Virus record (IMG/VR): IMGVR_UViG_3300021964_009400
Strand: one strand, 5' to 3'
DNA from: a virus
Lineage: Duplodnaviria; Caudoviricetes
Length of the DNA: 64,000 bases
Below are positions 1 to 64,000 of the stretch, piece by piece. The notes beneath the pieces were generated by a model. It saw only the letters and a program-made list of their open reading frames with translations. It did no database searches and had not been told where the DNA came from. The translations under genes and the position numbers were made by a program. How positions within the stretch are numbered: the stretch's first letter is position 1; each line of letters opens with the position of its first letter.

Positions 1-1
1 T

Positions 2-2392
2 TCTATCTATGGAGATAAACTTACAAAGATTTACAAGTTTAAAAAAGATGATACAAACCTTTTTGAATCAGATGTACCAGAAACTACAAGAGCTTTAGTA
101 GATTTATATTCGGATTCCGATGAACCATCTACTGGTCATGTAATTCTCACATACGATATTGAGTGTGAAATGGAAAGTGGATTACCAGACCCACAAGAAG
201 CAAAAAATGAAATTACTTCTATTGCACTTCATGATTCAGCTACCAATCAATATTGGGTATTGGTTATGGATAAAGATAATATTCTTGAAGAAAAAACTAC
301 TGATAAATGTATTGTAATTCCTTTCAGAGATGAAAGAGATATGTTGATGAAATATTTGGAATTATATGAGTATATCAACCCTTCAATAGTGACGGGTTGG
401 AATATTGATTATTTCGATACACCAATGTTATATAACAGAATTAAAAGATTATTAGGACAAAGACAAGCAAATAGATTATCACCAATCGGACAGTGTTTCT
501 GGTCACCTTATAGAAAAAGATATTTTATGGCAGGTGTATCTTATTTGGATTATATAACATTGTATAAGAAATTTAACTATGGTGAACTTCCAAATTATCG
601 ATTAGATACAATAGGACAAATTGAATTAGGTAGAGGTAAGATTGAGTATCAAGGAAATCTTGACCAATTATTTAAAGAAGATATTGAAAAGTTTATTGAG
701 TACAACTTAGTAGATGTTGAGTTGGTAGTTGAATTTGATAAAAAACTTCAGTTCATTGATTTATGTAGAGGTATTACTCATGCGGGTCATGTACCTTATG
801 AAGATTTTGTTTATTCATCAAAATATCTCGAAGGTGCATTACTATCATTCCTTAGAAGAAAAAATTTAGTTGCACCAAATAAACCTGCTGATAGACAAGA
901 GAGAATGCAGGCGATTAGAGATAACAACGAAGAAAAGTTTATTGGGGCTTATGTAAAAGCACCAATCGTTGGAAAATATGATTGGGTATATGATTTAGAT
1001 TTAACTTCACTATATCCTTCAATCATTATGACTTTGAACATTTCACCAGAATCAAAGATTGGTAAGATTCAAGATTGGGATGCTAACAAGTTCGTTAAAG
1101 GTGAAGTTGATACTTATTATATCGGAGAGGATTCTATTTCAAAAGAAAACTTAAAAAAATACTTAGAACAATCAAAGTTTTCAGTTGCTTCTAATGGTGT
1201 TTTGTATAGAACTGATAAAGTTGGTTGTATACCTGATATTCTTAATCTTTGGTTTGACCAAAGAGTTGAGTTTAAAAATGAAATGAAAAAATATGGTAAA
1301 GCAGGTAATAAAGAAAAATATGCCTTTTACGCGAAAAGACAGTTGGTTCAAAAAATTCTACTCAACTCTCTTTATGGTGTTCTTGGTCTCCCTGCCTTTC
1401 GGTTCTATGATGTGGATAATGCGGAGGCAGTTACTACGACAGGTCAAACAGTTATTAAATCAACTGCGGATATGGGTAATATCAAATATAACAAAGAACT
1501 TAATACTCCTAATGCTGATTCTAACATTTATATTGATACTGATTCTGTATTCTTTTCCGCAGTTCCTTTGATGGACAAAAGAATCCCAAATTGGAAAGAA
1601 CAAGACCAAGATACAATTGCTGGTTATGTAAATGAGATTGCAGAAGAGATGCAAGATTACCTTAATGATTTCTACAATATACTTTCAAAAAAAGTTCTAA
1701 ATGTTGATAAAGATAAACATAGATTAGAGATTAAGAAAGAGTATGTTGCTAAAGCAGGATTGTGGATTGCAAAGAAAAGATATGCCCAATGGATTATTTC
1801 AGATAATGGTGTACCAGTAGATAAACTCGATGTAAAAGGTTTGGATGTTAAACGAAGTAGTTTCCCTAAGGCATTCCAAGAAATAATGGCAGATGTTCTT
1901 ATATCAATTCTAAGAGGACAATCGGAAGAAGAAATATCAGATAAAGTTTTGGCATTTAAAAAATCTATGATAAATCAAGATGTAGCTGTCATTGCAAAGA
2001 ATTCAGCAGTAAAAAATCTTAGAAAGTATATGCCAAAAGGTAAAAGAGAACGATTCTCTATAATGAAAGGAACACCTGCTCATGTTAAAGCTGCAATCCT
2101 TTACAATGATTGTTTACAACATTTTAATGCACCATTCAAATATGAACCAATGAAAAATGGTGATAAAGTAAAATGGGTTTACCTTAAAGATAATCCTCTT
2201 GGAATCGATGGATTAGCATTTACAGGTTATTCAGACCCACCAGAGATAGAAAAATTTATTCAAACTTATATTGACCACAATAAAATATTTGAAAGAGAAC
2301 TCAAACACAAACTACAAGATTTCTTCGATGCAATCGGTTGGGGAGATGTTGTGAGTGAACAAAGAACGGCTGAAAAGTTTTTTAGTTTTTAG
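2..2392 (+). CDS. Family B DNA polymerase (T4 gp43-like), 5' partial
   Basis: The frame is open from base 2, upstream of the track ATG at 170, and includes ExoI YDIECE. Also has ExoII GWNIDYFD, ExoIII YNLVDV, region II DLTSLYPS, region III KILLNSLYG and region I YIDTDS. Confidence 0.95.
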   Translation, partial: SIYGDKLTKIYKFKKDDTNLFESDVPETTRALVDLYSDSDEPSTGHVILTYDIECEMESGLPDPQEAKNEITSIALHDSATNQYWVLVMDKDNILEEKTTDKCIVIPFRDERDMLMKYLELYEYINPSIVTGWNIDYFDTPMLYNRIKRLLGQRQANRLSPIGQCFWSPYRKRYFMAGVSYLDYITLYKKFNYGELPNYRLDTIGQIELGRGKIEYQGNLDQLFKEDIEKFIEYNLVDVELVVEFDKKLQFIDLCRGITHAGHVPYEDFVYSSKYLEGALLSFLRRKNLVAPNKPADRQERMQAIRDNNEEKFIGAYVKAPIVGKYDWVYDLDLTSLYPSIIMTLNISPESKIGKIQDWDANKFVKGEVDTYYIGEDSISKENLKKYLEQSKFSVASNGVLYRTDKVGCIPDILNLWFDQRVEFKNEMKKYGKAGNKEKYAFYAKRQLVQKILLNSLYGVLGLPAFRFYDVDNAEAVTTTGQTVIKSTADMGNIKYNKELNTPNADSNIYIDTDSVFFSAVPLMDKRIPNWKEQDQDTIAGYVNEIAEEMQDYLNDFYNILSKKVLNVDKDKHRLEIKKEYVAKAGLWIAKKRYAQWIISDNGVPVDKLDVKGLDVKRSSFPKAFQEIMADVLISILRGQSEEEISDKVLAFKKSMINQDVAVIAKNSAVKNLRKYMPKGKRERFSIMKGTPAHVKAAILYNDCLQHFNAPFKYEPMKNGDKVKWVYLKDNPLGIDGLAFTGYSDPPEIEKFIQTYIDHNKIFERELKHKLQDFFDAIGWGDVVSEQRTAEKFFSF

Positions 2393-2395
2393 AAT

Positions 2396-3742
2396 ATGAG
2401 ATTATTATTAGGAGATTGTTTAGATAAACTGAAAGAACTTGATGACAATAGTGTAGATAGTATTGTTACAGACCCACCTTATGGTTTATCCTTTATGGGT
2501 AAGAAATGGGATTACGATGTTCCTTCACAAGAAATCTTTGAGGAATGTTTAAGAGTATTAAAACCTGGTGGATATCTACTTTCATTCGCAGGTTCAAGAA
2601 CTTATCACAGAATGGCAGTTAGAGTAGAAGATGCAGGGTTTGAAATACGAGACCAGATAATGTGGATATATGGTAGTGGGTTTCCAAAATCACTTAATAT
2701 AGGAAAAGCAGTAGATAAAAAGAATGGTGTTAAAGGGGATGTTATTGGTACACGAAAAGTTACATCATCCGATATTGGTCAAAAGAGTGGTTGGAATGAA
2801 CTTAACACAGACAGAGGTGATTATGAATATAGAGAAATAATGAATGAATACGCGGGTTGGGGAACTGCTCTTAAACCAGCACACGAACCAATCGTTATGG
2901 CAAGAAAACCACTTTCAGAAAAAACGATAGTTGATAATGTATTAGAATGGGGAACAGGTGGAATAAACATAGATGAGAGTAGAATATTGACTACTGATAA
3001 TCTTGGTGGAGGTGCAACAAATGGTTCAGTATTAGATATTGAAGGATTTGATAGACCGTGGATGCATGATGAAGAAAAGATGAAAGAGTTTGGTGAGAAA
3101 ATGAAACAAAAAGTAGAACACGCTCAAACTCTTGGTAGATTTCCTGCAAACATAATCTTTGATGAAGAAGCTGGTAAAATCTTGGATGAACAGAGTGGTA
3201 TATCCAAATCCACAGGTGGTAGAAGTGGAAACAAAGAAGGAGTTGGTCAAAATGGAATATATGGTCAATACAACGGAGAAGTAAGAGATGAAAATCCTGG
3301 TCTTGGTGATATAGGTGGAGCATCTCGTTTCTTTTATTGTCCTAAAACATCAAAGATAGATAGGAATGAAGGATTAGAAGGTTTTGAGGAAAAGAAATCT
3401 CGTAAATGGAGAGATGATAAAGGAATGAAACTCACGGGTAGTGGTAATCCAAGAAACGAAATGAGTAAAAACTTTCACCCAACGGTCAAACCAACTGATT
3501 TAATGCTCTATCTCATTAGATTAGTGACACCGAAAGGTGGAACAACCCTTGACCCTTTTATGGGTAGTGGTTCAACAGGAAAAGCAGCAGTAAGGGGTGG
3601 GTTTGATTTCATAGGAATAGAAAGAGAAAAAGAATATATGGAGATTGCAGAAGCAAGAATTCAGTATGAAATAGATAATCCTTACAATGAAGAAAAAGGA
3701 GAAAGAATAAAAATAAATAAAAATGCAAATAAATTTTGGTAA
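2396..3742 (+). CDS. DNA amino-methyltransferase (N6A/N4C, beta class)
   Basis: TDPPY near the N-terminus; HPTVKP and DPFMGSGSTG near the C-terminus. Confidence 0.9.
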   Translation: MRLLLGDCLDKLKELDDNSVDSIVTDPPYGLSFMGKKWDYDVPSQEIFEECLRVLKPGGYLLSFAGSRTYHRMAVRVEDAGFEIRDQIMWIYGSGFPKSLNIGKAVDKKNGVKGDVIGTRKVTSSDIGQKSGWNELNTDRGDYEYREIMNEYAGWGTALKPAHEPIVMARKPLSEKTIVDNVLEWGTGGINIDESRILTTDNLGGGATNGSVLDIEGFDRPWMHDEEKMKEFGEKMKQKVEHAQTLGRFPANIIFDEEAGKILDEQSGISKSTGGRSGNKEGVGQNGIYGQYNGEVRDENPGLGDIGGASRFFYCPKTSKIDRNEGLEGFEEKKSRKWRDDKGMKLTGSGNPRNEMSKNFHPTVKPTDLMLYLIRLVTPKGGTTLDPFMGSGSTGKAAVRGGFDFIGIEREKEYMEIAEARIQYEIDNPYNEEKGERIKINKNANKFW

Positions 3743-3745
3743 AAA

Positions 3746-3777
3746 TTTGGATATGTCAAAAATTATTCGTATATTTG
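3746..3777 (+). promoter_or_regulatory. Bacteroidetes primary-sigma promoter (-33/-7)
   Basis: TTTG-N20-TATATTTG upstream of the sliding clamp gene. Confidence 0.75.
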
Positions 3778-3808
3778 TACAACTATAAATTTTAATTAGA
3801 ATAATAAT

Positions 3809-4534
3809 ATGGAAAAACAATCATTAAATCGCTTCGTATCGAAGTACAATCTTGCAGGTTTAGTAGAATCTGTAAAATGGGAATCTAAGGAAGGTTCTCT
3901 TACAACATCATTCATTTCAGATGATAAATCTGTTTTGGGTAGTGTTACTATGAAAGAGTTTGATAATTCAGATGCAACTTTTGGTGTATATGATACTTCA
4001 AAACTTACAAAAATGTTATCAGTATTAGGAAATGATGTTGATTTCTCAATCAATGATATTGATGGTAAACCAGTATCTTTAAAATTCAAAGATGGTTCAA
4101 CATCGGTAAATTATATGTTAGCTGATTTATCAGTTATCCCTAATGTACCTGATTTAAAACAATTACCAGAGTTTGATACTGAAATTAAATTAGATTCAAA
4201 CTTTATAAACAAATTCATCAAAGCTAAAGGTGCTTTACAAGATGAAAACAATTTTACTTTTACTTGTGGTGATGGTGAGAAAGGAAGTGGACAAATTATC
4301 TTAGGATATTCTAATATCAATACAAATAGAATTAACATTGATGTTGATTGTACTTGTTCAAAAGATAAAGTAGAACCAATTTCTTTTTCAGCAACATATC
4401 TAAAAGAGATATTAGTTGCAAATAAAGAAGCAACAGATGCTACTTTGAAAATTTCATCTCAAGGATTGGCACACATTTCATTTTCAATAGATAATTACGA
4501 ATCAAATTATTATCTTGTTGAAATCCAAAGTTAA
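3809..4534 (+). CDS. Sliding clamp (T4 gp45-like)
   Basis: 241 aa; FGVYDTSKLTKMLS resembles the gp45 FGIYDL motif; lies beside PolB with clamp-loader genes nearby. Confidence 0.75.
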   Translation: MEKQSLNRFVSKYNLAGLVESVKWESKEGSLTTSFISDDKSVLGSVTMKEFDNSDATFGVYDTSKLTKMLSVLGNDVDFSINDIDGKPVSLKFKDGSTSVNYMLADLSVIPNVPDLKQLPEFDTEIKLDSNFINKFIKAKGALQDENNFTFTCGDGEKGSGQIILGYSNINTNRINIDVDCTCSKDKVEPISFSATYLKEILVANKEATDATLKISSQGLAHISFSIDNYESNYYLVEIQS

Positions 4535-4558
4535 AATAATTTTACAAAATCTAATTGT

Positions 4559-6208
4559 ATGAAAAAGTATTTTTACGAAGTAAGTAAATTTTCCGAATAT
4601 AAATCCAATAAAACTTATCATCAGTTACTTCAAATGACTGATGATGAGTTTACTGATTGGGCAAAGTTGATTCGTAAAGATGTCATAGATGCTTGGGATA
4701 ATCATGGACAACCTCCTGTTAAAGGAAAAGATGAAAATCAGATTATTAATCACTTTGGTAAATTAAAAAATCATGATTGTGATTTTTTTACTAAAGATGA
4801 TAGTGATGATGAATCGTTGGGTATTCTTAAAAACTTTAATAAAAGTCAAAGTGTGGTAAATCAATTTTTCCCCACAATGTTAAAAACAAGAATATCAGAT
4901 GGTGCATCTGCAGAAGGTGGATTATCTATTTATGATTATTTTGCTGAAGATAGTTTAGCAGAAGCTTTTGTAAAGGTAATGAAAAGAGCCGTTAAGAGAG
5001 ATTCTATGTATGCTTGGTGTCGTTCATTAACAACTATTAAAGATGATAATCCTTTTTGGAATGGTCAAACACCATATAAGTTTATCAAAGATGTTCATGA
5101 TGGTAAAATATTTAAAGGAAAATGGGAAAAATATGATATTGTACTTTCAAAAACAACAGAACCTTCAATTAGAAAATATGGTCCTCTAAATGAAAATAAA
5201 CAAACATATGGAGTAATATTATTTTTACATGCTAAACAAGTAAAAAGATTAGTAAAAGAAGGATATTTAAATAAAGGTCATATTTCAAATCTTGGAGATA
5301 TTGAAGATTCAAGAACACAAAAAAATGGTAAAGTAGTAAAATACCTTTATAATATTAGATGGTACAATACAACTGAAGGTATTTTTCCTAAAATTCTGCA
5401 AGCTTTTAGATTAGGATTAGGACAACCAGCAGTAAACTTTCCTGCATTAACTGCTAAGTGGATTTACGAAAAATATACTGACCATATAGAAGAAGATGAA
5501 TCATTACACATTTATGATTCATCAGCAGGGTGGGGTGGTAGAATTATTGGTGCTATGAGTAGTAGAAAGAAAACTCATTATATTGGTACAGACCCTAATC
5601 CAGATAACTTTATTGATGATTTGGGTATTTCTAGATATGAATATATGGCAGATTATTATAATAAAAACTGTGTAGATACTCATTCAGATAAATTAACAAG
5701 TTTCTTTGAAGTAGAAAATCAAGGAAACACTTATGAATTGTTTCAAGATGGTTCAGAGCTAATTCACAAAAATCCAAACTTTCAAAAGTATAAAGGTAAA
5801 TTAGATTTATTCTTTACATCACCACCATACTTTAATAGAGAACAATATTCTCAAGATGAAAATCAATCGTTTAAAGCATATTCTCAATATGATGATTGGA
5901 GAGAAAACTTTTTAAAGCCTACTCTTACAACAATTTATGATTATATGAAAAGTGATAGATATATTCTTTGGAATATTGCATCAATTAAAATTAATAAGAA
6001 TACTTACTTTGATTTAGAAGGAGATTCTATTAAAATTCTAAAAGACCTTGGTGCAGAATATAAAGGTAAACTAAAAATGACAATGGCAGCTATGATTGGT
6101 GCTAATGTAAATAAAAGAGAATCAATTGAAAGTGGTATTAAAAACATGGTTCAAGTTGGAAGTACATGGTACAAATATGAACCTATATTCGTATTTTATA
6201 AAAAATAA
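4559..6208 (+). CDS. Putative DNA methyltransferase (SPPY type, alpha order), paralog 1
   Basis: Motif I YDSSAGWGGR precedes catalytic FTSPPYF. Confidence 0.75.
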   Translation: MKKYFYEVSKFSEYKSNKTYHQLLQMTDDEFTDWAKLIRKDVIDAWDNHGQPPVKGKDENQIINHFGKLKNHDCDFFTKDDSDDESLGILKNFNKSQSVVNQFFPTMLKTRISDGASAEGGLSIYDYFAEDSLAEAFVKVMKRAVKRDSMYAWCRSLTTIKDDNPFWNGQTPYKFIKDVHDGKIFKGKWEKYDIVLSKTTEPSIRKYGPLNENKQTYGVILFLHAKQVKRLVKEGYLNKGHISNLGDIEDSRTQKNGKVVKYLYNIRWYNTTEGIFPKILQAFRLGLGQPAVNFPALTAKWIYEKYTDHIEEDESLHIYDSSAGWGGRIIGAMSSRKKTHYIGTDPNPDNFIDDLGISRYEYMADYYNKNCVDTHSDKLTSFFEVENQGNTYELFQDGSELIHKNPNFQKYKGKLDLFFTSPPYFNREQYSQDENQSFKAYSQYDDWRENFLKPTLTTIYDYMKSDRYILWNIASIKINKNTYFDLEGDSIKILKDLGAEYKGKLKMTMAAMIGANVNKRESIESGIKNMVQVGSTWYKYEPIFVFYKK

Positions 6209-7836
6209 TGAATTATTACTATCAAAGAAATAAGTTTATAAATTTTAAATCAAATATTCTTTTTCACGAATTACTTAATACTAATGATTTTGAATTTGAA
6301 GATTGGGCAAAAACTTTGCGTAAAGAAGTTACTGAACAATGGGATAGATTTGGAAATCCACCTGTTATAGGGAAAAATCATAGTGATATTATTTCATCAT
6401 TTAGTAAGTTAAAATCCAATGATTGTGATTTTCTTATTAAAGATAGTACAGATTCAGAATCTTTAGGTATTATCAAAAACTTCAATAAAGATGCAGCAGT
6501 TGTAAATCAGTTTTTTCCTACAATGTTAAAAACTAAAATATCAAGTGGTAAATCAGCTGAAGGAGGATTATCAATATATGATTATTTTGGTGACCCAACA
6601 ATGGAAGAACAATTTGTTAAGATTATGAAACGAGCAGTTAGACGAGATTCGATGTATGTTTGGTCTCGTTCACTTGTTAATAAGAAAACTGAAAATCCTT
6701 TTTGGAATGGACAGAGTGGATATGATTTTATCAAAGATGTTAAAGATGGAAAAGTATTTACAGGTAAATGGGAAAATTATGATATCTATTTAACTAAATC
6801 AAAGGATAGTACATTTGATAATTATGGAACATTCAATGATGATTATGTTGGATTTACAAACATATATCTTTCAGCAACTGAAGTAAATCAACTATTAGAT
6901 AAAGGTTACTTAAATTCAAGACAAGTTTCTAATATAGATAAAGTTGAAGATTCCTCAACTTCCAAAAGTGGTACCGTAACAAAGTATTCTTATATGGTTC
7001 GTTGGTATGATAAAACAGAAGGATTGTTTCCTAATATGTTGAGAGTAATACGATTGAGTTGTGGTCAAGCAGCAGTAAACTTCCCATCATTGACTGCAAA
7101 ATTTTTATATGAAAAATATACATCACATATTAAACAAGAAGAACCTTTGGTAGTTTATGATTCATCAGCAGGTTGGGGTGGTAGAATCATCGGAGCGATG
7201 AGTTCTCGTAAGAAAATTCATTATGTTGGTACAGACCCTAATCCTGATAACTATTTAAAAGAATTAAATAAATCTCGTTATGAATATGTAGCAGATTTTT
7301 ATAACAAAAATTGTATAGATAATCATTCAAATAAACTTACATCATTCTTTAATGTAGAAAAACAAGGTAATACTTATGAGTTATTCCAAGATGGTTCAGA
7401 GTTAATCTCAAATAATCCAAACTTTCAAAAGTATAAAGGTAAACTAGATATTGCATTTACTTCACCACCATACTTTAACAGAGAGCAATATTCACAAGAT
7501 GAGAAACAATCTTTTAAAGCTTATAGTGAGTATAAGGATTGGAGAGATAACTTCTTAAAACCTACTCTAACAACGATTTACGAGTATCTAAAGAATGATA
7601 GATATATCTTATGGAACATTGCCGATATAAAGATTGGAAAATCAATATATTATCCACTTGAACAAGATTCAATTGATATCTTAAATGGGTTAGGATGTGA
7701 ATACAAAGGTAAACTTAAAATGTTGATGACAAGGATGGTTGGGTTGGACCCATCTAAAAGTGGTATAAAGAACTCTGTCAAATATGGTGGGAAAGTATAT
7801 AAATTTGAACCAATATTTGTTTTTTATAAACCTTAA
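6208..7836 (+). CDS. Putative DNA methyltransferase (SPPY type, alpha order), paralog 2
   Basis: Same motifs as 4559..6208 and collinear with it; TAATG stop/start overlap. Confidence 0.75.
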   Translation: MNYYYQRNKFINFKSNILFHELLNTNDFEFEDWAKTLRKEVTEQWDRFGNPPVIGKNHSDIISSFSKLKSNDCDFLIKDSTDSESLGIIKNFNKDAAVVNQFFPTMLKTKISSGKSAEGGLSIYDYFGDPTMEEQFVKIMKRAVRRDSMYVWSRSLVNKKTENPFWNGQSGYDFIKDVKDGKVFTGKWENYDIYLTKSKDSTFDNYGTFNDDYVGFTNIYLSATEVNQLLDKGYLNSRQVSNIDKVEDSSTSKSGTVTKYSYMVRWYDKTEGLFPNMLRVIRLSCGQAAVNFPSLTAKFLYEKYTSHIKQEEPLVVYDSSAGWGGRIIGAMSSRKKIHYVGTDPNPDNYLKELNKSRYEYVADFYNKNCIDNHSNKLTSFFNVEKQGNTYELFQDGSELISNNPNFQKYKGKLDIAFTSPPYFNREQYSQDEKQSFKAYSEYKDWRDNFLKPTLTTIYEYLKNDRYILWNIADIKIGKSIYYPLEQDSIDILNGLGCEYKGKLKMLMTRMVGLDPSKSGIKNSVKYGGKVYKFEPIFVFYKP

Positions 7837-7837
7837 A

Positions 7838-7845
7838 TACTTATA
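7838..7845 (+). promoter_or_regulatory. Putative late promoter motif TACTTATA
   Basis: Member of the recurrent intergenic TA(T/C)TTATA motif; 5 nt before the ATG at 7851. Confidence 0.4.
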
Positions 7846-7850
7846 CAAAG

Positions 7851-7973
7851 ATGAGTGAAACTTATTATATAAATTTTACCAGTTACTATCAAAGTTCGTA
7901 CTTTACTGAAACAACAGTTACCGCTGATAGTATAACTTTTTACTCCCAAGATTTTAATGAAATTACAATATAA
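7851..7973 (+). CDS. 40-aa small ORF upstream of the TonB receptor (not in the ORF track)
   Basis: Hand translation MSETYYINFTSYYQSSYFTETTVTADSITFYSQDFNEITI; fills the gap after a TACTTATA motif. Confidence 0.45.
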   Translation: MSETYYINFTSYYQSSYFTETTVTADSITFYSQDFNEITI

Positions 7974-7990
7974 AAAATATTCAAAAGAAT

Positions 7991-8042
7991 TGAGATATGA
8001 GAATATCTCATGTGTTACTATAATCAGTTATAGTATTTTTTT
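7991..8042 (+). promoter_or_regulatory. Two adjacent 20-bp palindromes followed by a T7 tract
   Basis: TGAGATAT-gaga-ATATCTCA (7991-8010), TACTATAA-tcag-TTATAGTA (8016-8035), then TTTTTTT. Confidence 0.5.
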
Positions 8043-8062
8043 AATTTAAATTAATATAATTT

Positions 8063-10771
8063 ATGAGAAATTTAATGTTAAGTCTGTTATTAGTTCTTGG
8101 AACAATGACAGCAACTTTTGCACAAATTAGTGGAAAAGTTTATGATGTAGAAACTAATGCTCCACTACCAGGTGCAACAATATTACATGAGGGAACATCT
8201 CATGGAACTGTGACTGGTTTTGATGGAACATTTATTTTCGATGTATCTCCAGGAACAACCCTTGTTGTTTCTTATTTAGGGTACGAAACTGCAGTAATTG
8301 AATCAAGTTCAGAAACAATCATTGGATTAGTTCCTGATTTAAATGTACTTGGTGAAGTTGTTGTAAGCTCTGGTGTAATTGATGTTGCAAAGGTGAGAGA
8401 AACACCAGTTGCAGTTTCAACTATTTCACCAGCAGAAATCGCACTCAAAGTAGGTAACCAAGAGTTTCCAGAGATTATGAATAGAACACCAGGTGTCTAT
8501 GCTACCAAACAAGGTGGTGGATATGGTGATTCGAGAATCTCTTTAAGAGGATTTGACCAAAGAAACACATCTTTCCTTATCAATGGGCAACCAGTTAACG
8601 ATATGGAAAATGGATGGGTTTATTGGTCTAACTGGCAAGGTTTAACAGATGTTGCAAGTGGTATCCAATTACAAAGAGGTTTAGGTGCTTCAAGATTAGC
8701 AGTACCATCAGTAGGTGGAACTGTATCAATCTTTACAAAAGCCGCTGAGGCAAGAGCTGGTAGTTCAGTTGCTCAATCATTTGGTAATGATGGGTATTTT
8801 AAAACTACTGTATCTCACTCAACTGGTTTAAATGATAATGGATGGGCTTCATCTTTCTTACTTTCAAGATGGGAAGGTGATGGATATATCTATAATACAA
8901 GTGGTGAGGGTTACACTTACTTCTTTGCATTAGGATATGCACCTGAAGATTCAGACCACTCAGTTAACTTTTCTTTCTTAGGTGCTGGTCAATGGCACCA
9001 CCAAAGAGATGTTTGGGTTTCTATTAGAGATTACCAAAACTTTGGTACTGAAGGAATTGATAGAAGATGGAACACTAATGGTGGTGTTTACCAAGGAGAA
9101 GAATATTCTTTAAGAAGAAACTTCTACAATAAACCATTAGCAACTCTTAACTGGGATTGGGATATTTCTGATAACCTTAAACTTGCAACATCATTATATG
9201 GTTCAGCAGGTAGAGGTGGAGGAACAGGTCCAAGAGGTAGAAACTACTACAACTCGGAAACTGATATCTTACCTTTCAGAAAAGACCTTACAGAACACTA
9301 CCTAGAAAATGGTAGAGGTTCAAGAACACCAGACGGATTTATTGATTTTGATGCAATTGTTGCTTATAACCAAGCTAGTACAGATGGTTATAGTGGTGAT
9401 TTACCATTCGGAGGTCAGTTAATTGCATCTAATGGATTTAAAAACGATGGTGTAAATAGAGCTGGTCTTATTAGAAGAGCATCTATGAACTCTCATGACT
9501 GGGTTGGAGCAATCTCTAATTTAGAATATGAAAGTGGAAATTGGAAAACTTCAATTGGTATCGATTTAAGAAATTATAAAGGATATCATTATAGAGTATT
9601 AAATGATTTATTAGGATTTGATGGTTATTACTCAACTGGTAATAAGAACTCAGCTGGACAAATCATCAATACTTTAGTTGAAGCATCTCCATTCAAAGAT
9701 ACAGGAATTAAAGGACCAAAAATCGATTACTATAATATTGGTAAAGTAGGTTGGCAAGGTGTAAATGGTTTAGTTGAATATAACAACTCCACTATTTCTG
9801 CAGTATTACAAGCAGGTTTATCTAATAAATCATTCCAGAGAATCGATTACTTCGACCAACCAGGTAACCCTGAATCAGATACAGAAAATGTAGGTGGTGG
9901 ATATGTAAAAGGTGGTGCAAACTATAATATTGATGATAGACAAAATGTATTCTTCAATGCTGGTTTCATCTCAAGACAACCAAACTTTGATGCAGTATTC
10001 CCTAACTATGCAAACAATGTTAATCCTGATTTACAAAATGAAGAAATTAAATCAATTGAAATCGGATATGGATTCATTGGTAATAACTTCAAAGCAAATG
10101 TAAACGCATACTCAACAGTATGGGGTAATAGATTTGTTTCAAGAAGTTTATCTAACCAACAAGGTGTAGATGGGTTTGCACAATTTAAAGATATCGATGT
10201 TGTACACAATGGTATCGAAGTTGAAGCAACTTATGACCCAACTTCTAACTTAAGATTAAAAGGTATGTTATCAATCGGTGATTGGAGATATACTAAAGAT
10301 TTTGATGCAGAGTTATTTGATGATAACCAACAATCAATCGGTACAGGTACACTTTACCTTAAAGATGCAAAAGTTGGTGATGCAGCTCAATTCGTTTCTT
10401 ACTTAGAAGCTGATTATAAATTAGGTAGTAAGTTAAATGTAGATTTAGGATATAGATTTGTAGATAATCTTTTCGCAGATTACTCAATTACTGATTCAGA
10501 ATTTACAAAACCTAATAATGCAGGTGCATTGAAGTTACCATCTTATGGATTAGTTGATTTAGGTTCAACACTTAGATTTAACTTATTCGGAAATGATACT
10601 TCATTCAGAGTAAATATCAATAACTTATTTGATACTTACTACATTGCTGAATCTAATTCTAACATCCATGCTTCTGCAGGTTCAGAAACTTGGAATGGAA
10701 TTGATACGAGAAACTCAGTATGGTTCGGATTCGGACGTACATTTAATGCTTCTCTTAAATACAGATTCTAA
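8063..10771 (+). CDS. TonB-dependent outer-membrane receptor (Bacteroidetes type)
   Basis: Signal peptide; CarboxypepD_reg-like domain (ISGKVYD...PLPGATI...GTVTGFDGTF); plug (ISLRGFDQRNTSFLINGQPVND); barrel ending NINNLFD...GRTFNASLKYRF with terminal Phe. Confidence 0.93.
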   Translation: MRNLMLSLLLVLGTMTATFAQISGKVYDVETNAPLPGATILHEGTSHGTVTGFDGTFIFDVSPGTTLVVSYLGYETAVIESSSETIIGLVPDLNVLGEVVVSSGVIDVAKVRETPVAVSTISPAEIALKVGNQEFPEIMNRTPGVYATKQGGGYGDSRISLRGFDQRNTSFLINGQPVNDMENGWVYWSNWQGLTDVASGIQLQRGLGASRLAVPSVGGTVSIFTKAAEARAGSSVAQSFGNDGYFKTTVSHSTGLNDNGWASSFLLSRWEGDGYIYNTSGEGYTYFFALGYAPEDSDHSVNFSFLGAGQWHHQRDVWVSIRDYQNFGTEGIDRRWNTNGGVYQGEEYSLRRNFYNKPLATLNWDWDISDNLKLATSLYGSAGRGGGTGPRGRNYYNSETDILPFRKDLTEHYLENGRGSRTPDGFIDFDAIVAYNQASTDGYSGDLPFGGQLIASNGFKNDGVNRAGLIRRASMNSHDWVGAISNLEYESGNWKTSIGIDLRNYKGYHYRVLNDLLGFDGYYSTGNKNSAGQIINTLVEASPFKDTGIKGPKIDYYNIGKVGWQGVNGLVEYNNSTISAVLQAGLSNKSFQRIDYFDQPGNPESDTENVGGGYVKGGANYNIDDRQNVFFNAGFISRQPNFDAVFPNYANNVNPDLQNEEIKSIEIGYGFIGNNFKANVNAYSTVWGNRFVSRSLSNQQGVDGFAQFKDIDVVHNGIEVEATYDPTSNLRLKGMLSIGDWRYTKDFDAELFDDNQQSIGTGTLYLKDAKVGDAAQFVSYLEADYKLGSKLNVDLGYRFVDNLFADYSITDSEFTKPNNAGALKLPSYGLVDLGSTLRFNLFGNDTSFRVNINNLFDTYYIAESNSNIHASAGSETWNGIDTRNSVWFGFGRTFNASLKYRF

Positions 10772-10784
10772 AATAAACTAAAGA

Positions 10785-10822
10785 AATAATGGGGGAGGAA
10801 ACTCCCCCACTATTCTTTTTCA
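10785..10822 (+). terminator. Rho-independent terminator
   Basis: TGGGGGAG-GAAA-CTCCCCCA stem-loop followed by a T tract, directly after the TonB receptor stop. Confidence 0.85.
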
Positions 10823-10823
10823 T

Positions 10824-11555
10824 ATGAAAAATATAAATGGTTTAATAACAATAGTGATTCCTTGTTATAACGAGGAAAGATACATTTATAATACTCTATG
10901 GAAAATTTCAAGACAAAAATTTGAAGGTATTATACGAGTTATAATAGCCGATGCTAATTCAACTGATAATACCATTCAACACATTTCAAAGGCATCTCAA
11001 GATTTCAAAAACTTAAAAATTGAAATTATTGAAGGTGGAAAAGTAGGATATGCAAGAAATAATGGAGCATCTCATGTAACAACATCCCATATTCTTTTTA
11101 TGGATGCAGATTCAACACTACATGGAGAAAATATTTTTATAGAGACTCAAAAATATCTAAATGATTATGATATTATATCAGCAAAACAAAAATCAGTTGC
11201 TATAAATGATTTCAAATCAGTTTGGACTTATAAAATATTAGATTGGATTAGAAAAATAATGCCAATCACCTTTTGTACAGGTTGTTTCTTTTTAATATCA
11301 AAAAAGAAATTTAATGAACTTGGTGGATTTGATGAAACCTTACAAAACTCAGAAGATTTTTGGTTATCAAAACAGATACCAAAAAGAAAATTTAAAATAC
11401 TCGATGAGTACATAGGACAAGATAATAGAAGATTTAAAAAGTTTGGTTATTGGAATTTTATAAAAATAAACTTACTAAATTATTTAAATTTTTGGAATAT
11501 AAAATGGTTTAAAAAAGATATAGGATATTGGAAAGAGTATGAGCAAGTTAATTAA
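10824..11555 (+). CDS. Glycosyltransferase family 2
   Basis: ITIVIPCYNEE, IIADANSTDNT, ARNNGA, FMDAD, GGFDE...SED. Confidence 0.9.
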   Translation: MKNINGLITIVIPCYNEERYIYNTLWKISRQKFEGIIRVIIADANSTDNTIQHISKASQDFKNLKIEIIEGGKVGYARNNGASHVTTSHILFMDADSTLHGENIFIETQKYLNDYDIISAKQKSVAINDFKSVWTYKILDWIRKIMPITFCTGCFFLISKKKFNELGGFDETLQNSEDFWLSKQIPKRKFKILDEYIGQDNRRFKKFGYWNFIKINLLNYLNFWNIKWFKKDIGYWKEYEQVN

Positions 11556-12084
11556 TTTATTCGGTGGAGCAGGTATAGGTAAATCTTCAATAGCAAATGG
11601 GATTACTTATAAACTAAAAAAGAAACACATTAGTTGTAACAATCCATACGAATTTCCTAAAAGATTAGCTTGGGATAATAACATACCAGCAATATCAGAC
11701 CAACTTTATGTATTTGCAAACCAACATAGAGGAATAGCAGAATGTTATGGTAAAGTAGATTATATAGTAATTGATTCACCAATTTTATTTTCTACCATAT
11801 ATCACAGATATTATACACAAGGTTATCCTGCAAACTTTTACAGAGAATCTTTTCACAATTTAGTGATAGATTTACATAATCAATATGATAGTATTAACAT
11901 ACTTTTAGAACGAGGAGAAACAGTACATAATGATAAAGAAAGATTTCAAAACTATGAAGAAGCAGTTGCAATCGATTCATTGTGTAAACAAGTACTAGAA
12001 GAAAATAATGTTCCCTACCATACAATAAAGGTAGGTCCAAAATCAGTAAAAAAAATTATTAAATTATTAGGAAAATCCAAATAA
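11539..12084 (+). CDS. P-loop kinase (NadR/AAA_28-like)
   Basis: GGAGIGKS Walker A; VIDSP Walker B-like. Confidence 0.7.
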   Translation: MSKLINLFGGAGIGKSSIANGITYKLKKKHISCNNPYEFPKRLAWDNNIPAISDQLYVFANQHRGIAECYGKVDYIVIDSPILFSTIYHRYYTQGYPANFYRESFHNLVIDLHNQYDSINILLERGETVHNDKERFQNYEEAVAIDSLCKQVLEENNVPYHTIKVGPKSVKKIIKLLGKSK

Positions 12085-12098
12085 TTTTCGTATATTTA
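12067..12098 (+). promoter_or_regulatory. Bacteroidetes-type promoter variant
   Basis: TTAG-N20-TATATTTA upstream of 12122 and the clamp loader. Confidence 0.6.
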
Positions 12099-12121
12099 CA
12101 TAACAATAAAAAAATTAAATT

Positions 12122-12343
12122 ATGAACTTAACACAAATTGCACAAAAGTTTAGAGTATCTGAAAATTTTCTAAACTCAAAAGAAGATGGATTGTTAATTG
12201 TACAATCATCATTAGAAGATATCATCGTTGAATTAAACCAAAATGAAAAACGAGGTATCGATGAAAATAAAAAACAAAGTATTATTACTAAATTAGAGAA
12301 ATTATCAGATTTCTGTAAAGAAGTAAAAAACTCATCGTTCTAA
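12122..12343 (+). CDS. Hypothetical protein
   Basis: 73-aa ORF after a promoter, abutting the next gene. Confidence 0.6.
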   Translation: MNLTQIAQKFRVSENFLNSKEDGLLIVQSSLEDIIVELNQNEKRGIDENKKQSIITKLEKLSDFCKEVKNSSF

Positions 12344-12344
12344 T

Positions 12345-13289
12345 ATGGCATTTTTTGAAGATACAACAAATGAAGAGGTAAACAACTCTCTATGGGTAGA
12401 GAAATATAGACCTCGTAAATTAACAGAATATGTAGGTAATGAACACCTTAAACAAAAGGTTGCAGATTATCTTCAGAGTGGTGATGTCCCTCACCTTTTA
12501 TTTTTTGGTAAAGCTGGAACAGGTAAAACAACTTTAGCAAAGTTAATTGTTAATTCAATTAATTGTGACCATATTATAATAAACGCATCTGATGAAAACA
12601 ATGTAGATACAGTTAGAAACAAAGTAAAAGGTTTTGCATCAACTGTTGGTTTTAAAGATATGAAAGTAGTAATACTTGATGAGTTTGATTATATGACTCC
12701 AAATGCACAAGCAATTCTTAGAAATCTAATGGAAACTTTCTCAAAACATTGTAGGTTCATTCTAACTTGTAATTATGTTGAAAAAGTTATTTCACCTATT
12801 AGAAGTAGAACACAAGAGTTTCAGATTGTACCACCATCTAAAAAAGAAGTTGCGGTACAAATATCACAAATCTTAGGTAAAGAAGGTGTAAGTTTTCAAC
12901 CAACAGACCTTGTACCTATCATTGATAGTTCATATCCTGATATTAGAAAGATTATTAACACTTGTCAACTAAATTCTACCAAAGGACAATTAAAACTCGA
13001 TACAACCTCTGTAATCGATTCAGATATTAAATCAAAGGTGGTTGAGATTTTAAAATCAAATGATGATAAGAAAAATAAATGGAAGAATATTAGACAAGCA
13101 GTTGCAGATGCAAAAATACAAGATTTTACTGAATTGTATTCTTTTCTTTATGAAAAGGTAGATGAGTATGGAAGTGGGAATACATCTAATATTATTCTTA
13201 TAATTTCAGAATCACAACATAAGGATGCATTGGTAGTGGATAAAGAAATAACATTTATGAGTTGTATAATACAAATAGTTGCACTATGA
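12345..13289 (+). CDS. Clamp loader ATPase (RFC small subunit / T4 gp44-like)
   Basis: LWVEKYRP, GKAGTGKTT, INASDE, ILDEFD, FILTCNY, IRSR. Confidence 0.92.
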   Translation: MAFFEDTTNEEVNNSLWVEKYRPRKLTEYVGNEHLKQKVADYLQSGDVPHLLFFGKAGTGKTTLAKLIVNSINCDHIIINASDENNVDTVRNKVKGFASTVGFKDMKVVILDEFDYMTPNAQAILRNLMETFSKHCRFILTCNYVEKVISPIRSRTQEFQIVPPSKKEVAVQISQILGKEGVSFQPTDLVPIIDSSYPDIRKIINTCQLNSTKGQLKLDTTSVIDSDIKSKVVEILKSNDDKKNKWKNIRQAVADAKIQDFTELYSFLYEKVDEYGSGNTSNIILIISESQHKDALVVDKEITFMSCIIQIVAL

Positions 13290-13606
13290 CAAATAAAGAA
13301 ATAAACAAATTAATGGAGATTCAATATCTCAAAGGTAGATTAGATGAATTATATAAAGGATTTGTTCCTCACATTTCAACTACAAATAATAGAATAGTAG
13401 ATTATCGTATATCAAAATATGAAAATAAACTTAAAAATATAGATGAAACTGCATTTTATCTTTATCAAGTTGAAAGAGAAAATATTAGAGTTTCAAAGAA
13501 AAAATCAAAAGAAAAAATTAAAGATTTACTAACAGAGATTTTGCCATCAATCTATGATAATAAACTCAAAGAAAAGGTTGAGAAACAACTAAACACTTAT
13601 ACATAA
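13286..13606 (+). CDS. Hypothetical protein
   Basis: Likely start is the ATG at 13286, an ATGA overlap with the upstream stop; the track start at 13262 is probably too long. Confidence 0.55.
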   Translation: MTNKEINKLMEIQYLKGRLDELYKGFVPHISTTNNRIVDYRISKYENKLKNIDETAFYLYQVERENIRVSKKKSKEKIKDLLTEILPSIYDNKLKEKVEKQLNTYT

Positions 13607-13607
13607 A

Positions 13608-13916
13608 ATGATAAAATTAGAAACAGATTCACTTGATGTATTATTAAAAACACAACCTAAACTAATGGTAATGTTTGGTACTGATTGGTGTGGGAATTGT
13701 GATATTCTTAAACCAGAGTTTGAAAGAGTTTCAAAAGAACATAAAAATATTCCTTTTATACTTATAAATCCAGATTCATCACCTAAAAGTAGAAGTTTAA
13801 TTGATTTAACTAATATACCAATGGTGGTTGCATTTAAGAGTGGAAAAGAAGTTCATAAAGAATTTGGAAACGAAAAAGAAATAGTAACAAAAGTTTTTGA
13901 TAGATTATTAGGATAA
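13608..13916 (+). CDS. Thioredoxin
   Basis: WCGNC active site, thioredoxin size, NIPM cis-Pro loop. Confidence 0.85.
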   Translation: MIKLETDSLDVLLKTQPKLMVMFGTDWCGNCDILKPEFERVSKEHKNIPFILINPDSSPKSRSLIDLTNIPMVVAFKSGKEVHKEFGNEKEIVTKVFDRLLG

Positions 13917-13939
13917 TTCAAATATTTTTCGTATATTTG
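13908..13939 (+). promoter_or_regulatory. Bacteroidetes-type promoter
   Basis: TTAG-N20-TATATTTG. Confidence 0.65.
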
Positions 13940-13959
13940 TAAAATAAAACTTAAAAGAT

Positions 13960-14178
13960 ATGAAATACGACCCTAAAAACCCACTTTCTGATAAAGAGCT
14001 CGATAAACTAGGTAAAGAAGATTTTGATGGATTTCTTGAATATCTAGATGGTATGAATGAACACAAGAAAAGAAAAGGAAATAAAAGAGTAAAAGAATTT
14101 AAAGAAAAGAAACGAGAAGTACTCAGAAAGACTGGTATTACAAAAATAAAAACGAATCGTGACCAATGGTTCGATTAA
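13960..14178 (+). CDS. Hypothetical protein
   Basis: 72-aa charged ORF after a promoter. Confidence 0.55.
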   Translation: MKYDPKNPLSDKELDKLGKEDFDGFLEYLDGMNEHKKRKGNKRVKEFKEKKREVLRKTGITKIKTNRDQWFD

Positions 14179-14189
14179 ACAAATAAATT

Positions 14190-14459
14190 ATGGCACAAAT
14201 AATAGGAGGTGGACAACAACCTCAACAACCAAAATTAGATTTAAAACAAGCCAAAGAAATGGTTTGCACAAGTAACGAATGTGATGGTACTGTATTTATA
14301 CAAGGTACAAAATTCTTAAAGGTATCTAGATTAGCAACAGGTAACTCTAAAGACGCAATTATACCAGTAGAATTATATCTATGTGGAGATTGTGGTGAAA
14401 TTAATGCAGATTTATTACCAGATGAACTAAAACCAATTATAACAAATTTGGATGGCTAA
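14190..14459 (+). CDS. Small putative Zn-binding protein
   Basis: CTSNEC and CGDC cysteine pairs. Confidence 0.6.
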   Translation: MAQIIGGGQQPQQPKLDLKQAKEMVCTSNECDGTVFIQGTKFLKVSRLATGNSKDAIIPVELYLCGDCGEINADLLPDELKPIITNLDG

Positions 14460-14901
14460 AACATTATTTGACCATATAAAAGCAATTACCCAATTTCAAG
14501 ACCCAAACTATTGGGATAAACTTGAAGAGGCAGATAAAAAAACTTGGAGTAACTATATGATACACCGGTTTTTATCTATGAATTCAGATTGGATTGAAAC
14601 AATTTCTGAAATTCAACCATTTACGCAAACACTAGAACCTAAACAATTATATCAACTTTTAATTGGATTACTTCCAAAAGGAAGGCACTACTTAAGATAT
14701 ACAAAAGGAAAAAAAGAAACTAAATACGAAAGTTTTTTAGTAGAATTAATTCAACAAGATTTCCAATGTTCTTCTTCAGAGGCACTTGACTATTGTGAGA
14801 TTCTTTATGCAACACGAGAAGGAAGAGAAAATATTAAATATTTATGTGAGAAATATGGTGTTGATAAAAAAGAAATCACAAAGTTAAAATTAAAGGTATG
14901 A
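14452..14901 (+). CDS. Clamp loader small subunit (T4 gp62-like)
   Basis: LFDHIKAIT, YMIHRFLSM, LLPKGRHYLRY; size and context near the gp44-like gene. Confidence 0.65.
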   Translation: MAKTLFDHIKAITQFQDPNYWDKLEEADKKTWSNYMIHRFLSMNSDWIETISEIQPFTQTLEPKQLYQLLIGLLPKGRHYLRYTKGKKETKYESFLVELIQQDFQCSSSEALDYCEILYATREGRENIKYLCEKYGVDKKEITKLKLKV

Positions 14902-16139
14902 GTTCTACTTATTGTAAATTACCCTTTTTACATCTTTACACTCAAGCAGATGGTGAATTAAAACCTTGTTGTATAGCAGGAGGATTTGATGAACCTATCA
15001 ATCTCAAAAAAATGAGTATTAAAGATGCTTTTAACTCACCTCAAATGAAAGAGTTGAGAAAAGATATGTTAGAGGGTAAAAGAAATAAGGTTTGTGATGT
15101 TTGTTATCAAAGAGAAGATAGTACAGGTCATTCCCCAAGAATTGATTTTAATAAAAACCCATTATGGATTCAACCAAAAGTTGAAGATGATTTTTCAGTC
15201 CCATCAGATTTTCAACACATTGATATAAGATTTTCAAATTTATGTAATTTTAAATGCAGAATGTGTAATCATGATTTTTCATCTAACTGGTATGATGATT
15301 TCAAAAAGTTAAAACCAAATGATGGTATTGAAAAAAAATCAAGAGTAATGAAAGTTACTGAAACTATTGTTGAAGATTTAATACCTCATTTAAATAAAAT
15401 TAAAAGTTTTTACTTTGCTGGTGGAGAGCCATTAATAATGCCAGAACATTATAAGATTTTAAGATATCTATATGATACAATGAAACCCTATCAGATGTTA
15501 ATTAATGGGGAACAAAAAAAAGTAAGAAATTTATCAATACATTACAATACTAATTTATCAGTTATAAAATATGATGAACAAAGTTTAATTGATTTATGGA
15601 AAGGATTTAGTAGAGTTTATTTATCTATATCTTGTGATGGTGTTGGAAAGGTAGGAGAATATCAAAGAACTGGTTTTAACACTAAAAGATTTGAAGATAA
15701 TTTAAAAATTATAAAAAAATATGCAGAACCAAAAGCTGTTTATGAAGGTGGTGTTGGTTTAATGTATGGATTTCAATACACAACTACTATAATGAATGTA
15801 TATCATATATTTGATTTTATAGATTATATGTTAGAAAAAAACCACATAACTTCACCAGAACAAATTGATTTCTATTATGCGTGGTCTCCACTTGAATTTT
15901 CACTATCTCAAATTTCTGATAAAGAAAAAGAAAAAATAACAACTTTTATAAATAAAAAGAAAGAAAATTATACTGAAAAAACTCAAAATGAACTAAATGG
16001 AATTATAGAGTTTATGAGTTCAAATATGATAATAAATGATAAAGAGATGAGTAAGTTGATGAGATATGATTATATAAAAGGAATTGAAGAATTACATGGT
16101 GGAGATTTTAAAGATATTTCACCAGTAAAAATAAGTTGA
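14898..16139 (+). CDS. Radical SAM protein with N-terminal SPASM/twitch domain
   Basis: CKLPFLHL...DGELKPCC, CDVC, CNFKCRMC, AGGEP. Confidence 0.85.
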   Translation: MSSTYCKLPFLHLYTQADGELKPCCIAGGFDEPINLKKMSIKDAFNSPQMKELRKDMLEGKRNKVCDVCYQREDSTGHSPRIDFNKNPLWIQPKVEDDFSVPSDFQHIDIRFSNLCNFKCRMCNHDFSSNWYDDFKKLKPNDGIEKKSRVMKVTETIVEDLIPHLNKIKSFYFAGGEPLIMPEHYKILRYLYDTMKPYQMLINGEQKKVRNLSIHYNTNLSVIKYDEQSLIDLWKGFSRVYLSISCDGVGKVGEYQRTGFNTKRFEDNLKIIKKYAEPKAVYEGGVGLMYGFQYTTTIMNVYHIFDFIDYMLEKNHITSPEQIDFYYAWSPLEFSLSQISDKEKEKITTFINKKKENYTEKTQNELNGIIEFMSSNMIINDKEMSKLMRYDYIKGIEELHGGDFKDISPVKIS

Positions 16140-16145
16140 TAAATA

Positions 16146-16177
16146 TTTGGATTTCTCATTTATTTTTCGTATATTTA
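16146..16177 (+). promoter_or_regulatory. Bacteroidetes-type promoter
   Basis: TTTG-N20-TATATTTA. Confidence 0.65.
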
Positions 16178-16196
16178 CATAGTAAATAAAAGTATT

Positions 16197-17057
16197 ATGG
16201 CAAGAGTAAGTTATTCTCAATATGGTATGTATTCAACCTGTCAAGAACAATATAAGTTAAATTATATTGATAAGTTAGGAACATCCTCAGCAAACATCCA
16301 CACAATTTTTGGTTCAGCAATGCACGAAACAATACAACACTTCTTAGATGTGATGTACAATGTTTCTAAGAAACAGGCACTTACTCTCAATTTAGAGGGA
16401 ATGTTATATAATCAATTAGTAGAACATTTTACTAAAGAAAAAGATAAATTAGAAGAAGGTAAGTTTCCTTGTACTAACGAAGAATTAAATGAATTTTTTG
16501 ATGATGGTAAAAAAATATTATCATATTTTATCAAAAAATTAGATAAGTTATATACTAAAAGTGGATATGAACTCGTAGCAATAGAACAGAGATTGAACGC
16601 TGAAATTAAACCAGGTGTTCATTTCATCGGTTTTATCGATGTACTTCTAAAAGATAAAACTACTCAAGAATATATTATCATTGACCTTAAAACATCAACA
16701 AGAGGTTGGAGTAAGTATCAAAAGAATGATAAAGTAAAAACTTCTCAAATGTTATTGTACAAAAAATTCTATTCAGATAAATACGATATACCTTTGAATA
16801 AAATTAAAGTAGAATATCAAATATTGAAAAGAAAGATAAGTGAAGATTTTGAATATCCAATTCCAAGAATATCAAAGTTTGTTCCAGCTAATGGTAAACC
16901 TTCAATGAATATGGCTTGGAAAGGATTTATTAATTTTGTTGATTCTGTGTTTGGTGAGGATGGTGTTGTTATACAAAAATCATTTCCTTATAATAAAGGA
17001 AATCATTGTAAGTGGTGTGAATTTAAAGAAAGAGGTTTATGTTCTGCATGGAATTAA
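16197..17057 (+). CDS. PD-(D/E)XK nuclease (RecB/Cas4-like)
   Basis: SYSQ...C, FGSAMHETI, GFIDVL, IIDLKT, QMLLY, CKWCEFKERGLC. Confidence 0.85.
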   Translation: MARVSYSQYGMYSTCQEQYKLNYIDKLGTSSANIHTIFGSAMHETIQHFLDVMYNVSKKQALTLNLEGMLYNQLVEHFTKEKDKLEEGKFPCTNEELNEFFDDGKKILSYFIKKLDKLYTKSGYELVAIEQRLNAEIKPGVHFIGFIDVLLKDKTTQEYIIIDLKTSTRGWSKYQKNDKVKTSQMLLYKKFYSDKYDIPLNKIKVEYQILKRKISEDFEYPIPRISKFVPANGKPSMNMAWKGFINFVDSVFGEDGVVIQKSFPYNKGNHCKWCEFKERGLCSAWN

Positions 17058-17087
17058 TATTTTTTGTAGTTTTTATAAATTTATATA

Positions 17088-17095
17088 TATTTATA
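17088..17095 (+). promoter_or_regulatory. Putative late promoter motif TATTTATA
   Basis: Intergenic; heads the glycosyltransferase cluster. Confidence 0.45.
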
Positions 17096-17118
17096 TAAAA
17101 TAACAAACAACAAAAGTT

Positions 17119-17313
17119 ATGGTAGATACAAAACTAACAACCGTAAAGATAATTAAAGATATTTATGCTAAATTTAAAAGATTATCTTTCGATTCAAACA
17201 TCACACTTCAAAAATTAGTCAACAGGTCAGTTGATAAATATAATGAAGATGATGCATTTAGAACTGAAATAAACAGTTATGCAAATTTAGAAACGAGTGG
17301 CTCGCAATTTTAA
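17119..17313 (+). CDS. Small hypothetical protein (possible ribbon-helix-helix)
   Basis: LTTVKI strand then helices (TLQKLVNRSVDKY). Confidence 0.5.
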   Translation: MVDTKLTTVKIIKDIYAKFKRLSFDSNITLQKLVNRSVDKYNEDDAFRTEINSYANLETSGSQF

Positions 17314-17316
17314 AAA

Positions 17317-17454
17317 ATGAAACAACAAGATAACGGTAATCCACAACTTAACCAAACTCGTAATGAATTCAACGATAGAGTTGAAACTAAAAAGTATTTA
17401 GGACAAACTATGAGAGTTAAGTTAAACAATTACAGAAGATTTAGAACAATTTAA
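17317..17454 (+). CDS. 45-aa hypothetical protein (not in track)
   Basis: Hand translation MKQQDNGNPQLNQTRNEFNDRVETKKYLGQTMRVKLNNYRRFRTI fills the gap exactly. Confidence 0.5.
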   Translation: MKQQDNGNPQLNQTRNEFNDRVETKKYLGQTMRVKLNNYRRFRTI

Positions 17455-17464
17455 ATAAAGGTTA

Positions 17465-18880
17465 ATGGCAAAAGACAAAAAGAAGAAGATTCTTCTATTA
17501 TCAGATGATTTGAGAATGTCATCAGGTATCGCAACTGTATCCAAGGAAATAGTAATGGGTACATTAGATAAATTTCATTGGATTCAATTAGGAGCAGCAG
17601 TAAATCATCCAGAAAAAGGAAAAGAAATTGATTTAGGTAATGATGTTCGTAAACAAAGTGGTATCAAAGATGCTTCACTTAAAATAATTCCTTGGAGTGG
17701 ATATGGAGATGCTAATATCTTAAGAGAGTTGATAATGAGACATCAACCAGACGCAATCCTACACTTTACAGACCCAAGATATTGGAGATGGTTATATGAA
17801 ATTGAATCTGAAATAAGACAAAATATTCCAATTTTATTTTACCACATTTGGGATGATTTACCAGACCCAAAATATAACAGAGATTACTACGAAAGTTGTG
17901 ATTGGTTAGGATGTATTTCAAGACAAACTTATGGTATCGTAAGTAGAGTTGGTAAATTAGATTCAGAAACAATCAAACCTTTAGAAGATTGGCAAGTAGA
18001 TTATGTACCACATGGTATTAATTCAGAAACTTATAAGCCAGTAGAAGTACCTAAAGATTTTTATAATAAGGTTGTTGATGGTAAAGAATATAAATTTATT
18101 CTCTTTTGGATGAATAGAAATATTAAAAGAAAACAACCATCGGATGTTATATGGGCGTTCAAAAGATTTGTAGATGGATTATCAGAAGAAGATAAAGATA
18201 AAGTATGTTTGATAATGCATACTGCACCAAAAGACCAAAATGGTACAAATTTATTTGAAGTTGCAGATACTATTGCACCTGGTTTAGATATAAAATTTTC
18301 AACAGATAGAATCTCACAAAAAGAATTAAATTACATTTATAATATTGCAGACTGTACAATCAATATTGCTGGTAACGAAGGATTTGGATTAGTAACTGCT
18401 GAATCAGTAATGGCAGGAACTCCTATCATCGTAAATGTGACTGGTGGATTACAAGACCAATGTGGATTCAAATGGAATATTGCTCCCAAAGGTATGAATG
18501 AACAATGGGAATATCTAACAGCTGATGATTATGTAGATATTGGTTCACTTCATGATTACAGAGAATGGGAAGATAAAGTAACTCATGGTGAGTGGGTAAA
18601 ACCTGTATGGCCAAGAGTTCAAACTATGGTTGGTTCACTTCCAACTCCTTATATTATTGATGATAAAGTAGATGTTTATGAAGTAGCAGATGCAATTAGA
18701 TATTGGTATGATAAAACACCAGAACAAAGAAAAAAAGCAGGATTAAAAGGTAGAGAAGAATTCTTAGGTAAAATGGGATTAAATGTAGATAATCAAAACA
18801 AATGTATGGCAGATGGAATTGAGAAGGCAATTAAAAATTGGAAACCAAAAGAAAAGTTTAATGTTTACAAACTTGCATAA
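17465..18880 (+). CDS. Glycosyltransferase family 4 (GT-B)
   Basis: LLSDDLRMSSGIA, VPHGIN, NRNIKRKQ, EGFGLVTAES. Confidence 0.88.
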   Translation: MAKDKKKKILLLSDDLRMSSGIATVSKEIVMGTLDKFHWIQLGAAVNHPEKGKEIDLGNDVRKQSGIKDASLKIIPWSGYGDANILRELIMRHQPDAILHFTDPRYWRWLYEIESEIRQNIPILFYHIWDDLPDPKYNRDYYESCDWLGCISRQTYGIVSRVGKLDSETIKPLEDWQVDYVPHGINSETYKPVEVPKDFYNKVVDGKEYKFILFWMNRNIKRKQPSDVIWAFKRFVDGLSEEDKDKVCLIMHTAPKDQNGTNLFEVADTIAPGLDIKFSTDRISQKELNYIYNIADCTINIAGNEGFGLVTAESVMAGTPIIVNVTGGLQDQCGFKWNIAPKGMNEQWEYLTADDYVDIGSLHDYREWEDKVTHGEWVKPVWPRVQTMVGSLPTPYIIDDKVDVYEVADAIRYWYDKTPEQRKKAGLKGREEFLGKMGLNVDNQNKCMADGIEKAIKNWKPKEKFNVYKLA

Positions 18881-19158
18881 TGAGTAAACCAATCTTTATA
18901 GTTAGATTTCCTGGTTATTGGAGAAGTAATCAAGTAAATGAATCTCGTAAAGCAATTCATAATATGAAAGAACTTAACGAAGATTATCATATTTTAACTT
19001 TACAAGATAATGAAATTGAAACTACAAGATTTGAATGTTATAACTCACCACATGATAAAGAAACATTAGAAGAAATTACACAATTAACAAAACTTTCTAT
19101 ACAGAGATGTTTAAGAAACGAAGAAGAAAATAGATTAAAAGAATTAGAAGATGAATAA
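18880..19158 (+). CDS. Hypothetical protein
   Basis: 92-aa ORF translationally coupled on both sides. Confidence 0.55.
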   Translation: MSKPIFIVRFPGYWRSNQVNESRKAIHNMKELNEDYHILTLQDNEIETTRFECYNSPHDKETLEEITQLTKLSIQRCLRNEEENRLKELEDE

Positions 19159-20410
19159 ACCATTATTAGTATTTCAGGCACCAGTAGCAACAAGAAGTGG
19201 TTATGGTGACCATTCAAGAGATATCTTGAAATCATTATTTGAATTAGATAGATATGATATAAAAGTAGTACCAACAAGATGGGGTAATACACCACAAGAC
19301 CAACTTGACCCAACAAACGAATTTCATCAGAAAATATTACAAAACATTGCAACACAAGTTGATAAACAACCTGATATTTTTATACAAGTATCTGTTGCTA
19401 ATGAATTTAAAAAAGTTGGTAAATATAATATTGGAATAACTGCTGGTGTTGAAACAACATTAGCACCACAAAATTTTATAGATGGTTCAAATCAAATGGA
19501 TTTAATTATAACTCCATCAAAGTTTACTAAAGAAGTTTTACAAAGAACTATCTATACTCAAATGGATAAAAGAACCAATCAAAAGGTTGGTGAAATAAAA
19601 TTACAAAAACCTGTTGAAGTTTTATTTGAAGGTATAGATACAAATGTATTTAATGGTAAAGTAGAAAAATCAATTTTAGATTCTGTGGATTCTGATTTTA
19701 ACTTTTTGTATGTAGGACATTGGTTACAAGGAAATATAGGACATGATAGAAAAGATACAGGCATGACCATTAAAACATTCTGTACAGTTTTCAAAAACTT
19801 ACCAAAGAATAAACAACCAGGTCTTATATTAAAAACATCATCAGCTGGGTTTTCAGTAATGGATAGAGAACTTATAACAAAAAAGATAAAAGAAATTACT
19901 AAACCATTTGGAGATAAATGTCCTCCTATTCATTTAGTATTTGGTGATTTATCAGAATCAGAGTTAAACTCACTTTACAATGATAAAAAAGTAAAGGCAA
20001 TGTTAATGTTTACCAAAGGAGAAGGATATGGTAGACCACTTGCAGAATTTGCATCAACTGGTAAACCAATCATTGTTTCAAATTGGAGCGGACATAAAGA
20101 TTTCTTGCCAGAGGAAAATACAGTTTTTTTAGATGGTGAGTTAAAAAATGTACATGAAACCGCAGTAAATAATTTTTTACTTAAAGAGGCAAAATGGTTT
20201 TATGTAAATTATTCAACTGCAGCACAGAAGATTTTTGATGTTTATAAAAACTATGAAAAACATCTAAAAAAATCGCAAGGATTAAAAACTAATATTAATA
20301 CTAATTTTTCATTAAGTAAAATGACAGAAAAACTTAAAAGTATTATTGACCAATATGTAAAGATACAAAAGCATATTGAACTAAAATTACCAGAAATTAA
20401 AAAATTGTAA
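19151..20410 (+). CDS. Glycosyltransferase family 4 (GT-B)
   Basis: TRSGYG, DRKD, KGEGYGRPLAEF, SNWSGHKDF. Confidence 0.88.
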   Translation: MNKPLLVFQAPVATRSGYGDHSRDILKSLFELDRYDIKVVPTRWGNTPQDQLDPTNEFHQKILQNIATQVDKQPDIFIQVSVANEFKKVGKYNIGITAGVETTLAPQNFIDGSNQMDLIITPSKFTKEVLQRTIYTQMDKRTNQKVGEIKLQKPVEVLFEGIDTNVFNGKVEKSILDSVDSDFNFLYVGHWLQGNIGHDRKDTGMTIKTFCTVFKNLPKNKQPGLILKTSSAGFSVMDRELITKKIKEITKPFGDKCPPIHLVFGDLSESELNSLYNDKKVKAMLMFTKGEGYGRPLAEFASTGKPIIVSNWSGHKDFLPEENTVFLDGELKNVHETAVNNFLLKEAKWFYVNYSTAAQKIFDVYKNYEKHLKKSQGLKTNINTNFSLSKMTEKLKSIIDQYVKIQKHIELKLPEIKKL

Positions 20411-20961
20411 TGAGTATATTTACCCAACAATATCAAAAGTTTTTAAAACCAGAAAAACGAATAGCTCGTTCTTTAATTAGACCTAGAAACATTTATCGTA
20501 TTATTACATATAAGGGTGGAAACCCAATAACTAAAACAGGTCAAGAATCAAGATATGTTTTTGTAATTGGTGTTGTTAACGAAAAAATACATTGTATAAA
20601 ACTAAATCCAGTAAGACCTTTATTTTTTATAGAACTCATAAAAAAATTAAGGGATAAAAGAGTTACACCAAATTCTCAATTAAGATTAGAATATATGTTG
20701 AAAAAATTTGCAAGAGATGGTAGTGCTTTATTTGATGGTTATATAAAAACTAATAAAAAACTGTATAATACTGATTTAAAAAATTATAGAACTTATATTC
20801 TAGATAAAATTGTAAATGTTTATGAAATTAGGTTTGAACAAGATATATTAGATAATTTATTTGGTACAATAAATACACAATCTGAGGTTAGAGAAATACT
20901 AAGAGATGAAAATACAGAGATTGATGATATAAATAACCAAAGTTTAAATACTGAACAATGA
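20410..20961 (+). CDS. Hypothetical protein
   Basis: 183-aa coupled ORF. Confidence 0.6.
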   Translation: MSIFTQQYQKFLKPEKRIARSLIRPRNIYRIITYKGGNPITKTGQESRYVFVIGVVNEKIHCIKLNPVRPLFFIELIKKLRDKRVTPNSQLRLEYMLKKFARDGSALFDGYIKTNKKLYNTDLKNYRTYILDKIVNVYEIRFEQDILDNLFGTINTQSEVREILRDENTEIDDINNQSLNTEQ

Positions 20962-21581
20962 CAATAAGTTATGCAATTACAGTTTGTAATGAGTTAGAAG
21001 AAATAACAAAACTTTTAAACTTTTTACAAACAAATATTAGAAAAGAAGATGAAATAGTAATTCAATATGATGAAACATCTGTTACAGATGGAGTTATGGA
21101 TTACTTAAAATTAATGGATTCAATGCACGATAATCATAAAGTTATTGGATTTCCATTAAACAAAGATTTTGCATCATTTAAAAATAATCTTAAATCTCAT
21201 TGTACAAAAGATTATATTTTTCAAGTAGATGCAGATGAAATTCCACACGAATTTTTGGTAGAATATTTAGGACAAGTTTTAAAAGATAATCCAGTCGATA
21301 TTGTATTTGTACCAAGAATAAATACAGTTGAAGGTTTAACACAATCTCATATAGATAAATGGAAGTGGAAAGTAAATGAAAATGGTTGGGTAAACTTTCC
21401 TGATTACCAAACACGAATTTACAAAAACACACCAGATGTAACTTGGATGAATAAAGTACACGAAAGAATAACTGGTTACGATACATTTTCAAACTTTCCT
21501 GCAGAGGAACAATGGAGTTTATATCATCACAAACAAATAGATAGACAAGAAAAACAAAACGAATTTTACGAAACAATTTAA
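20958..21581 (+). CDS. Glycosyltransferase family 2
   Basis: ISYAITVCNE, QVDADE, PDYQTRI, VHE. Confidence 0.85.
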   Translation: MTISYAITVCNELEEITKLLNFLQTNIRKEDEIVIQYDETSVTDGVMDYLKLMDSMHDNHKVIGFPLNKDFASFKNNLKSHCTKDYIFQVDADEIPHEFLVEYLGQVLKDNPVDIVFVPRINTVEGLTQSHIDKWKWKVNENGWVNFPDYQTRIYKNTPDVTWMNKVHERITGYDTFSNFPAEEQWSLYHHKQIDRQEKQNEFYETI

Positions 21582-21583
21582 TT

Positions 21584-21883
21584 ATGGAAGGACAATTTAA
21601 ACCATTAGGTGATAGAGTTTTAATAAAACCTAATAAAATAGAAAAAATAACAAAGGGTGGAATTATTATCGCAGATTCAATACAGGTTAATCAAAAAGTA
21701 TATGGAGAAGTTATATCAATAGGTACTGGTATATTTTCTCAAAGTGGAGAAAGAATTCCAATGACTGTAAAAGTTGGAGATACTGTGATGTATGAAAAAG
21801 GACATGCAGTTAATAAAATTGAAATGGGAGACGAAGAATATATTTTATTTAACGAACATCAACTAATAGGAATAGTAAAATGA
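21584..21883 (+). CDS. groES: Co-chaperonin GroES
   Basis: FKPLGDRVLI, TKGGIII mobile loop, GEVISIGTG, VKVGDTV. Confidence 0.92.
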   Translation: MEGQFKPLGDRVLIKPNKIEKITKGGIIIADSIQVNQKVYGEVISIGTGIFSQSGERIPMTVKVGDTVMYEKGHAVNKIEMGDEEYILFNEHQLIGIVK

Positions 21884-22734
21884 AAAAGATATTAGTAACT
21901 GGAGGAGCTGGTTTTATAGGAACTAATCTCATAAAAAGATTATTATCAGAAGGACATCGTGTTGTTTCTATTGATAATTATGAAACAGGTACAAAAGCTA
22001 ATCATGTTGAAGGATTTGTTAAATATATAAATGCAGATATAGAAACTATTGAGTATCTTGCAGGTGATTATGATTTGGTATATCATTTAGCTGCATTAAG
22101 TAGAATCCAACCTTCATTTGAAAATCCAACAGAAACATTTAGAGTTAATACAAGAGGAACTGAAGCAGTATGTGAATGGGCAAAATCAAAAGGAATTAAA
22201 GTAGTTTATGCAGGTTCATCTTCAAAACATCATGACCCTTCACAATCTCCATATGCTATGTACAAATATCTAGGAGAAGAAGTTTGTAAGTTATACAAAA
22301 AAACTTATGGGTTAGATGTAGAGATTTGTAGATTTTATAATGTGTATGGACCAAATGAAGTTATAGAAGGAGATTGGGCTGCAGTAATTGGTATATGGAG
22401 GAGACAAGTTAGAGATGGTGAAAACATTACAATCATTGGCGATGGAGAACAGAGAAGAGATTTTACTCATGTTGTAGATATAGTTGATGGATTATATAAA
22501 GTAGGTATAGGTAATGAAAAACACGAAGATGCGTGGGAACTTGGTTGTGGTGTAAACTATTCAATCAATGAAATGTTTGGAATGTTCAAACAAAGATTTC
22601 CACAGATAGAACCACTTTACTTACCAGACCAACCAGGTAATTATAGAAAAACTTTAAGAGAAAATAACGATACATTAGAAAGATTGGGGTGGGAACCAAA
22701 AAATAGATTAAACGATTATATTCAATCACTATGA
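21880..22734 (+). CDS. NAD-dependent epimerase/dehydratase
   Basis: VTGGAGFIG, SPYAMYK (YxxxK), RFYNVYGP, RDFTHV. Confidence 0.92.
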   Translation: MKKILVTGGAGFIGTNLIKRLLSEGHRVVSIDNYETGTKANHVEGFVKYINADIETIEYLAGDYDLVYHLAALSRIQPSFENPTETFRVNTRGTEAVCEWAKSKGIKVVYAGSSSKHHDPSQSPYAMYKYLGEEVCKLYKKTYGLDVEICRFYNVYGPNEVIEGDWAAVIGIWRRQVRDGENITIIGDGEQRRDFTHVVDIVDGLYKVGIGNEKHEDAWELGCGVNYSINEMFGMFKQRFPQIEPLYLPDQPGNYRKTLRENNDTLERLGWEPKNRLNDYIQSL

Positions 22735-23549
22735 TAGGAATCATTGGTCAAGGATTCGTTGGTAATGCAGTTTACCAAAAATTTAAAAAATACTATAATG
22801 TTTTAACTTATGATATTATATCTGAAAAAGGTAATAGTACATTTGATAAGTTAGAAAGAAGTTGTAGAACTATATTTATTTGTTTACCAACACCAATGAA
22901 TTCAGATGGTAGTTGTAATGTATCTATAATTGAAGAAGTTTTAAAAAAATTAAACTACAAAGGATTTCATGAAGTGGTTATTAAATCTACAATACCACCA
23001 GGTACAACTACAAAGTGGAATGAAAAGTATAGTGATTTACAAATAGTTTTTAATCCTGAATTTTTAACTGAAAGAAATGCAGTTAAAGATTATGAAAATG
23101 AAAATAGAATTATTTTAGGTGGACCAAGACCAGCAACTACAAAGTTAAAAAGATTATTTTCAAAAGTATTTCCATCAGCACATATAATCAAAACTGATTC
23201 AACTCATGCTGAAATGGTAAAATATTTAACTAATACATTCTTATCAACTAAAGTATCTTTTGCAAATGAAATATATCAGATATGTGAAAAACTTGATGTA
23301 GATTACGATAAAGTAATTGAATATGCAACACAAGATGATAGATTAGGAAAATCTCATTGGAATGTACCAGGTCACGATGGGGATTTTGGTTTTGGAGGAC
23401 ATTGTTTTCCTAAAGATTTAGCAGCTATTTTATATCTTACAGATAAGTTAGGTACTGTCAACAATGTATTACGGTCAACTCAGAAAACCAACGATACAGT
23501 TAGAAAGAATAGAGATTGGGAACAAATGAAAGGAAGAGCAGTATTATGA
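22731..23549 (+). CDS. ugd: UDP-glucose/GDP-mannose 6-dehydrogenase family (short form)
   Basis: GQGFVG, IKSTIPPG, FNPEFL, GFGGHCFPKD; lacks the usual C-terminal domain. Confidence 0.85.
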   Translation: MIGIIGQGFVGNAVYQKFKKYYNVLTYDIISEKGNSTFDKLERSCRTIFICLPTPMNSDGSCNVSIIEEVLKKLNYKGFHEVVIKSTIPPGTTTKWNEKYSDLQIVFNPEFLTERNAVKDYENENRIILGGPRPATTKLKRLFSKVFPSAHIIKTDSTHAEMVKYLTNTFLSTKVSFANEIYQICEKLDVDYDKVIEYATQDDRLGKSHWNVPGHDGDFGFGGHCFPKDLAAILYLTDKLGTVNNVLRSTQKTNDTVRKNRDWEQMKGRAVL

Positions 23550-24433
23550 AGATAACATTTATATATGCATATGAAAACGAAGAATGGTCAACACCACTTG
23601 CACTTGCTACTGAATTTGGTTCTTTAGGTTGGGAAGTTGAAATAGTTTCGATAGGCTCCAATAGATTGCAGAATTGGAATGATACTCAAATAAAAAAGTG
23701 GTTAGATGATAAACCAAAAACAGATATTGTTTTGTTTATGGATTGGGGTAGATTTGATTCACCTCTTTTAGATAAAAATTTAGTAGATGCTTTTTGGGTA
23801 CAAGAAAGTGGAGATGACCCACAAAACTTTGATAGAAACTTCCCTAAATCAGAAAGATTTCATATAACGCTTTCACCTGATGCTGAATCAACAGAAAAAT
23901 ATAAAAAAAGAAATCAAGATGCATATTGGTGGACACACTTTGCAGATACGCGAGTTCAGTTTCCAACCTTATCAGAACCAGAATTTGTTGCAGTAACATC
24001 ACGAGGTAAAGGAGGTTCTGTATTTTTAGACCAACTTACATATCACTCAAACGGTGCAGTTGGAAATCAAAATGGTTTTGATTCAAAACAACATACTGAA
24101 TTTCTTAACAAAGGATTGATGGTTATTCAGAATTCAAGATGGGGTGAGGTAACTCGTAGAATTTTTGAAGGTATGGCTTGTGGTAAAATGGTTCTATGTG
24201 ATAGATTGCATGAAAACAAAAAATTACACGAATTATTTATTGATGGAGAAGATATAGTTTATTATGATGATATTATAGATTGTATCCATAAGATGAATAA
24301 ATACAGAGAGGATGATACAGAACGAGAAAGAATAGCCAATAATGGTTTTAAAAAGGTTTTAGAAAACCATACTCAGAAACAAAGAGTAGAATTTTTAATA
24401 GAAAAATATAACGAATGGAAAAACTCCCAATAA
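23546..24433 (+). CDS. Glycosyltransferase (Glyco_trans_1_2 / CgeB-like)
   Basis: RRIFEGMACG...LFIDGEDIVYY; likely start is the ATGA overlap at 23546. Confidence 0.75.
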   Translation: MKITFIYAYENEEWSTPLALATEFGSLGWEVEIVSIGSNRLQNWNDTQIKKWLDDKPKTDIVLFMDWGRFDSPLLDKNLVDAFWVQESGDDPQNFDRNFPKSERFHITLSPDAESTEKYKKRNQDAYWWTHFADTRVQFPTLSEPEFVAVTSRGKGGSVFLDQLTYHSNGAVGNQNGFDSKQHTEFLNKGLMVIQNSRWGEVTRRIFEGMACGKMVLCDRLHENKKLHELFIDGEDIVYYDDIIDCIHKMNKYREDDTERERIANNGFKKVLENHTQKQRVEFLIEKYNEWKNSQ

Positions 24434-25155
24434 GTATTGGTATATTATCTTGGAAAAGTGGACAAACTCTTGTTAACACTTTACAAACTTACTTTGATAG
24501 AAAATTTCTTCATCAAGTAAATGATGTATGTATTTTATTCCAAGAAGTTTCAGAACAAGATAAACAAATAGCAGAACATTTTAACATTCCTTATATTGGA
24601 TTAAATAATAATATAGGAATAGGACAAGGATTTATTAGATTGACTGAGCAGGCTAAAACTGATAATGTAATGGTTTTAGAACATGATTGGAAATTAATTG
24701 AAGATGCAGGAGTTACCATTGATAGAGTAAAGAGTGGAATAGAGTTATTAGATAATGGATATTCTTGTGTAAGATACAGACATAGAAAAGACCCTGGTCA
24801 TCCACATTTTTCATTTAGATATCAAGGTAAAGAACTAGATTACTACGATAAGGAAATAGAGTGTACATCACCTCATTTATTAGATTCAGTTCATTGGTGT
24901 GACCCATTTGAAAGTTTCCCACAACATATTGGAAAAGAAGGTGAGTATTTTACTACAACATCTCGTTATGGTAATTGGACAAATAATCCTTGTTTATATA
25001 AAAAGGATTTTTACCTAGATACAGTAAAACAATTTGCTGGTGAGGGTATTGCATTAGAAGGTAACATTTCTAAATGGTGGGCTAAACAAACTTATAAAGT
25101 TGCTCATGGTGAGGGATTGTTCAAACACATAGATGAAGGTAAACATGGCAGATAA
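24415..25155 (+). CDS. GT-A-like protein
   Basis: ISIGILSW, MVLEHDW, WTNNP. Confidence 0.55.
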   Translation: MEKLPISIGILSWKSGQTLVNTLQTYFDRKFLHQVNDVCILFQEVSEQDKQIAEHFNIPYIGLNNNIGIGQGFIRLTEQAKTDNVMVLEHDWKLIEDAGVTIDRVKSGIELLDNGYSCVRYRHRKDPGHPHFSFRYQGKELDYYDKEIECTSPHLLDSVHWCDPFESFPQHIGKEGEYFTTTSRYGNWTNNPCLYKKDFYLDTVKQFAGEGIALEGNISKWWAKQTYKVAHGEGLFKHIDEGKHGR

Positions 25156-26521
25156 AATTAAATTAGTTATATTCGATTTAGATGGTGTATTAGTGGAAGC
25201 TAAAAACATACACTATAAAGCACTTAATGAAGCATTAGGTAAAGAATATGCTATAACTTGGAATGAACATCTATCAACTTATGATGGATTAAAAACCACT
25301 CAAAAGTTAGATATGTTAACAGAAAGAAAAGGATTATCTGTTGATGAACATCAATCTATTTGGGAAAGAAAACAACAGATTACACTTCAGAAACTAAAAC
25401 AATTAGGTACAGATGATATTCTTATTGAGTTGATGGATTGGTTATCATCAAATGGATACAAAATAGCAGTATGTTCTAATTCAATTAGAAAAACAGTTCT
25501 AACTGTACTTTCAAAGTTGGGTATTATGGAATTTATGGATTACATTATATCAAATGAAGATGTGGATAATAGTAAACCACATCCTGAAATGTATTGGACT
25601 GCAATTTCAAAGATGAAATCTTTACCAGAAGAAACTTTAATAGTAGAAGATTCTCCTTATGGATTACTTGCAGCTGCTCGTTCTAAATCACATATATTGA
25701 GAGTTAAGAATACAAAACAAACTAATTTAAAAAACATACAAAATAAATTAAATCAAATAGAAATGGGAGAACAACAATCAACACCGGCATGGAGAGATGA
25801 AACATTAAATGTTTTAATTCCAATGGCAGGAGCAGGAAGTAGATTTCAACAAGCAGGATATACTTTTCCAAAACCACTTATTGAAGTTAAAGGTAAGCCT
25901 ATGATTCAAGTTGTGGTAGAAAATTTAAATATTAAAGCAAACTTTATTTATGTTGTACAAAAAGAACATAGAGAAAAGTATAATTTAGATACTTTATTAA
26001 ATTTAATTACACCAAATTGTAAGATTGTTGAAGTAGATGGATTAACAGAAGGTGCAGCTTGTACGGCATTACTTGCTAAAGAATATATTGATTCGGAAAA
26101 TCCTTTATTCTTCGCTAACTCAGACCAATTTGTTGAGTGGGATTCAAATGAGTTTTTATACAAAATGAATGAAACAAACGCAGATGGTGGAATTGTATCA
26201 TTTAGAGCAACACACCCAAAGTGGTCATTTGCTAAGATTGATGAACAAGGATTAGTAACTGAAGTTGCAGAAAAGAATCCTATCTCAGATATCGCAACTG
26301 TTGGATATTATTATTGGAAACAAGGTTCTGATTTTGTAAAGTATGCAGAAGAAATGATTGAAAAAGATATCAGAGTAAACAATGAGTTTTATGTTTGTCC
26401 TGTTTTCAATCAAGCAATAGAAGATGGAAAAGAAATTCGTACCTTTGATATTCCTAAGATGTGGGGATTAGGTACACCAGAAGATTTAAAAGAATATTTA
26501 GAAAATTATAAACAAAAATGA
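25145..26521 (+). CDS. Fused HAD phosphatase + sugar nucleotidyltransferase
   Basis: N-terminal FDLDGVL, KPHPE, VEDS; C-terminal IPMAGAGSRF...PKPLI, LGTPED. Confidence 0.88.
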   Translation: MADKIKLVIFDLDGVLVEAKNIHYKALNEALGKEYAITWNEHLSTYDGLKTTQKLDMLTERKGLSVDEHQSIWERKQQITLQKLKQLGTDDILIELMDWLSSNGYKIAVCSNSIRKTVLTVLSKLGIMEFMDYIISNEDVDNSKPHPEMYWTAISKMKSLPEETLIVEDSPYGLLAAARSKSHILRVKNTKQTNLKNIQNKLNQIEMGEQQSTPAWRDETLNVLIPMAGAGSRFQQAGYTFPKPLIEVKGKPMIQVVVENLNIKANFIYVVQKEHREKYNLDTLLNLITPNCKIVEVDGLTEGAACTALLAKEYIDSENPLFFANSDQFVEWDSNEFLYKMNETNADGGIVSFRATHPKWSFAKIDEQGLVTEVAEKNPISDIATVGYYYWKQGSDFVKYAEEMIEKDIRVNNEFYVCPVFNQAIEDGKEIRTFDIPKMWGLGTPEDLKEYLENYKQK

Positions 26522-26970
26522 TATTAATTTCACATAGAGGAAATCTAGATGGTAAACAAGAAAACCTTGAAAACATTCCAGGCTATATTGATGCAGCAAT
26601 AGAACAAGGTTTTGATGTTGAAGTAGATTTAAGATATCATGAAGGTGGATTTTGGTTAGGACATGATAAACCTGATTACGAAATTACTTTAGATTGGTTA
26701 AGTGATAGAAAAGATTCTTTATGGATTCATTGTAAAGATTTAATTACAATTGATATGTTAAGAGAATTACAAATCCATAATAAACTTGATTTAAATTATT
26801 TCTTTCATGATACCGATGATTGTACTATTACATCAAAAGGAGATTTATGGGTTTATCCTGGTAAACAACCAGTAAAGAATAGTATAGCAGTACTACCTGA
26901 ATGGTATTTAGAAGATGATATTAGTTTTTGTAAAGGAATATGTTCAGATGTTATAAAAAAATATGAATAG
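26518..26970 (+). CDS. Glycerophosphodiester phosphodiesterase-like protein
   Basis: ISHRGN, EN, DVEVD, LGHD, WIHCK. Confidence 0.75.
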   Translation: MILISHRGNLDGKQENLENIPGYIDAAIEQGFDVEVDLRYHEGGFWLGHDKPDYEITLDWLSDRKDSLWIHCKDLITIDMLRELQIHNKLDLNYFFHDTDDCTITSKGDLWVYPGKQPVKNSIAVLPEWYLEDDISFCKGICSDVIKKYE

Positions 26971-27406
26971 TAAACAAAAAATAGGATTTACTGCTGGTAA
27001 CTTTGATTTACTACATCCAGGTTATATTTACACTTTTGAAGAGGCAAAAAGACATTGTGACAAATTTATAGTGTTTCTTCAAAGAGACCCATCACAACAT
27101 AGAAAATCAAAATATAAACCAATCATACCAATATATGAAAGGTATAAAACATTAATGGCAATAAAATATATCGATGAAGTTTATATTTATCAAACTGAAA
27201 AAGATTTATTAAAATTAATCAAGTTTTTTAAACCTGATGTTAGAATACTTGGTGAAGATTATATAGGTAAACCATTTACTGGTAATGATTTGGATATAGA
27301 AGTTATCTATACAACTCGTTCTCATGACTGGTCAACAACAAAAATCAAAGATTTAATTACAAAACAAACAATTAAACAAAATCCAAACATATTAAATGAT
27401 GAATAA
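26963..27406 (+). CDS. Cytidylyltransferase (TagD/RfaE-like)
   Basis: GNFDLLHPGY (HxGH variant), GEDY, WSTTKIK. Confidence 0.82.
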   Translation: MNSKQKIGFTAGNFDLLHPGYIYTFEEAKRHCDKFIVFLQRDPSQHRKSKYKPIIPIYERYKTLMAIKYIDEVYIYQTEKDLLKLIKFFKPDVRILGEDYIGKPFTGNDLDIEVIYTTRSHDWSTTKIKDLITKQTIKQNPNILNDE

Positions 27407-28598
27407 ACCAGAACAAGCAATACCATTATTTAAAGTATTTATGGCACAAACTGCAAAAGAAAAAGTTGGTGAAGTTTTAGATAGTGGGTATATAGGACAA
27501 GGACCAAAGGTAGATGAATTTGAAAAACAACTTGGAGAATACTTTGGAAATAAAAAAGTAGTTACAACAAATGCAGGAACATCAGCATTACATTTAGCAT
27601 TACACTTACTTAAGAAACCAAAAGAAAATTGGATAGAGGAATTTCATGGTGTGGCATTTGTTGAACACAATTGGCCAGGTATTCAAGATGGTGATGAAGT
27701 TCTTGCAACACCACTAACCTGTACTGCATCTAATTGGCCAATCGTAGCAAATAATCTAAAAATCAAATGGGTAGATATAGACCCAACAACTTTGAATATG
27801 GATTTAAAAGATTTGGAAACAAAGATGACTCCAAAAACCAAAGCAATTATGGGAGTTCATTGGGGTGGATATCCATTAGATTTAGATGAGATTAGAAATA
27901 TCAGAGGAAGATTTAGAAAAGAACATGGATGGGCACCTGCATTAATCGAAGATGGAGCACATTCAATTGGCACAAAATATAAAGGAAAGTATTTAGGTAA
28001 CCATAATAACTTTGTAATGAATTCTTTACAAGCAATTAAACACATCACATCAGTAGATGGTGGTATTTTATATTGTCCACACGAAGAATTATATGAAAGA
28101 GCAAAGTTATTAAGGTGGTATGGTATTGATAGAAATCCAAAAGGTAGAACTGATTTCAGATGTGAGGCAGATATACCTGAGTGGGGATTTAAGTTTCATA
28201 TGAACGATGTATGTGCAGTAGTTGGTATGGAAAACTTTAAACATTTAGATGAAATAACTTCTAAACATAAGGAAAATGCTAGTTACTATGATAAGCACTT
28301 ACAAAATATAGAAGGAGTTACACTTCTAAAAAGAGAAGAAGGATTTGAATCAGCATTTTGGATTTACTCACTATTGGTTGATGATAGACCATCGTTTTAC
28401 AAATATATGCACGAGTGTAATATCACAGTTTCTCAAGTACATGAAAGAAATGATAAACATTCTTGTATGAAAGAATTTAAAACCGATTTACCAAATTTAG
28501 ATAAAACAATTGGTCATGTAGTATCTATACCAGTTGGTTGGTGGGTAACAAAAGAAGAACGAGAATACATTGTAGATTGTATAAAAAAATGGAAATAA
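27396..28598 (+). CDS. DegT/DnrJ/EryC1/StrS PLP aminotransferase
   Basis: NAGTSALHLAL, IEDGAHS, SLQAIKH, GGIL. Confidence 0.92.
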   Translation: MMNKPEQAIPLFKVFMAQTAKEKVGEVLDSGYIGQGPKVDEFEKQLGEYFGNKKVVTTNAGTSALHLALHLLKKPKENWIEEFHGVAFVEHNWPGIQDGDEVLATPLTCTASNWPIVANNLKIKWVDIDPTTLNMDLKDLETKMTPKTKAIMGVHWGGYPLDLDEIRNIRGRFRKEHGWAPALIEDGAHSIGTKYKGKYLGNHNNFVMNSLQAIKHITSVDGGILYCPHEELYERAKLLRWYGIDRNPKGRTDFRCEADIPEWGFKFHMNDVCAVVGMENFKHLDEITSKHKENASYYDKHLQNIEGVTLLKREEGFESAFWIYSLLVDDRPSFYKYMHECNITVSQVHERNDKHSCMKEFKTDLPNLDKTIGHVVSIPVGWWVTKEEREYIVDCIKKWK

Positions 28599-29011
28599 GG
28601 TTAGAACCATTAAAACAACATAATTTAAGATTTCTGTTATCAGTAAGAAATGTGGAATCTACGCGTACACAATTAAAAAATGATACCTCGTATTCTTTAG
28701 ATGAATGTGAAGATTGGTTTGAAAAAATGAAACCAAAATGGTTTATAATTTACAATGAAAATAATGAAGAAGTTGGTTATATAAGAACTGATGGTGATGA
28801 AGTTGGGTGTGATATACACCCAAATTATAGAAGAAAAGGATATGCAAGAGCAGCATATACAAAGTATTTAGAGGATAAAGATTATGCAGACCTTTGGGTC
28901 TTTGAAGATAATCACGCAAAAAAGTTATACGAAGAACTAGGATTTGTTGAAACCGGTGAAAGTGGTTTAAAAAGAGGTAGAAAATATTTAAAAATGGTTT
29001 ACAATAAATGA
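28589..29011 (+). CDS. GNAT acetyltransferase (PseH-like)
   Basis: YRRKGYA acetyl-CoA loop, N-HAKKLYEELGF; start moved to MEIRLEP at 28589. Confidence 0.8.
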   Translation: MEIRLEPLKQHNLRFLLSVRNVESTRTQLKNDTSYSLDECEDWFEKMKPKWFIIYNENNEEVGYIRTDGDEVGCDIHPNYRRKGYARAAYTKYLEDKDYADLWVFEDNHAKKLYEELGFVETGESGLKRGRKYLKMVYNK

Positions 29012-29718
29012 AAGTAGCATTAATGTTAACTGGTCTTGCACGAAAAGTTCAAGAAGGTTATGATGGTTATTGGAAATATATTATAGATAATAATGATGTT
29101 GATTTATATCTTCATGCTTGGGAATCTAAACCTGATGAAATAACAAATAATGAAGATAGTGATAATGTTCTTAAAGTTTATCCTAATCCAAAATATATAA
29201 AGATTGAAAAACCATTTAAATTTACTAAATACAGAGAAGGTATAAAAACACCAAGAGATGATAAATCAAGACCTCTTGTAGATTTTGATGTATTCAGTAA
29301 TTTCAGAAGTTTTCCTATGTATTATTCTTGGGAATCTACCTACAAAGAAATACAAAATTCAAATATTAATTACGATTGTATTATAAGAAGTAGATACGAT
29401 ATTAGTGGAAATAATTTAAATATATCTGAACTTGATTTAAAGAAAATATACACATCAAATCATCATTGGAAAAACAGTCATGTTCATGATGATAATTTTT
29501 ACATATCAAATCAAAGTAATTCTAATAAAGTATTTAATAATATATTTGAAAACATAGTTGAGTTTAATAGAAATAAAGGTATGATGGATAGTGCAGAAGA
29601 AAATTTAACAAAATATTTTGAAAGAATAGGATTAATAGATATAGCAGAAAAATCAGATAAAATAAAATTTGATTTATTAAGAGATAATAAGGTTTGGTGG
29701 CCAAGTGATATAAAATGA
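29008..29718 (+). CDS. GT-like phage hypothetical protein
   Basis: MKVALMLTGLAR, DLYLHAW, YDCIIRSRYD. Confidence 0.55.
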   Translation: MKVALMLTGLARKVQEGYDGYWKYIIDNNDVDLYLHAWESKPDEITNNEDSDNVLKVYPNPKYIKIEKPFKFTKYREGIKTPRDDKSRPLVDFDVFSNFRSFPMYYSWESTYKEIQNSNINYDCIIRSRYDISGNNLNISELDLKKIYTSNHHWKNSHVHDDNFYISNQSNSNKVFNNIFENIVEFNRNKGMMDSAEENLTKYFERIGLIDIAEKSDKIKFDLLRDNKVWWPSDIK

Positions 29719-30389
29719 AAATAGGAATTAATTTAGTAGGAGTATCTTATAACAATGCTATCGAAGGTGGTAGGTTAAGAAATTATGAAGATGCAATAGA
29801 AAATTTTTATAAATATATTGTAGAACCATTTAGAAAAGATGGTCATGAAGTTTCATTTTATTTATATAGTTATGAAAATGAAAAACAAGATAAAATAATT
29901 AATGATTATACTCCTTGTATCAAATCACAATTTGTAAAACCAAATTATAATAAATTAGGTGGAGGTGATAAAGTTTCTGAAGGATATAAAGTAATGACAG
30001 TAAGTTACTTAAATAGTTTAGAGCAACTTAAAAATGAAGATTTAGATTTAGTGATATCAACTCGATATGATATAAACTTTTTTAAAAATCCATTTGAAGT
30101 ATATGATTATAATTTTGATAAGATGAACTTTTTATGGAGAGAACCTGAATTTATGCATTTACCAATAGTTAATGATACATTCTTGGTATTTCCATATAAA
30201 ATGTTAGATAATGTTATTAAATCTATAATTGAGATGGAAGAAAATCCACCACATGGAGTAAATGTAGCAATGCACAATTGGTATTTACCAATGGTAAATC
30301 AAGTTGGAGAAGATAAAGTACAATGGGTTGATGATAGATTTAGAACTGCAATAGAAAATGAATTATATAAATTAACAAGAAAAGGATAA
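29715..30389 (+). CDS. GT-like phage hypothetical protein (distant paralog of 29008)
   Basis: MKIGINLVG, DLVISTRYD, NDTF. Confidence 0.5.
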   Translation: MKIGINLVGVSYNNAIEGGRLRNYEDAIENFYKYIVEPFRKDGHEVSFYLYSYENEKQDKIINDYTPCIKSQFVKPNYNKLGGGDKVSEGYKVMTVSYLNSLEQLKNEDLDLVISTRYDINFFKNPFEVYDYNFDKMNFLWREPEFMHLPIVNDTFLVFPYKMLDNVIKSIIEMEENPPHGVNVAMHNWYLPMVNQVGEDKVQWVDDRFRTAIENELYKLTRKG

Positions 30390-30392
30390 CAT

Positions 30393-31028
30393 ATGATTAA
30401 AACACATAAAATTAAATATGATACTTCAAAGTATCAATTCAGACCTTTGATTAAAAAAATCTTAGGTGAAAAGAGTTTAGAAAATTTACATGAGGTTAAA
30501 AAGTATGAAAGATATACAGAACCAACAGACCAAGCAACTATATGGCATAAAACTTACTATGATAAATTTAAAGAACAATTTTATCCTTTGTACAGACAAT
30601 TTATAGAAGAGTTTGTAAAACCTCAGTTTGAATATGATGAAATCATTTATCAAAAGATTCCTACATTCAGAGTTCATCAAGTTGATAACTTAGGAGTTGG
30701 TGAGTGGCATAGAGATAGAGATTATAATCATGGAGTAGATGAGATTAACTTGTGGTTACCATTTACTGATGCCTATGGAACGAATACTATATGGATGGAA
30801 TCAGAAGAGGGAAAAGAAGATTTCAAAGGTTACGATGTATCTTATGGAGAAATTTTGGTATTTAGTGGACCTAATCTGTTGCATGGTAATCAAACTAATA
30901 TAGAAAAAGATAGTAGATGTTCAATTGATTTTAGGATAGTACATCCTAATAAATTCAAAACATCAGATAAAGGTAGTGTTACTGCTAATGTTAAATTTAA
31001 AGTTGGAGGATACTTCGAAAAAATATGA
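30393..31028 (+). CDS. Fe(II)/2OG oxygenase-fold protein, StrG-like
   Basis: YQKIPTFRVH, WHRD (HxD), INLWLPFT, LHGN, SIDFR. Confidence 0.6.
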   Translation: MIKTHKIKYDTSKYQFRPLIKKILGEKSLENLHEVKKYERYTEPTDQATIWHKTYYDKFKEQFYPLYRQFIEEFVKPQFEYDEIIYQKIPTFRVHQVDNLGVGEWHRDRDYNHGVDEINLWLPFTDAYGTNTIWMESEEGKEDFKGYDVSYGEILVFSGPNLLHGNQTNIEKDSRCSIDFRIVHPNKFKTSDKGSVTANVKFKVGGYFEKI

Positions 31029-31195
31029 AAGATTTAAGAGATGATTTAGAATTGGAATTAATGAATGCAAAAATCAATGCAACCTCACCTTATAATGATG
31101 GGTGGACACAACAAGGTTACAAAGAAAAAGTAATTCAGTTAGAGAAAAAATTAAAATCAGTAGGAAAACAATTAAAATTTAATTTTAATGAGTAA
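31025..31195 (+). CDS. 56-aa hypothetical protein with SPYNDGWT motif (not in track)
   Basis: Hand translation; overlaps both neighbours in a coupled fashion. Confidence 0.55.
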   Translation: MKDLRDDLELELMNAKINATSPYNDGWTQQGYKEKVIQLEKKLKSVGKQLKFNFNE

Positions 31196-31949
31196 ATTAA
31201 TAAGTGGTTATTGGTGGGCATGGAGAGAAGTAGAAGCTGGAAAGAAATCTATGCAAACTCTTCGTAAGTTTTATCCTGATTCAGACCTTTTCATTAATGT
31301 AGATTATGAAGGTGATGTAGATGGATATACAAAAGTAGGTGAAGAATTAGGGGCAACTGTTACTCGTAATAATTTTCAATTAGGATACTGTGGAAACTTT
31401 GGTGATAGAAATATTGGATATGAACATTGGACCAAAGAAAAAGCAGTAGAGTGGTTAAGAGGAGTTTATGATGCGTGTAAGAAAACAGATTCAAGATATA
31501 TGATGTTATTTGAAGAAGATGATTTCGTATTGGATACGATTAGTATTTTAAATTTAGATTTTTCAATGGCAATTCATCCAACTGCACCATCACCAACTGG
31601 TAGAATGAGGGCAAATAATATACCTTATAAATTTTTAGAATATTCTAAATCAGTAGGAGGCGTTGATTTTTGTCCTGGTTATGCGAGTGGTGGTGGAACT
31701 ATATTCAATAGAGAAGAATATATTGATGCTTATGAAAGAACTTTAGATTTATATACTGAGAACTTTGATGAGTTTTGTAAAATAAATAAAATATATGGTT
31801 GGCAAGATTTCTTATTTCAATACATAATGATGTTAGGTGGATATGAAATTATTCAAAATACAAAATTATGTGAATTATGGGAAGTACCAAATTTTCAAGA
31901 GTTTGAAATATTAACAGGTTGTAAAGACCCAAATTTAGTTAAAATATAA
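31188..31949 (+). CDS. GT-A-like protein
   Basis: LFEEDDF DxD-like motif, SGGGTIF, WQD; cluster context. Confidence 0.5.
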   Translation: MSKLISGYWWAWREVEAGKKSMQTLRKFYPDSDLFINVDYEGDVDGYTKVGEELGATVTRNNFQLGYCGNFGDRNIGYEHWTKEKAVEWLRGVYDACKKTDSRYMMLFEEDDFVLDTISILNLDFSMAIHPTAPSPTGRMRANNIPYKFLEYSKSVGGVDFCPGYASGGGTIFNREEYIDAYERTLDLYTENFDEFCKINKIYGWQDFLFQYIMMLGGYEIIQNTKLCELWEVPNFQEFEILTGCKDPNLVKI

Positions 31950-32758
31950 TGGATGATGAAGATATGACAATATTAGGATGTATAACAAAATATAAACCAC
32001 AAGATATCAGACCTTATGTAGAATCAATTGAACAGACAGGTTTTAAAGGTAGAAAGGTAATGTTGGTATATGAAGTACCACAAAAAACAATAGACTATCT
32101 TAAATCGAAAGGATGGGATTTATATGGGGGAGAACTCCAACAACATATAATCTTACAGAGATTTAGAGATTTGTATAAACTATTAGGTTCAGAAATAAAA
32201 GGTACAGTTATTTGGACCGATGTTAAAGATGTAATATTTCAAGTAGACCCAACAAATTGGATTGAACATAATATGGAAGATGATATATTATCATTCTCAG
32301 AATGTATCACATTTAAAGATGACCCTTGGGCTTGTGTAAATGCAGGAACTTCATTTCCTATGGAGTGGGAATGGTTACAAAATAAAACATCTTATTGTGC
32401 AGGAACTATCGTTGGTGATGCTTGTTATCTTAGAGATTTATTTATAGATATTTACAGATGGAGTTTAACAACTGCTAATCAAGAACAATTATCAGACCAA
32501 GCAGCTTATAATGTTTTAATTAACTTACATCATATTAGTGATTGTGTTCAAACAGTAAAACAAGAAGAAGGATTTGTTACCCAATTAGGAACTGTGTTGG
32601 TAAAGAAAGATGAGTTTAAAGATGTTCTATTAGAACCAACTCCAATTGTAGATGAAAACTATATTGTAAAAAATCAAAAAGGAAACCCTTTTTGTTTAGT
32701 ACATCAGTACGATAGAATACCAGCATTTAAAGAATTTATTTATAACAAATACAAATGA
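31949..32758 (+). CDS. GT-like protein
   Basis: WTDVKDVIFQVDP, SDQAAYN, HQYDR. Confidence 0.55.
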   Translation: MDDEDMTILGCITKYKPQDIRPYVESIEQTGFKGRKVMLVYEVPQKTIDYLKSKGWDLYGGELQQHIILQRFRDLYKLLGSEIKGTVIWTDVKDVIFQVDPTNWIEHNMEDDILSFSECITFKDDPWACVNAGTSFPMEWEWLQNKTSYCAGTIVGDACYLRDLFIDIYRWSLTTANQEQLSDQAAYNVLINLHHISDCVQTVKQEEGFVTQLGTVLVKKDEFKDVLLEPTPIVDENYIVKNQKGNPFCLVHQYDRIPAFKEFIYNKYK

Positions 32759-33645
32759 AAGTAGTAATATCAATATTTTGCTTACCTTATGAAATTGATG
32801 ATTTAGAGAATACTTTAACTCAACTCAAAAGAGCATCACATTATATTGATAAATCAATTGACTGGAATTTAGATGTAACATTATGTTTATCTAATCAAAT
32901 GGTAAATTGGGATAAATCATCAATTAATAAAAAATACTTTGAAGATAAATTTCTTAAAATTGCATCAAATACTGATTGGTGTATTAAACATTTCCAAACA
33001 TCAGATAAAATATTAGGTTGTGTATCTCAAAGGAGATTTTCACTTGAAAAACATAGAGAGGCTGATTACTTTATATGGTTAGATACTGATATTATATTTG
33101 AAGAACGAACACTTTCTTATTTAGAAAATGCCATGAAATCTACAAATCAAGCGTTTCCTAATACAATAATCACACCTGAAATAGTAAAAGTATGGGATAC
33201 AACTTGGGATTGTTTGGTGAATGAAAATTTCTTAGATAAACCACTTGATTATCAAAAAACAAATGACCCCTACAAAGATAGTGGAATTAAAGGTGATATT
33301 ATAATACAAGGAGTTTCTAACAATTCTTTTAATCAACCTCGTTTTAAATTTGCTGGTGGTTGGTTTACGTGCATAAGTGGAAAATTACTAAATAGAGTTG
33401 GTGTACCTGAAAGTTTTGGTCACTATGGATATGAAGATACATTTTTAATGTGGGCATCGGAAAAACTGATTCAAGAGAAAGAAGAAAAAATTCAACAATT
33501 TAAAATAAAAAACCTCGTAGTTTGTGAAAACTACAAATATCGTAATAATTCTCATTACTTAAATCATATATCAATTTATGATAGAAGAGAAGAATTTAAA
33601 AATATAGCACACTCTAATTTTAAAAAAGAGTTAGATAAAATTTAA
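32755..33645 (+). CDS. GT2-like protein
   Basis: WLDTD, GGWFT, YGYEDT. Confidence 0.6.
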   Translation: MKVVISIFCLPYEIDDLENTLTQLKRASHYIDKSIDWNLDVTLCLSNQMVNWDKSSINKKYFEDKFLKIASNTDWCIKHFQTSDKILGCVSQRRFSLEKHREADYFIWLDTDIIFEERTLSYLENAMKSTNQAFPNTIITPEIVKVWDTTWDCLVNENFLDKPLDYQKTNDPYKDSGIKGDIIIQGVSNNSFNQPRFKFAGGWFTCISGKLLNRVGVPESFGHYGYEDTFLMWASEKLIQEKEEKIQQFKIKNLVVCENYKYRNNSHYLNHISIYDRREEFKNIAHSNFKKELDKI

Positions 33646-33676
33646 ACAAATACCCCTTTAAAGTCCCTCCACCTTA

Positions 33677-33818
33677 TATTTATTCATAGTAAAAGGATAA
33701 TTTCCATCGTTATATCAACAAGTTCTACTTAAAACCCGAAAGGGGCTCGTTCTAATCAAGTAGTTTATAATCAATCGTTTTATTTAATTAGTTACGGTAA
33801 TCTATAAAGGAGATTGCT
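33677..33818 (+). promoter_or_regulatory. Late-type motif plus a structured 5' leader of the exported-protein cluster
   Basis: TATTTATT at 33677; CTACTT/AAGTAG stem enclosing CCC-GAAA-GGG; GTAATCT/AGATTGC hairpin overlapping the SD AAAGGAG. Confidence 0.45.
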
Positions 33819-34325
33819 TTGAAATACACTATATTAAATGTATTTAAGATGTGTCTCATCTGGTTATTAATATTATTACCAGCTGAGGGAAATGCTGATT
33901 ACACCCAAGACCCAATCAAAGTTGGTAAAGTTACCAATGAAATTAGAATGGGTAAATTTGCAGGTAATCAGAATCTTGCATTTGGTGTAAAAAATATTCT
34001 CGAAGAACTTCTCTTAGATTTAGATTATGATTTATCAGACAGAGCAACCACACAAGTGAATGTTAGGTTGGTCTTTTTTGATATTAAAAATATAGGTAAA
34101 TCGATTGGGATTTATCATAATAAAGTATCCGCTACACAAATAATAGCTATTGGAGAGTTAGTTGTAGATGGTAAGGTTAAAAAGAAAACAACTCAAAAAG
34201 GTGTAAGTAAAGAAATTTCAAACTCTACATTAGTTGTTGCCTCTGATGGAACATTTAATCAACAAACTGCTTCAAATGCTTTGAAAAAAGTATGTGAACA
34301 AATTATTAAGGAATTATTAAAATGA
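33819..34325 (+). CDS. Exported protein, possibly CsgG/TolB-N-like fold
   Basis: TTG start with SD; signal peptide; the layout (GVKNILEELL...SNALKKVCEQII) parallels 37079. Confidence 0.5.
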   Translation: MKYTILNVFKMCLIWLLILLPAEGNADYTQDPIKVGKVTNEIRMGKFAGNQNLAFGVKNILEELLLDLDYDLSDRATTQVNVRLVFFDIKNIGKSIGIYHNKVSATQIIAIGELVVDGKVKKKTTQKGVSKEISNSTLVVASDGTFNQQTASNALKKVCEQIIKELLK

Positions 34326-36019
34326 AAAAGATTTTATTATTATTATTTAGTGTACTTTTTACAATGAGTACATATGCACAATCGACTTTAGGATATTCGA
34401 GAGTGAACACAGTAAGTCAAGTTGGAGATACTTTAGTTGTAAAATATCAGTACGGTAAAGGAACTGATATGCCAGATGCAACACTTTATCAATTTGATAT
34501 CCAATACAACAATAAGTTATTATCTCTTATTGAAAATGAGTGGATACCATCAGCAACTTCAGCACAAAAAGCAGTAAACACTTGGAATGGATATAAGTTT
34601 ACTATTGATTCTTCAAAAGACCAAACTGATTTTGATGGACAATATACGAGTTGGTTATCAGGCAATGCATCGTATGGAACAAACGCTGATTGGTCAGTAC
34701 AGAGAATAACTTATCAAGATGTAACCCCATTATCAAATGGTGATGAGTTTATGAAGATAAAGTACAAAATTAAAGATAAGGCAGGTACAAATTACTCAGA
34801 TTACAGTAACTTAATAAATGCTAACTGGGTAAACTATAAAGAATCAGATGGAACACTAATAAATTCATCTGGTACAACTGGTCTAAGTTTAACAGATATT
34901 GAAGGAGGTTCTGCAGAGAATGTAACACTTAACATAAATACAAACATTATTGATGATAACATCGGAGATGGTACTGATTTCACTTATAAGATTTATCTTA
35001 AATCAGATATAGGTAGTGGTAACCAACCAAATGAAGGAGCAAATGTTGTTGCTGAAGGTACATATGATGCCGCTGGTCAAGCAGTTGTAACTACTTTAAC
35101 AAATGATGTAGAATACTTTGTTTGGAATTGGGTTGATACTACTAAAGACTATTTAGATAATGTAGTAACCGTATCTGATTTAGCATTAGTATTTCAAGAA
35201 GCAATTGGTGGTGGTATTAATGGAGACCAAACTACATTTGATTATTATATTCAAACATTCTTAGGAAATGTATATCACGATGAGGCATTTGATGCAACAA
35301 TTAACTTTTCAGATTCATATGAGATACTTGCTTACCTACAAGGTGTAACAAGTACTAATACAACTTATATTAGTAAAAAGGGTGAATCTTATCAGACAGG
35401 TGGTAATAAATCAACATTTGGTACAATAGATTCAAATGGAAGTTATTTCGCTGGTATTGATGCAACATTCAAACCAACTGATTCAAATAAATCATTTAAC
35501 TTTGTACACGCTCTTATGGGTGATGTTAACTTCTCACACTCTTGGGAACCAGATACTAATGATACAACAGTTCCATCATCAGAACAAGCACAATCTTATT
35601 CAAACTCAACAAGAGTTTCAATGGCACCAGGACAAAAATATCAATCTGAAGAAGCAAATATTGATTTAGTATCTGAATTAAAAGATGGACAAGTAATATT
35701 CTCAATCAATTCAGATATTGATGAGATGATAGGAGCACAATTCAACATCACATATGATAACACAAGATTAGTATTGGATAATGTAATATTTGATACTGGT
35801 AATGAAATGACTAACTTCTCTAATCATTTAGAAGAAGATGGAAAAATAAACATTGGTTCGTTTGACCAAAACTTTAAGGCAGTTGTTAAAACAGGAACAC
35901 CTTATCAATTAATCTTTACACCAACAGTAACACTAAGTAATACATCGGGCTTGATTACTTTTAAAGTTAATGAAGGTGTAAAAGCAGACGGAACACAAAT
36001 TAAATTTATAATGGAATAA
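34322..36019 (+). CDS. Exported cohesin-like / dockerin-like / cohesin-like protein A
   Basis: Signal peptide; GDTLVV...QFDIQYN; VVTVSDL; MGDVNFSHS; GAQFNITYD...INIGSFD. Confidence 0.6.
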   Translation: MKKILLLLFSVLFTMSTYAQSTLGYSRVNTVSQVGDTLVVKYQYGKGTDMPDATLYQFDIQYNNKLLSLIENEWIPSATSAQKAVNTWNGYKFTIDSSKDQTDFDGQYTSWLSGNASYGTNADWSVQRITYQDVTPLSNGDEFMKIKYKIKDKAGTNYSDYSNLINANWVNYKESDGTLINSSGTTGLSLTDIEGGSAENVTLNINTNIIDDNIGDGTDFTYKIYLKSDIGSGNQPNEGANVVAEGTYDAAGQAVVTTLTNDVEYFVWNWVDTTKDYLDNVVTVSDLALVFQEAIGGGINGDQTTFDYYIQTFLGNVYHDEAFDATINFSDSYEILAYLQGVTSTNTTYISKKGESYQTGGNKSTFGTIDSNGSYFAGIDATFKPTDSNKSFNFVHALMGDVNFSHSWEPDTNDTTVPSSEQAQSYSNSTRVSMAPGQKYQSEEANIDLVSELKDGQVIFSINSDIDEMIGAQFNITYDNTRLVLDNVIFDTGNEMTNFSNHLEEDGKINIGSFDQNFKAVVKTGTPYQLIFTPTVTLSNTSGLITFKVNEGVKADGTQIKFIME

Positions 36020-36028
36020 GGAGAAACA

Positions 36029-36400
36029 ATGAAAAAATTAATAACACTTTTATTTTTAGTATTACTAACATCTTGTATGAAAGATGAATTTATCGAACCG
36101 ATTAATTTGGTTGAAGTACCTGAATCTTTAGAGATTTCTGAAGTACAAGGATTAAAACTTGAATCAGCAATCGTATCAGATGAAGTTAGAATGAATGTAA
36201 AATTACCATATAGTGGTATTTACAGAATTAAAATTAGAGATATATCTAAGAATTTAGTATCTCAAGAAAAAATCGAAGGTAATGAGGGAGATAATATATT
36301 AAAGGTATATGTTTCTTCATTAGGAAATAATGGGTATATAATTGAACTTACAGATGATGTTCATGATATGATAGGATTAACAACATTTGTAGTAAACTAA
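36029..36400 (+). CDS. Lipoprotein with a T9SS C-terminal-domain-like beta-sandwich (A)
   Basis: Lipobox LLTSC; LPYSGIYRIKIRDISKNLV...GDNILKVYVSSLGNNGYIIEL. Confidence 0.55.
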   Translation: MKKLITLLFLVLLTSCMKDEFIEPINLVEVPESLEISEVQGLKLESAIVSDEVRMNVKLPYSGIYRIKIRDISKNLVSQEKIEGNEGDNILKVYVSSLGNNGYIIELTDDVHDMIGLTTFVVN

Positions 36401-36409
36401 GGAGATAAA

Positions 36410-36715
36410 ATGGCAAAAAAGAAAAAGAAAGAAGAAGGATTCTTTTCACAAATAAAGAATCAAATCATTGCAGGAGTTGGTATTATACTAACTACTTTGG
36501 GTGGTATATTTATAGATGAAGTAAAATCATTTATAGGAATTGAAGATGAATCAGAACCACAAACTGAGATTGTACAAGAAAACAATCAATCAGTAAATGT
36601 AACTGGTCCTGAAATCATTATCAACATACCAGAACAAAAGACAGAAACTAAAACTATAATAAAAGAAGTTCCTGTTGAAAAGAAAAAAGAAAAAGAAGAA
36701 AAAATTGATTGGTAA
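36410..36715 (+). CDS. Single-TM hypothetical protein
   Basis: Basic N-terminus, IIAGVGIILTTLGGIFI TM segment, TAAGGAG SD. Confidence 0.6.
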   Translation: MAKKKKKEEGFFSQIKNQIIAGVGIILTTLGGIFIDEVKSFIGIEDESEPQTEIVQENNQSVNVTGPEIIINIPEQKTETKTIIKEVPVEKKKEKEEKIDW

Positions 36716-36773
36716 CAATCAAAAATAATAAAGATTATAAATTAAGTTTATTTTAAAAATAGGAGATTATATT

Positions 36774-36968
36774 ATGGAAGTATTAAAAGCAATTTTCACA
36801 GAAAAGGCATCAGACTACAAAGTAATGGATATTATTGTAAAAATATGGGTTGCAGGTTTATTATTCATGCTTGTATTGGGTTTTGTAGCCATTATGTATG
36901 GTATTATATCAGGTGAAGCAGATATTCAAAATGCAACTTTTGGTGTATTTGACACTTTAGGATATTAA
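36774..36968 (+). CDS. Small membrane protein
   Basis: One long hydrophobic segment; AGGAG SD. Confidence 0.55.
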   Translation: MEVLKAIFTEKASDYKVMDIIVKIWVAGLLFMLVLGFVAIMYGIISGEADIQNATFGVFDTLGY

Positions 36969-36977
36969 GTAAAAAAT

Positions 36978-37082
36978 ATGAAAAAATTAAAAGAATTATT
37001 AATTAAATTTGATGATTGGTTAACAAAAATTGGATATGAAATGTATCCTCAATTAACCAAACATATGAAAGATAAAAAATGA
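36978..37082 (+). CDS. 34-aa hypothetical protein (not in track)
   Basis: MKKLKELLIKFDDWLTKIGYEMYPQLTKHMKDKK; its stop overlaps the ATG at 37079. Confidence 0.35.
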   Translation: MKKLKELLIKFDDWLTKIGYEMYPQLTKHMKDKK

Positions 37083-37798
37083 AAAAACTTTTTTTATTAT
37101 TGGTATGTATATTTTTTACATTAAATACATTTGCACAAACAGTAGGTAAAATTAAAGCCGAAGAATATACCGCAGAATTTGAAAAGAAAAAATCAATTGA
37201 TGATGTTTCAGATTATTGGGGTGATATGATACCAGTTGCTTTACTCAATGTTGGTATATCTGATGATTTATATGAGATGTATCCAGAGTTAAGAGATGGT
37301 AGAGTAGGTTTAGGACTTACCAACATCGTAATTGAATACTTAGATTGGACAAACAGATTTGAATTCGTAGAAGAAAAATCTTCAATCAAAGATAGAATGA
37401 AATCACAATGGGTTGCTTCAAGAAAAGGTGTTTCGGAGAATCAAGTATATGGATTAGGTAAAATCAAGTTAGCAGAATATTTCGTTACAATAGAGATATA
37501 TGATTTCTCTGTTTCAGAGGATGAGGTTTTATCACTTAAAGATGGTTCTAAACAAACACAAACAACTCGTTTAGGTTTACAAGTTAGGTTTACTAATGCA
37601 GAGAATGGTACATATTTCGTAGGTTCCGGTCTTGGTACGGCGAATACAGTAAAGACTCAAGAGGGTTTGCTGGGGTTAGATTTGGATGAAATAAAGTTCA
37701 GACAATCAGCAATTGGAGTATCTACCAGAAAAGCATTGGAAACCGCTTCAGCAAGAATAGTAGCAAGAATGATTAGAAAAGGTATATTTGAAAACTAA
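37079..37798 (+). CDS. CsgG/HfaB-family-like exported protein
   Basis: Signal peptide; GLTNIVIEYL...RFEFVEEK; GKIKLAEYFVT; LGLQVRFTNAENG...GSGLG; RKALETA. Confidence 0.65.
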   Translation: MKKLFLLLVCIFFTLNTFAQTVGKIKAEEYTAEFEKKKSIDDVSDYWGDMIPVALLNVGISDDLYEMYPELRDGRVGLGLTNIVIEYLDWTNRFEFVEEKSSIKDRMKSQWVASRKGVSENQVYGLGKIKLAEYFVTIEIYDFSVSEDEVLSLKDGSKQTQTTRLGLQVRFTNAENGTYFVGSGLGTANTVKTQEGLLGLDLDEIKFRQSAIGVSTRKALETASARIVARMIRKGIFEN

Positions 37799-37801
37799 TG
37801 A

Positions 37802-39697
37802 ATGAGAAAGTTACTATCGATATTATTCTTTCTGTTTGTAGCTAATTTTAGTTACTCACAAACTTTCACACAGACATTTGTAGATAGATGTACTGGTGAA
37901 GTACAAGTTGTAACCGCAAACTTCACAAGTGGTTCTGCTATTGTATCGTTTTATAACGAGGCAAAATTATTTACCTATCAACAATACACAAATGGTGAAC
38001 TACATCAATGGTTAGTTCAAAAATATGCATGGTGGACAGCACTATCAGCATGCTCAACTGCACAAAACAATACAACAAACGCAACAAACACGGCGAATAA
38101 CGCAACAAACTCTACAAGTAACACAAGTAGTTCATCCTCGAGTGGTTCAAGTGGTAGTAGTGGAAGTGGTTCGAGTGGTAGTAGTGGAAGTGGTTCGAGT
38201 GGTTCAAGTGGAAGTGGTTCCGATTCAAGTGGAAGTGGTTCATCAGGTGGAGATAGTGGAAGTGGTTCCGATAGTGGTGGAAATGGCTCTGATTCAGGTG
38301 GTAATGGTTCCGATTCTGGTGGAGATAGTGGAAGTGGTTCCGATGGTGGTGGAGACTCTGGTGGAGATAGTGGGGGTTCTGATTCCGATGGTGGAAGTGG
38401 AGACTCTGGTGGAGATGGTTCCGATGGTGGTGATGATGGAAACTCTGGTGGAGATGGTGATGGTTCTGGTGGAGATGATGGTAGTGGAGATGGTGATGGT
38501 GATTCCGGCTCTGGTGATGGTGATGAAGGTAGTGGTGATGGTGATGGAGATGGTGATGGTGGTGATGGAGATGGTGATGGTGATGGTGGTGATGGTGATG
38601 GTGGTGATGGAGATGGTGATGGAGATGGTGATGGAGATGGCGATGGTGATGGAGATGGCGATGGTGATGGAGATGGTGATGGTGGTGATGGAGATGGTGA
38701 TGGAGATGGTGATGGAGATGGCGATGGTGATGGAGATGGCGATGGTGATGGAGATGGAGATGATTCAGATGGTGATGGTGATGATGACTCAGATGGTGAT
38801 GATGATAGTGATGATAGTGATGATTCCGATGAAGATTCTGATGAAGAAAGTGAAGAATCAGAGGAAGAAGAAAAAGAAGAAGAATCTGATGAAGAAGAAA
38901 AAGAAGAAGATGAAGAAGAAAGTGATGAGGAAGAGGAAGAAGAAAAAGAAGAAGATGAAGAGGAAGAAGAATCTGATGAAGATTCTGAAGAAGATGAAGA
39001 AGAGGAAGAAGAAAAAGAAAAAAAGTTTTTACCTATTCAATTAAAGGCTGATTTAATGTCAATGCAGGCATTAACATTAGAATATAATCAAATTCTTAAT
39101 ATAGGTGCATCTCAAACATCAATTTTTGGTGATAGAACAAATACAGCCAGTTTAATGATTTGGGATAACTTAAAACAAGCAAGTTTAGGATTAGGAACTT
39201 CAAAAGTAACATTAGATGATAACTACCAAGTATCTTGGGTAGATGGAATAAACCTATCTTATATGAGAAACTATAAAATGAATGCAATATCAACATCAGC
39301 CAGTAGAATGAAACCATTGGGTAAATGGGGAACTGTGGGTGTTGGTATAAATTATTCATATATGTTTGGTAAAGACCAACTTGGGGGAAGATTTCCTAAT
39401 ATGGTATCACTTGGATATAACTTACTTTATACAAATTCATTTCAATTAACAGATAGAATAATGTATGCACCAGCATTAATTGGTGCACAAAACCCTTTAA
39501 GTTATATGGAAGAAATGGCTGGGTTTGAAGCTATGGCAAGTACCTCAAAAGATTTTATTGGTATTTTTGCCAACTCATTTAATGTGCAATTAACACCAAG
39601 ATTTGGGTTCAATGTAGGTTGGACTCTTATTTATAGTAGTAACGAATTTGTTCCTTTGATGAACTCATTTATGATAGGAGCAAAGTTACCCTTTTAA
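37802..39697 (+). CDS. Exported protein with a Ser/Gly-Gly/Asp-Glu low-complexity stalk and a C-terminal beta-barrel-like domain
   Basis: Signal peptide; small Cys-pair domain; ~300-aa low-complexity tract; amphipathic strands ending GAKLPF. Confidence 0.7.
   Translation: MRKLLSILFFLFVANFSYSQTFTQTFVDRCTGEVQVVTANFTSGSAIVSFYNEAKLFTYQQYTNGELHQWLVQKYAWWTALSACSTAQNNTTNATNTANNATNSTSNTSSSSSSGSSGSSGSGSSGSSGSGSSGSSGSGSDSSGSGSSGGDSGSGSDSGGNGSDSGGNGSDSGGDSGSGSDGGGDSGGDSGGSDSDGGSGDSGGDGSDGGDDGNSGGDGDGSGGDDGSGDGDGDSGSGDGDEGSGDGDGDGDGGDGDGDGDGGDGDGGDGDGDGDGDGDGDGDGDGDGDGDGDGGDGDGDGDGDGDGDGDGDGDGDGDGDDSDGDGDDDSDGDDDSDDSDDSDEDSDEESEESEEEEKEEESDEEEKEEDEEESDEEEEEEKEEDEEEEESDEDSEEDEEEEEEKEKKFLPIQLKADLMSMQALTLEYNQILNIGASQTSIFGDRTNTASLMIWDNLKQASLGLGTSKVTLDDNYQVSWVDGINLSYMRNYKMNAISTSASRMKPLGKWGTVGVGINYSYMFGKDQLGGRFPNMVSLGYNLLYTNSFQLTDRIMYAPALIGAQNPLSYMEEMAGFEAMASTSKDFIGIFANSFNVQLTPRFGFNVGWTLIYSSNEFVPLMNSFMIGAKLPF
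38120..39022 (+). repeat. Coding tandem/low-complexity repeats
   Basis: AGTGGT/TCAAGT units, then (GGNGAT)n, then GAA-rich runs. Confidence 0.85.
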
Positions 39698-39709
39698 GGA
39701 GAAAAAAAT

Positions 39710-40246
39710 ATGAAAAAGATAGATTGGAAATTAATAGGAATGGGAGTATTTATAGGAACAACAATATGGTTGTTTACAAATCCCAAAATTCAAGAAGTAG
39801 AAAAAATTAAAGAAATAGAAGTTATTCAGACTGTTGTAGATAGTATCTATATAGAAAAACTTGTAGAGAAAAAAGTATTTGTACCAAAGTATATTACAAA
39901 AGAAGTAGAAAAACAAGTTGAAGTAATCAAAGAAGTAATCGTAGAAAAACCAGTTGAAGTAATTAAAACAGTTTATGTAGATAAACCTTATGAAACAATT
40001 GTTGATAGATATGTATTACCAGAACCTAAATGGTATTTAGGATTTGGATACAAGTTTGATAATAATAATTATTTTAGTGGAACTGATATAAAACTTTTAA
40101 GAAAATTTAAAAGTGATAAAATGTTTTCTTTAGATGTTGGTTTAAGAAATGATTTATTAGATGCTGAAACTGGTGTGAGTAAATTATATCCATATGTTGG
40201 AGCATCAATTTACTTCAGATTAGATAAACCAAATACTAATTTTTAA
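39710..40246 (+). CDS. Membrane-anchored protein with V/E/K repeats and C-terminal beta-strands (spanin-like or small outer-membrane protein)
   Basis: N-terminal TM; EVEKIKE...IVEKPVEVIKTVYVDKP; WYLGFGY...PYVGASIYFRL. Confidence 0.45.
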   Translation: MKKIDWKLIGMGVFIGTTIWLFTNPKIQEVEKIKEIEVIQTVVDSIYIEKLVEKKVFVPKYITKEVEKQVEVIKEVIVEKPVEVIKTVYVDKPYETIVDRYVLPEPKWYLGFGYKFDNNNYFSGTDIKLLRKFKSDKMFSLDVGLRNDLLDAETGVSKLYPYVGASIYFRLDKPNTNF

Positions 40247-42867
40247 TGAAAAAACTTCTTTACATACTATTACTTTTACCCACTTTAGTTTTAGGACAAT
40301 TAGGTGGACCAACTTCATCAGATGTTTCTGATGGTGAAGGTGCGGCAACTTTGGTATGGTTAGGAACTCCATCAAACTCAAGTGAATCGATTTCTAATAT
40401 CAGACCTGGTGATACAATCGTAATGGGGATTAAGATTCACAACTACAAAAATAATAACCCAATAACTTATGCTCACATTGATGTTCAGTATGATAAAAGA
40501 AAATACACAAAAATAAGTCATGTATTTAGTTCATCTGCAAGTGGAACTTCACACTTCATGGGTGATAATCTTTCAATAACTTGGACAAATAGTTATGACC
40601 ACTATGATATATGGAGTCAATGGTCTCGTGGTGGTAGTTATGGAAGTAATTCTAATTATTGGGTTGACCATTATCAAGCAACTGCAACTAATAATGATTT
40701 AGCATCTCTTGATTGGTATGTAAAAGTAAATCTATTAGTAAAAGATTATAATGAAGATTTAGATTATACAGATGGTATTATTGTAACAATGGGTCAAATG
40801 ACAGAAAGTAATGGTACTTCTTATGACCCAATGTATGCATATGAGTACCAAGATTTCTCTTATGCTCCACTACAAGCTGCACCAACATTCTCTTCAGCAG
40901 TTAGTGATGGACAAGATGCAGTAATTTACAAATCATTTAAAATAAACGATTATGATTCAAATGGTGGTCAATCAGAATATAATGCTCATCCTCAGAGTTC
41001 ATCTGATTTTGATGCTATGTTTGATTATGCAAATAAGAAAACTACTGAGTGGACACATTATGGTAGAGAAACTGCAACAAAGGCATTTACTTGGCCATGG
41101 AGTAATATCTTACCAAGACATGCTAATAGTAATTTCGGTTGGGAAATTGAAGCAAAATTTATAGCAGAAGAAACAGGTACATATACATTCCAAGTAAGTT
41201 CAGATGATAGAAGTGATTTCTTTTTTGATTCTAATATAGATGGAAACATGACAAACACTAACTTGGCTTATAATAATGGAGCAAGAACTGTTGATATCGA
41301 TTTAACTGCTGATAATGTTTATTCATTTAGAGTTAGATACGAACAAGGAGTTGGTGGTGCAAATTTATATTTGAAATGGAAAAGACCATCTGATTCTGAT
41401 TATCAATTTAATGAAGATGAAATATGGAGTGTTAGTCCAGCAAGTATTCCTCATAAATTAGATGTAGTTTATAATATCAATGATGATTTAGATAAAAGTA
41501 AATTCAGTTCAAAGTTAGAATATGATAATGGAACAGTAAATGGTACAAAAACTGAATCATTAGGAACGAATGGACAAGTATCATATAATGATGATGATGG
41601 TGGAGTTTATTCTACTCAAGTAAATACTGGTAATAAGAAAGCAAACACAACTGGTGGTTCGGTAGAGTGGATTGTAGTTTATGATTATGATAATACAAAC
41701 AATAGATACAGAGTTGGTATCGATAGTAGAGAATTTACAAACCAACAACCAGATTGGGATACGGTAACTAAATTAAAATTATTTGATTTATGGGATGGTT
41801 CAGTAACACCAAAGAGTGGTAACAACAATGCAGATACTCATTGGAACGAATATTGGATTTATACAGATACAGAACTTGATTGGAGTAATTCAACATTTTC
41901 ATCTTATATTAGAGATGCAAGTGGTTTTTATGGATTAAAAGCAGAAGTTGAATTTGTAGATGTTACAAGTTATGTAAATCACGATTTATTATTAGAAGTT
42001 GATGGAACTTATTATTCAGAACAATATTCAAATGTAGTTACAATACAAGATGTTGCTTTAGCATTTAGTGAACTTACGAGTGGTGGTAGTATAGGACCTA
42101 ACCCAAGTAGTGGTGGTACATTTACAACTGGTATTGAATATGTAGTTTCTGATGTTAATGAAGATGGTAAATTTGATTTTGTAGATACACAATTAATGTT
42201 AGAACATTTATTTGGTGATACAGACCCATTTGAAGGAAATGTATTTGATGATGTTGTAATGTTATTTGAAAGTGATTATAATAGTTGGAGTACAACTGAT
42301 TGGTCAACAGGTGTTCCGAGAGGTAAAACTAAAACTTATGTACCAAGTACATCATTCAGTCAAAGAACACAAAGTAACACTTACAATATTGCATTTTTAG
42401 GTGATGTAAACTTTTCTCATTCTGAAGAACCTACAAACTTAACAACATCAGCACAAGAAATGACAATTGCATATTCATCTACTCGTGGTGTAACACAACA
42501 AAGTAATCATATAAATTTTGATATTATAAGAGAAGGTAATCTAATTAGTTTAGAACTTTCAATTCCTTCAAATCAGAAAAATATAATTGGTTCACAGTTT
42601 AAAATTTATTTTGATAATGATAAAGTTGATTACAAAGAAACAGAATTTTCAAATGAATCTATTCCAAATTTTGCAACTGATAGAACTAATTATGTAAACA
42701 TTGGTTCATTTAGTTCAGATGGTTCTAAAAATTTAAATGGAGGTATAACTTATAAATTAAATTTCGAACTTAAATCTGATTTACAATCAACATTAGGATT
42801 ATTTGGAATTAGATTTTGGGAATTGGTAGATAAAGATAATATAAAAGTAGAGCTTAAAATAAAATGA
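40246..42867 (+). CDS. Exported cohesin-like / PA14 / dockerin-like / cohesin-like protein B
   Basis: Signal peptide; GDTIVMGI...DVQYD; PA14 motif ETGTYTFQVSSDD...YSFRVRYEQGVGGANLYLKW; VVTIQDV; DVNEDGKFDFVD; LGDVNFSHS; GSQFKIYFD...VNIGSF. Confidence 0.7.
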   Translation: MKKLLYILLLLPTLVLGQLGGPTSSDVSDGEGAATLVWLGTPSNSSESISNIRPGDTIVMGIKIHNYKNNNPITYAHIDVQYDKRKYTKISHVFSSSASGTSHFMGDNLSITWTNSYDHYDIWSQWSRGGSYGSNSNYWVDHYQATATNNDLASLDWYVKVNLLVKDYNEDLDYTDGIIVTMGQMTESNGTSYDPMYAYEYQDFSYAPLQAAPTFSSAVSDGQDAVIYKSFKINDYDSNGGQSEYNAHPQSSSDFDAMFDYANKKTTEWTHYGRETATKAFTWPWSNILPRHANSNFGWEIEAKFIAEETGTYTFQVSSDDRSDFFFDSNIDGNMTNTNLAYNNGARTVDIDLTADNVYSFRVRYEQGVGGANLYLKWKRPSDSDYQFNEDEIWSVSPASIPHKLDVVYNINDDLDKSKFSSKLEYDNGTVNGTKTESLGTNGQVSYNDDDGGVYSTQVNTGNKKANTTGGSVEWIVVYDYDNTNNRYRVGIDSREFTNQQPDWDTVTKLKLFDLWDGSVTPKSGNNNADTHWNEYWIYTDTELDWSNSTFSSYIRDASGFYGLKAEVEFVDVTSYVNHDLLLEVDGTYYSEQYSNVVTIQDVALAFSELTSGGSIGPNPSSGGTFTTGIEYVVSDVNEDGKFDFVDTQLMLEHLFGDTDPFEGNVFDDVVMLFESDYNSWSTTDWSTGVPRGKTKTYVPSTSFSQRTQSNTYNIAFLGDVNFSHSEEPTNLTTSAQEMTIAYSSTRGVTQQSNHINFDIIREGNLISLELSIPSNQKNIIGSQFKIYFDNDKVDYKETEFSNESIPNFATDRTNYVNIGSFSSDGSKNLNGGITYKLNFELKSDLQSTLGLFGIRFWELVDKDNIKVELKIK

Positions 42868-43208
42868 AAAAATTTTTAATATTAATAGTATTGTTATTAC
42901 TTTCTTGTCAAAAAGATGAGTTGATTGAAGTAGAAATTCCTCAATCATATGAACTTATTTTTGATGAAGTAGAATCAACAATACTTGATGGCCAAGATAT
43001 TTCTTTTGAAGTATCTGTTGAAGGAAAATATTTATTATTAATTACAGATATTGAGAAACAATCTGTAATTTCAAAAGAATCATTTTTGTTACCCATTGGT
43101 ATTGTAACTCGTAAAATCTACACAAAATCTTTACCAAAGAAAAAACTACAACTAACTTTAGAAACTTCAACAGAAGTTCTAAAATCTACTTATATTGTTA
43201 TAGAATAA
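42864..43208 (+). CDS. Lipoprotein with a T9SS-CTD-like domain (B), paralog of 36029
   Basis: Lipobox LLLSC; FEVSVEGKYLLLITD...YTKSLP. Confidence 0.55.
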   Translation: MKKFLILIVLLLLSCQKDELIEVEIPQSYELIFDEVESTILDGQDISFEVSVEGKYLLLITDIEKQSVISKESFLLPIGIVTRKIYTKSLPKKKLQLTLETSTEVLKSTYIVIE

Positions 43209-43258
43209 TACTTATTGGTAAGGAAACCTTTTTAAAAACTTTGAGGTTATAAAATAAA

Positions 43259-43471
43259 ATGTCAGCAAAAATAAAACCAAGTACAAAAGAATATATTAAG
43301 GTCAATAATAAAATGACCAATAAATTCAGAATAGTTCATTACACACCTTCTAATATAAAAACAGAGGAACTAATTAAATTATATGATTCACCTTCTTATA
43401 AGAGAAAAAAACATCTTATAAAAATTGAATTAGTGAAACGAGGAGTATGGGAAAACTTAAAGAAAAAATAA
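43259..43471 (+). CDS. Hypothetical protein
   Basis: 70-aa basic ORF. Confidence 0.55.
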   Translation: MSAKIKPSTKEYIKVNNKMTNKFRIVHYTPSNIKTEELIKLYDSPSYKRKKHLIKIELVKRGVWENLKKK

Positions 43472-43632
43472 TAGAAAAAGGAAGTAAGATTGTTGCTAAA
43501 TCTCAATCTAAAAAACAATTAGAAAAAGTTCTACCAAAACCAATTGCAAAACAAGTTGCAAAAAAAATTGGTAAAGGAGTAGAATCACTTACTTCATCTG
43601 CTATCGATTTGTGGAATAAATTCAAGAAGTAA
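43447..43632 (+). CDS. Hypothetical Lys-rich protein
   Basis: 61-aa amphipathic basic ORF. Confidence 0.45.
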   Translation: MGKLKEKIIEKGSKIVAKSQSKKQLEKVLPKPIAKQVAKKIGKGVESLTSSAIDLWNKFKK

Positions 43633-43642
43633 ACTTACCTTA

Positions 43643-43650
43643 TATTTATA
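43643..43650 (+). promoter_or_regulatory. Putative late promoter motif TATTTATA
   Basis: Intergenic, 5 nt before an ATG. Confidence 0.5.
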
Positions 43651-43655
43651 GTAGT

Positions 43656-44300
43656 ATGTTTATATTCACAGAAGAAAATATCGGTAATATTAAGAATGCT
43701 ATCTATACAACAGATGGTATAAAGGATAAACACGCTGAAAGAATTGAGTATGTTAAAACAAAAGGTTTATTCAAAGATTTAGATTTATCAAAATATTTTC
43801 ACAAAAATCCACCAAAAAATACATCAATGAAAACTCTACAAGAGTTATATTGGTTAAGAGATTTACCAGAAGATAAAGAGTTTGTTGAAAAACACGATGA
43901 TGTTAAAGGTGTATTTAAAGAGGTATGTGAAGAACATGGGATAGAGTTTCCAAAAGAATTAGTTAAAGAACTAATTAAATCATGTTCAATGTTGGAACTA
44001 AAATATCATTTCAATAGACCAAGACCTTACCAACTTGCAGATTATTATAATATTAAGTTGGGTGAGAATATACTTGAAAGTATGAAAACCCCTTCTTACC
44101 CTTCTGGTCATGCTGCACAAGGTATTCTAATAGGTAAAGTTTTACAAACAAAATTACCAATCAATACTAATGCATTTATTGAAGCAGGAGAACGAATATC
44201 TTATTCTCGAAACATTGGTGGAGCACATTATCCTTCGGATTCAGAAATGGGTAAAAACATTGGTCATCGAATGTACGAATATATAATTCACAAGATTTAA
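43656..44300 (+). CDS. PAP2 / vanadium haloperoxidase superfamily phosphatase
   Basis: KYHFNRPRP, PSYPSGH, SRNIGGAHYPSD. Confidence 0.88.
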   Translation: MFIFTEENIGNIKNAIYTTDGIKDKHAERIEYVKTKGLFKDLDLSKYFHKNPPKNTSMKTLQELYWLRDLPEDKEFVEKHDDVKGVFKEVCEEHGIEFPKELVKELIKSCSMLELKYHFNRPRPYQLADYYNIKLGENILESMKTPSYPSGHAAQGILIGKVLQTKLPINTNAFIEAGERISYSRNIGGAHYPSDSEMGKNIGHRMYEYIIHKI

Positions 44301-44330
44301 TACTTATATAAAGAAACATTTATATTTATA
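44301..44330 (+). promoter_or_regulatory. Two putative late promoter motifs
   Basis: TACTTATA at 44301 and TATTTATA at 44323; the second is 6 nt before an ATG. Confidence 0.5.
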
Positions 44331-44336
44331 TAGTAT

Positions 44337-45365
44337 ATGGGATGGAGTGATAAATATAAAAAAAGTATAAATTGTAATAATCCCAAAGGTTTTTCACAAA
44401 AAGCACATTGTGCAGGAAGAAAGATTAGGAAAGAAAACATGAAATTATCAGAGTTAAAAAATATAATCAAAGATTTAATTCAAGAAAGAAGTATCAACGC
44501 TATTAGTAAAGCACAAGAAAAAAACGCCACTAGAATAAAAGATACTTTAGAACTTTACAAAAAGGCAAAAGGTGGAAATGATGCTTATAAAAAGAAAAAC
44601 ATTATTAAAGTTTTATATAAACTTAATGATGAAAAGAAAAAATTAGAAAAAGAAATGGATGATAAGATATCATCTTTATATAAAAATGCTGATTACAAAG
44701 GACCGATTGATGAATCAATCGAACTTGGTAAGGTTTATCCTAATCCTTATGCAACTGCATTTAAACCAGAATCTCAAATCAAAGAAGAAGAAAACTCTGT
44801 AAATGAAATGCAGGTTGTAAATAAGAAAACAGGTAAAGATATTACCAGACATGTATTAGATTTGTTAAAGGGTAAAATTGATAAGAAAAAGTTTGAAAAA
44901 CTTACTGGTCTAAAAAAAGAATCAGTAAACGAAAGAATAAATCCAAAGTTCTACGATGCAAGAGTTCAATATATAGACCCTAGAAGTAAGAAAAAGTTTG
45001 TTGGTGATGTAGTTAGATATGATAATGGTGAATACAAAGTTAACTTAGGTAAAGATGGTAGATTTGAAAAATATATCTTGGCAAAAGAAAAAGATTTGAA
45101 AATTGTATCTAAATCTACAAAAAGAACATTTGAATCAGTAAATGAAGAGGCTGATGACCATGAAGTAGGTATGGGATTATCATCTTTAAAATCATCAGTT
45201 CGTTCCGCTAAAATCATTTATGATAATATAAAAAAAAGAAACATTGAAGAATTAGATGGTTGGGTACAAGAAAAATTAACTCTTGCATCTGATTACCTTA
45301 AAAATGTTGCTGATTACATGGAAGATTTAGACGAATACGATAAAGATGGAACAAGTAATAACTGA
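44337..45365 (+). CDS. Putative virion internal polyprotein with repeated SVNE motifs
   Basis: WSDKYKKSINCNNPKGFSQKAHC module; NSVNE, ESVNE, ESVNE; C-terminal WVQEKLTLASDYL module. Confidence 0.55.
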   Translation: MGWSDKYKKSINCNNPKGFSQKAHCAGRKIRKENMKLSELKNIIKDLIQERSINAISKAQEKNATRIKDTLELYKKAKGGNDAYKKKNIIKVLYKLNDEKKKLEKEMDDKISSLYKNADYKGPIDESIELGKVYPNPYATAFKPESQIKEEENSVNEMQVVNKKTGKDITRHVLDLLKGKIDKKKFEKLTGLKKESVNERINPKFYDARVQYIDPRSKKKFVGDVVRYDNGEYKVNLGKDGRFEKYILAKEKDLKIVSKSTKRTFESVNEEADDHEVGMGLSSLKSSVRSAKIIYDNIKKRNIEELDGWVQEKLTLASDYLKNVADYMEDLDEYDKDGTSNN

Positions 45366-45990
45366 AAATCATAATCACCTTATGGAACTATTAGGAGCAT
45401 TTCTAACTGGTGTAGTTGGTCCAGTACTATATCTTATAGTAAGTAAGTATATGGCCAACCACAAAGATAAGAAAAGAGATAAGGTCAGAGAAACCATAGT
45501 AAATACCAATCTCATTAACGATGAGTTAGAAGAAATCAGAGAAGAATTTAAATCAGATAGAGTTTGGATTTCTCAGTTTCACAATGGTGGTAATTTTTAT
45601 CCCACAGGTAAATCAATCCAAAAGTTCTCAATATTCTACGAAGTTACAAAAGCAGGAGTTTCATCAGTATCACACACTTTCAATAATATCCCCACTTCAT
45701 TATATCCAAAAGCATTTGACCATATGTTAAATGGTGAACAAAAAGGAATCTTTATAAATGATTTCTATGACCCGAAAGTTGCAACTTATGGATTAAAAGG
45801 AGCAGCTGAATCAGTAGGAACAAAATCTTCATATGTGATTCCTATGTTTACTTTAGATGAAAAATTTGTAGGTTCACTTGGTTTAGATTATGTAGGTAGA
45901 AAAAGAAAACTTACCAAAAGCGAATGGGAACACCTACAAATTAAAGCAGGTAGAATTGCAGGATATATTTCATCATATTTAGAAAAATAA
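45346..45990 (+). CDS. TM + GAF-like protein, T4 holin T-like
   Basis: Single N-terminal TM; DRVWISQFHNGG; PMFTLDEKFVGSLGLDY...KAGRIAG. Confidence 0.5.
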   Translation: MEQVITENHNHLMELLGAFLTGVVGPVLYLIVSKYMANHKDKKRDKVRETIVNTNLINDELEEIREEFKSDRVWISQFHNGGNFYPTGKSIQKFSIFYEVTKAGVSSVSHTFNNIPTSLYPKAFDHMLNGEQKGIFINDFYDPKVATYGLKGAAESVGTKSSYVIPMFTLDEKFVGSLGLDYVGRKRKLTKSEWEHLQIKAGRIAGYISSYLEK

Positions 45991-46003
45991 TCCAAAAAAG
46001 CCA

Positions 46004-46033
46004 TTGTAGTCTCAACTTTTTTTCGTATATTTA
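46004..46033 (+). promoter_or_regulatory. Bacteroidetes-type promoter
   Basis: TTG-N19-TATATTTA upstream of 46070. Confidence 0.55.
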
Positions 46034-46069
46034 CTATGTAAATAATTAATAACACTTAAAACTTAAACT

Positions 46070-46225
46070 ATGTATTCTTTAGATTGTTCTTTTTTCTCTG
46101 AAACTTTTGACTCGATTGATGAATTAATCAATTATGTAATGATGAATGGTTCAGACCCCAACTACGAAATCACTAAAAATGGAAATTCAACTGGTGAAAT
46201 GGCAATAGATTTAATACAATTTTAA
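46070..46225 (+). CDS. 51-aa hypothetical protein (not in track)
   Basis: MYSLDCSFFSETFDSIDELINYVMMNGSDPNYEITKNGNSTGEMAIDLIQF, after a promoter. Confidence 0.55.
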   Translation: MYSLDCSFFSETFDSIDELINYVMMNGSDPNYEITKNGNSTGEMAIDLIQF

Positions 46226-46226
46226 T

Positions 46227-46619
46227 ATGACATTAAAAGATATAAAAGAAATAGTAAAAGAAGTTTACCCAAAGATTGAAAAGTATTATGGGTATTCAAA
46301 GTTCTTTCCTGAAGTAACTCCTTATATCGAATATGAAACTTCAATCTATGGTAGATTGAGTGGTGAAGAAGATGATGGTTCAATGGGTGAAGAATCACCA
46401 GATGCAGAGTTCGATAGAATTGATAACTCAATTGTTATCTACTATCCTAAAATGAAATCAAAAAAACATATCGTGGAAACTTTAGTTCACGAATACCAAC
46501 ATTATCTACAATCTCCTTTGTGGATGAAAAGATATTACACTATGGGTTATCATTATGGAAATCATCCATATGAGATTGCTGCAACAAAAGAAGAATCTAA
46601 CTATAAAATGTTTATATAA
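46227..46619 (+). CDS. HExxH zinc metallopeptidase-like protein
   Basis: TLVHEYQHYLQ and a downstream HPYE...A. Confidence 0.65.
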   Translation: MTLKDIKEIVKEVYPKIEKYYGYSKFFPEVTPYIEYETSIYGRLSGEEDDGSMGEESPDAEFDRIDNSIVIYYPKMKSKKHIVETLVHEYQHYLQSPLWMKRYYTMGYHYGNHPYEIAATKEESNYKMFI

Positions 46620-46631
46620 AACATTACAAAC

Positions 46632-46639
46632 TATTTATA
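46632..46639 (+). promoter_or_regulatory. Putative late promoter motif TATTTATA
   Basis: 6 nt before the ATG at 46646. Confidence 0.5.
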
Positions 46640-46645
46640 CAAGAT

Positions 46646-47173
46646 ATGTTACCAAGAAGTTTATTTGTTGAAAGTAAGAAACTCAGAGTATTTGATTTTG
46701 ATGATACTCTTGTAAAAACTACATCTTTTATTTATGTTACTAATAATGGTAAAACAAGAAAACTTACACCTGGTCAGTATGCAATCTATAATGAAAAACC
46801 AGGTGATGAATTTGATTTTAAAGATTTTGAAAAAGTACAAAATCCAAATGAAATAAAAAAAATAACTAAAGTTCTACGAAGAATTGTTGCATCGAGTGGT
46901 GGACAAGGAGTTCACATTCTTACTGCAAGAGCTGCACACAAACCGATTAGACAATACCTCAAAGATATCGGTATCAATATGAGTAAAATATATGTAACTG
47001 CATTGGCATCTAACAATCCAAAGGATAAAGCTGATTGGATTGAAGATAAGATTGATAATGAAGATTATGATGATGTTTACTTTGCTGATGATTCTAAAAA
47101 GAATGTAGATGCCACCAAAAAAATGTTAAGAAGAAAAGATATTAGGTGGAGAGTTCAACACATAAAACACTAA
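46646..47173 (+). CDS. HAD-superfamily phosphatase
   Basis: VFDFDDTL, ILTAR, K, FADDSKKN. Confidence 0.8.
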   Translation: MLPRSLFVESKKLRVFDFDDTLVKTTSFIYVTNNGKTRKLTPGQYAIYNEKPGDEFDFKDFEKVQNPNEIKKITKVLRRIVASSGGQGVHILTARAAHKPIRQYLKDIGINMSKIYVTALASNNPKDKADWIEDKIDNEDYDDVYFADDSKKNVDATKKMLRRKDIRWRVQHIKH

Positions 47174-47180
47174 AATCCTA

Positions 47181-47188
47181 TATTTATA
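47181..47188 (+). promoter_or_regulatory. Putative late promoter motif TATTTATA
   Basis: 3 nt before the ATG at 47192. Confidence 0.45.
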
Positions 47189-47191
47189 GAT

Positions 47192-48202
47192 ATGAGACAC
47201 CTACTATTTATTTTATGGGTGTTGTTACTCACAAGTTGCAGTTCAACATTTCAATTATCAAGTTATTACAACAATGACCCAATTTATGGTGTCGTAGAAT
47301 CAACAGGTGATACAATTAAAATCGATGTATTAGATTCAGATTGGGATTTAGATAGAAAATTCAGATTCGATGATAAATTTAGATGGAACTTTGCTCAATA
47401 TGCAATGAACCAAGATTTAAGATGGCACTATGATTTCTATTGGAATAATAGAATGTATAGAAGTCCATTTGCATCCCCATTTGATTTTTATTGGAACTCA
47501 AACCAATATTGGTGGAATTGGTCATCTAACTATCCTTTCAATTATGAATTTAATCATTGGGATAGATTTGGTTTTTATGGATATAGATATTGGAATGACC
47601 CATTTAGATTTGGAAATAGTTGGGCATGGGGATATAAACCAAATAGATGGTTCAGATATAATCGAGGATTTGCATACAATTTCCCTACAAACAATAGAAA
47701 CATCTCATATAACATAGGTAGGAGAGGTTCTAATGGAGTTGTAGTAACTCCAAGTGGTAGTAGAGGGAATTCAAATGTAACTATTAACAGAGGTAGAAAT
47801 AGTAGTGATGTAGTATTACCAAGAAATTATAGAAATATTGATGTTAAACCCAACCCTGGTGATGTTGATGTTGTTATTGAAAATAAAAATAGAACTCGTT
47901 TAGGTAGATTAATACAAAAGTTTGAAAATGCATCTGGTGTAAGAGTTAGAACATATGAAAACCCAAACAATGTTCCTAACAACAATAGAATCAGAAACTA
48001 TAATAGAGTTGAAAATGGTAATAATGTTAATAGAAATAATAACAACAATATAAGAAACTATAACAGACCACCATCAAAAAGTTATTCTACACCACCAAGA
48101 AGTTCATCACCACCTGTAATCAACAGAGGTTCATCAAGTGGCAGAAGTAGTGGAGGAGCAGTTATTAGTAGAGGTTCCTCTGGTCGTAATAACATTGATT
48201 AA
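47192..48202 (+). CDS. Lipoprotein with a W/Y/N-rich core and an N/R/S/G-rich disordered tail
   Basis: Lipobox LLTSCSS; composition bias evident. Confidence 0.7.
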   Translation: MRHLLFILWVLLLTSCSSTFQLSSYYNNDPIYGVVESTGDTIKIDVLDSDWDLDRKFRFDDKFRWNFAQYAMNQDLRWHYDFYWNNRMYRSPFASPFDFYWNSNQYWWNWSSNYPFNYEFNHWDRFGFYGYRYWNDPFRFGNSWAWGYKPNRWFRYNRGFAYNFPTNNRNISYNIGRRGSNGVVVTPSGSRGNSNVTINRGRNSSDVVLPRNYRNIDVKPNPGDVDVVIENKNRTRLGRLIQKFENASGVRVRTYENPNNVPNNNRIRNYNRVENGNNVNRNNNNNIRNYNRPPSKSYSTPPRSSSPPVINRGSSSGRSSGGAVISRGSSGRNNID

Positions 48203-48353
48203 ACTCACCGACATATTATCACAAATTAATGAAGAACCTCAATCAGAATTTAATAGAGTTAAATATTACGAAAAGTATTATAAAAATCTATCCCCAACTG
48301 ATTTTAAAGTCCAATCAAAAGATAATAATATCATTATAAATTTACCAAAGTAA
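48195..48353 (+). CDS. 52-aa hypothetical protein
   Basis: TTG start at 48195 gives MIKLTDILSQINEE...; the track start at 48138 overlaps the upstream gene too far. Confidence 0.5.
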   Translation: MIKLTDILSQINEEPQSEFNRVKYYEKYYKNLSPTDFKVQSKDNNIIINLPK

Positions 48354-48362
48354 ATTTCTTTA

Positions 48363-48370
48363 TATTTATA
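48363..48370 (+). promoter_or_regulatory. Putative late promoter motif TATTTATA
   Basis: Intergenic, before 48391. Confidence 0.5.
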
Positions 48371-48390
48371 TAGGTAAAAGGAATATATAT

Positions 48391-49959
48391 ATGCCAGCAA
48401 AATCTAAACAACAACAAAAATTCATGGGTATGGTTCACGCTTTAAATAAAGGTGATATTAAACCATCTGATGTATCTAAATCAGTAAAGGATGTTGCTAA
48501 AAACATTAAAAAATCTGATGCAGAAGATTTTGCTTCTACAAAACATAGTGGTTTACCAAGAAAGGTAAAAGAACAAATCCTTAATGCATTTAAAGAATAC
48601 GCAAACAAAATGAGTGGTAATAAACTTGGTGGTGGTGGTTCACACGATTATGCACCACAAAAAGGTTTAAGAGATGATGATGGATATGAAGATGAATCAA
48701 TAAACGAAGTTGGAGTAAATGTTTGGTATATTTACAAAAAAGCTAACAAAAATAAGAATAAGTTTTTTAATATGTTATCTGATTTTCGTAAAAAACATAG
48801 TGATACTGCATGGATAAAGATGTTAAATTATGCTCTTGAGGATTTTAATGAAAATCCAAAGAAGTATAAAACAATTGATGATAAACAAAATATATTATTT
48901 AAAAACCTTCAAAACAAGAAAAAAGTATATGAAGGTATGTTCTCTACAATAGACCAAATCAAACAAGATTCTAAGGATGTTAGAGATTTCGTAAAGAATG
49001 TATTCAAAGATAGAGATTTTGTAAAAATGAAAAATGATAAAGAATTTATCAAGTATCTAAAATCTATTTACGAATCAAAAGGTGTTCCTCAAAATTATAT
49101 GCAAGGTAGAACTTCGGATTACCACACAGCATTAAGAGGAAAGAATAGAGATTATAGTGGTGGAACTAACTTTAAGAAAAACAATCATGGTCATCCTGAT
49201 ATAGAAAAAGATGATGAGGACCAGGAAACAAATCAGTTAAGTGTACAACAAACAAAATTAAAAGAAGAAATGGGTAAACTATCTTCATCAGAAAGAATTG
49301 AGTTATATAAACTTTACTCAAAGGCAATGAAAGCAATGCCTGGTTCACCAAATCAAAAGAAACTTAAAGTAATTATCAATAAACTTAGAAAGAAAGCAGA
49401 TTTAAAACCTCTACCGATAAATGAAGCAAAATTAGACCACCATAGAATTAGTGGTAATAGTATTGAACTTCTCGTAAGACACAATAGAGAAAAATTAGCT
49501 ATAAGATTTAAAGATAAAAGAATTTTAGATAAAATGGGATTTGATTGGTCAAAACCAAAAAACATAGAAAAATTATTATCATTGAAAAAGTTTCCAAAAG
49601 GAATGTCAGTCAGTAAAAGTTTTCATGAATATGGACAAAGATTAGATTTATCTTATTTAGAAGATGAAGAAGCAAGATTAGATGGAACTCCAAAACCAAA
49701 AGATGCAATTGATAGAGATATAGATGAGTATTCAGGTGGTTCTTATGAATATACAAAAGGAGACCAATATGGTCAAAACTCTGTAAATGAAGTAGGTGTA
49801 TTTCCTGTAACTAATTACATTAAAGGAATTATTCCACAAGGAAGATTAGATACAAACACACCAGAAGCAAAAAGAAAATCTGAAAAGTTAGTTAAGGATT
49901 TAAGAAATACACTTAACAAATTTTGGAAACAACACGATATACCATTTAAAATAAGATAA
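48391..49959 (+). CDS. Putative virion internal polyprotein
   Basis: MPAKSKQQQKFMGMV module; ESINE, PINE, NSVNE and related xxE motifs separate segments. Confidence 0.55.
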   Translation: MPAKSKQQQKFMGMVHALNKGDIKPSDVSKSVKDVAKNIKKSDAEDFASTKHSGLPRKVKEQILNAFKEYANKMSGNKLGGGGSHDYAPQKGLRDDDGYEDESINEVGVNVWYIYKKANKNKNKFFNMLSDFRKKHSDTAWIKMLNYALEDFNENPKKYKTIDDKQNILFKNLQNKKKVYEGMFSTIDQIKQDSKDVRDFVKNVFKDRDFVKMKNDKEFIKYLKSIYESKGVPQNYMQGRTSDYHTALRGKNRDYSGGTNFKKNNHGHPDIEKDDEDQETNQLSVQQTKLKEEMGKLSSSERIELYKLYSKAMKAMPGSPNQKKLKVIINKLRKKADLKPLPINEAKLDHHRISGNSIELLVRHNREKLAIRFKDKRILDKMGFDWSKPKNIEKLLSLKKFPKGMSVSKSFHEYGQRLDLSYLEDEEARLDGTPKPKDAIDRDIDEYSGGSYEYTKGDQYGQNSVNEVGVFPVTNYIKGIIPQGRLDTNTPEAKRKSEKLVKDLRNTLNKFWKQHDIPFKIR

Positions 49960-49969
49960 GGATAATATT

Positions 49970-50458
49970 ATGGCAATAGTACCTAAAGGAATAGTAGTTC
50001 ACTCTATGGGAGAATATCTTCAATGGGAAGGTGAATGGATAACTGCTCATGAATTTTTAAAAGAATTAAAATTATCAGTTCATGGATTTATACACCCTGA
50101 TGGAACTTATGAAAAAATGATTTCATCACCAGGTAAAGCAGCTCATGCTGGTAAATCTGAATGGAATGGATTACAACATCTTAACTCACATTATTTAGGA
50201 TTTGAATTGTTAGTACCTGGTAAACAAACTTATGATTCATTTCTAAAAGCAATCGAAGAAGAAGGAACTTATACTGAAGAACAATTTCAATCTGCATTAT
50301 CAACTTGTAAATGGTGGATGGATAAATACAATATTCCAGCAGAAAATGTAGTAAGACATTCTGATTGTAGTGGAGACCATGTTAGAGGAAAAGGAAAAGG
50401 AAAGGTAGACCCAGGTTCTGCATTTGATTGGAAACGATTTAAAAGTGAATTGGGTTAA
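49970..50458 (+). CDS. N-acetylmuramoyl-L-alanine amidase (Amidase_2; endolysin candidate)
   Basis: IVVHSM, SVHGFI, AHAGKS, GFEL, RHSD, KVDPG..FDW. Confidence 0.85.
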   Translation: MAIVPKGIVVHSMGEYLQWEGEWITAHEFLKELKLSVHGFIHPDGTYEKMISSPGKAAHAGKSEWNGLQHLNSHYLGFELLVPGKQTYDSFLKAIEEEGTYTEEQFQSALSTCKWWMDKYNIPAENVVRHSDCSGDHVRGKGKGKVDPGSAFDWKRFKSELG

Positions 50459-50576
50459 AAGATATTTAAAATTAAAATGGAAATGGGTAGATAATAACCC
50501 ACGAACTGCAGCTTGGTTAGGTTGGTTCAAAGGATTATTGACTGGTTTCCTAATATACTACTTTTTTTTAAAGTAA
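50445..50576 (+). CDS. 43-aa membrane peptide (not in track)
   Basis: GTG start; MNWVKRYLKLKWKWVDNNPRTAAWLGWFKGLLTGFLIYYFFLK. Confidence 0.35.
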   Translation: MNWVKRYLKLKWKWVDNNPRTAAWLGWFKGLLTGFLIYYFFLK

Positions 50577-50626
50577 ATATATATAAGTAATAAAGGTTAC
50601 ATCTCAAATTAATGGGAGGTAATATA

Positions 50627-50956
50627 ATGATTGATAAAGAATTAGAGAAAGCAAATACCAATCATCCAGCAGATACAAATGGTGATGGTAGAGTATCTAA
50701 AGAAGAACATGATATGTATCTTGAATTCAAGAGAAAAGAACTTGAAGATAATGATGCAATGAGAGATGCACAAAGAAAAATGGCGTGGTTTGCGTTATTT
50801 GGTATGTTGTTGTATCCATTTGCGGTTGTAATCGCTTCAGTAACAGGTGTTGAACAAGCATCTACAATACTTGGTGATATGGCAGCAACATATTTTGTTT
50901 CAGTTGCAGCAATAGTTGCGGCATTCTTTGGTACACAGGCGTACTCAAGTAAATAA
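50627..50956 (+). CDS. EF-hand + 2-TM membrane protein (holin-like candidate)
   Basis: GGAGGT SD supports the start at 50627; DTNGDGRVSKEE loop; two TM helices. Confidence 0.6.
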   Translation: MIDKELEKANTNHPADTNGDGRVSKEEHDMYLEFKRKELEDNDAMRDAQRKMAWFALFGMLLYPFAVVIASVTGVEQASTILGDMAATYFVSVAAIVAAFFGTQAYSSK

Positions 50957-50975
50957 AGTTATAAAATTAAAAAAT

Positions 50976-51746
50976 TTGGAAAGATTTAAAAAAATACTAC
51001 CACTCGAAATGAGTGAGTGGTTTGTTACAGAAGAAGAGAAGGAAAACTTTATTCCTTCGGAATGGGTATTACCCCAACCATGGATATCAGCATTTATTTA
51101 TACACATATAAAATCTACATTTTGGGGATATAACAAAGAACACGAAGAAAACTATAAAGATAGACCAAAAGTTTTACAAATTGGTTGTGCACAAGGGTGG
51201 GATGCAGTTGAAATTGCAAAAGTACTTAAATTACCAATGATAAATGGAGAACTTCATGTTATTGATTGGTTTAAAGGAAATCTTACAGTAGATAAAGAAG
51301 AAGAATGGTCCTATAATGAAGATAATCCAACTGAATGGAAAAATCATCTATGGAGTGAAGCAAAAAAACATAAAGTAGATGATATTATTACAGTATTTGA
51401 AGGCGATTCAAGAAAAATGATTCATAATGTTATGGATAATTGGTATGATTTAATTTTTATAGATGGTGGACATGAATATGATATTGTAAAATCAGATGTT
51501 GAAAATGGTTATAAAAAATTAAAAAAAGGTGGTATCATGGTTTTTGATGATTTTTCTGGCGATGAAAATACTTACGATGAATTAAATATTAAAGACGCAA
51601 CTAAAGAAATGTTAGAAAAAGATACTTGGGAATTTGAATTACATGGTAGGGTTCATGTTGGTGTTATAAAAGCAGTACATGAATTTTTAAAAGGAGATTA
51701 TATTTCTATCCCATGTCATCATAAATGTTATCACATTAAAAAATAA
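50976..51746 (+). CDS. Class I SAM methyltransferase (Methyltransf_24-like)
   Basis: LQIGCAQG, IDWFKG, EGDS, DLIFIDGGH, VFDD; start is uncertain (TTG 50976 or ATG 51009). Confidence 0.8.
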   Translation: MERFKKILPLEMSEWFVTEEEKENFIPSEWVLPQPWISAFIYTHIKSTFWGYNKEHEENYKDRPKVLQIGCAQGWDAVEIAKVLKLPMINGELHVIDWFKGNLTVDKEEEWSYNEDNPTEWKNHLWSEAKKHKVDDIITVFEGDSRKMIHNVMDNWYDLIFIDGGHEYDIVKSDVENGYKKLKKGGIMVFDDFSGDENTYDELNIKDATKEMLEKDTWEFELHGRVHVGVIKAVHEFLKGDYISIPCHHKCYHIKK

Positions 51747-51752
51747 AAAGAT

Positions 51753-52226
51753 ATGGTATATTGGTTTACAGGTCAACCTGGAGCAGGAAAAACTATTTTA
51801 GGTAAAAAACTTCACTCATTTCTTAAAACTGAAAAGAGAAATTGGAGAAAAACTGTATTTCATCTTGATGGAGATGACCTTCGAGAACTCACGATTAATA
51901 AAGATTATTCAAAACAAGGTAGGATTAATAATATTAGAAATGCCCAAATGATTGTAGAGTATCTTCATAACAATGATTGTGATGTTGTTATATCTCTTGT
52001 TGCTCCTTATCGTTCAATAAGAGAAGAGTTTAAACAAAAGATAGGTTTGGATAACTTTCAAGAGTTTTATGTACATACACAACAAAAAAGAGAAAGAGAT
52101 AAATTTCATACTAAAGATTATGAAAAACCTCAATTTGAATTTATAGATATAGATACTACTAGAGATAATCCTGATAAATCTTTTTCTAAAATAATAAATA
52201 CTCTTATTAATTTAAATAAATTGTAA
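51753..52226 (+). CDS. cysC: Adenylyl-sulfate (APS) kinase
   Basis: WFTGQPGAGKT, LDGDDLR, DYSKQGR..NI, SLVAPY, YEKP. Confidence 0.88.
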   Translation: MVYWFTGQPGAGKTILGKKLHSFLKTEKRNWRKTVFHLDGDDLRELTINKDYSKQGRINNIRNAQMIVEYLHNNDCDVVISLVAPYRSIREEFKQKIGLDNFQEFYVHTQQKRERDKFHTKDYEKPQFEFIDIDTTRDNPDKSFSKIINTLINLNKL

Positions 52227-53275
52227 TGATTGATAAATCGAAATATATCTGTGCAACTCCATTTGGTTACACAGAGGTTTTTGATGATAAACAATTTTTA
52301 TGTTGTCCTGGATGGTTAAAAGAAGATATATACGAAACACCAAGTATTAAAGATAATTTTAATTCAGAAAAATCTCAAAAAATTAGAGAATCTATTTTAG
52401 ATGGTTCGTATAAATATTGTGATGAAAAACAATGTCCTCATTTATCTGCATTTAAACAAAATAAGTTTATAGATAATAGATTTGTTCTTAAAGATAAAAA
52501 ATCTCTTACACAATATAAACCGATATCAAATATCAATACAATTAATTTTTGTTTTGATAGGAGTTGTAATTTGCAATGTCCATCTTGTAGAAGTGAACTG
52601 ATAAATTATTTAGGAAAAGATAGAGATGGTGTAGAAAATAAACTGAAACAAGTTAATGAAGAAATGTCTACAACAATAAAAAGATTGTATTTAAGTGGTT
52701 CTGCAGACCCTTTTTACTCAAAATCATTTAGACAATTTTTAATAAACTTTGACCCATCAAAGTATCCTAAAATGAAAACAATTCATATTCACACAAATGG
52801 TTTGTTATGGACAGACCAACTTTGGGAACGAATGAAAGGAATTCATAAATTTGTTAAATCATGTGAAGTATCAATTGATGCAGCAACTAAAGACACTTAT
52901 GAAAAGAAAGTTAGAATTGGTGGAAAATGGGAAACTCTTTTAAAACAACTAGATTTTATAATCAATATACCAACTATAAAATCTTATATATTTTCATTTG
53001 TAGTACAAGATAATAATTACAAAGAAATGTATTCTTTTTATGAATTAATAAAAAACTTAAATTGGAAATTTAATAAAAAGTTTACAGTATTTTTTAATCA
53101 TATAACTAATTGGGGAACATATTCAGAACAACAATATTTATTAAAAGATGTTTCAAATAAATCAAACGAATCGCATACAGATTTTTTATTAGAGTTAAAG
53201 AAAATACATAATAAAAAAAATGTATCTCATAATTTTCATCATTTAGTAGAACCAATTAAAAAAAGTTTAATATAA
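52226..53275 (+). CDS. Radical SAM protein with N-terminal SPASM/twitch domain
   Basis: CATPF...CC, CDEKQCP, CNLQCPSC, SGSADP, HTNG. Confidence 0.85.
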   Translation: MIDKSKYICATPFGYTEVFDDKQFLCCPGWLKEDIYETPSIKDNFNSEKSQKIRESILDGSYKYCDEKQCPHLSAFKQNKFIDNRFVLKDKKSLTQYKPISNINTINFCFDRSCNLQCPSCRSELINYLGKDRDGVENKLKQVNEEMSTTIKRLYLSGSADPFYSKSFRQFLINFDPSKYPKMKTIHIHTNGLLWTDQLWERMKGIHKFVKSCEVSIDAATKDTYEKKVRIGGKWETLLKQLDFIINIPTIKSYIFSFVVQDNNYKEMYSFYELIKNLNWKFNKKFTVFFNHITNWGTYSEQQYLLKDVSNKSNESHTDFLLELKKIHNKKNVSHNFHHLVEPIKKSLI

Positions 53276-53634
53276 TGAAAAAGTATTCAATGTTTATTGG
53301 CAGGTGGCAACCACTTCACAAAGGCCATCTTTGGTTAATTAATCAAAGATTAAAAGAAGGTAAAAATGTATGTTTAGCAATTAGAGATGTTGAACCAAAT
53401 GAAAATCAACCTTGGACGGCTCATCAAATTGAAGAAATGATTCACGAGGGAGAATTAAAAGAATTAATACAAGATGGTAGAGTAATAACAACAATAATAC
53501 CTGATATAGAATCAATCAACTATGGTAGAGGTGTTGGTTATGAAGTAATTGAACACTTTCCACCAGATGAAATTAAAGAAATCTCAGCAACCTCAATTAG
53601 AGAACAAATGAGAAAAGAAGGTAAATTGTTATGA
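53275..53634 (+). CDS. Minimal HxGH nucleotidyltransferase (cytidylyltransferase / ATP-sulfurylase-like)
   Basis: GRWQPLHKGH, ISATSIR. Confidence 0.78.
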   Translation: MKKYSMFIGRWQPLHKGHLWLINQRLKEGKNVCLAIRDVEPNENQPWTAHQIEEMIHEGELKELIQDGRVITTIIPDIESINYGRGVGYEVIEHFPPDEIKEISATSIREQMRKEGKLL

Positions 53635-54143
53635 TATTTGAAGATTCAATACCATTATTTAATTCAAGTGAATTAGATTTTATTAAATCTAGTTGGAGAA
53701 ACGATAGGGCAGAAGAAAGAAACTATAAAGATAGAAGTTATTATTATAATGTTCTTTATGATTTGCCTCAACAGTATGTAGATAGATTTTTAGATTGGAT
53801 TGAAAATAAAATTGAAAAGAAAATTGAAAATAGAAAAAAATATGATTTAATTCTACACAAATTTGAAAAAGGAGATTATTTTGATTATCATACAGATGAT
53901 GGATATAAAGAACTTGGAAAGAGAGAATATGCTGCCGGATTTCATGTAAATGATGATTATGATGGTGGAGAATTTGTTGTATATGAAAACCATAAAGAAA
54001 GAGTTATAGGAAAAAAAGCTGGTATTCCTTATATATTTTCATCTGATGTTGGTCATAGAATAAATAAAGTTAAATCAAATATTAGATATAGTATAATCAT
54101 ATTTATATATGATAATTCTATTGATAATAAAAGTTTAATATGA
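53631..54143 (+). CDS. 2OG-Fe(II) oxygenase (prolyl-hydroxylase-like)
   Basis: FDYHTD, DYDGGEF, GHRINKV..NIRY. Confidence 0.82.
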   Translation: MIFEDSIPLFNSSELDFIKSSWRNDRAEERNYKDRSYYYNVLYDLPQQYVDRFLDWIENKIEKKIENRKKYDLILHKFEKGDYFDYHTDDGYKELGKREYAAGFHVNDDYDGGEFVVYENHKERVIGKKAGIPYIFSSDVGHRINKVKSNIRYSIIIFIYDNSIDNKSLI

Positions 54144-54649
54144 CAATCCAAGAAGTAAATAAAATACTAGATACTTATCATTCTAAAGATTGGAATGATA
54201 ATCCTTATTTTGTATATAAACAACATAATTTTAAGAAAGTTAAATGGTTTTTAATAAATAATGTAGAAGAATTTTCTTTTGTAAGAGATATTCTAACAAA
54301 AGAAGTTAAAAAATTAAATGAAAAATACTTTGTATCAGAATTTATAATTTTATTAATATATGATGAAGGAGATTATTTTGCAAGACACAAAGACCAACCA
54401 AGTGGTGTTTACACACCAGCTGGTGGTGGAACTGTGTTTGAAAACAAATTAGTTTATTCAGCAGGATATTTATTAAATGATGATTTTGAAGGAGGTGATT
54501 TTATGTTTGAAGATAAAAAACTAGAAGCTGAAATTGGAGAGTTATTTTATTTTTCAAGAGATGAATATCATGAAATAAAACCAGTGACAAAAGGTAGAAG
54601 ATTTTCTTTACATTTTACAATAGATGAAGAAAAAAGTAGTTTAATATAA
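54140..54649 (+). CDS. 2OG-Fe(II) oxygenase (prolyl-hydroxylase-like)
   Basis: FARHKD, DFEGGDF, YHEIKPVTKGRR. Confidence 0.82.
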   Translation: MTIQEVNKILDTYHSKDWNDNPYFVYKQHNFKKVKWFLINNVEEFSFVRDILTKEVKKLNEKYFVSEFIILLIYDEGDYFARHKDQPSGVYTPAGGGTVFENKLVYSAGYLLNDDFEGGDFMFEDKKLEAEIGELFYFSRDEYHEIKPVTKGRRFSLHFTIDEEKSSLI

Positions 54650-54651
54650 AA

Positions 54652-54873
54652 ATGAAAATACACACAATACATATCTTAAAAACAATTACATGGAGAATTG
54701 TAGGTACTTTAGATACTATGATTATTTCATGGTTAATTACAGATAATTGGAAATGGGGAGTTGCAATTGGAGGTGTCGAGTTAATAACAAAAATGGTTCT
54801 TTATTATTTACATGAAAGAGCCTGGTATAAATTTAATAATTATGAAATTGATAAAACCACAAGTAAAAAATGA
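54652..54873 (+). CDS. DUF2061-like membrane protein
   Basis: KTITWRIVGT...K..LYYLHERAW. Confidence 0.75.
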   Translation: MKIHTIHILKTITWRIVGTLDTMIISWLITDNWKWGVAIGGVELITKMVLYYLHERAWYKFNNYEIDKTTSKK

Positions 54874-55879
54874 ATGGGGTAATCTAAAAGAGATTATTGT
54901 AGGAACAACAAGAGGTGCACAAGTACCAACAGTAGGAGATAAATGTTTACATAGTATTGATTATGCACATTTATCAGAACAAGAGTTCAAAAACAGACCA
55001 TCTGGCCCATATCCAAAACAGGTCATGTTTGAAATGGAAGAAGATTTGGAAAATATTGCAAACACTTTAAAAAATCTTGGTGTTAAAGTACACCGACCAA
55101 TCGATATAGATTTTTCACAACCAATCGTAACAGAAAATTGGACAGTTGATGGATATTATAATTACTGTCCAAGAGATTCTATGTTAGTAATAAATGATAA
55201 GGTTATTGCAACACCAATGACCTTAAGACATAGGAGTAATGAAGCAGAAACTTGTAAACCATTATTTGACCAAAATCATTGGGTTGAAGCACCAAAACCA
55301 AAATTATTAGATTCAATATATCAAAGGGAAGATTTATCTATTCCAACTCTACTTGATGGTGAACCTGTTTTTGATGCAGCTAATGTAATTAAACATAATA
55401 ATGATTTACTATATTTAGTTTCTAATACTGGTAATAAGACAGGTGCAGAATGGTTAGAAAGATATTGTAAAGAGAATTTTGGTGAAGAATATAATGTACA
55501 TTTAGCAGAAAATGTTTATGCTTATATTCACATTGATACAACATTTGTATTTTTGGGTGAGGGTAAGGTACTTTTAAATCCTTCAAGAGTAAGTCAATTT
55601 AATTTACCAGAATTTTTACATAGATTTGATAAAATTTGGGCACCCGAACCATTTCCTACTCAAGTTCTTGATGATTGGTGTCCTGCATCACCTTGGTTGG
55701 GTATGAATATTTTACCAATCAATGATAAACTTTGTATGGTGGAAGAAAATCAAACAATGTTAATGAAAGAATTAAAAAGATTTAATATTGAATCAATACC
55801 AGTAAAAATGAGACATTCAAGAACTTTTAGTGGTGGACCACATTGTGTAACTTTAGATGTTGTAAGAGAAGATGAATAG
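54842..55879 (+). CDS. Amidinotransferase (glycine / scyllo-inosamine-phosphate amidinotransferase family)
   Basis: NEWGNLKEIIVG, CPRD, DAAN, HIDTT, GGPHCVT (Asp/His/Cys triad). Confidence 0.88.
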   Translation: MKLIKPQVKNEWGNLKEIIVGTTRGAQVPTVGDKCLHSIDYAHLSEQEFKNRPSGPYPKQVMFEMEEDLENIANTLKNLGVKVHRPIDIDFSQPIVTENWTVDGYYNYCPRDSMLVINDKVIATPMTLRHRSNEAETCKPLFDQNHWVEAPKPKLLDSIYQREDLSIPTLLDGEPVFDAANVIKHNNDLLYLVSNTGNKTGAEWLERYCKENFGEEYNVHLAENVYAYIHIDTTFVFLGEGKVLLNPSRVSQFNLPEFLHRFDKIWAPEPFPTQVLDDWCPASPWLGMNILPINDKLCMVEENQTMLMKELKRFNIESIPVKMRHSRTFSGGPHCVTLDVVREDE

Positions 55880-56960
55880 AATTGCTGATTTTCATTTACA
55901 ATCAACTAGATTATTTGGAAGATTATTAACTATTACAGATACTCCTTATACTACACTAGTTGGTAAATATGATTATATCTTTACACATAGACAAATAGAA
56001 GATGAAGGAGAAATTGAAAAAATAATTTCATATTGTAAACCAACATCAACTATAATAGTTGATATAACTACCGAATCCGGTCAAGTGGAAGTTTTTCTTA
56101 ATGTGTTTAAACAAATAATAAAAAATTATAATTACAAATTTGTTTTAATAGCAGATGTTCCAATTAAAGAAAATTTAAACTGTAAAGTAATTGATGATTA
56201 TTCACTTGCATTTGCATCTCATTTAAATGATAATTTATTCGGTAGAGTTTATTTTCATAATTGTGGTGCATCCTTAAAACATGGACTAAATAGTTTTAAT
56301 GGTTCTTTAAGAAATCAACGAGTATGGCTAAATTGGCTTTTAGTTCGTAAATTTAAAAATTCAGAACTTCCTTTGAGTGTAGAATTTCATCATTATATCA
56401 ATGGGGAAAATGGACCTGCATTTGTTGAGGAAGTGTGGAACGATTTCCTTAAAAAATTTCCTAAAGAAGTTGAAGAAAATTTAAGGGATAGGCAATTTAT
56501 AACAAAACATACAGAAAAAAATCCTATACTATTAACTGAATATAACAAAGTATCTAGTCTTACAGAGACAATAAATTTAGTAAGTGAAAATGTAGTAGGG
56601 AGTGATATGAATGTAGGTGATGATAAACACCATATAACTTTTACAGAAAAAACTATTAAACCATTTATAAGAGGACAGATTCCTTTAATACATGGTTACT
56701 TTGGATTACAAAATGAATTAAGAAAATTAGGATTTGATTTATTTGATGACCTTATAGATAATTCATATGAACAAGAATCTGATTCTTATAAAAGACTTCA
56801 AATGCTTGTAGATGAATCTTATCGATTATTAAATATAGATACTGAAACTTATTTAAAAAATAATATTAAACGAGTTTACAATAACAAAAAACTATGTGAA
56901 AAGTTAGTTTATAAAGGTAAAACTTTAATATATAACTTGGTGGAAGAAATTATACTCTAA
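55872..56960 (+). CDS. Phage GT-like hypothetical protein
   Basis: INLVSE, TEKTIKPF, GFDLFDDLIDNSYE. Confidence 0.55.
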   Translation: MNRIADFHLQSTRLFGRLLTITDTPYTTLVGKYDYIFTHRQIEDEGEIEKIISYCKPTSTIIVDITTESGQVEVFLNVFKQIIKNYNYKFVLIADVPIKENLNCKVIDDYSLAFASHLNDNLFGRVYFHNCGASLKHGLNSFNGSLRNQRVWLNWLLVRKFKNSELPLSVEFHHYINGENGPAFVEEVWNDFLKKFPKEVEENLRDRQFITKHTEKNPILLTEYNKVSSLTETINLVSENVVGSDMNVGDDKHHITFTEKTIKPFIRGQIPLIHGYFGLQNELRKLGFDLFDDLIDNSYEQESDSYKRLQMLVDESYRLLNIDTETYLKNNIKRVYNNKKLCEKLVYKGKTLIYNLVEEIIL

Positions 56961-56997
56961 AAATTAGAAAAGCCTATCAAAAAATTTTAATATACTA

Positions 56998-57005
56998 TAC
57001 TTATA
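56998..57005 (+). promoter_or_regulatory. Putative late promoter motif TACTTATA
   Basis: Intergenic, before 57021. Confidence 0.4.
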
Positions 57006-57020
57006 ATAAAGGTTATTACT

Positions 57021-57584
57021 ATGGAAAATAAAAATGAAAAGATATTCCCCAACTACGACCCTACACAAGATTTATCTTTAGCTGGTAAGAATAGAAGAAT
57101 GAAAAGAGGCTTGGGTGCAAAACCTTTGTTAGAATCTGAAATTAAAGAGGTACAAACAAAAGCTCGTTCAGCAATGGAAGCAGCAAGATTACTTGGTGTA
57201 TCTTATAACACATACAAAAAATACGCAAGAAAATATGGTATCTTTGAGGATTTAAAAAATCCAGATGGAAATGGTATTCGAAAAGGATATAATATCAAAA
57301 GAGGAAAATATTCTCTTGACGATATATTAAAAGGAGAGTATCCAGAGTATCCAGTATGGAAACTTAAACAAAGATTGCTTAATAATGGTTATATGTTAGA
57401 AAAGTGTAACAATTGTGGATTTGAAGAAAGAAGAGTTATTGATGGAAAAGTTCCTTTAGTATTAGATTTTGAAGATGGTGATAGAAAGAATCATAAATAC
57501 CAAAACCTTAGAATGTTATGTTTTAACTGTTCATTTCTCATCAATGGAAACCTTTCAGGACCAAAAAAAGAATATGAATATTAA
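57021..57584 (+). CDS. HTH + degenerate HNH / Zn-finger protein
   Basis: EAARLLGVSYNTYKKYA helix-turn-helix; CNNC...LDFEDGDRKN...NLRMLCFNC. Confidence 0.7.
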   Translation: MENKNEKIFPNYDPTQDLSLAGKNRRMKRGLGAKPLLESEIKEVQTKARSAMEAARLLGVSYNTYKKYARKYGIFEDLKNPDGNGIRKGYNIKRGKYSLDDILKGEYPEYPVWKLKQRLLNNGYMLEKCNNCGFEERRVIDGKVPLVLDFEDGDRKNHKYQNLRMLCFNCSFLINGNLSGPKKEYEY

Positions 57585-57601
57585 AAAAAATACCTTTTTT
57601 A

Positions 57602-57633
57602 TTTGGTAATCTAAAAAAAAAGTTGTATATTTG
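57602..57633 (+). promoter_or_regulatory. Bacteroidetes primary-sigma promoter
   Basis: TTTG-N20-TATATTTG. Confidence 0.75.
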
Positions 57634-57641
57634 TACTCAAT

Positions 57642-57965
57642 ATGAGTTATATAATCGGAAATAAGTGTGTAAGTGTTTGTGATACTGCTTGTGTAAAGGT
57701 ATGTCCTGTTAATTGTATTCATGGTCCTATCGATGTTACAGGAGCAGGAAATGAGGTTGATAATATGTCACCTGAAGAATTAAAAGGAAAACAATTGTAC
57801 ATTAATCCTGAAGAATGTATCTTATGCGGTGCTTGTGTACCTGAATGTCCTCCAGATGCTATTTTCTATGATGAAGAAGATGCAATTAAAGCAGAAGGAA
57901 ACGATGAATCAGTTAAAAAAAACTATGAATTTTTTGGATTTGAATTTCCTAAAGATAAATTTTAA
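57642..57965 (+). CDS. Dicluster ferredoxin (FdxA-like)
   Basis: CVSVCDTACVKVCP and INPEECILCGACVPECP. Confidence 0.9.
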   Translation: MSYIIGNKCVSVCDTACVKVCPVNCIHGPIDVTGAGNEVDNMSPEELKGKQLYINPEECILCGACVPECPPDAIFYDEEDAIKAEGNDESVKKNYEFFGFEFPKDKF

Positions 57966-57971
57966 AAAAAA

Positions 57972-58003
57972 TTAGGAAATTAAATAAAATTTTCGTATCT
58001 TTG
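57972..58003 (+). promoter_or_regulatory. Bacteroidetes-type promoter
   Basis: TTAG-N20-TATCTTTG. Confidence 0.7.
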
Positions 58004-58041
58004 TATAACAAATAAATATATATTAATATAAAACTAAAATT

Positions 58042-58254
58042 ATGAGTAAATTTTTCGAAGTAACAGTAGAAGTGGTTGTTGCCACACTTAAAAATGGTAA
58101 AGACAAAAAAGCAAAAGAAATCTACTTAGTAGATGCACAATCGGTAACAGAAGCTGAATCAAGAGTTGTAAAAGATTTTGAAGATAGTGGAGTTCAGATT
58201 GACTACAAAGTAAGTGGAGCAAAAGAAAGTAGAGTATTAAGAGTAATTGAGTAA
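58042..58254 (+). CDS. DUF4494-like protein (Bacteroidetes-associated family)
   Basis: FFEV...NGKDKKAKEIYLVDAQSVTEAESRV. Confidence 0.7.
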   Translation: MSKFFEVTVEVVVATLKNGKDKKAKEIYLVDAQSVTEAESRVVKDFEDSGVQIDYKVSGAKESRVLRVIE

Positions 58255-58520
58255 TGAGTAAAGAACCTCAAATACAAGAAAACGAAGTTAAAACTAAAGT
58301 TGCAAAGAGAGTACCACCTGGAGATAGGTGGACTCCTCTTTCTAACTCAACAGTTATATTGGATTCTTTAACTGATGTTCTTGAGTTTATTTATCAAGAT
58401 ACCGGTACAACACAATTTTATATGGATGCCAGAGAAGGATTCGTTTATGTTGTTGATACCGAAGAAATAATAATAGAACCAGAACCAGAAAAAAGATGGA
58501 GTTTATACGGTGAAGAGTAA
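58254..58520 (+). CDS. Hypothetical protein
   Basis: 88-aa coupled ORF. Confidence 0.55.
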   Translation: MSKEPQIQENEVKTKVAKRVPPGDRWTPLSNSTVILDSLTDVLEFIYQDTGTTQFYMDAREGFVYVVDTEEIIIEPEPEKRWSLYGEE

Positions 58521-58650
58521 GTTAAGAAAATTCGTTTTAAAAATAGTATTTGCATACGCAATACTATTCCCATCATCAGGTCTTATAACAGAATTAGAAG
58601 ATTATAATTCTAAAGCACCTGAAGATATGGATGAACATATGTTTATCTAA
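58510..58650 (+). CDS. 46-aa hypothetical protein (not in track)
   Basis: GTG start; MKSKLRKFVLKIVFAYAILFPSSGLITELEDYNSKAPEDMDEHMFI. Confidence 0.3.
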   Translation: MKSKLRKFVLKIVFAYAILFPSSGLITELEDYNSKAPEDMDEHMFI

Positions 58651-58701
58651 AAATATATGTATAAACTTTAATTTAAGTTTACGAAATAAAAAGAAGTTAT
58701 T

Positions 58702-59322
58702 TTGATAGAAACAAATAAATCAATTCTTATCATCGCAGTTCCAAGAAGTGGTTCTACTTCTTTATGTAATGCTTTTGGAAAAAGTTTTTTTGCAATGTTT
58801 GAACCTTTAAATATGCTATTTAGGCCTAAAATAGATACAAAAACATTCATTGAACAAATTTCTAAAAAAAATATAGTTGTAAAAACTATGCCAGACCATT
58901 TACCATATGATTGGAAAGCAGGTGATTATCTAAACTTTATAAAAACTATAATTCCTTATTTTGACCATGTTATTCTTTTGGATAGAAAAAATATAAAGGA
59001 ACAGTATGATTCATATATTAAGTTAGTTCTTTTTATTGAAAAACAAAGAAAAGGAGATTTTTTAGGAAAATCAAATTCAACTGAAAAAAGAATAACCTTA
59101 GCAGAAAAATTTTTTTGGTTACAAAAATATTTAATTAGAGAAATATCTATTAATTATAATCTTAAAATATATTTTTATGAAGATATATTTTTTGATAATT
59201 ATGAATCAATATTTAATGAATTGCGAATTGATATTGATTTAATAGATAGAAGATATTTAGACCCTAAATACAGGTATAAAGACCACCCTTTTAAAGTAGA
59301 ATTTCCAAAAAATTTAATATAG
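58702..59322 (+). CDS. Sulfotransferase-family protein
   Basis: IIAVPRSGSTSL 5'-PSB-like loop, FEP, ILLDRKN..Q..S, YED. Confidence 0.7.
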   Translation: MIETNKSILIIAVPRSGSTSLCNAFGKSFFAMFEPLNMLFRPKIDTKTFIEQISKKNIVVKTMPDHLPYDWKAGDYLNFIKTIIPYFDHVILLDRKNIKEQYDSYIKLVLFIEKQRKGDFLGKSNSTEKRITLAEKFFWLQKYLIREISINYNLKIYFYEDIFFDNYESIFNELRIDIDLIDRRYLDPKYRYKDHPFKVEFPKNLI

Positions 59323-60227
59323 TGAAATATAAAGTAATATTTGTAAATTGGACAAAACCTTTCTTTTATAAAAATAAAGGTAAGGAATATGATGTGGTTG
59401 ATTATGAATTATTAATAAATAAAGTAGCAATAATAAGTGCAAGAAAGTTTTTAAAAGTTCCAATCAAATTATATACTGATGATGTTGGATATTCTTTTTA
59501 TGAGAAACACAACATGATTGAGTTGTTTGATGAAATAGATGTAGATACACTAAATAAACACAATGAACATACTTTAGATGCAGGTAAATGGTGGACAAGT
59601 GGTAAATCAATAGCAATAGGAAAAGAAGAATCCCCATTTTTATTTTTAGATAATGATTTCATAGTTCGAAGTGAATTACCAAAAACAATATTTGATTATG
59701 ATTTAGTTCACACTCATTGGGAATTACACAGAGGAAAATACTTTGTTACAGATGAATTAATTAAAAAATATAAAGTTCCTATAAAAAATTTCAATCAAAG
59801 AATGTTAATGCCAAATACTTCTTTTGTATTTATGAATAATAAAGAATTACAAAATAGTTACTATTGTAATCATCTTAATGTAGTTTTAACTGAATACAAA
59901 GATATACCAGAATGGTTATGGTTATTATCAGACCAATCTATTCTTGGTTATTGTGCAAGAGAATTGAATTCAAAAGTTGGGTGTATTGAGGATAAAACTT
60001 ATTTAGGATTTTCAGAAGAAGCATTATTCTCTGATGTATCTCAAAAAGATTGTGGTTATTCTCCAATGTGGGTTGATTCAAATAGTTCGAATATTATTGG
60101 CAATTTTAAGTATTGGCATATTTGGTTAGAGAAACATCACATGCATAAAAATTTAAAATATCGTAAAAATGCTATAAGTAAACTAAACAATATTCTAAAT
60201 CAAAATAAAAATAAAGTTTTATTATGA
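59322..60227 (+). CDS. GT-like protein (DUF6734-like)
   Basis: IKLYTD, PFLFLDND DxD motif, DQ near the C-terminus. Confidence 0.5.
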   Translation: MKYKVIFVNWTKPFFYKNKGKEYDVVDYELLINKVAIISARKFLKVPIKLYTDDVGYSFYEKHNMIELFDEIDVDTLNKHNEHTLDAGKWWTSGKSIAIGKEESPFLFLDNDFIVRSELPKTIFDYDLVHTHWELHRGKYFVTDELIKKYKVPIKNFNQRMLMPNTSFVFMNNKELQNSYYCNHLNVVLTEYKDIPEWLWLLSDQSILGYCARELNSKVGCIEDKTYLGFSEEALFSDVSQKDCGYSPMWVDSNSSNIIGNFKYWHIWLEKHHMHKNLKYRKNAISKLNNILNQNKNKVLL

Positions 60228-61036
60228 TTGAAAACTTTTATTTTTTTGGTACGTCATATTCTGCAGGTGGTGGTTTAAAAAACCATAAAACAGAAAATTT
60301 ACACTGTCAAAATTACTTAAAAAAATTAATTACGATTTCGAAATACAAAAATTTACCAAAAAATTATTCAGTATCATATGAATTTAAAAAACTTTTAGAT
60401 ACAAATCATATAAAATATAAAAATATTAAAAATTTATCAAAAGGAGGTTATGGTCTCGAAAGAATATTTAGAGAAGTTCACAAATTAATTTTTGATAGTA
60501 ATTTTAATAAAAATAAATCTATACTAATAATTGAATTATCAGATAATATATGGAGAAGGGATTTTTATTATAATCCAATAAAAGATTATGTTGTTGGTAC
60601 ACATAGAAGAGGATTAGATTCATTTTATATAATGAACAAATTTTGGGAAGATAGTAAAAGTACTATAAATTCATTTTTAAAAAATAAAGAAAAAATAATA
60701 GATTTTTTTAAATTAACTTATGATGTCAATGAAACTATAAAAAAATCTGAAATTGATACTTTAATGTTAATATCACTATTAGAAAACTTAAAAATTAATT
60801 ATGTTTTTTCATCAGGTCCTTATTATGTAAATCAAAATAAATTAAATAAAATAAATTTTAATTACGATAAAATAATATTAGATGATTTAGAAAGTTGGAT
60901 TGTTGAAAAAAAATTAGATATACATAGTGAAAGTAAAGGTAAAGTACCAGATGCACAACATCTTGGAATAGTTGGAACAAAAATACTAAGTAAACTAATT
61001 TTTAATAAAATCTTTAAAAATAAAATTTTAATGTAA
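60224..61036 (+). CDS. SGNH-hydrolase-like protein
   Basis: FFGTSYSAG, NLSKGG, DAQHLG..G. Confidence 0.55.
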   Translation: MIENFYFFGTSYSAGGGLKNHKTENLHCQNYLKKLITISKYKNLPKNYSVSYEFKKLLDTNHIKYKNIKNLSKGGYGLERIFREVHKLIFDSNFNKNKSILIIELSDNIWRRDFYYNPIKDYVVGTHRRGLDSFYIMNKFWEDSKSTINSFLKNKEKIIDFFKLTYDVNETIKKSEIDTLMLISLLENLKINYVFSSGPYYVNQNKLNKINFNYDKIILDDLESWIVEKKLDIHSESKGKVPDAQHLGIVGTKILSKLIFNKIFKNKILM

Positions 61037-61714
61037 ATGAAACGTATTGATAATTTATTAGATAATTATAAACCTGATAATTTTTTTGTATTACAAATAG
61101 GTGCACACGATGGAATAACATTAGACCCAATTTCAAGTAAAGTAAAAGAGAATGGTTGGAGTGGATTATTTGTAGAACCTGTTGATTATTTATTTGAAAG
61201 ATTAAAATTAAATTACAAGGGTTATGATAATTTAAATTTTGAAAATTCTATTATATCCAATAAAAAAGGATATGTAGATTTTTATGAATACCCACAAGAA
61301 TCAGAAAATGATAATGAATTTCCTTATGGTTCTTGTATGGGTTCAGTTTTAAAACCATTTGATTCGATTGCACATAAAAAGTTAAAATATGATGTTATCA
61401 AAAAACAATATCAAAGTTTAACATTCAATGATTTGATTGAAAAATATAATATAAAAAATATTGATTTACTACAAATAGATGCTGAAGGTTATGATGGAGA
61501 AATAATTTGTAGTATTAATTTTAATAAAGTAAGACCAAAATTTATCAGATATGAAGATAGGCATACTGATATTGTTTATAATAAAAAATTAACAAAAGTT
61601 TCATCAAACGATGTAGTAAGTTATTTAAATGAAAATAACTATACAGTTGGTGATATAGAAAATGGTTATGATAGAGTTTGTGTATGTAATTCTATTTTCA
61701 AAAGTCTAATTTAA
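61037..61714 (+). CDS. FkbM-family methyltransferase
   Basis: QIGAHDG, VEP, IDLLQIDAEGYD. Confidence 0.88.
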   Translation: MKRIDNLLDNYKPDNFFVLQIGAHDGITLDPISSKVKENGWSGLFVEPVDYLFERLKLNYKGYDNLNFENSIISNKKGYVDFYEYPQESENDNEFPYGSCMGSVLKPFDSIAHKKLKYDVIKKQYQSLTFNDLIEKYNIKNIDLLQIDAEGYDGEIICSINFNKVRPKFIRYEDRHTDIVYNKKLTKVSSNDVVSYLNENNYTVGDIENGYDRVCVCNSIFKSLI

Positions 61715-61715
61715 T

Positions 61716-62288
61716 ATGAAAACTGCTTGGTTCTTTGGAGATTCTTTTGTTTATGGTTGGGGTTGTAAAGATAAAACCAATGATAAGGATAAAATAATGT
61801 CTCAAATTGTATCTGAACATTTAAATTGTAAAGAAAATAATTTGGCACAATATGGATATTCAAATGAAAATATATTATTTAGTATATTGACAAACATAAA
61901 TCAAATTAAAAAAGGAGATTATGTTATTATATTTGATACACATTCACTAAGGTCACCATTCGTTAGAGAAGATTTAGATTTCTATTCTAATTGGCCAGAA
62001 CTTTCATATTTTCAGATACCAAAAAATAAGAGTGATATGTATTACTCGTTTAGACTAGAGTTAATATCAAAACTTTTACCTTATTATCAAAGTATGTTTA
62101 ATAATCTCGTAGATTTTCTTAAATCTAATGAAATAAATTCTTATTACTTTCCATCTAATGATAAATGGTGGATAGATAAAAAAATAAATCACAACTCACA
62201 AGAAGATGGAGCACATTGGAGTTTTAAGGGACACGCACAAGTTGCTAAATGGATAATAAATATTATTGAAAAAAATAATCTAATTTAA
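61716..62288 (+). CDS. SGNH-hydrolase-like protein
   Basis: FFGDSFVYG, NLAQYGYSN, DGAHWS..GH. Confidence 0.7.
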   Translation: MKTAWFFGDSFVYGWGCKDKTNDKDKIMSQIVSEHLNCKENNLAQYGYSNENILFSILTNINQIKKGDYVIIFDTHSLRSPFVREDLDFYSNWPELSYFQIPKNKSDMYYSFRLELISKLLPYYQSMFNNLVDFLKSNEINSYYFPSNDKWWIDKKINHNSQEDGAHWSFKGHAQVAKWIINIIEKNNLI

Positions 62289-62289
62289 A

Positions 62290-63054
62290 ATGAATTTAAT
62301 TTTTAGTTTTTCAACACATATTGGAGATTATAAAGGTGGTAGGTACACTAAAGATAATAAAACAGACCATGTTTTAGAAATGTACAAAGTTGCAATGGAG
62401 AGGGCAAATGATTTTGGTCATGAAGTGAAGTTTTATGGTTGTGATTATTGTATTGATTTTCTAAAAGGTTATTATCGTGAAAGTGTAAGTGTAGAAAATA
62501 TTGACTTTGATATTACTGATGATTTAAAAATGTATATTCATAGTAAAGAAGAATCAGGTATTGTAACTATTGATGGTGATTTGATTCTTAATAAAAAGTT
62601 AAAAATAAATGAAAATGCAGATGTGGTATTTGAACAAATAGAAGAAGTACTACCAAATAAAAATCCATCGGGGTCACAAGCACCAGAGATATTTAAATCA
62701 TTGGAAAAATATGATGTTTATAATAAATTTAAACACTTTATCAAAGGTAATGATACAATGTATAATGTGGGTATATTGTATTTTAAAAATAATGAAATAA
62801 AAAAAATATTTTTAGATTCTTTTTATAATATCAAAAAATGGTATTTAACTAATGTAGAACCTAACGAAAAACTAATTCCAAAGGGAGTGATTGTTTCAGT
62901 TATTCTTTGTCAATATTATTTTAAGTGTATTTCAGATAAAAATAAACTAAATGTAGAATTTGCAGAAAATACTAATGATTACAAACATTACTATGGCCAT
63001 GCTAAATTCCATAAAAAGATTTTTCAAATTATAAAAAATAAAACAACAATTTAA
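62290..63054 (+). CDS. GT-like protein (related to 59322)
   Basis: VTIDGDLIL DxD motif, YNVGIL, HYYG. Confidence 0.5.
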   Translation: MNLIFSFSTHIGDYKGGRYTKDNKTDHVLEMYKVAMERANDFGHEVKFYGCDYCIDFLKGYYRESVSVENIDFDITDDLKMYIHSKEESGIVTIDGDLILNKKLKINENADVVFEQIEEVLPNKNPSGSQAPEIFKSLEKYDVYNKFKHFIKGNDTMYNVGILYFKNNEIKKIFLDSFYNIKKWYLTNVEPNEKLIPKGVIVSVILCQYYFKCISDKNKLNVEFAENTNDYKHYYGHAKFHKKIFQIIKNKTTI

Positions 63055-63083
63055 ATAATAAAACATAAAAGAAAATAATCTAA

Positions 63084-63091
63084 TATTTATA
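63084..63091 (+). promoter_or_regulatory. Putative late promoter motif TATTTATA
   Basis: Intergenic, before 63125. Confidence 0.45.
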
Positions 63092-63124
63092 TAAAGTAGA
63101 AATACTATAAAAAAAAGAAACACT

Positions 63125-63391
63125 ATGAATACAATTTTAATTATTTTAGCAATTCTTGCAATTGGAGCAGGAGTTTATTATTTCGGATTCTACACAAAAG
63201 GTAAAATCAACGATAGAGATGGGGATTTTATTCCTGATGAAGTTGAAGATGCAGTAGAAGATGTAAAGAAAGTTGCGAAAACTGTAAAAAGAAGAGCAAA
63301 AAGAGTAAAAGAAGAACTTGGAGATGTTGTGAAAGCAGCAAAAGGAACACCAAGAAAAGGTAGAAGAAAGTCTACTAAAAAAACTAAATAA
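63125..63391 (+). CDS. Membrane-anchored small protein with a DxDxD Ca-loop and basic tail
   Basis: N-terminal TM, DRDGDFIPDE, Lys/Arg-rich C-terminus. Confidence 0.6.
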   Translation: MNTILIILAILAIGAGVYYFGFYTKGKINDRDGDFIPDEVEDAVEDVKKVAKTVKRRAKRVKEELGDVVKAAKGTPRKGRRKSTKKTK

Positions 63392-63400
63392 GGAGTACAA

Positions 63401-64000
63401 TTGAGTTTAAAATCACTAATTACTGAAACAGTAATATTAGATTCTATGTTTGATATTGAATCAGAAATGATGTCAATCAAAGAATCTATATTAGAACATT
63501 TAGTATTAGAGGGTGTTGATGACCCTGGTATACTAAAATGTGTTTTCATGGCAGGTGGACCTGGAAGTGGAAAATCTTTCACTGCCATGGAAATCTTCGG
63601 TATTGATAAGAAACTCAAATCTTCATTTGCAGCATCAGGTCTTAAATCAGTCAATTCAGATTCAGCATTTGAAGCTGGGTTAAAAAAGAATGGTATTGAC
63701 CCAAGAGATTTGGCAAGAATAGAAAAAGAAGAACCAGAACTTTGGGATAAAATAACAAAAACACCCGATGGTATCAGAAATAAAGCAAAACAACTAACTG
63801 CTAAACAAAAGAAGTTTTACGAAGCAGGAAGATTAGGAATGATTATCGATGGTACTGGTCATGTTTATTCTAAGATTGCAAAGAATAAAAAACACGCAGA
63901 AAGTTTAGGTTACGATACTTATATGGTATTTGTAAATACTTCACTCGAAGTTGCTAAAGAAAGAAACAAAAACAGAGATAGAGTTTTATCAGATGAATTA
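63401..64000 (+). CDS. P-loop kinase (Zeta-toxin/AAA_33-like), 3' partial (not in track)
   Basis: TAAGGAG SD and TTG start; MAGGPGSGKS, IIDGTG, VFVNTSLEVAKERNKNRDR; runs off the window. Confidence 0.8.
   Translation, partial: MSLKSLITETVILDSMFDIESEMMSIKESILEHLVLEGVDDPGILKCVFMAGGPGSGKSFTAMEIFGIDKKLKSSFAASGLKSVNSDSAFEAGLKKNGIDPRDLARIEKEEPELWDKITKTPDGIRNKAKQLTAKQKKFYEAGRLGMIIDGTGHVYSKIAKNKKHAESLGYDTYMVFVNTSLEVAKERNKNRDRVLSDEL

What the first reader, a model, noticed from the sequence alone, without database searches (positions are those of the whole stretch)
2357..4534. DNA methyltransferase shares the polymerase's PIP-like C-terminal tail: a clamp-riding methylase?
Seen: PolB ends QRTAEKFFSF* and the next gene, a DPPY methyltransferase, ends NKNANKFW*. 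The two align as x-x-x-A-x-K-F-(F/W). The MTase sits between the polymerase and the sliding-clamp gene. Known: T4/RB69 gp43 binds the gp45 clamp through a C-terminal aromatic peptide, and PCNA partners use QxxhxxFF PIP boxes, including the eukaryotic maintenance methylase DNMT1. Inference: this phage tethers a methylase to the replication clamp so new DNA is methylated at the fork.
Basis: partly seen in the sequence, partly recalled or inferred. Interest (0 to 1): 0.72.

Follow-up and report, generated by a model that had tools for sequence, protein, structure and literature searches.

The report
Clamp-docking tail on phage DNA methyltransferase
In this uncultured marine jumbo phage, a DNA methyltransferase ends in the same short Phe-Phe/Phe-Trp peptide as the phage's DNA polymerase, so it probably hooks onto the phage's PCNA-like sliding clamp and modifies new DNA as it is made; binding itself is untested.

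Summary
PolB (2..2392) ends QRTAEKFFSF. The next gene (2396..3742), an intact DPPY N6/N4 DNA methyltransferase, ends NKNANKFW. ORF 3809..4534 is a PCNA-fold sliding clamp (AF2 pLDDT 96.7; Foldseek TM 0.74-0.77 to PCNA), and the clamp-loader genes lie downstream.

Of 120 methyltransferase homologues (55-100% identity), 119 end in [KNQ]-F-[FW] plus 0-2 residues, on at least four different linkers. Some copy the polymerase ending (KFFSF, TAEKFFSF). Four homologues from clamp-less phages lack the extension.

The tail also occurs on other DNA-modifying enzymes of clamp-bearing relatives:
- Other PF01555 methyltransferases carry it.
- A Mom-family enzyme carries it, and 119 of 120 of its homologues end in [FY]W or a close variant.
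- In two distant clamp-bearing phages (Microcystis phage Mel-JY01, huge phage LR756508) it sits beside a PolB KFF tail.

In a complete 276-kb relative, only PolB and the methyltransferase ORFs carry it on a linker.

A co-fold of the clamp trimer with the tail gave weak support only (0.55 against 0.00 for controls). Binding is therefore inferred, at about 65%.

I found no paper describing this. This scan has noted the same idea before on other phage and virus DNA.

The parts
2..2392 (+). Family B DNA polymerase (T4/RB69 gp43 homologue), 5' end cut by the window edge
   Evidence: Pfam DNA_pol_B and exo1, phrog_262 E 4e-187; PDB T4/RB69 gp43 E about 1e-77
2360..2389 (+). PolB C-terminal tail QRTAEKFFSF, a PIP-like Q-x-x-A-x-x-F-F followed by S-F. 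It lies beyond the last residue that aligns with gp43.
   Evidence: TAEKFF[STN]F is kept in all roughly 30 related PolB genes. FF tails also occur in distant lineages: QKFFSM, SKFFNFK, TDFFSF, NEFFTWE, AEEFFSF, SQFFGF, GQFFE.
2396..3742 (+). N6/N4 (beta-class order, DPPY) DNA methyltransferase, 448 aa
   Evidence: PF01555 at 115 bits, phrog_67 E 1e-77
2471..2482 (+). Catalytic motif IV, DPPY (aa 26-29)
3557..3571 (+). AdoMet-binding motif I, FMGSG (aa 388-392)
3674..3715 (+). Polar Asn/Glu/Lys-rich linker after the last core helix. It is absent from homologues of clamp-less phages.
3716..3739 (+). Methyltransferase C-terminal 8-mer NKNANKFW, the proposed clamp-docking peptide
   Evidence: It matches the N-x-N-[AL]-x-x-F-F boxes of PolB tails in other lineages.
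3745..3777 (+). Intergenic promoter-like motif ATTTGG-N19-TTCGTATATTTG upstream of the clamp gene
   Evidence: It is conserved after the methyltransferase or Mom stop codons in L041, L029 and L033, but is not significantly enriched in the window.
3809..4534 (+). PCNA-fold sliding clamp, 241 aa
   Evidence: in Microcystis phage Mel-JY01 the homologue lies between PolB and the clamp loader
12345..13289 (+). Clamp loader large (AAA+) subunit
   Evidence: phrog_168 E 1e-81
14452..14901 (+). Clamp loader small subunit
   Evidence: phrog_225 E 4e-16

Best explanation
The methyltransferase is an active-looking N6-adenine/N4-cytosine DNA methyltransferase. Its catalytic core is followed by a polar linker of about 22 residues that ends in x-K-F-W at the carboxyl terminus.

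I propose that this peptide docks into the same hydrophobic pocket of the phage's trimeric PCNA-like clamp that holds the polymerase tail (Q-x-x-A-x-K-F-F-S-F). The ring has three pockets, so the methyltransferase could ride beside the polymerase. It could also load onto clamps left on freshly made DNA. Either way it would scan and methylate new phage DNA quickly and processively, before host restriction enzymes see unmodified sites.

The same tag is used by other DNA-modifying enzymes of this phage group: further PF01555 methyltransferases and a Mom-type enzyme. The clamp would thus act as a tool-belt for DNA modification.

Shown here: gene identities, the clamp fold, conservation of the tail, and its specificity and distribution. 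Inferred: that the polymerase tail binds the clamp (by homology with T4/RB69 gp43), that the methyltransferase tail binds the same site, and the biological purpose.
For: 1. The clamp is real: AF2 pLDDT 96.7, PCNA fold at TM 0.74-0.77, a profile hit to RB69 gp45 at E 8e-5, and clamp-loader genes downstream.

2. PolB is a gp43 homologue with its tail at the gp43 position. That T4-family clamp partners gp43, gp33 and gp55 bind through C-terminal peptides is established knowledge (review PMC9690074).

3. Of 120 methyltransferase homologues at 55-100% identity, 119 end in [KNQ]F[FW] plus 0-2 residues. Among 73 distinct tails, F at position 0 is present in 72, while linker columns vary. Endings include KFW, NFW, KFF, KFFSF, KFFNF, QFFG, and TAEKFFSF, which equals the PolB tail.

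4. On a tree built from the core alone, ending types FW, FF and FFxF switch at least 20 times while 99 of 100 rows keep the motif.

5. Codons differ while residues are kept: AAATTTTGG, AAGTTTTTTAGTTTT, AAGTTTTTCTCCTTT, AAATTTTTC.

6. Controls: homologues in four phages taken as clamp-less (Pontimonas phiPsal1, Bacillus BSP18, Klebsiella Chronis, Mycobacterium Quallification; my own knowledge, their genomes were not searched for a clamp here) stop right after the core helix, with no linker and no aromatic pair.

7. Distant clamp-bearing phages repeat the pairing. Microcystis phage Mel-JY01 has PolB ...SKFFNFK and a methyltransferase ...AKFFNMDKKEN encoded 110 kb away. Huge phage LR756508 has PolB ...QKFFSM and five methyltransferases ending H-x-F-W plus 0-2 residues, or HDWW.

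8. Other families in related loci carry the tail:
   - Three further PF01555 methyltransferases in L018 and one in L041.
   - A YunG-like 155-aa protein.
   - A Mom-family enzyme. Of 120 Mom homologues, 119 end in an aromatic pair: [FY]W in about 114, the rest KFF, [KR]YF or KFFDI. They sit in modules with PolB, a clamp and a clamp loader, where PolB ends AEEFFSF or SQFFGF.

9. Specificity: in the complete 276-kb relative, only PolB and the methyltransferase ORFs carry the tail on a linker, out of 347 ORFs. The methyltransferase there is not next to PolB or the clamp.

10. Co-fold of the clamp trimer with the last 44 residues gave 'weak support': score 0.55 (runs 0.47-0.64), best of 3 controls 0.00.
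   - That mark was reached by 58 of 80 solved complexes and 2 of 110 mismatched pairs.
   - At 0.60 or under it was reached by only 7 of those 80 and by both mismatches that passed.
   - The runs agree in at least 80% of contacts, and the partner pLDDT is at least 64.
   - PCNA-PIP and gp45-peptide complexes are solved, so the pass may be from memory.
Against: - No binding measurement exists, and the co-fold is weak by the tool's own calibration.
- The methyltransferase tail departs from the canonical PIP box (N for Q, A at position 4, W at position 8).
- It also differs systematically from PolB's ending: mostly FW or FF at the very end against FFxF. The two could therefore have different partners or affinities.
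- Not every methyltransferase or Mom paralogue in clamp-bearing phages has the tail: three of four further PF01555 genes in Mel-JY01, and one Mom and one methyltransferase in L085/L087.
- Expected clamp clients such as the 5'-3' exonuclease lack it.
- The Mom controls are not clean. Listeria phage LP-013 Mom ends ...VFYQ and Polaribacter phage P12002L Mom ends ...CDW.
C-terminal tags in this phage therefore need not point to the clamp.
Confidence: 0.65

Rival explanations
1. The shared tail docks onto a common hub other than the clamp. Candidates are another replisome or nucleoid protein, a compartment or packaging receptor, or a chaperone-like scaffold. PolB and the DNA-modifying enzymes would then be co-localised, but not through the ring.
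For: The co-fold is only weak support. FEN-type exonucleases lack the tail.
Against: PolB is a gp43 homologue with its tail at the exact gp43 position, and gp43's tail binds gp45 (established; PMC9690074). The motif is PIP-like, with two adjacent aromatics three residues after a small or hydrophobic residue. Every lineage carrying tails that was examined here also encodes the PCNA-like clamp. The co-fold controls scored 0.00.
Confidence: 0.15
2. The tail binds the clamp, but not to make methylation ride the fork. It could compete with PolB, acting as a regulator or hand-off signal, or it could simply concentrate the enzyme on clamps abandoned behind the fork (post-replicative marking).
For: The methyltransferase and Mom endings (FW or FF at the very end) differ consistently from PolB's FFxF, which fits a different affinity. 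T4 gp33 and gp55 show that clamp clients can serve purposes other than replication.
Against: Nothing here separates this reading from the main one. Only DNA-modifying enzymes carry the tail, which fits substrate access better than regulation.
Confidence: 0.1
3. The tail is intrinsic to the enzymes (DNA contact, autoinhibition, oligomerisation) or to the DNA (a recombination scar or an overlapping regulatory element), and its likeness to PolB's tail is coincidental.
For: In L029 the PolB and MT1 3' ends plus the following junction are repeated at the DNA level, so tail-coding DNA can act as a recombination site. A promoter-like TTTGG element lies just after the stop codon.
Against: The residues are kept with different codons and in different downstream contexts, including 66 kb from PolB in G001. 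Unrelated folds (PF01555, Mom, YunG-like, PolB) share the tail. The ending type switches at least 20 times while the motif persists. Homologues in clamp-less phages lack the whole extension.
Confidence: 0.07

Closest known systems
C-terminal clamp-binding peptides of T4/RB69 gp43, gp33 and gp55 (gp45 clients)
   Same: A phage-encoded trimeric clamp; a family B polymerase homologous to gp43 with a short hydrophobic or aromatic peptide at the extreme C-terminus; and further non-polymerase proteins ending in a copy of that peptide.
   Different: The extra clients here are DNA-modifying enzymes rather than transcription factors. The motif is K-F-F/W (PIP-like), not the T4 LDFL type. The clamp is closer in fold ranking to PCNA than to gp45. 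Binding is untested.
Eukaryotic DNMT1-PCNA coupling through a PIP box
   Same: A DNA methyltransferase carries the clamp-interaction motif used by replication proteins, giving preferential access to newly replicated DNA (PMC9690074).
   Different: DNMT1 is a C5 maintenance enzyme with an internal N-terminal PIP box. Here the enzyme is an amino-methyltransferase (and Mom-type enzymes) with a C-terminal, non-canonical box in a bacteriophage. The likely purpose is anti-restriction or full genome modification, not epigenetic inheritance.
ParB-dependent and ParB-fused phage DNA-modification enzymes
   Same: Phage DNA-modifying enzymes are coupled to a DNA-sliding protein. phrog_67, the best PHROG for this methyltransferase, has a 743-position profile of which the enzyme matches only positions 125-353. 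ParB-dependent T-dioxygenases are described in PMC13229309.
   Different: There the slider is a CTP-dependent ParB clamp, fused or co-encoded. Here there is no ParB domain, and the proposed link is a terminal peptide to the replication clamp.

Membership tests
PF01555 N6_N4_Mtase (beta-class amino DNA methyltransferases) | Pfam model above the gathering score | tested here: met
   115.3 bits against a cut-off of 26.7
PF01555 N6_N4_Mtase (beta-class amino DNA methyltransferases) | Catalytic (D/S)PP(Y/F) motif IV and FxGxG AdoMet motif I, with IV before I | tested here: met
   DPPY at aa 26-29 and FMGSG at aa 388-392
PF01555 N6_N4_Mtase (beta-class amino DNA methyltransferases) | Methyl transfer to DNA, with base and sequence specificity | not testable with these tools
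   Needs an enzyme assay or a methylome
PCNA/gp45-type sliding clamp | Two topologically repeated beta-alpha-beta-beta-beta domains joined by an interdomain connector | tested here: met
   AF2 pLDDT 96.7; Foldseek top 50 hits are all PCNA, TM 0.70-0.77
PCNA/gp45-type sliding clamp | Sequence relationship to known clamps | tested here: met
   Profile hits to RB69 gp45 at E 8e-5, PCNA 3p91 at 2e-4 and T4 gp45 at 0.015. These are marginal but consistent. There is no Pfam hit.
PCNA/gp45-type sliding clamp | Genomic association with the polymerase and a clamp loader | tested here: met
   Window; Mel-JY01 order PolB-clamp-HolB-clamp loader A; L087
PCNA/gp45-type sliding clamp | Closed homotrimeric ring that encircles DNA | not tested
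   Three copies were co-folded (pLDDT 87-88 for the clamp chains), but no ring geometry was returned
Clamp-binding C-terminal peptide / PIP-like client | Short motif with two adjacent aromatic residues at or near the C-terminus, matching the cognate polymerase's tail | tested here: met
   NKNANKFW against QRTAEKFF(SF); orthologues end KFFSF, KFFNF or TAEKFFSF
Clamp-binding C-terminal peptide / PIP-like client | Strict PIP consensus Q-x-x-[ILM]-x-x-[FY]-[FY] | tested here: not met
   The methyltransferase has N1, A4 and W8. PolB has Q1 and F7F8 but A4. The motif is therefore PIP-like only.
Clamp-binding C-terminal peptide / PIP-like client | Motif conserved while the preceding linker diverges | tested here: met
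   119 of 120 homologues, at least four linker classes; at least 20 switches of ending type on the core tree
Clamp-binding C-terminal peptide / PIP-like client | Motif present only where the matching clamp is encoded | tested here: inconclusive
   Methyltransferase: 4 of 4 homologues from phages I took to be clamp-less (not searched for a clamp here) lack it, and 3 of 3 clamp-bearing lineages have it. The Mom controls are ambiguous, ending ...VFYQ and ...CDW. The sample is small.
Clamp-binding C-terminal peptide / PIP-like client | Physical binding in the clamp's hydrophobic pocket | tested here: inconclusive
   Co-fold 'weak support': 0.55 against a best control of 0.00, with the calibration caveats given. 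No experiment.

The most novel reading that the evidence does not exclude
In a large clade of marine and freshwater T4-like and jumbo phages, the PCNA-like clamp is a general tool-belt for DNA modification. Several unrelated enzyme families (at least three PF01555 methyltransferase subfamilies, Mom-type enzymes, and perhaps others) have each acquired the polymerase's C-terminal F-F/F-W docking peptide and keep it. Methylation and hypermodification of the phage genome would then be mechanically coupled to replication. This would be a bacteriophage counterpart of DNMT1-PCNA that arose independently and repeatedly.
Probability: 0.5. Interest if true: 0.85.

Novelty: new variant of a known kind. 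Interest (0 to 1): 0.7.

Why it matters
A phage must modify every restriction site on each new genome copy faster than host nucleases can cut. How a 276-kb genome achieves this is not explained by free diffusion of orphan methyltransferases. A clamp-docking tail would give a simple mechanism, with the modification enzymes riding the replisome.

It would extend the list of phage clamp clients from the polymerase and transcription factors to DNA-modifying enzymes, and it would parallel DNMT1-PCNA in eukaryotes.

It is also practical. The terminal x-[KN]-F-[FW] tag is an easily searched marker for DNA-acting enzymes among unannotated phage genes. The tag-and-clamp pair could also be tested as a way to make DNA-modifying enzymes processive in vitro.

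I found no paper describing it in the held library. This scan's earlier AI notes reached the same idea on other phage and archaeal-virus DNA.

Tried and rejected
- A single-sequence AF2 model of the clamp was useless (pLDDT 38.5). It was replaced by the alignment-based model.
- No whole genome is held for the window. I used the complete relative G001 instead.
- Megablast of the first 8 kb against GenBank phages found nothing.
- The search for related loci with the clamp alignment failed because no stretch was conserved enough.
- The distant clamp P0233 gave no viral contig. Contigs for P0267 and P0233 were too short to show neighbours, although L077 gave one more PolB tail.
- Loci for P0241 and P0230 gave PolB tails but no methyltransferases. 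A strict co-variation test across lineages with different motifs could therefore not be done.
- Bacteroidota-type promoter pattern TTTG-N17-21-TAnnTTTG: 6 matches against 5.1 expected, not enriched. The longer intergenic motif gave 4 matches against 1.6, reached by 11 of 100 shuffles. I make no host claim from it.
- The Mom-family negative controls were ambiguous.
- The 2OG-Fe(II) oxygenase (KFFYK ending) and the 1735-aa nucleotidyltransferase fusion (GIFF ending) in G001 were rejected as tail carriers. Their endings lie in or against folded domains, with no polar linker.
- The two 545-aa paralogues after the clamp (ending FVFYK[KP]) were likewise not counted.
- Gene adjacency as evidence was rejected, because the order is not conserved.

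Full report
**What is there**

The window is all-plus-strand, about 29% G+C phage DNA. The methyltransferase protein is recorded on a contig of 278,535 bp. A complete relative (G001, 275,970 bp, CheckV 100%) was fetched.

- ORF 2..2392 is a family B polymerase (Pfam, phrog_262 E 4e-187). It is homologous to T4/RB69 gp43 at E about 1e-77. The alignment stops at residue 779 of 796, so the last 17 residues form a tail beyond the thumb, as in gp43. It ends QRTAEKFFSF.
- ORF 2396..3742 is a PF01555 DNA methyltransferase (115 bits) with DPPY (aa 26-29) and FMGSG (aa 388-392) intact. After its last core helix comes a polar stretch of 22 residues ending NKNANKFW.
- ORF 3809..4534 has no Pfam hit. With an alignment of 120 homologues, AlphaFold gives pLDDT 96.7. 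Foldseek's top 50 PDB hits are all PCNA (TM 0.70-0.77, E 1e-13). The profile also hits RB69 gp45 (8e-5), a PCNA (2e-4) and T4 gp45 (0.015).
- Clamp-loader subunits follow at 12345..13289 and 14452..14901.

The observation and all three gene identities are therefore confirmed.

**Is the tail conserved?**

- Forty-one related IMG/VR loci were fetched through the clamp. All of the roughly 30 PolB genes end TAEKFF[STN]F.
- The methyltransferase is an accessory gene. Only about 10 loci have it between PolB and the clamp. In G001 it lies 66 kb away, at 259 kb, with a split copy at 252 kb. Every copy nevertheless keeps the tail.
- Among the 120 best database homologues (55-100% identity), 119 end in [KNQ]-F-[FW] followed by 0-2 residues. 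The exception looks frameshifted at that point.
- There are at least four unrelated linker types. Endings include KFW, NFW, KFF, KFFSF, KFFNF, QFFG and, in one protein, TAEKFFSF, which is identical to the polymerase tail.
- On a maximum-likelihood tree built from the core with the last 30 residues removed, the ending type changes at least 20 times while 99 of 100 rows keep the motif.
- At the DNA level the residues are kept with different codons.

This pattern indicates selection on a terminal peptide, not inheritance of a neutral end.

**Controls**

- Homologues in four phages I took to be clamp-less (Pontimonas phiPsal1, Bacillus BSP18, Klebsiella Chronis, Mycobacterium Quallification; their genomes were not searched for a clamp here) end a few residues after the core helix, with no linker and no aromatic pair.
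- In GenBank phages the tblastn matches end at query residue 416-428, except for Microcystis phage Mel-JY01.
- Mel-JY01 is one of only two GenBank records with a homologue of this clamp (36% identity, between PolB and the clamp loader). There PolB ends SKFFNFK. The methyltransferase homologue, encoded 110 kb away, ends AKFFNMDKKEN.
- The other record, the 484-kb phage LR756508, has PolB ending QKFFSM and a cluster of methyltransferases ending HGFWSE, HEFWG, HNFWEK, HGFW and HDWW.

**Generality**

- In related loci, other DNA-modifying enzymes carry the tail:
  - Three further PF01555 methyltransferases in L018.
  - Another PF01555 methyltransferase in L041.
  - A YunG-like protein.
  - A Mom-family enzyme (NKFFDI).
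- L041 has four tail-bearing genes in a row directly upstream of the clamp.
- Of 120 Mom homologues, 119 end in an aromatic pair behind very variable linkers: [FY]W in about 114, the rest KFF, [KR]YF or KFFDI.
- Two of these were traced to replication modules with PolB (ending AEEFFSF or SQFFGF), the clamp and the clamp loader. There, only PolB, one Mom paralogue and a methyltransferase fragment carry the tail.
- PolB tails in further clamp lineages read NQNATDFFSF, NTNANEFFTWE and GQFFE. The window's methyltransferase 8-mer N-K-N-A-N-K-F-W therefore fits the wider box [QN]-x-x-[ALSVI]-x-x-F-[FW].

**Specificity**

In G001, 4 of 347 ORFs end [KN]F[FW] plus 0-2 residues, against 0.45 expected. 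They are PolB, two methyltransferase ORFs, and a 2OG-Fe(II) oxygenase whose ending is inside its Pfam domain.

**Binding**

One co-fold was allowed: the clamp in three copies with the last 44 residues of the methyltransferase, both supplied as alignments.

- The verdict was 'weak support', with a score of 0.55 (runs 0.47, 0.55, 0.64) and a best control of 0.00.
- That mark was reached by 58 of 80 solved complexes and 2 of 110 mismatches. At 0.60 or under it was reached by only 7 of those 80 and by both mismatches that passed.
- The runs agree in at least 80% of contacts, and the partner pLDDT is at least 64.
- Because PCNA-PIP and gp45-peptide complexes are solved, the pass may reflect memory.

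Binding therefore remains an inference, resting mainly on homology with gp43-gp45 and on the comparative pattern.

**Mechanism proposed**

A flexible linker presents x-K-F-W at the carboxyl terminus to the clamp pocket that PolB uses. With three pockets per ring, the enzyme can ride with the polymerase or occupy clamps left on new DNA, and methylate nascent phage DNA quickly.

I put this at about 0.65. Rivals are another hub (0.15), clamp binding for regulation or purely post-replicative use (0.10), and an intrinsic or DNA-level explanation (0.07).

Points against:
- Endings differ consistently between PolB (FFxF) and the modifying enzymes (FW or FF).
- Some paralogues lack the tail.
- The 5'-3' exonuclease lacks it.
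- The Mom controls are ambiguous.
- The genome has a second C-terminal tag, K-x-L-I, with an unknown hub.

**Comparison with what is known, and novelty**

It works like T4 gp43, gp33 and gp55 on gp45, and like DNMT1 on PCNA (PMC9690074). ParB-dependent phage modification enzymes are a looser analogue (PMC13229309). It is PIP-like but fails the strict PIP consensus.

Four full-text searches found no description of clamp-docking tails on phage methyltransferases or Mom enzymes.

The scan's earlier AI notes reached the same reading on other DNA: RB49-like coliphages, another uncultured T4-like phage, and a marine archaeal virus. I did not test those. One of them was later rated at 30% for the bold reading, which is why I keep the binding claim at 0.65 despite the broader evidence here.

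Verdict: a new variant of a known kind, with interest 0.7.

Noticed in passing
window 8063-10771: A 902-aa TonB-dependent receptor (CarbopepD_reg_2, Plug and barrel domains; G+C 35% against about 29%) sits inside the phage replication module. It is conserved at 70-90% identity in at least 14 related phage contigs, including the complete G001, so it is a phage gene and not an assembly chimera.
   Followed up: partly
window 4559-6208 and 6208-7836: Two tandem paralogues (549 and 542 aa) have no Pfam hit. Their C-terminal part weakly matches methyltransferase PHROGs and carries an SPPY motif. They are conserved in relatives and have no clamp-type tail.
   Followed up: partly
window 52226-63054: About ten consecutive ORFs end in K/N-x-L-I (KKSLI, NKSLI, KSSLI, PKNLI, FKSLI, KNNLI and similar). 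This is a second, different C-terminal tag in the same phage. Earlier notes of the scan describe it (e1-5362785).
   Followed up: no
window 10824-20410: Between and after the clamp and clamp-loader genes lie a glycosyltransferase, a dTMP kinase, a radical SAM enzyme, an exonuclease and two more glycosyltransferases. This may be a DNA or nucleotide modification block.
   Followed up: no
window 3745-3777, 13907-13939, 57601-57633; also L041, L029, L033 after the methyltransferase or Mom stop codons: A conserved intergenic motif ATTTGG-N19-TTCGTATATTTG looks like a promoter. It is not significantly enriched in the window (4 matches against 1.6 expected, reached by 11 of 100 shuffles).
   Followed up: partly
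L029:1520-2960: There is a tandem methyltransferase duplication. The PolB 3' end and the first methyltransferase's 3' end share the same DNA, AAGTTTTTTAGTTTTTAA, plus the following junction. The tail-coding DNA may double as a recombination site for gaining or duplicating cassettes.
   Followed up: partly
L037:333-800 and L038:2025-2492: A 155-aa protein with a sub-threshold YunG match ends EKEVNTKFW. It may be a further tail-bearing client of unknown function.
   Followed up: no
L085 (301-kb contig), 14686-20132: PolB is split into two ORFs with four genes between them (a DprA-like gene, a DUF559 gene and two unknowns). GIY-YIG and GmrSD_N genes lie nearby, a mobile-element-rich replication module.
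   Followed up: no

What the first reader, a model, noticed from the sequence alone, without database searches (positions are those of the whole stretch)
33806..63403. Strong Shine-Dalgarno sites only on late/exported genes in a phage of an SD-avoiding host
Seen: AAAGGAG (33806), TAAGGAG (36017, 36398, 39695, 63389), AGGAG (36761) and GGAGGT (50615) lie 5-8 nt before starts; weaker AAGGA sites precede 48391 and 49970. Genes behind Bacteroidetes promoters (3809, 12122, 13960, 16197, 46070, 57642, 58042) have only A/T-rich leaders. Known: Bacteroidetes rarely use SD pairing because bS21, bS18 and bS6 sequester the anti-SD, and some large phages encode bS21. Inference: late in infection the phage switches ribosomes to SD mode, predicting a phage bS21 variant or equivalent elsewhere in the genome. 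My tally was by eye, not exhaustive.
Basis: partly seen in the sequence, partly recalled or inferred. Interest (0 to 1): 0.68.

Follow-up and report, generated by a model that had tools for sequence, protein, structure and literature searches.

The report
Shine-Dalgarno sites on late phage operons
A large uncultured T4-like phage, probably infecting Flavobacteria-type bacteria whose ribosomes normally ignore Shine-Dalgarno sites, puts such sites only on genes in its late-type operons. Its close relatives carry a phage copy of ribosomal protein bS21 that lacks the tyrosine hiding the ribosome's Shine-Dalgarno reader, which suggests, but does not prove, that the phage re-tunes host ribosomes.

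Summary
They are the only 7 of 74 AGGAG/GGAGG sites on the + strand in that position (expected 0.67, P=5e-6). Five sit in one operon of exported proteins (Fisher 4e-5).

The window holds no virion genes, so "late" rests on promoter type. Every gene with a Shine-Dalgarno (SD) site lies downstream of a TATATTTATA-type motif. None of 24 genes behind the seven TTTG..TATATTTG host-type promoters has an SD core (14/56 vs 0/24, P=0.008).

In the closest complete relative (276 kb) the same motif precedes tail sheath, tail tube and baseplate genes. There, 21/41 motif-proximal genes have an SD core against 1/27 early-type genes.

No bS21 gene is in the window and the whole genome is not held. Eight of 16 related records encode bS21, including all 3 that are at least 90% complete. 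Six of these have Arg or Lys where Flavobacterium johnsoniae has Tyr54.

Across 143 phage bS21 loci, Arg54 loci have SD cores on 39% of neighbouring genes (mock 3.6%). Tyr54 loci have 6.3% (mock 6.2%). Exceptions exist, the host is inferred, and no experiment exists.

This scan noted the same idea earlier in this genome and in at least 22 others. I found no paper describing it. Verdict: observation confirmed, interpretation partly supported, a new variant of a known kind.

The parts
33806..33812 (+). AAAGGAG Shine-Dalgarno site, 6 nt before TTG start 33819 (first gene of the exported-protein operon)
   Evidence: -9.1 kcal/mol. AGGAG plus the TTG start are conserved in 9 relatives.
36017..36023 (+). 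TAAGGAG (TAA is the stop of 34322-36019), 5 nt before ATG 36029 (lipoprotein, LLTSC lipobox)
   Evidence: -8.6. AGGAG or AAGGAG at the orthologous start in L005, L006, L012, L013.
36398..36404 (+). TAAGGAG (TAA is the stop of 36029-36400), 5 nt before ATG 36410 (membrane protein)
   Evidence: -8.2. An SD is present at the ortholog in L002, L003, L005, L007, L008, L013.
36761..36765 (+). AGGAG, 8 nt before ATG 36774 (64-aa membrane protein)
   Evidence: -7.3. AGGAG at the ortholog in L003, L004, L012, L013.
39695..39701 (+). TAAGGAG (TAA is the stop of 37802-39697), 8 nt before ATG 39710 (membrane-anchored protein)
   Evidence: -8.2. TAAGGAG, TAAGGAGG or TAGGAG in L005, L007, L008, L012, L013, L016.
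50615..50620 (+). GGAGGT, 6 nt before ATG 50627 (109-aa protein with a C-terminal membrane segment, holin-like by position next to the endolysin)
   Evidence: -11.6. The G001 ortholog has AAGGAGG.
63389..63395 (+). TAAGGAG (TAA is the stop of 63125-63391), 5 nt before TTG 63401 (P-loop ATPase/kinase-like, runs off the window)
   Evidence: -7.7. The G001 ortholog has AAGGAG with an ATG start.
48377..48382 (+). Weaker AAAGGA, 8 nt before ATG 48391, directly behind an L-type motif
   Evidence: -6.2
49958..49962 (+). Weaker AAGGA, 7 nt before ATG 49970 (N-acetylmuramoyl-L-alanine amidase endolysin)
   Evidence: phrog_1794 amidase, 8e-16; -6.3
33676..33684 (+). L-type (late-like) promoter motif ATATTTATT in the 173-nt gap before the exported-protein operon
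   Evidence: ATATTTAT is kept 110-175 nt upstream of the orthologous first gene in 11 relatives while the flanks diverge. RNA-library contigs of relatives begin at 33704-33717.
48362..48370 (+). L-type motif ATATTTATA heading 48391 and the endolysin 49970
63083..63091 (+). L-type motif ATATTTATA heading 63125 and the SD-led 63401
3767..3777 (+). E-type (host sigma-A-like) promoter core TCGTATATTTG. Six further copies lie at 12088, 13929, 16167, 46023, 57623 and 57993. All are followed by A/T-rich leaders without an SD.
   Evidence: 0 of 24 genes downstream of E motifs have an SD core.
33819..43208 (+). Operon of about 10 exported proteins (SPI signal peptides ending in Gln at +1, two lipoproteins, membrane anchors, one PA14 domain). 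It holds 5 of the 7 strong SDs.
37079..37798 (+). CsgG-like exported protein inside that operon (no SD of its own)

Best explanation
The sites are genuine, selected ribosome-binding sites. They mark a second expression class of this phage.

Early genes are read from host-type promoters (TTTG-N19-TATATTTG) and have A/T-rich, SD-less leaders, as Bacteroidia genes do. Operons behind a phage-specific single-element motif (TATATTTATA, late-type) carry AAGGAG-type sites on part of their genes. In this window those are the exported-protein operon, the lysis cassette and the 63125-63401 pair. In complete relatives the same class includes the abundant virion genes.

My best guess for how they are read: late in infection a phage-encoded bS21 replaces host bS21 on the 30S platform. 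The phage protein has Arg in place of the anti-SD-stacking Tyr54 and no other aromatic residue nearby. The 3' tail of 16S rRNA is then no longer held down, so SD-led late messages (including two with weak TTG starts) gain while SD-less host messages lose.

Shown here: the sites, their placement, their conservation, the link to promoter class, the presence of Tyr54-less bS21 in relatives, and the correlation across 143 loci.
Inferred: the host phylum, the timing, incorporation of phage bS21 into ribosomes, and release of the anti-SD.
For: Placement beyond chance: 7 observed against 0.67 expected, P = 5e-6. Spacers are 5-8 nt.

Conservation: SDs recur at orthologous starts, with motif turnover (TAAGGAG, TAGGAG, AAAGGAG) and a conserved TTG start, in the closer relatives.

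Promoter class by operon assignment:
- window: L 14/56 against E 0/24, P = 0.008
- G001: L 52/173 against E 13/151, P = 1.4e-6
Promoter-proximal genes in G001: 21/41 against 1/27, P = 3.6e-5.

G001 SD-led genes include tail sheath (phrog_23, 8e-72), tail tube, baseplate wedge and head-tail adaptor.

The L motif is conserved upstream of the exported operon in the window and 11 relatives. RNA-library contigs start just downstream of it.

bS21 (PF01165) was found in 8 of 16 related records, including 3 of 3 that are at least 90% complete. Arg or Lys aligns with F. johnsoniae Tyr54 in 6 of the 8.

Across 143 phage bS21 loci, Arg54 loci have an SD core on 38.8% of neighbouring genes (mock 3.6%). 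Tyr54 loci have 6.3% (mock 6.2%).

Published basis: Tyr54 stacks on A1534 (PMC7797042). Y54A or loss of the C-terminus raises translation of strong-SD reporters 1.7- to 4-fold and lowers initiation on SD-less mRNA (PMC9976891).

Host evidence:
- All 5 clear SPI signal peptides expose Gln at +1, the Bacteroidetes Q-rule (PMC5837995).
- The homologous operon is in Flavobacterium phage immuto.
- The three best genome hits are in MAGs (metagenome-assembled genomes) labelled Bacteroidota.
Against: - No bS21 gene is in the window, and the genome is not available to me.
- G003 (Arg54) is depleted of SDs (ratio 0.56) and G002 (Arg54) is only weakly enriched (1.53). Both have a Trp four residues later, which may or may not explain this.
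- At the level of sequence clusters there are only four Arg54 lineages, three of them SD-rich, so the correlation rests on few independent events.
- Arg or Lys at position 54 is normal outside Bacteroidota, so a different host would explain the same correlation.
- The closest cultured relative by DNA polymerase (53.5% identity) is filed as a Microcystis phage.
- The E-type promoter also fits sigma-70 (TTGGAT-N17-TATATT).
- Most L-operon genes have no SD (42 of 56 in the window).
- Six of the seven strong SDs pair at only -7 to -9 kcal/mol (GGAGGT at 50615: -11.6). In F. johnsoniae AGGA gave no response and only AGGAGGU or rpsU (below -13) did (PMC9976891).
Confidence: 0.5

Rival explanations
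1. Ordinary SD use. The host reads Shine-Dalgarno sites normally or partly (for example a cyanobacterium or another non-Bacteroidia host). The phage simply puts SDs on genes that need high output, and its Arg/Lys54 bS21 just matches the host type.
For: The closest cultured DNA-polymerase relative, Mel-JY01, is recorded on Microcystis. It has a Lys/Arg54 bS21 and SD cores on 25% of genes along the whole genome. G005 has SD cores on 43% of genes throughout. The E promoter also fits sigma-70 spacing. Arg/Lys54 is the non-Bacteroidota state (PMC7797042).
Against: In the window and G001, SDs are absent from E-class genes (0/24; 13/151). All clear SPI signal peptides follow the Bacteroidetes-specific Q-rule (PMC5837995). 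The same exported operon occurs in a phage isolated on Flavobacterium. The top genome hits are in Bacteroidota MAGs. The bS21 of G003 is most similar to the F. johnsoniae protein among solved ribosomes.
Confidence: 0.2
2. The SDs are read without any phage bS21. They would be read by the natural minority of host 30S subunits that lack bS21, or by ribosomes stripped of bS21 during infection (for example by proteolysis or arrested host rpsU synthesis). The SD would then be a sensor of the infected state rather than a partner of a phage protein.
For: F. johnsoniae has a working pool of bS21-free ribosomes that prefer SD-led mRNA (PMC9976891). L016's contig has a Tyr54 bS21 yet keeps TAAGGAG at the 39710 ortholog. 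No bS21 was found in the window or in the four closest, fragmentary relatives.
Against: Across 143 loci SD use tracks the residue at position 54 of the phage protein, not merely the presence of a phage bS21. Phages with no bS21 (immuto) or a Tyr54 bS21 show no SD enrichment. The host pool responds to much stronger SDs than these.
Confidence: 0.17
3. The purine-rich motifs serve translational coupling or re-initiation inside tightly packed operons, or mRNA stability or pausing. The temporal-class link would then be secondary.
For: Four of the seven sites overlap the upstream stop codon (TAAGGAG) and sit inside polycistronic units.
Against: Dozens of equally tight junctions in the window (ATGA overlaps, 1-10 nt gaps) have no SD. 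Three sites, and many in G001, stand after long gaps or directly behind an L motif. Coupling through an SD still needs a free anti-SD.
Confidence: 0.08
4. Chance or an artefact of gene calling.
For: Starts were called by simple rules, without a trained gene finder.
Against: P = 5e-6 for placement. The sites are conserved in relatives. SD cores peak at -14..-3 at 2.2 times background in the window and 3.1 times in G001.
Confidence: 0.01

Closest known systems
bS21-encoding freshwater Bacteroidetes myoviruses (Chen et al. 2022, ISME Commun, PMC9723584)
   Same: These are large T4-like phages of Bacteroidota with a bS21 gene among the head genes. It is expressed with late structural genes and was proposed to enter host ribosomes and favour phage mRNA.
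   Different: Those phage proteins all keep an aromatic residue at position 54 (54 of 61 Tyr) and were argued to keep the anti-SD blocked. No SD analysis was made. Here the relatives' bS21 has Arg54, and late operons carry SDs. In my 143 loci the Tyr54 type shows no SD enrichment.
Anti-SD sequestration and rpsU autoregulation in Flavobacterium johnsoniae (Jha et al. 2021, PMC7797042; McNutt et al. 2023, PMC9976891)
   Same: The logic is the same: ribosomes whose bS21 does not hold the 16S 3' tail translate SD-led mRNA better and SD-less mRNA worse. SD acts as a regulatory element in an otherwise SD-free system.
   Different: There, one host gene (rpsU) has an extended SD (below -13 kcal/mol) and the ribosomes lack bS21. 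Here, many phage genes have 5-7 nt SDs (-7 to -12), and the proposed agent is a substituted bS21, not an absent one.
T4-type temporal control by promoter class (early sigma-70 promoters, late TATAAATA promoters read with gp55)
   Same: Two promoter classes. The late one is a single A/T-rich element with no -35 and stands before virion and lysis genes.
   Different: The motif is TATATTTATA, not TATAAATA. T4 does not change the ribosome's mode of initiation between classes. Homologs of gp55 and gp33 were not searched for here.
bS21 paralogs that select mRNAs in Francisella tularensis (PMC9578407)
   Same: Exchange of one small 30S protein changes which leaders are translated.
   Different: That is a bacterial paralog set. 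Selection depends on leader features other than release of a sequestered anti-SD.

Membership tests
Shine-Dalgarno ribosome-binding site | At least 5 nt complementary to the CCUCC core of the 16S 3' tail | tested here: met
   AAAGGAG, four TAAGGAG, AGGAG and GGAGGT. Duplex energies with CACCUCCUUUCU are -7.3 to -11.6 kcal/mol. The host's own 16S tail is not known and was assumed canonical.
Shine-Dalgarno ribosome-binding site | Spacer of about 4-10 nt to a start codon, more often than chance | tested here: met
   Spacers are 5-8 nt. 7 of 74 sites are so placed against 0.67 expected, P = 5e-6. The positional peak is 2.2 times background.
Shine-Dalgarno ribosome-binding site | Kept at orthologous starts in relatives | tested here: met
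   Kept in the closer relatives (L002-L008, L012, L013, G001), with motif variants. Lost in L010, L014, L017, L018, L024, L025 and immuto.
Shine-Dalgarno ribosome-binding site | Shown to pair with the ribosome and drive initiation | not testable with these tools
   Needs reporters, toeprinting or ribosome profiling.
Phage-encoded bS21 system (Chen et al. 2022 type) | bS21 (PF01165) gene in the phage genome | tested here: inconclusive
   None in the window (tblastn), and the genome is not held. Present in 8 of 16 related records, including 3 of 3 that are at least 90% complete. Earlier scan notes say this genome has two copies. I did not check that.
Phage-encoded bS21 system (Chen et al. 2022 type) | Aromatic residue at position 54, as in host bS21 | tested here: not met
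   Arg in G001, G002, G003, G005 and G013, and Lys/Arg in Mel-JY01. Tyr only in G012 and G014.
Phage-encoded bS21 system (Chen et al. 2022 type) | bS21 lies among and is expressed with late structural genes | tested here: inconclusive
   In G001 it lies among SD-led genes that include a head-tail adaptor hit, behind an L-like motif TATATACTTATATAA. No expression data.
rpsU-type SD autoregulation (F. johnsoniae) | Extended SD with pairing energy below -13 kcal/mol on the bS21 gene itself | tested here: not met
   The window's SDs are -7 to -12 and sit on other genes. Among relatives only the G005-type bS21 gene has TAAGGAGG. The G001 type has AGGAGA abutting the ATG.
Bacteroidota sigma-A promoter (-33 TTTG, -7 TAnnTTTG) | TTTG, then about 19 nt, then TAnnTTTG upstream of the gene | tested here: inconclusive
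   The consensus is ATTTGGatat-N-TTTTCGTATATTT(G/A). Four of 7 window copies end in G and three in A. The same sequence fits sigma-70 TTGGAT-N17-TATATT.
T4-type late promoter | Single A/T-rich -10-like element (TATAAATA), no -35, before virion genes | tested here: inconclusive
   TATATTTATA has no conserved upstream element and precedes sheath, tube and tail/baseplate genes in G001. The sequence differs from TATAAATA at two positions. gp55 and gp33 were not searched for.

The most novel reading that the evidence does not exclude
A virus-encoded specialised ribosome that changes the mode of initiation with time. The phage replaces host bS21 with a Tyr54-less copy. This unlocks the sequestered anti-SD of Bacteroidia ribosomes, so that SD-led late messages (virion, lysis and an exported CsgG-like secretion operon) are translated preferentially while SD-less host and early messages are disfavoured.
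Probability: 0.42. Interest if true: 0.86.

Novelty: new variant of a known kind. Interest (0 to 1): 0.67.

Why it matters
Why phages so often carry bS21 is an open question. The only published proposal for Bacteroidota phages assumed that the phage protein behaves like the host's.

A Tyr54-less phage bS21 paired with SD sites on late operons gives a concrete mechanism: unlocking the anti-SD. It can be tested directly with the existing F. johnsoniae genetics, reporters, in-vitro initiation assays and cryo-EM.

It would be a clear natural case of a virus changing which mRNAs a ribosome selects by swapping one ribosomal protein.

It also matters for annotation. Gene finders tuned to the SD-free host will misplace starts, such as the two TTG starts here, in these phages.

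Tried and rejected
- **Source genome.** The whole genome is not held. An exact 57-mer of the window is absent from viral contigs. It occurs only on four metagenome contigs of 2-6 kb, so the phage's own bS21 could not be examined.
- **Second bS21 paralog.**
- **bS21 search.** PF01165 gave no hit in the four closest but fragmentary relatives (24-39% complete) or in Flavobacterium phage immuto.
- **Exported operon annotation.** Pfam and PHROGs gave nothing except PA14.
- **Promoter-proximal test in the window.** It has no power: E 0/7, L 1/8. A strict TAnnTTTG scan found only 5 genes.
- **"SDs mark exported proteins".** This holds in the window (P = 0.002) but not genome-wide in G001 (P = 0.18), G002 or G003. 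I rejected it as the general rule.
- **"The operon came from an SD-using donor".** Rejected. The same operon, with Q-rule signal peptides, exists without SDs in immuto, G003 and others.
- **RNA data.** RNA-library data were contigs only. They show that relatives' transcripts or DNA cover the operon and where contigs start. They show no level or timing.
- **Bacterial homologs.** A genome-contig scan with the single 37079 protein found none. The alignment found 5 MAG contigs. These are probably binned phage DNA and therefore weak host evidence.
- **Literature.** No paper on Mel-JY01 and none linking Tyr54-less phage bS21 to SDs.

Full report
**What the window is.** All long ORFs lie on the + strand and G+C is about 29%. 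PHROGs places a T4-type replication set at the left end: family-B DNA polymerase at 2-2392 (4e-187), clamp loader and exonuclease. Then come DNA methyltransferases, a long block of sugar-nucleotide and glycosyltransferase genes (17465-33645), an amidase endolysin (49970), 2OG-Fe oxygenases, HNH and kinase-like genes. No virion protein is present. The only DNA-level match among cultured phages is Flavobacterium phage vB_FspM_immuto, at 65% over 670 nt inside gene 37079. The closest cultured DNA polymerase is that of 'Microcystis phage' Mel-JY01, at 53.5%. The source genome is not held.

**The observation.** Pairing energies with the 3' tail CACCUCCUUUCU are -7.3 to -11.6 kcal/mol, against a median of -1.0 for the other 79 starts. 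The + strand has 74 AGGAG/GGAGG sites. The seven listed are exactly those that end 4-10 nt before a called start, against 0.67 expected (P = 5e-6). Five of the 8 starts between 33819 and 39710 have one, against 2 of 75 elsewhere (P = 3.8e-5). In the four TAAGGAG sites the TAA is the upstream stop codon. Two of the seven genes (33819, 63401) start with TTG.

**What the SD-led genes are.** Region 33819-43208 encodes about ten exported proteins. They include classical signal peptides, two lipoproteins, membrane anchors and a PA14 domain. Otherwise there is no Pfam or PHROG match. Gene 50627 is a small membrane protein beside the endolysin. Gene 63401 is a P-loop protein. Strong SDs go with hydrophobic N-termini in the window (P = 0.002). 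They do not in the complete relative G001 (P = 0.18), so 'exported' is a property of one operon and not the rule.

**Two promoter classes.** I call this class E. It is followed by 20-40 nt of A/T-rich leader. A second motif, TATATTTATA (class L), has no conserved upstream element. In the window it stands in intergenic DNA before:
- the exported operon (33676)
- 43656, 44337 and 47192
- 48391 plus the endolysin (48362)
- 57021
- 63125-63401 (63083)

I assigned each gene to the nearest upstream intergenic motif. In the window 14 of 56 L-assigned genes and 0 of 24 E-assigned genes have a 4-nt SD core (P = 0.008). All strong sites are L-assigned. The motif before the exported operon is kept in the window and 11 relatives although the flanks diverge. 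RNA-library contigs of close relatives begin 20-35 nt downstream of it and run through the first four genes. That is only a weak hint, because contigs cannot prove a transcript start.

**Relatives.** The 37079 protein retrieved 30 IMG/VR contigs at 94-53% identity. In the closer ones the SDs recur at the same starts with sequence turnover, and the TTG start of the first gene is kept. In more distant ones (L010, L014, L017, L018, L024, L025) and in immuto the operon is present without SDs. I fetched three relatives that are at least 90% complete. SD cores at -14..-3 relative to background are:
- G001 (276 kb): 3.1 times
- the window: 2.2 times
- G002: 1.5 times
- G003: 0.56 times
- immuto: 0.35 times

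In G001 the SD-led genes include tail sheath, tail tube, baseplate wedge and head-tail adaptor. They also include the orthologs of all four SD groups of the window. Promoter-proximal L genes have an SD core in 21 of 41 cases, E genes in 1 of 27 (P = 3.6e-5). By operon assignment the figures are 52/173 against 13/151 (P = 1.4e-6).

**The predicted bS21.** The window has none. PF01165 was found above Pfam's cut-off in 8 of 16 related records, including all 3 that are at least 90% complete. It was absent from immuto and from the four closest, fragmentary contigs. Aligned to the F. johnsoniae protein of PDB 7JIL, the position of Tyr54 is:
- Arg in G001, G002, G003, G005 and G013
- Lys/Arg in Mel-JY01
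- Tyr in G012 and G014

Tyr54 stacks on A1534, where the 16S tail turns into the bS21/bS18/bS6 pocket (PMC7797042). Y54A or loss of the C-terminus raises strong-SD reporters 1.7- to 4-fold and lowers initiation on SD-less mRNA (PMC9976891).

**Correlation across phage bS21 loci.** I collected 143 phage bS21 loci with up to 10 kb on each side. At position 54, 80 have Tyr, 55 Arg, and 3 each Phe, Glu and His (one Tyr is the F. johnsoniae reference, leaving 79 Tyr loci). Genes beside Arg54 copies have an SD core in 38.8% of cases (mock window 3.6%). Genes beside Tyr54 copies have one in 6.3% (mock 6.2%). Grouped into clusters at 70% identity, three of four Arg54 clusters are SD-rich (0.38-0.47). 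Nine of the ten clusters with the canonical KAxY signature are at or below 0.10. The tenth, a single locus (L174), is at 0.29 against a mock rate of 0.19.

**Host.** This matters because Arg or Lys at position 54 is normal outside Bacteroidota.

Evidence for a Bacteroidota host:
- All five clear SPI signal peptides of the window (8063, 34322, 37079, 37802, 40246) expose Gln at +1, as do those of immuto and G001-G003. This is the Bacteroidetes-specific Q-rule (PMC5837995).
- The exported operon is shared with a phage isolated on Flavobacterium.
- The three best genome hits to the 37079 family are in MAGs (metagenome-assembled genomes) labelled Flavobacterium, Bacteroidetes and Sediminibacterium.
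- E-class genes are SD-free.

Evidence against, or neutral:
- The Mel-JY01 record names Microcystis as host.
- The E promoter also reads as sigma-70 TTGGAT-N17-TATATT.
- G005 and Mel-JY01 carry SDs along their whole length, at 43% and 25% of genes.

**Weak points of the mechanism.**
- G003 (Arg54) avoids SDs and G002 hardly uses them. Both have Trp four residues after position 54, while G001, G005 and Mel-JY01 have no aromatic residue there. That is suggestive, but it rests on five genomes.
- Most L-operon genes lack an SD.
- Most of the sites are shorter than the leaders shown to respond in F. johnsoniae, where AGGA did nothing and AGGAGGU did (PMC9976891).
- Incorporation of a phage bS21 into Bacteroidia ribosomes has never been shown.

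**Earlier notes of this scan.** The scan recorded the same idea for this genome and for at least 22 others. One note says this genome carries an Arg-type bS21 about 142 kb beyond the window. Another says it carries a second copy with Trp54 about 25 kb beyond. I could not check either, and I do not count them as evidence.

**Literature.** Chen et al. 2022 proposed that phage bS21 substitutes into host ribosomes, but reported an aromatic residue at position 54 in all 61 proteins and did not look at SDs. McNutt et al. 2023 speculated on phage bS21 exchange. The two 2026 NAR papers on the F. johnsoniae anti-SD do not mention phages. Full-text searches found no paper joining a Tyr54-less phage bS21 to SD-led late genes.

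**Verdict.** The sites mark late-type operons. The predicted bS21 variant exists in relatives and tracks SD use. The causal step is unproven, and a host that reads SDs remains the main rival. I rate it a new variant of a known kind (phage bS21 and specialised ribosomes), with confidence of about 0.5 in the full mechanism.

Noticed in passing
window 37079-37798: This 239-aa exported protein matches no Pfam or PHROG family but folds like the curli secretion channel CsgG. AF2 on an 18-sequence alignment gave pLDDT 72. Foldseek hit 4uv2/6l7c at E 2e-6 with TM 0.45-0.50. Atlas feature hits to CsgG/HfaB clusters scored 0.93-0.94. It has an SPI signal peptide, not a lipobox.
   Followed up: partly
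window 33819-43208; L001 8152-14626: A conserved operon of about ten exported proteins (CsgG-like, PA14-domain protein, two lipoproteins, small membrane proteins). It is shared by more than 30 phage contigs and by cultured Flavobacterium phage immuto, so it looks like a phage-encoded cell-envelope or secretion apparatus made late. Its function is unknown.
   Followed up: partly
window 37802-39697: A 631-aa exported protein with about 300 residues of Ser/Gly, then Asp/Gly, then Glu-rich low complexity (local GC skew 0.48), followed by a beta-rich C-terminal domain. It gave spurious DNA hits to filamentous-phage coat genes.
   Followed up: no
window 43642-43658, 44322-44339, 47180-47194: The L-type motif TATATTTATA ends only 3-6 nt before the ATG of 43656, 44337 and 47192. 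These would be leaderless or nearly leaderless mRNAs, a third way of initiating in the same phage.
   Followed up: no
window 33819 and 63401: Two SD-led genes use TTG starts. The TTG of 33819 is kept with AGGAG in nine relatives, while SD-less relatives use ATG. The G001 ortholog of 63401 uses ATG.
   Followed up: partly
L033 (G002), L032 (G003) against L035 (G001), L034 (G005), L221 (Mel-JY01): The two Arg54 phage bS21 proteins from genomes that use few or no SDs have Trp four residues after position 54. The three from SD-using genomes have no aromatic residue there.
   Followed up: partly
L034 1456-1470 (G005): The G005-type phage bS21 gene has its own strong leader, TAATAAGGAGGTTGT-ATG. The G001-type genes all have AGGAGA abutting the ATG (spacer 1 nt).
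   Followed up: no
L226-L235 (PP395634.1, Mel-JY01): The only cultured relative with a Tyr54-less bS21 has SD cores on 25% of its genes and a 7.6-fold positional peak. It is filed as a Microcystis phage. Only one of its seven hydrophobic N-termini flagged by a crude filter (about two look like real SPI signal peptides) follows the Q-rule, so its true host is worth checking.
   Followed up: partly
window 50961-51746: RNA-library contigs of relatives join 50961 to 51746, skipping a methyltransferase-like gene. This is a presence/absence polymorphism among strains.
   Followed up: no
window 4559-6208 and 6208-7836: Two adjacent paralogous genes of about 545 aa share a C-terminal methyltransferase-like domain (phrog_12517/498). 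They follow a 448-aa DNA methyltransferase.
   Followed up: no
window 17465-33645: A 16-kb block of glycosyltransferases, nucleotide-sugar epimerase, UDP-glucose dehydrogenase, aminotransferase and heptose-type nucleotidyltransferase genes. It has a single L-type motif at its head (17087) and no SDs.
   Followed up: no

Follow-up and report, generated by a model that had tools for sequence, protein, structure and literature searches.

An enzyme cluster with a common C-terminal tail

The window analysed here is a 64,000-nucleotide stretch of DNA from an uncultured marine T4-like phage, in which about ten unrelated modifying enzymes carry one common short C-terminal tail. A preliminary description, made from the sequence alone, had quoted a set of these C-termini, both exact and near matches, and all of them were present in the sequence as described. 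The genes of the cluster are as follows.

51753..52226, + strand: APS kinase (PF01583, 2.4e-16); end NLNKL, a single terminal Leu, borderline
52226..53275, + strand: radical SAM enzyme (PF04055, 1.5e-6); tag KKSLI
53275..53634, + strand: cytidylyltransferase-like protein (PF01467, 2.9e-6); variant EGKLL; absent from the preliminary list
53631..54143, + strand: 2OG-Fe(II) oxygenase, prolyl-hydroxylase-like fold (PF13640); tag NKSLI
54140..54649, + strand: second 2OG-Fe(II) oxygenase (PF13640, 1e-6); tag KSSLI
54652..54873, + strand: DUF2061 membrane protein (PF09834, 3e-23); untagged, TSKK
54812..55879, + strand: amidinotransferase/ADI-like protein (no Pfam match); untagged, REDE
55872..56960, + strand: 362-aa phage-specific protein of no assigned family (no Pfam match); variant EEIIL; absent from the preliminary list
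57021..58520, + strand: untagged insert splitting the cluster (HNH-like 187-aa protein, ferredoxin, DUF4494, 88-aa ORF)
58702..59322, + strand: P-loop, sulfotransferase-like protein (PRSGS motif, no Pfam match); tag PKNLI
59322..60227, + strand: DUF6734-like protein (PF20508, 1.9e-4, below cut-off); variant KNKVLL
60224..61036, + strand: 270-aa phage-specific protein (DUF6071/GDSL lead only); variant KNKILM
61037..61714, + strand: FkbM-family methyltransferase (PF05050, 8.4e-15); tag FKSLI
61716..62288, + strand: SGNH/GDSL-like hydrolase (PF00657, 8.6e-5, weak, slightly below cut-off); tag KNNLI
62290..63054, + strand: DUF6734-like 254-aa protein (Atlas lead); degenerate tag KNKTTI

The radical SAM match (28.9 bits) was slightly below the 29.5-bit cut-off. 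The two 2OG oxygenases are paralogues (28% identical), and structure comparison placed P4H and PHD2 nearest to the first. The names sulfotransferase and amidinotransferase, given earlier to the proteins at 58702-59322 and 54812-55879, found no Pfam match here and go back to motifs or to faint matches of homologues, such as the faint PF02274 match of a 60% identical amidinotransferase-like homologue in L068. The 362-aa protein matched viral clusters only in the Atlas, with a weak GT10 lead. The insert's genes end in EYEY, KDKF, RVIE and YGEE.

Between 52226 and 62288, the exact tag, [KSN][SN]LI, closes six unrelated enzymes, and four further enzymes have the variant endings KLL, IIL, VLL and ILM. 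LI was the ending of 6/19 cluster genes versus 0/62 genes outside the cluster in the same window (Fisher 8.4e-5), and no other + strand gene call of at least 40 aa in the whole window ended in this way, in agreement with the earlier statement that LI endings occur nowhere else. A binomial check, of the kind proposed earlier, gave P 1.4e-8 against the cluster's internal LI frequency of 0.9%. A hydrophobic final dipeptide was present in 10/19 cluster genes versus 2/62 outside (2.5e-6), and the [KSN][SN]LI tetrapeptide occurred only once at internal sites, in 19,821 positions. The tag in the window is real and far above chance. A large glycan cluster of the same window (10.8-33.6 kb), alike in base composition and gene coupling, lacks the tag and is an untagged internal control. 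The earlier views that the tagged folds have no relation to each other and that the tag is confined to one enzyme set are both supported. The accompanying claim that cofactor-supply enzymes are untagged held for the DUF2061 and amidinotransferase-like proteins, whose homologues are likewise untagged (for the latter, those on cyanophage-type contigs included). The APS kinase is borderline, because its own end is NKL and its orthologues end in DYI (L002) or EYI (L003). We found no published description of such a tag.

Form, conservation and coding of the tail

By BLAST, 107 tagged proteins were sorted into 38 families. Among 86 tagged proteins, the last residue was I in 52, L in 23, F in 7, M in 2 and V in 2, and the third from last (position -2) was K, N or T in 18 each and S in 10; K was the commonest residue at positions -6 to -3, with the aliphatic dipeptide after it. 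The penultimate Leu or Ile was the best-conserved position. The tag is degenerate (LI, LL, II, LF, VI) and always lies at the true terminus, whatever the linker length. In the AF2 model of the first 2OG oxygenase (53631..54143; mean pLDDT 89), residues 165-170 scored below 50 and had no secondary structure; the tail is predicted to be an exposed, disordered extension on an otherwise confident fold.

A survey of C-termini in related phages, also proposed earlier, showed that the tag is conserved in orthologues while the linker varies: the hydrophobic dipeptide was kept at the exact C-terminus down to 25-50% identity. In an alignment of 20 orthologues of the same 2OG oxygenase (58-99% identity), the terminal Ile was nearly invariant; cyanophage-type 2OG homologues were untagged. 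The sulfotransferase-like family was surveyed as 150 representatives at ≤50% identity, with I or L last in 125, preceded by a hydrophobic residue in 119, and the tag was retained across linkers of 5 to 13 aa after the KYR motif. Radical SAM orthologues (44-77% identity) ended in KTLF, NII, KKLF, NVI and KTLI, and those of the cytidylyltransferase-like protein in DGKL. Six phage-clade homologues of the FkbM methyltransferase with at least 55% identity included four ending in VI, LL, FL and LL and two ending in KIT and KLK; more distant homologues were untagged.

The LI codons of the six exact tags were TTA ATA in four and CTA ATT in two. The radical SAM tail reads AAA AGT TTA ATA before a TAA stop, the FkbM tail AAA AGT CTA ATT and the SGNH/GDSL-like tail AAT AAT CTA ATT. 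Leu and Ile codon usage in the tails was not different from internal usage (P 0.07 each), and tagged genes were followed by all three stops (TAA 48, TGA 30, TAG 8). The position of the tag relative to the stop is constant, whereas its distance to the next start varies from 1 to 6 nt. The gap to the next gene was at least 20 nt in 13/78 tagged genes; some gaps measured 20-480 nt, and some tagged genes were last in a run. At coupled junctions, hydrophobic-dipeptide endings were found in 9/13 cases inside the cluster versus 1/35 outside it in the same window (P 4e-6). These sequence patterns indicate that the tag is kept by selection at the protein level, as had been claimed on the basis of its codons.

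A ligase-Hint gene and tagged islands in relatives

Hundreds of uncultured relatives carry the same tag on genes behind a ligase-Hint fusion gene. The fusion joins a glutathionylspermidine-synthetase-like (permuted ATP-grasp) carboxylate-amine ligase to BIL/Hint self-cleaving domains. In fold comparison, the N-domain matched GspS, YgiC and glutathione synthetase, a BIL domain came next, and the top matches included BIL domains from the BUBL locus of Tetrahymena. A conserved ORF of 45-50 aa follows the fusion gene and precedes the tagged genes. In L021, L026, L028-L033 and L068-L070, the tag sets in right behind these two genes, and 60-82% of island ORFs are tagged versus ~8% expected. Some island genes lack the tag, and a few genes outside the islands have the same ending. 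Tagged contigs had the ligase, and contigs without the tag, among them a complete 239-kb genome, lacked it; this link is a co-occurrence on fragments, most of which span ~10 kb on each side.

Gene content differed greatly among the islands while the tag remained constant, which fits the earlier idea of swappable cassettes. Homologues of the window enzymes were found within the ligase islands of relatives; one, 28% identical to the 254-aa protein at 62290..63054, lies in the L068 island and ends in NQTLI. No homologue of the small ORF or of the ligase was detected within the window. One contig shares an identical stretch of 5,571 nt with the window and has the ligase gene at the window-equivalent position 107393-109183, with tagged genes after it. 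In this genome, 44 kb separate the ligase gene from the window cluster, and the conserved ORF (45 aa) follows the ligase gene; the tag therefore appears to mark the pathway and not the position. The preliminary description had recognised the tag cluster but missed this association in the same genome.

Possible meaning of the tag and comparison with known systems

The best explanation, with a probability of about 0.55, is that the tail is a C-terminal short linear motif that labels the enzymes of one pathway and is docked by a common reader. The motif is [K/N]-x-[L/I]-[I/L/F]-COOH, anchored at the C-terminus on a flexible tail, and would label the enzymes of one phage-encoded modification pathway, with the window cluster as a distant satellite of the ligase-Hint gene. 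The tail, which offers a free terminal carboxylate and two aliphatic side chains, may plug into one pocket of the reader. Small single-domain enzymes of any fold could in this way be recruited to one scaffold or substrate with no recognition domain of their own, and a new enzyme would join the pathway merely by gaining the tail. The ligase-BIL protein and the small conserved ORF are candidate readers. A degron or a ligation handle would account for these sequence patterns just as well.

If this is true, a viral pathway of biosynthesis or protein modification would be organised on a new principle, a four-residue C-terminal label on dozens of unrelated enzyme families. Such a label implies a single reader that accepts any enzyme with the tail, which would explain the free swapping of enzymes in hypervariable islands. 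The tag would also give a minimal portable label for assembling enzymes in bacteria and a practical sequence marker for pathway members, including satellites far from the core genes, and it makes the function of the ligase-Hint cassette, widespread in marine and freshwater T4-like phages, directly testable.

The tail might instead be a C-terminal degron, with the basic-then-aliphatic end read by a host AAA+ protease (ClpXP, ClpAP, FtsH or Lon); tagged enzymes would then have a short life or be cleared at a fixed point of the infection. The need for a free C-terminus and the disordered tail favour this account, and KKSLI and KRILI are close to ClpX C-motif 2 of phage Mu transposase, which Flynn et al. 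reportedly described in 2003 as RRKKAI-COOH. Parsell, Silber and Sauer are said to have found in 1990 that non-polar C-termini destabilise proteins in bacteria. We consider a degron unlikely, since it leaves unexplained both the tie to the ligase-Hint island and the absence of the tag from the same phage's other accessory enzymes, and it is not apparent why 38 families would have retained a destabilising signal through long divergence.

A role as a ligation handle appears quite improbable. In this case, the GspS-like ligase would turn the terminal carboxylate of a tagged protein into an acyl phosphate, to be joined to an amine or to a Cys of the fused Hint domain in a ubiquitin-like conjugation of whole enzymes. 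The island-defining gene does share its fold with GspS and glutathione synthetase, which activate a peptide C-terminal alpha-carboxylate, and the tag is defined by its free C-terminus. The ATP-grasp enzymes include RimK and tubulin tyrosine ligase, which act on the C-termini of proteins, and BIL domains of the BUBL type, which were top fold matches, drive enzyme-free conjugation. However, this argument is purely inferential, and the substrate of the ligase might instead be the small ORF or a metabolite. We see little chance of a new protein-conjugation system that uses the tail as its substrate end and has a ubiquitin-like logic made from an ATP-grasp enzyme and Hint domains. In such a system, the ligase would activate the terminal Ile/Leu carboxylate, the acyl group would be carried or transferred by the Hint/BIL domains, and whole enzymes would be covalently joined to one common target, which might be the small conserved protein, a protein of the virion or a polyamine.

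It is very improbable that the tails lack a common reader and that each enzyme uses its tail for folding, autoinhibition or self-assembly of its own. A hydrophobic dipeptide at the C-terminus can pack on neighbouring subunits, and the tail is short, but 38 unrelated families share the same ordered motif (Leu then Ile, after K, N, T or S), its restriction to phages with one gene cassette would be hard to explain by convergence, and the tail is free in the predicted monomer model. Scarcely credible, and already largely refuted, is a nucleotide-level junction feature (a translational coupling or re-initiation signal, a cassette recombination scar or AT-rich composition): although 6/6 exact LI genes abut or overlap the next start (gaps -4 to +2) and the tag hexamers are AT-rich, the spacing, codons, stops and gaps given above argue against it, a coupling sequence was rejected for its variable start distance, lack of nucleotide conservation and rarity at other coupled junctions, the terminal residues persist at 25-35% protein identity, and the cluster lies far from the main island.

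Among known systems, the tag resembles the peroxisomal targeting signal PTS1 ([SAC]-[KRH]-[LM]-COOH, bound by the Pex5 TPR domain), a 3-4 residue, basic plus aliphatic signal at the extreme C-terminus of many unrelated enzymes that has one receptor and moves between proteins. The phage tag differs in its order (a basic or polar residue, any residue, two aliphatics) and in its prokaryotic/viral setting without an organelle. No window tail had the S-K-L order, so PTS1 was rejected, and the window and locus proteins scanned, which included part of the window's proteins, gave no TPR or Pex5-like match. ClpX C-motif 2 is a phage protein tail in which basic residues are followed by a small/aliphatic residue and a terminal Ile, and one host machine reads it through its free C-terminus. 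It has Ala where the phage tag has Leu; the tag co-occurs with a phage ligase gene, and nothing ties it to Clp. We know of no case of C-motif 2 on whole sets of biosynthetic enzymes.

Class I PDZ ligands (x-[S/T]-x-hydrophobic-COOH) are also C-terminal tetrapeptides with a hydrophobic end and a free carboxylate. KSLI, KTLF and KTTI literally match the pattern, the tags end in the hydrophobic residue it calls for, and Ser is third from last in 4/6 exact window tags. This identity was rejected, as Ser/Thr occupies that position in only 28/86 tagged proteins, K or N being as common; PDZ domains do not require the penultimate Leu/Ile, and no PDZ gene was seen. The beta/gp45 sliding-clamp motif (QL[SD]LF; T4-type hydrophobic-acidic tail) was rejected as well, since the tags conserve neither a Q nor an aromatic residue; the DNA polymerase of this phage ends in EKFFSF, unlike the tags.

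Encapsulin cargo-loading and microcompartment encapsulation peptides are short C-terminal extensions on flexible linkers that bring unrelated enzymes into one assembly, and the enzymes are encoded beside the system-defining gene. These peptides differ in length (10-20 residues) and consensus and need no free carboxylate, and the defining gene of the phage islands is the ligase-Hint fusion. A cargo-loading peptide was rejected: the tails follow K/N-x-L-I instead of a ~10-aa Gly/Ser/Leu-rich sequence, and the Pfam lists of the islands contained no encapsulin, HK97-fold or other shell gene.

RiPP clusters are alike in that radical SAM, 2OG oxygenase, methyltransferase and SET-type enzymes (a polytheonamide-type repertoire) come after a small conserved ORF, with many enzymes under one common recognition principle. 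The phage ORF, however, is conserved end to end, with no hypervariable core. In RiPP systems, the handle is the leader on the substrate and each enzyme has an RRE as reader, whereas in the phage the handle is on the enzymes.

A C-terminal tag on a cluster of small enzymes

The window (29% G+C, all genes on the + strand) encodes a T4-type DNA polymerase (phrog_262, 1e-182), DNA methyltransferases and a clamp-loader-like AAA protein, and is part of a large uncultured marine T4-like phage. Among 50,697 cultured phage records, no close match was found by megablast of the small-enzyme cluster or by tblastn of its radical SAM enzyme and sulfotransferase-like protein. The small enzymes lie in two blocks separated by an untagged insert.

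Features of the window
10824-33645, +: glycan cluster (GT2, GT1/GT4-conflict, NAD epimerase, UDP-glucose dehydrogenase, DegT aminotransferase, radical SAM/SPASM, HAD)
50.9-63.1 kb, +: APS kinase (Pfam support)
50.9-63.1 kb, +: radical SAM enzyme (Pfam support)
50.9-63.1 kb, +: cytidylyltransferase-like protein (Pfam support)
50.9-63.1 kb, +: two 2OG-Fe(II) oxygenases (Pfam support)
50.9-63.1 kb, +: DUF2061 protein (Pfam support)
50.9-63.1 kb, +: FkbM methyltransferase (Pfam support)
50.9-63.1 kb, +: GDSL/SGNH hydrolase (weak Pfam support)
50.9-63.1 kb, +: DUF6734 protein (weak Pfam support)
57.0-58.5 kb, +: untagged insert (HNH-like protein, ferredoxin, DUF4494, 88-aa ORF)

The labels sulfotransferase and amidinotransferase used in the preliminary description had no Pfam match in the window proteins. 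Within the insert, the 187-aa protein at 57021-57584 shows an HNH-like Cys/His pattern, also without a Pfam match, and the four genes that break the tagged cluster here may represent a mobile endonuclease insertion. Elsewhere in the window, tandem paralogues with methyltransferase-like C-terminal parts (4559-6208, 549 aa; 6208-7836, 542 aa) both end in PIFVFYK(K/P), and a relative in contig L068 (18102-19682) ends in PIFIFYKK.

The cluster has six genes with the ending [KSN][SN]LI, four whose last two residues are hydrophobic (KLL, IIL, VLL, ILM) and one that finishes in TTI; every C-terminus quoted in the preliminary description was correct. The absence of LI endings elsewhere in the window also held, with 6/19 cluster genes against 0/62 other genes ending in LI (+ strand gene calls; Fisher 8e-5). 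The binomial check proposed earlier gave P 1.4e-8 for LI endings, taking as the expected rate the 0.9% at which LI occurs inside the cluster's proteins, and the tetrapeptide pattern was found once internally in 19,821 positions. This enrichment over internal frequencies rules out chance or base composition as the source of the tag.

Conservation and exposure of the tag

A survey of C-termini in relatives showed that the tag is kept in the 2OG oxygenase, radical SAM and sulfotransferase-like families. The 2OG oxygenase orthologues (n=20, 58-99% identity) end in NKSLI, KKTFI, KSILI, KRILI, AKSVI and similar sequences, the terminal Ile being among their nearly invariant columns, while radical SAM orthologues at 44-77% identity end in KTLF, NII, KKLF, NVI or KTLI. 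An exhaustive search of the sulfotransferase-like family yielded 150 cluster representatives, whose identity to the query spans 25-71% and stays below 45% except in seven. The last residue was I or L in 125 of these 150 and was preceded by a hydrophobic residue in 119. The linker from KYR, the last conserved core motif, to the terminus varied from 5 to 13 residues, with the dipeptide always at the very end; a variable linker with a fixed terminal dipeptide marks a motif that is recognised through its free C-terminus. FkbM homologues of at least 55% identity (n=6) carried a hydrophobic dipeptide in four cases (VI, LL, FL, LL) and ended in KIT or KLK in the other two. The tag was absent from more distant FkbM homologues and from cyanophage-type 2OG homologues.

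In a set of 86 non-identical tagged proteins, drawn from the window and its relatives, K is the consensus at about -6 to -4 and is followed by K/N/T/S. The penultimate residue is L in 66 and I in 16, and the last is I in 52, L in 23 and F in 7. Tagged proteins that are not identical numbered 107 in all and fell into 38 BLAST families. A more distant radical SAM clade (32% identity; contigs L004-L017) ends in TN[IVF]; some of its proteins continue with EE or EEKK, which moves the hydrophobic residue away from the terminus. The ribosome-binding sites of these contigs are AGGAG, in contrast to those of the window.

An AlphaFold2 model of a window 2OG oxygenase was confident (mean pLDDT 89, pTM 0.84). 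Its last six residues, DNKSLI, had pLDDT below 50 and no secondary structure, indicating that the tag is a free tail after the last strand and thus sits on an exposed tail. The nearest folds were protein prolyl hydroxylases (P. putida P4H with EF-Tu, PHD2 and chlorovirus vCPH), a model-based hint that the substrate may be a protein or peptide.

Tagged islands behind a ligase-Hint gene

In related metagenomic and IMG/VR contigs (L021, L026, L028-L033), 53-82% of ORFs end in two hydrophobic residues, versus about 8% expected from internal dipeptides. The corresponding value was 0-6% in cyanophage-type contigs (38% G+C), which carry distant 2OG homologues. Each tagged contig has its tagged genes in a run that begins immediately downstream of a ligase-Hint gene and a conserved ORF of 45-50 aa (consensus in relatives, 47-50 aa: LYKKK...RTT..LT...FFxLFxxKH(L)S). 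The ligase-Hint protein comprises an N-terminal domain of ~300 aa, a degenerate BIL/Hint domain and one to three canonical Hint domains, and ends in ...VHNK. In a model of its first 460 residues (pLDDT 83), the N-domain matched E. coli glutathionylspermidine synthetase, YgiC/YjfC and glutathione synthetase, and the remainder matched bacterial intein-like domains. These fold matches identify the protein as a permuted ATP-grasp carboxylate-amine ligase fused to self-cleaving domains.

The family contains at least 493 protein clusters in metagenomes, and tblastn of the ligase domain found none in cultured phages. The records that contain tagged loci L026, L025 and L032 carry the ligase; two untagged loci (L056, L061) and the untagged complete genome of 239 kb that contains L037 gave no match to it. 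The tag is specific to enzymes of one phage cassette. Island content varies widely among relatives and includes SET-domain, guanidinoacetate-methyltransferase-like, B12-radical SAM, 2OG and P-loop enzymes.

When both proteins were run against the window by tblastn, no ligase gene and no small ORF came up. We followed the genome beyond the window along a JGI contig identical to it over all 5,571 overlapping bases; JGI contig 3300021959 Ga0222716_10000090 and longer records carry this genome.

Features of the same genome beyond the window (window-equivalent coordinates)
about 71.5-73.4 kb (L071:18431-20250): row of adenine phosphoribosyltransferase-like, PNP/MTA-nucleosidase-like and ferredoxin-NADP reductase-like genes, untagged
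about 89.2 kb (L076:17453-17644): phage-encoded ribosomal protein S21 gene (PF01165)
106964-107329: tagged protein of ~120 aa (also L020:5328-5687, L025:4165-4524, L069:8355-8717)
107393-109183: ligase-Hint gene, 596 aa, 35-41% identical to those of relatives
107393-109332 (L078:17198-19137): ligase-Hint gene with 45-aa ORF, outside the window

The 596-aa protein has a degenerate BIL domain and a canonical Hint domain and ends in VHNK. The 45-aa ORF shares N-terminal YK, central RTT..LT and C-terminal KxH with its relatives. It is followed by genes ending in KKSLV, KKILM and DNLL, and the ligase-Hint gene is preceded by one ending in KRDIL. A few further tagged genes, such as a radical SAM enzyme ending in KKKLM, are scattered between the window cluster and the ligase site, and the window enzymes have homologues inside islands of other phages. 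Given these homologues and a same-genome ligase-Hint gene with tagged neighbours, the window cluster is best described as a satellite of the ligase-Hint system. The tag travels with the enzymes and not with a locus, which argues for function in trans.

The conserved ~120-aa protein (endings KSLI, ETLI, KDLI, RDIL) is encoded at the ligase-Hint gene or shortly before it (in L069, about 1.3 kb upstream); no other tagged gene recurs regularly on that side.

Function of the tag and its relation to known labels

We infer that a single putative reader would bind the tail and thereby bring together, on a common scaffold or substrate, small enzymes that are otherwise unrelated, a reading to which we assign a probability of about 0.55. 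A C-degron read by a host AAA+ protease is doubtful, even though the ClpX signal of Mu transposase, RRKKAI, resembles the tag. Use of the tail as a ligation handle, its terminal carboxylate being activated by the GspS-like ligase, seems less probable still. Convergent self-association of the tagged enzymes is very improbable. A complex prediction of ligase plus BIL domain (L021, 460 aa) and ATP with a tagged 2OG oxygenase of the same contig gave no verdict (score 0.00) and counts neither for nor against any reading.

Several specific readers were rejected. Sliding-clamp tethering is discounted because the polymerase of this phage ends in EKFFSF, which does not resemble the tag, and because among the window proteins scanned none was identified as a clamp. 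The T9SS C-terminal signal is a domain of about 80 aa accompanied by a signal peptide, and both are absent here. HSP20 lies beside tagged islands (L020, L069), yet it is common in phages without the tag, and its groove was set aside.

That the tag is a nucleotide-level feature is essentially refuted. Coupling was tested directly because the six exact tags all adjoin the gene that follows. At coupled junctions inside the cluster, 9/13 genes end in a hydrophobic dipeptide, against 1/35 at window junctions outside it with gaps of at most 4 nt (P 4e-6; LI, 0/35). The sugar-nucleotide and glycosyltransferase cluster at 10824-33645 is an internal control within the same genome, having the same composition and tight coupling without the tag; its untagged enzymes form a separate pathway of the phage. 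Tag position is constant relative to its own stop, whereas the distance to the next start ranges from 1 to 6 nt, and 13/78 tagged genes have gaps of at least 20 nt. In the 86 proteins, tail and internal Leu and Ile codon usage did not differ significantly (P 0.07 each), with CTA, TTG, CTT and ATC all present in tails; the stops were TAA (48), TGA (30) and TAG (8). Untagged coupled junctions elsewhere, variable spacing and ordinary tail codons exclude translational coupling, re-initiation or promoter overlap. A neutral recombination scar is dismissed because the terminus is kept at 25-35% identity while linker length varies, and a slippery A-run frameshift because junction offsets differ (-4, -1, 0, +1, +2), so that no single shift would fuse the frames. 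With the terminus conserved across divergence, ordinary codon usage and all three stops in use, the earlier suggestion of protein-level constraint is borne out: the tag is a motif anchored at the C-terminus and under protein-level selection.

Full-text literature searches turned up no account of either the tag or the ligase-Hint cassette. Functionally, the nearest C-terminal labels are PTS1/Pex5, encapsulin cargo-loading peptides, class I PDZ ligands and ClpX C-motif 2. By analogy, the tag may work like PTS1, PDZ, encapsulin or clamp-binding labels, but it lacks the defining sequence features of all four and is therefore a member of none. It would be a C-terminal address or docking motif within an undescribed phage system.
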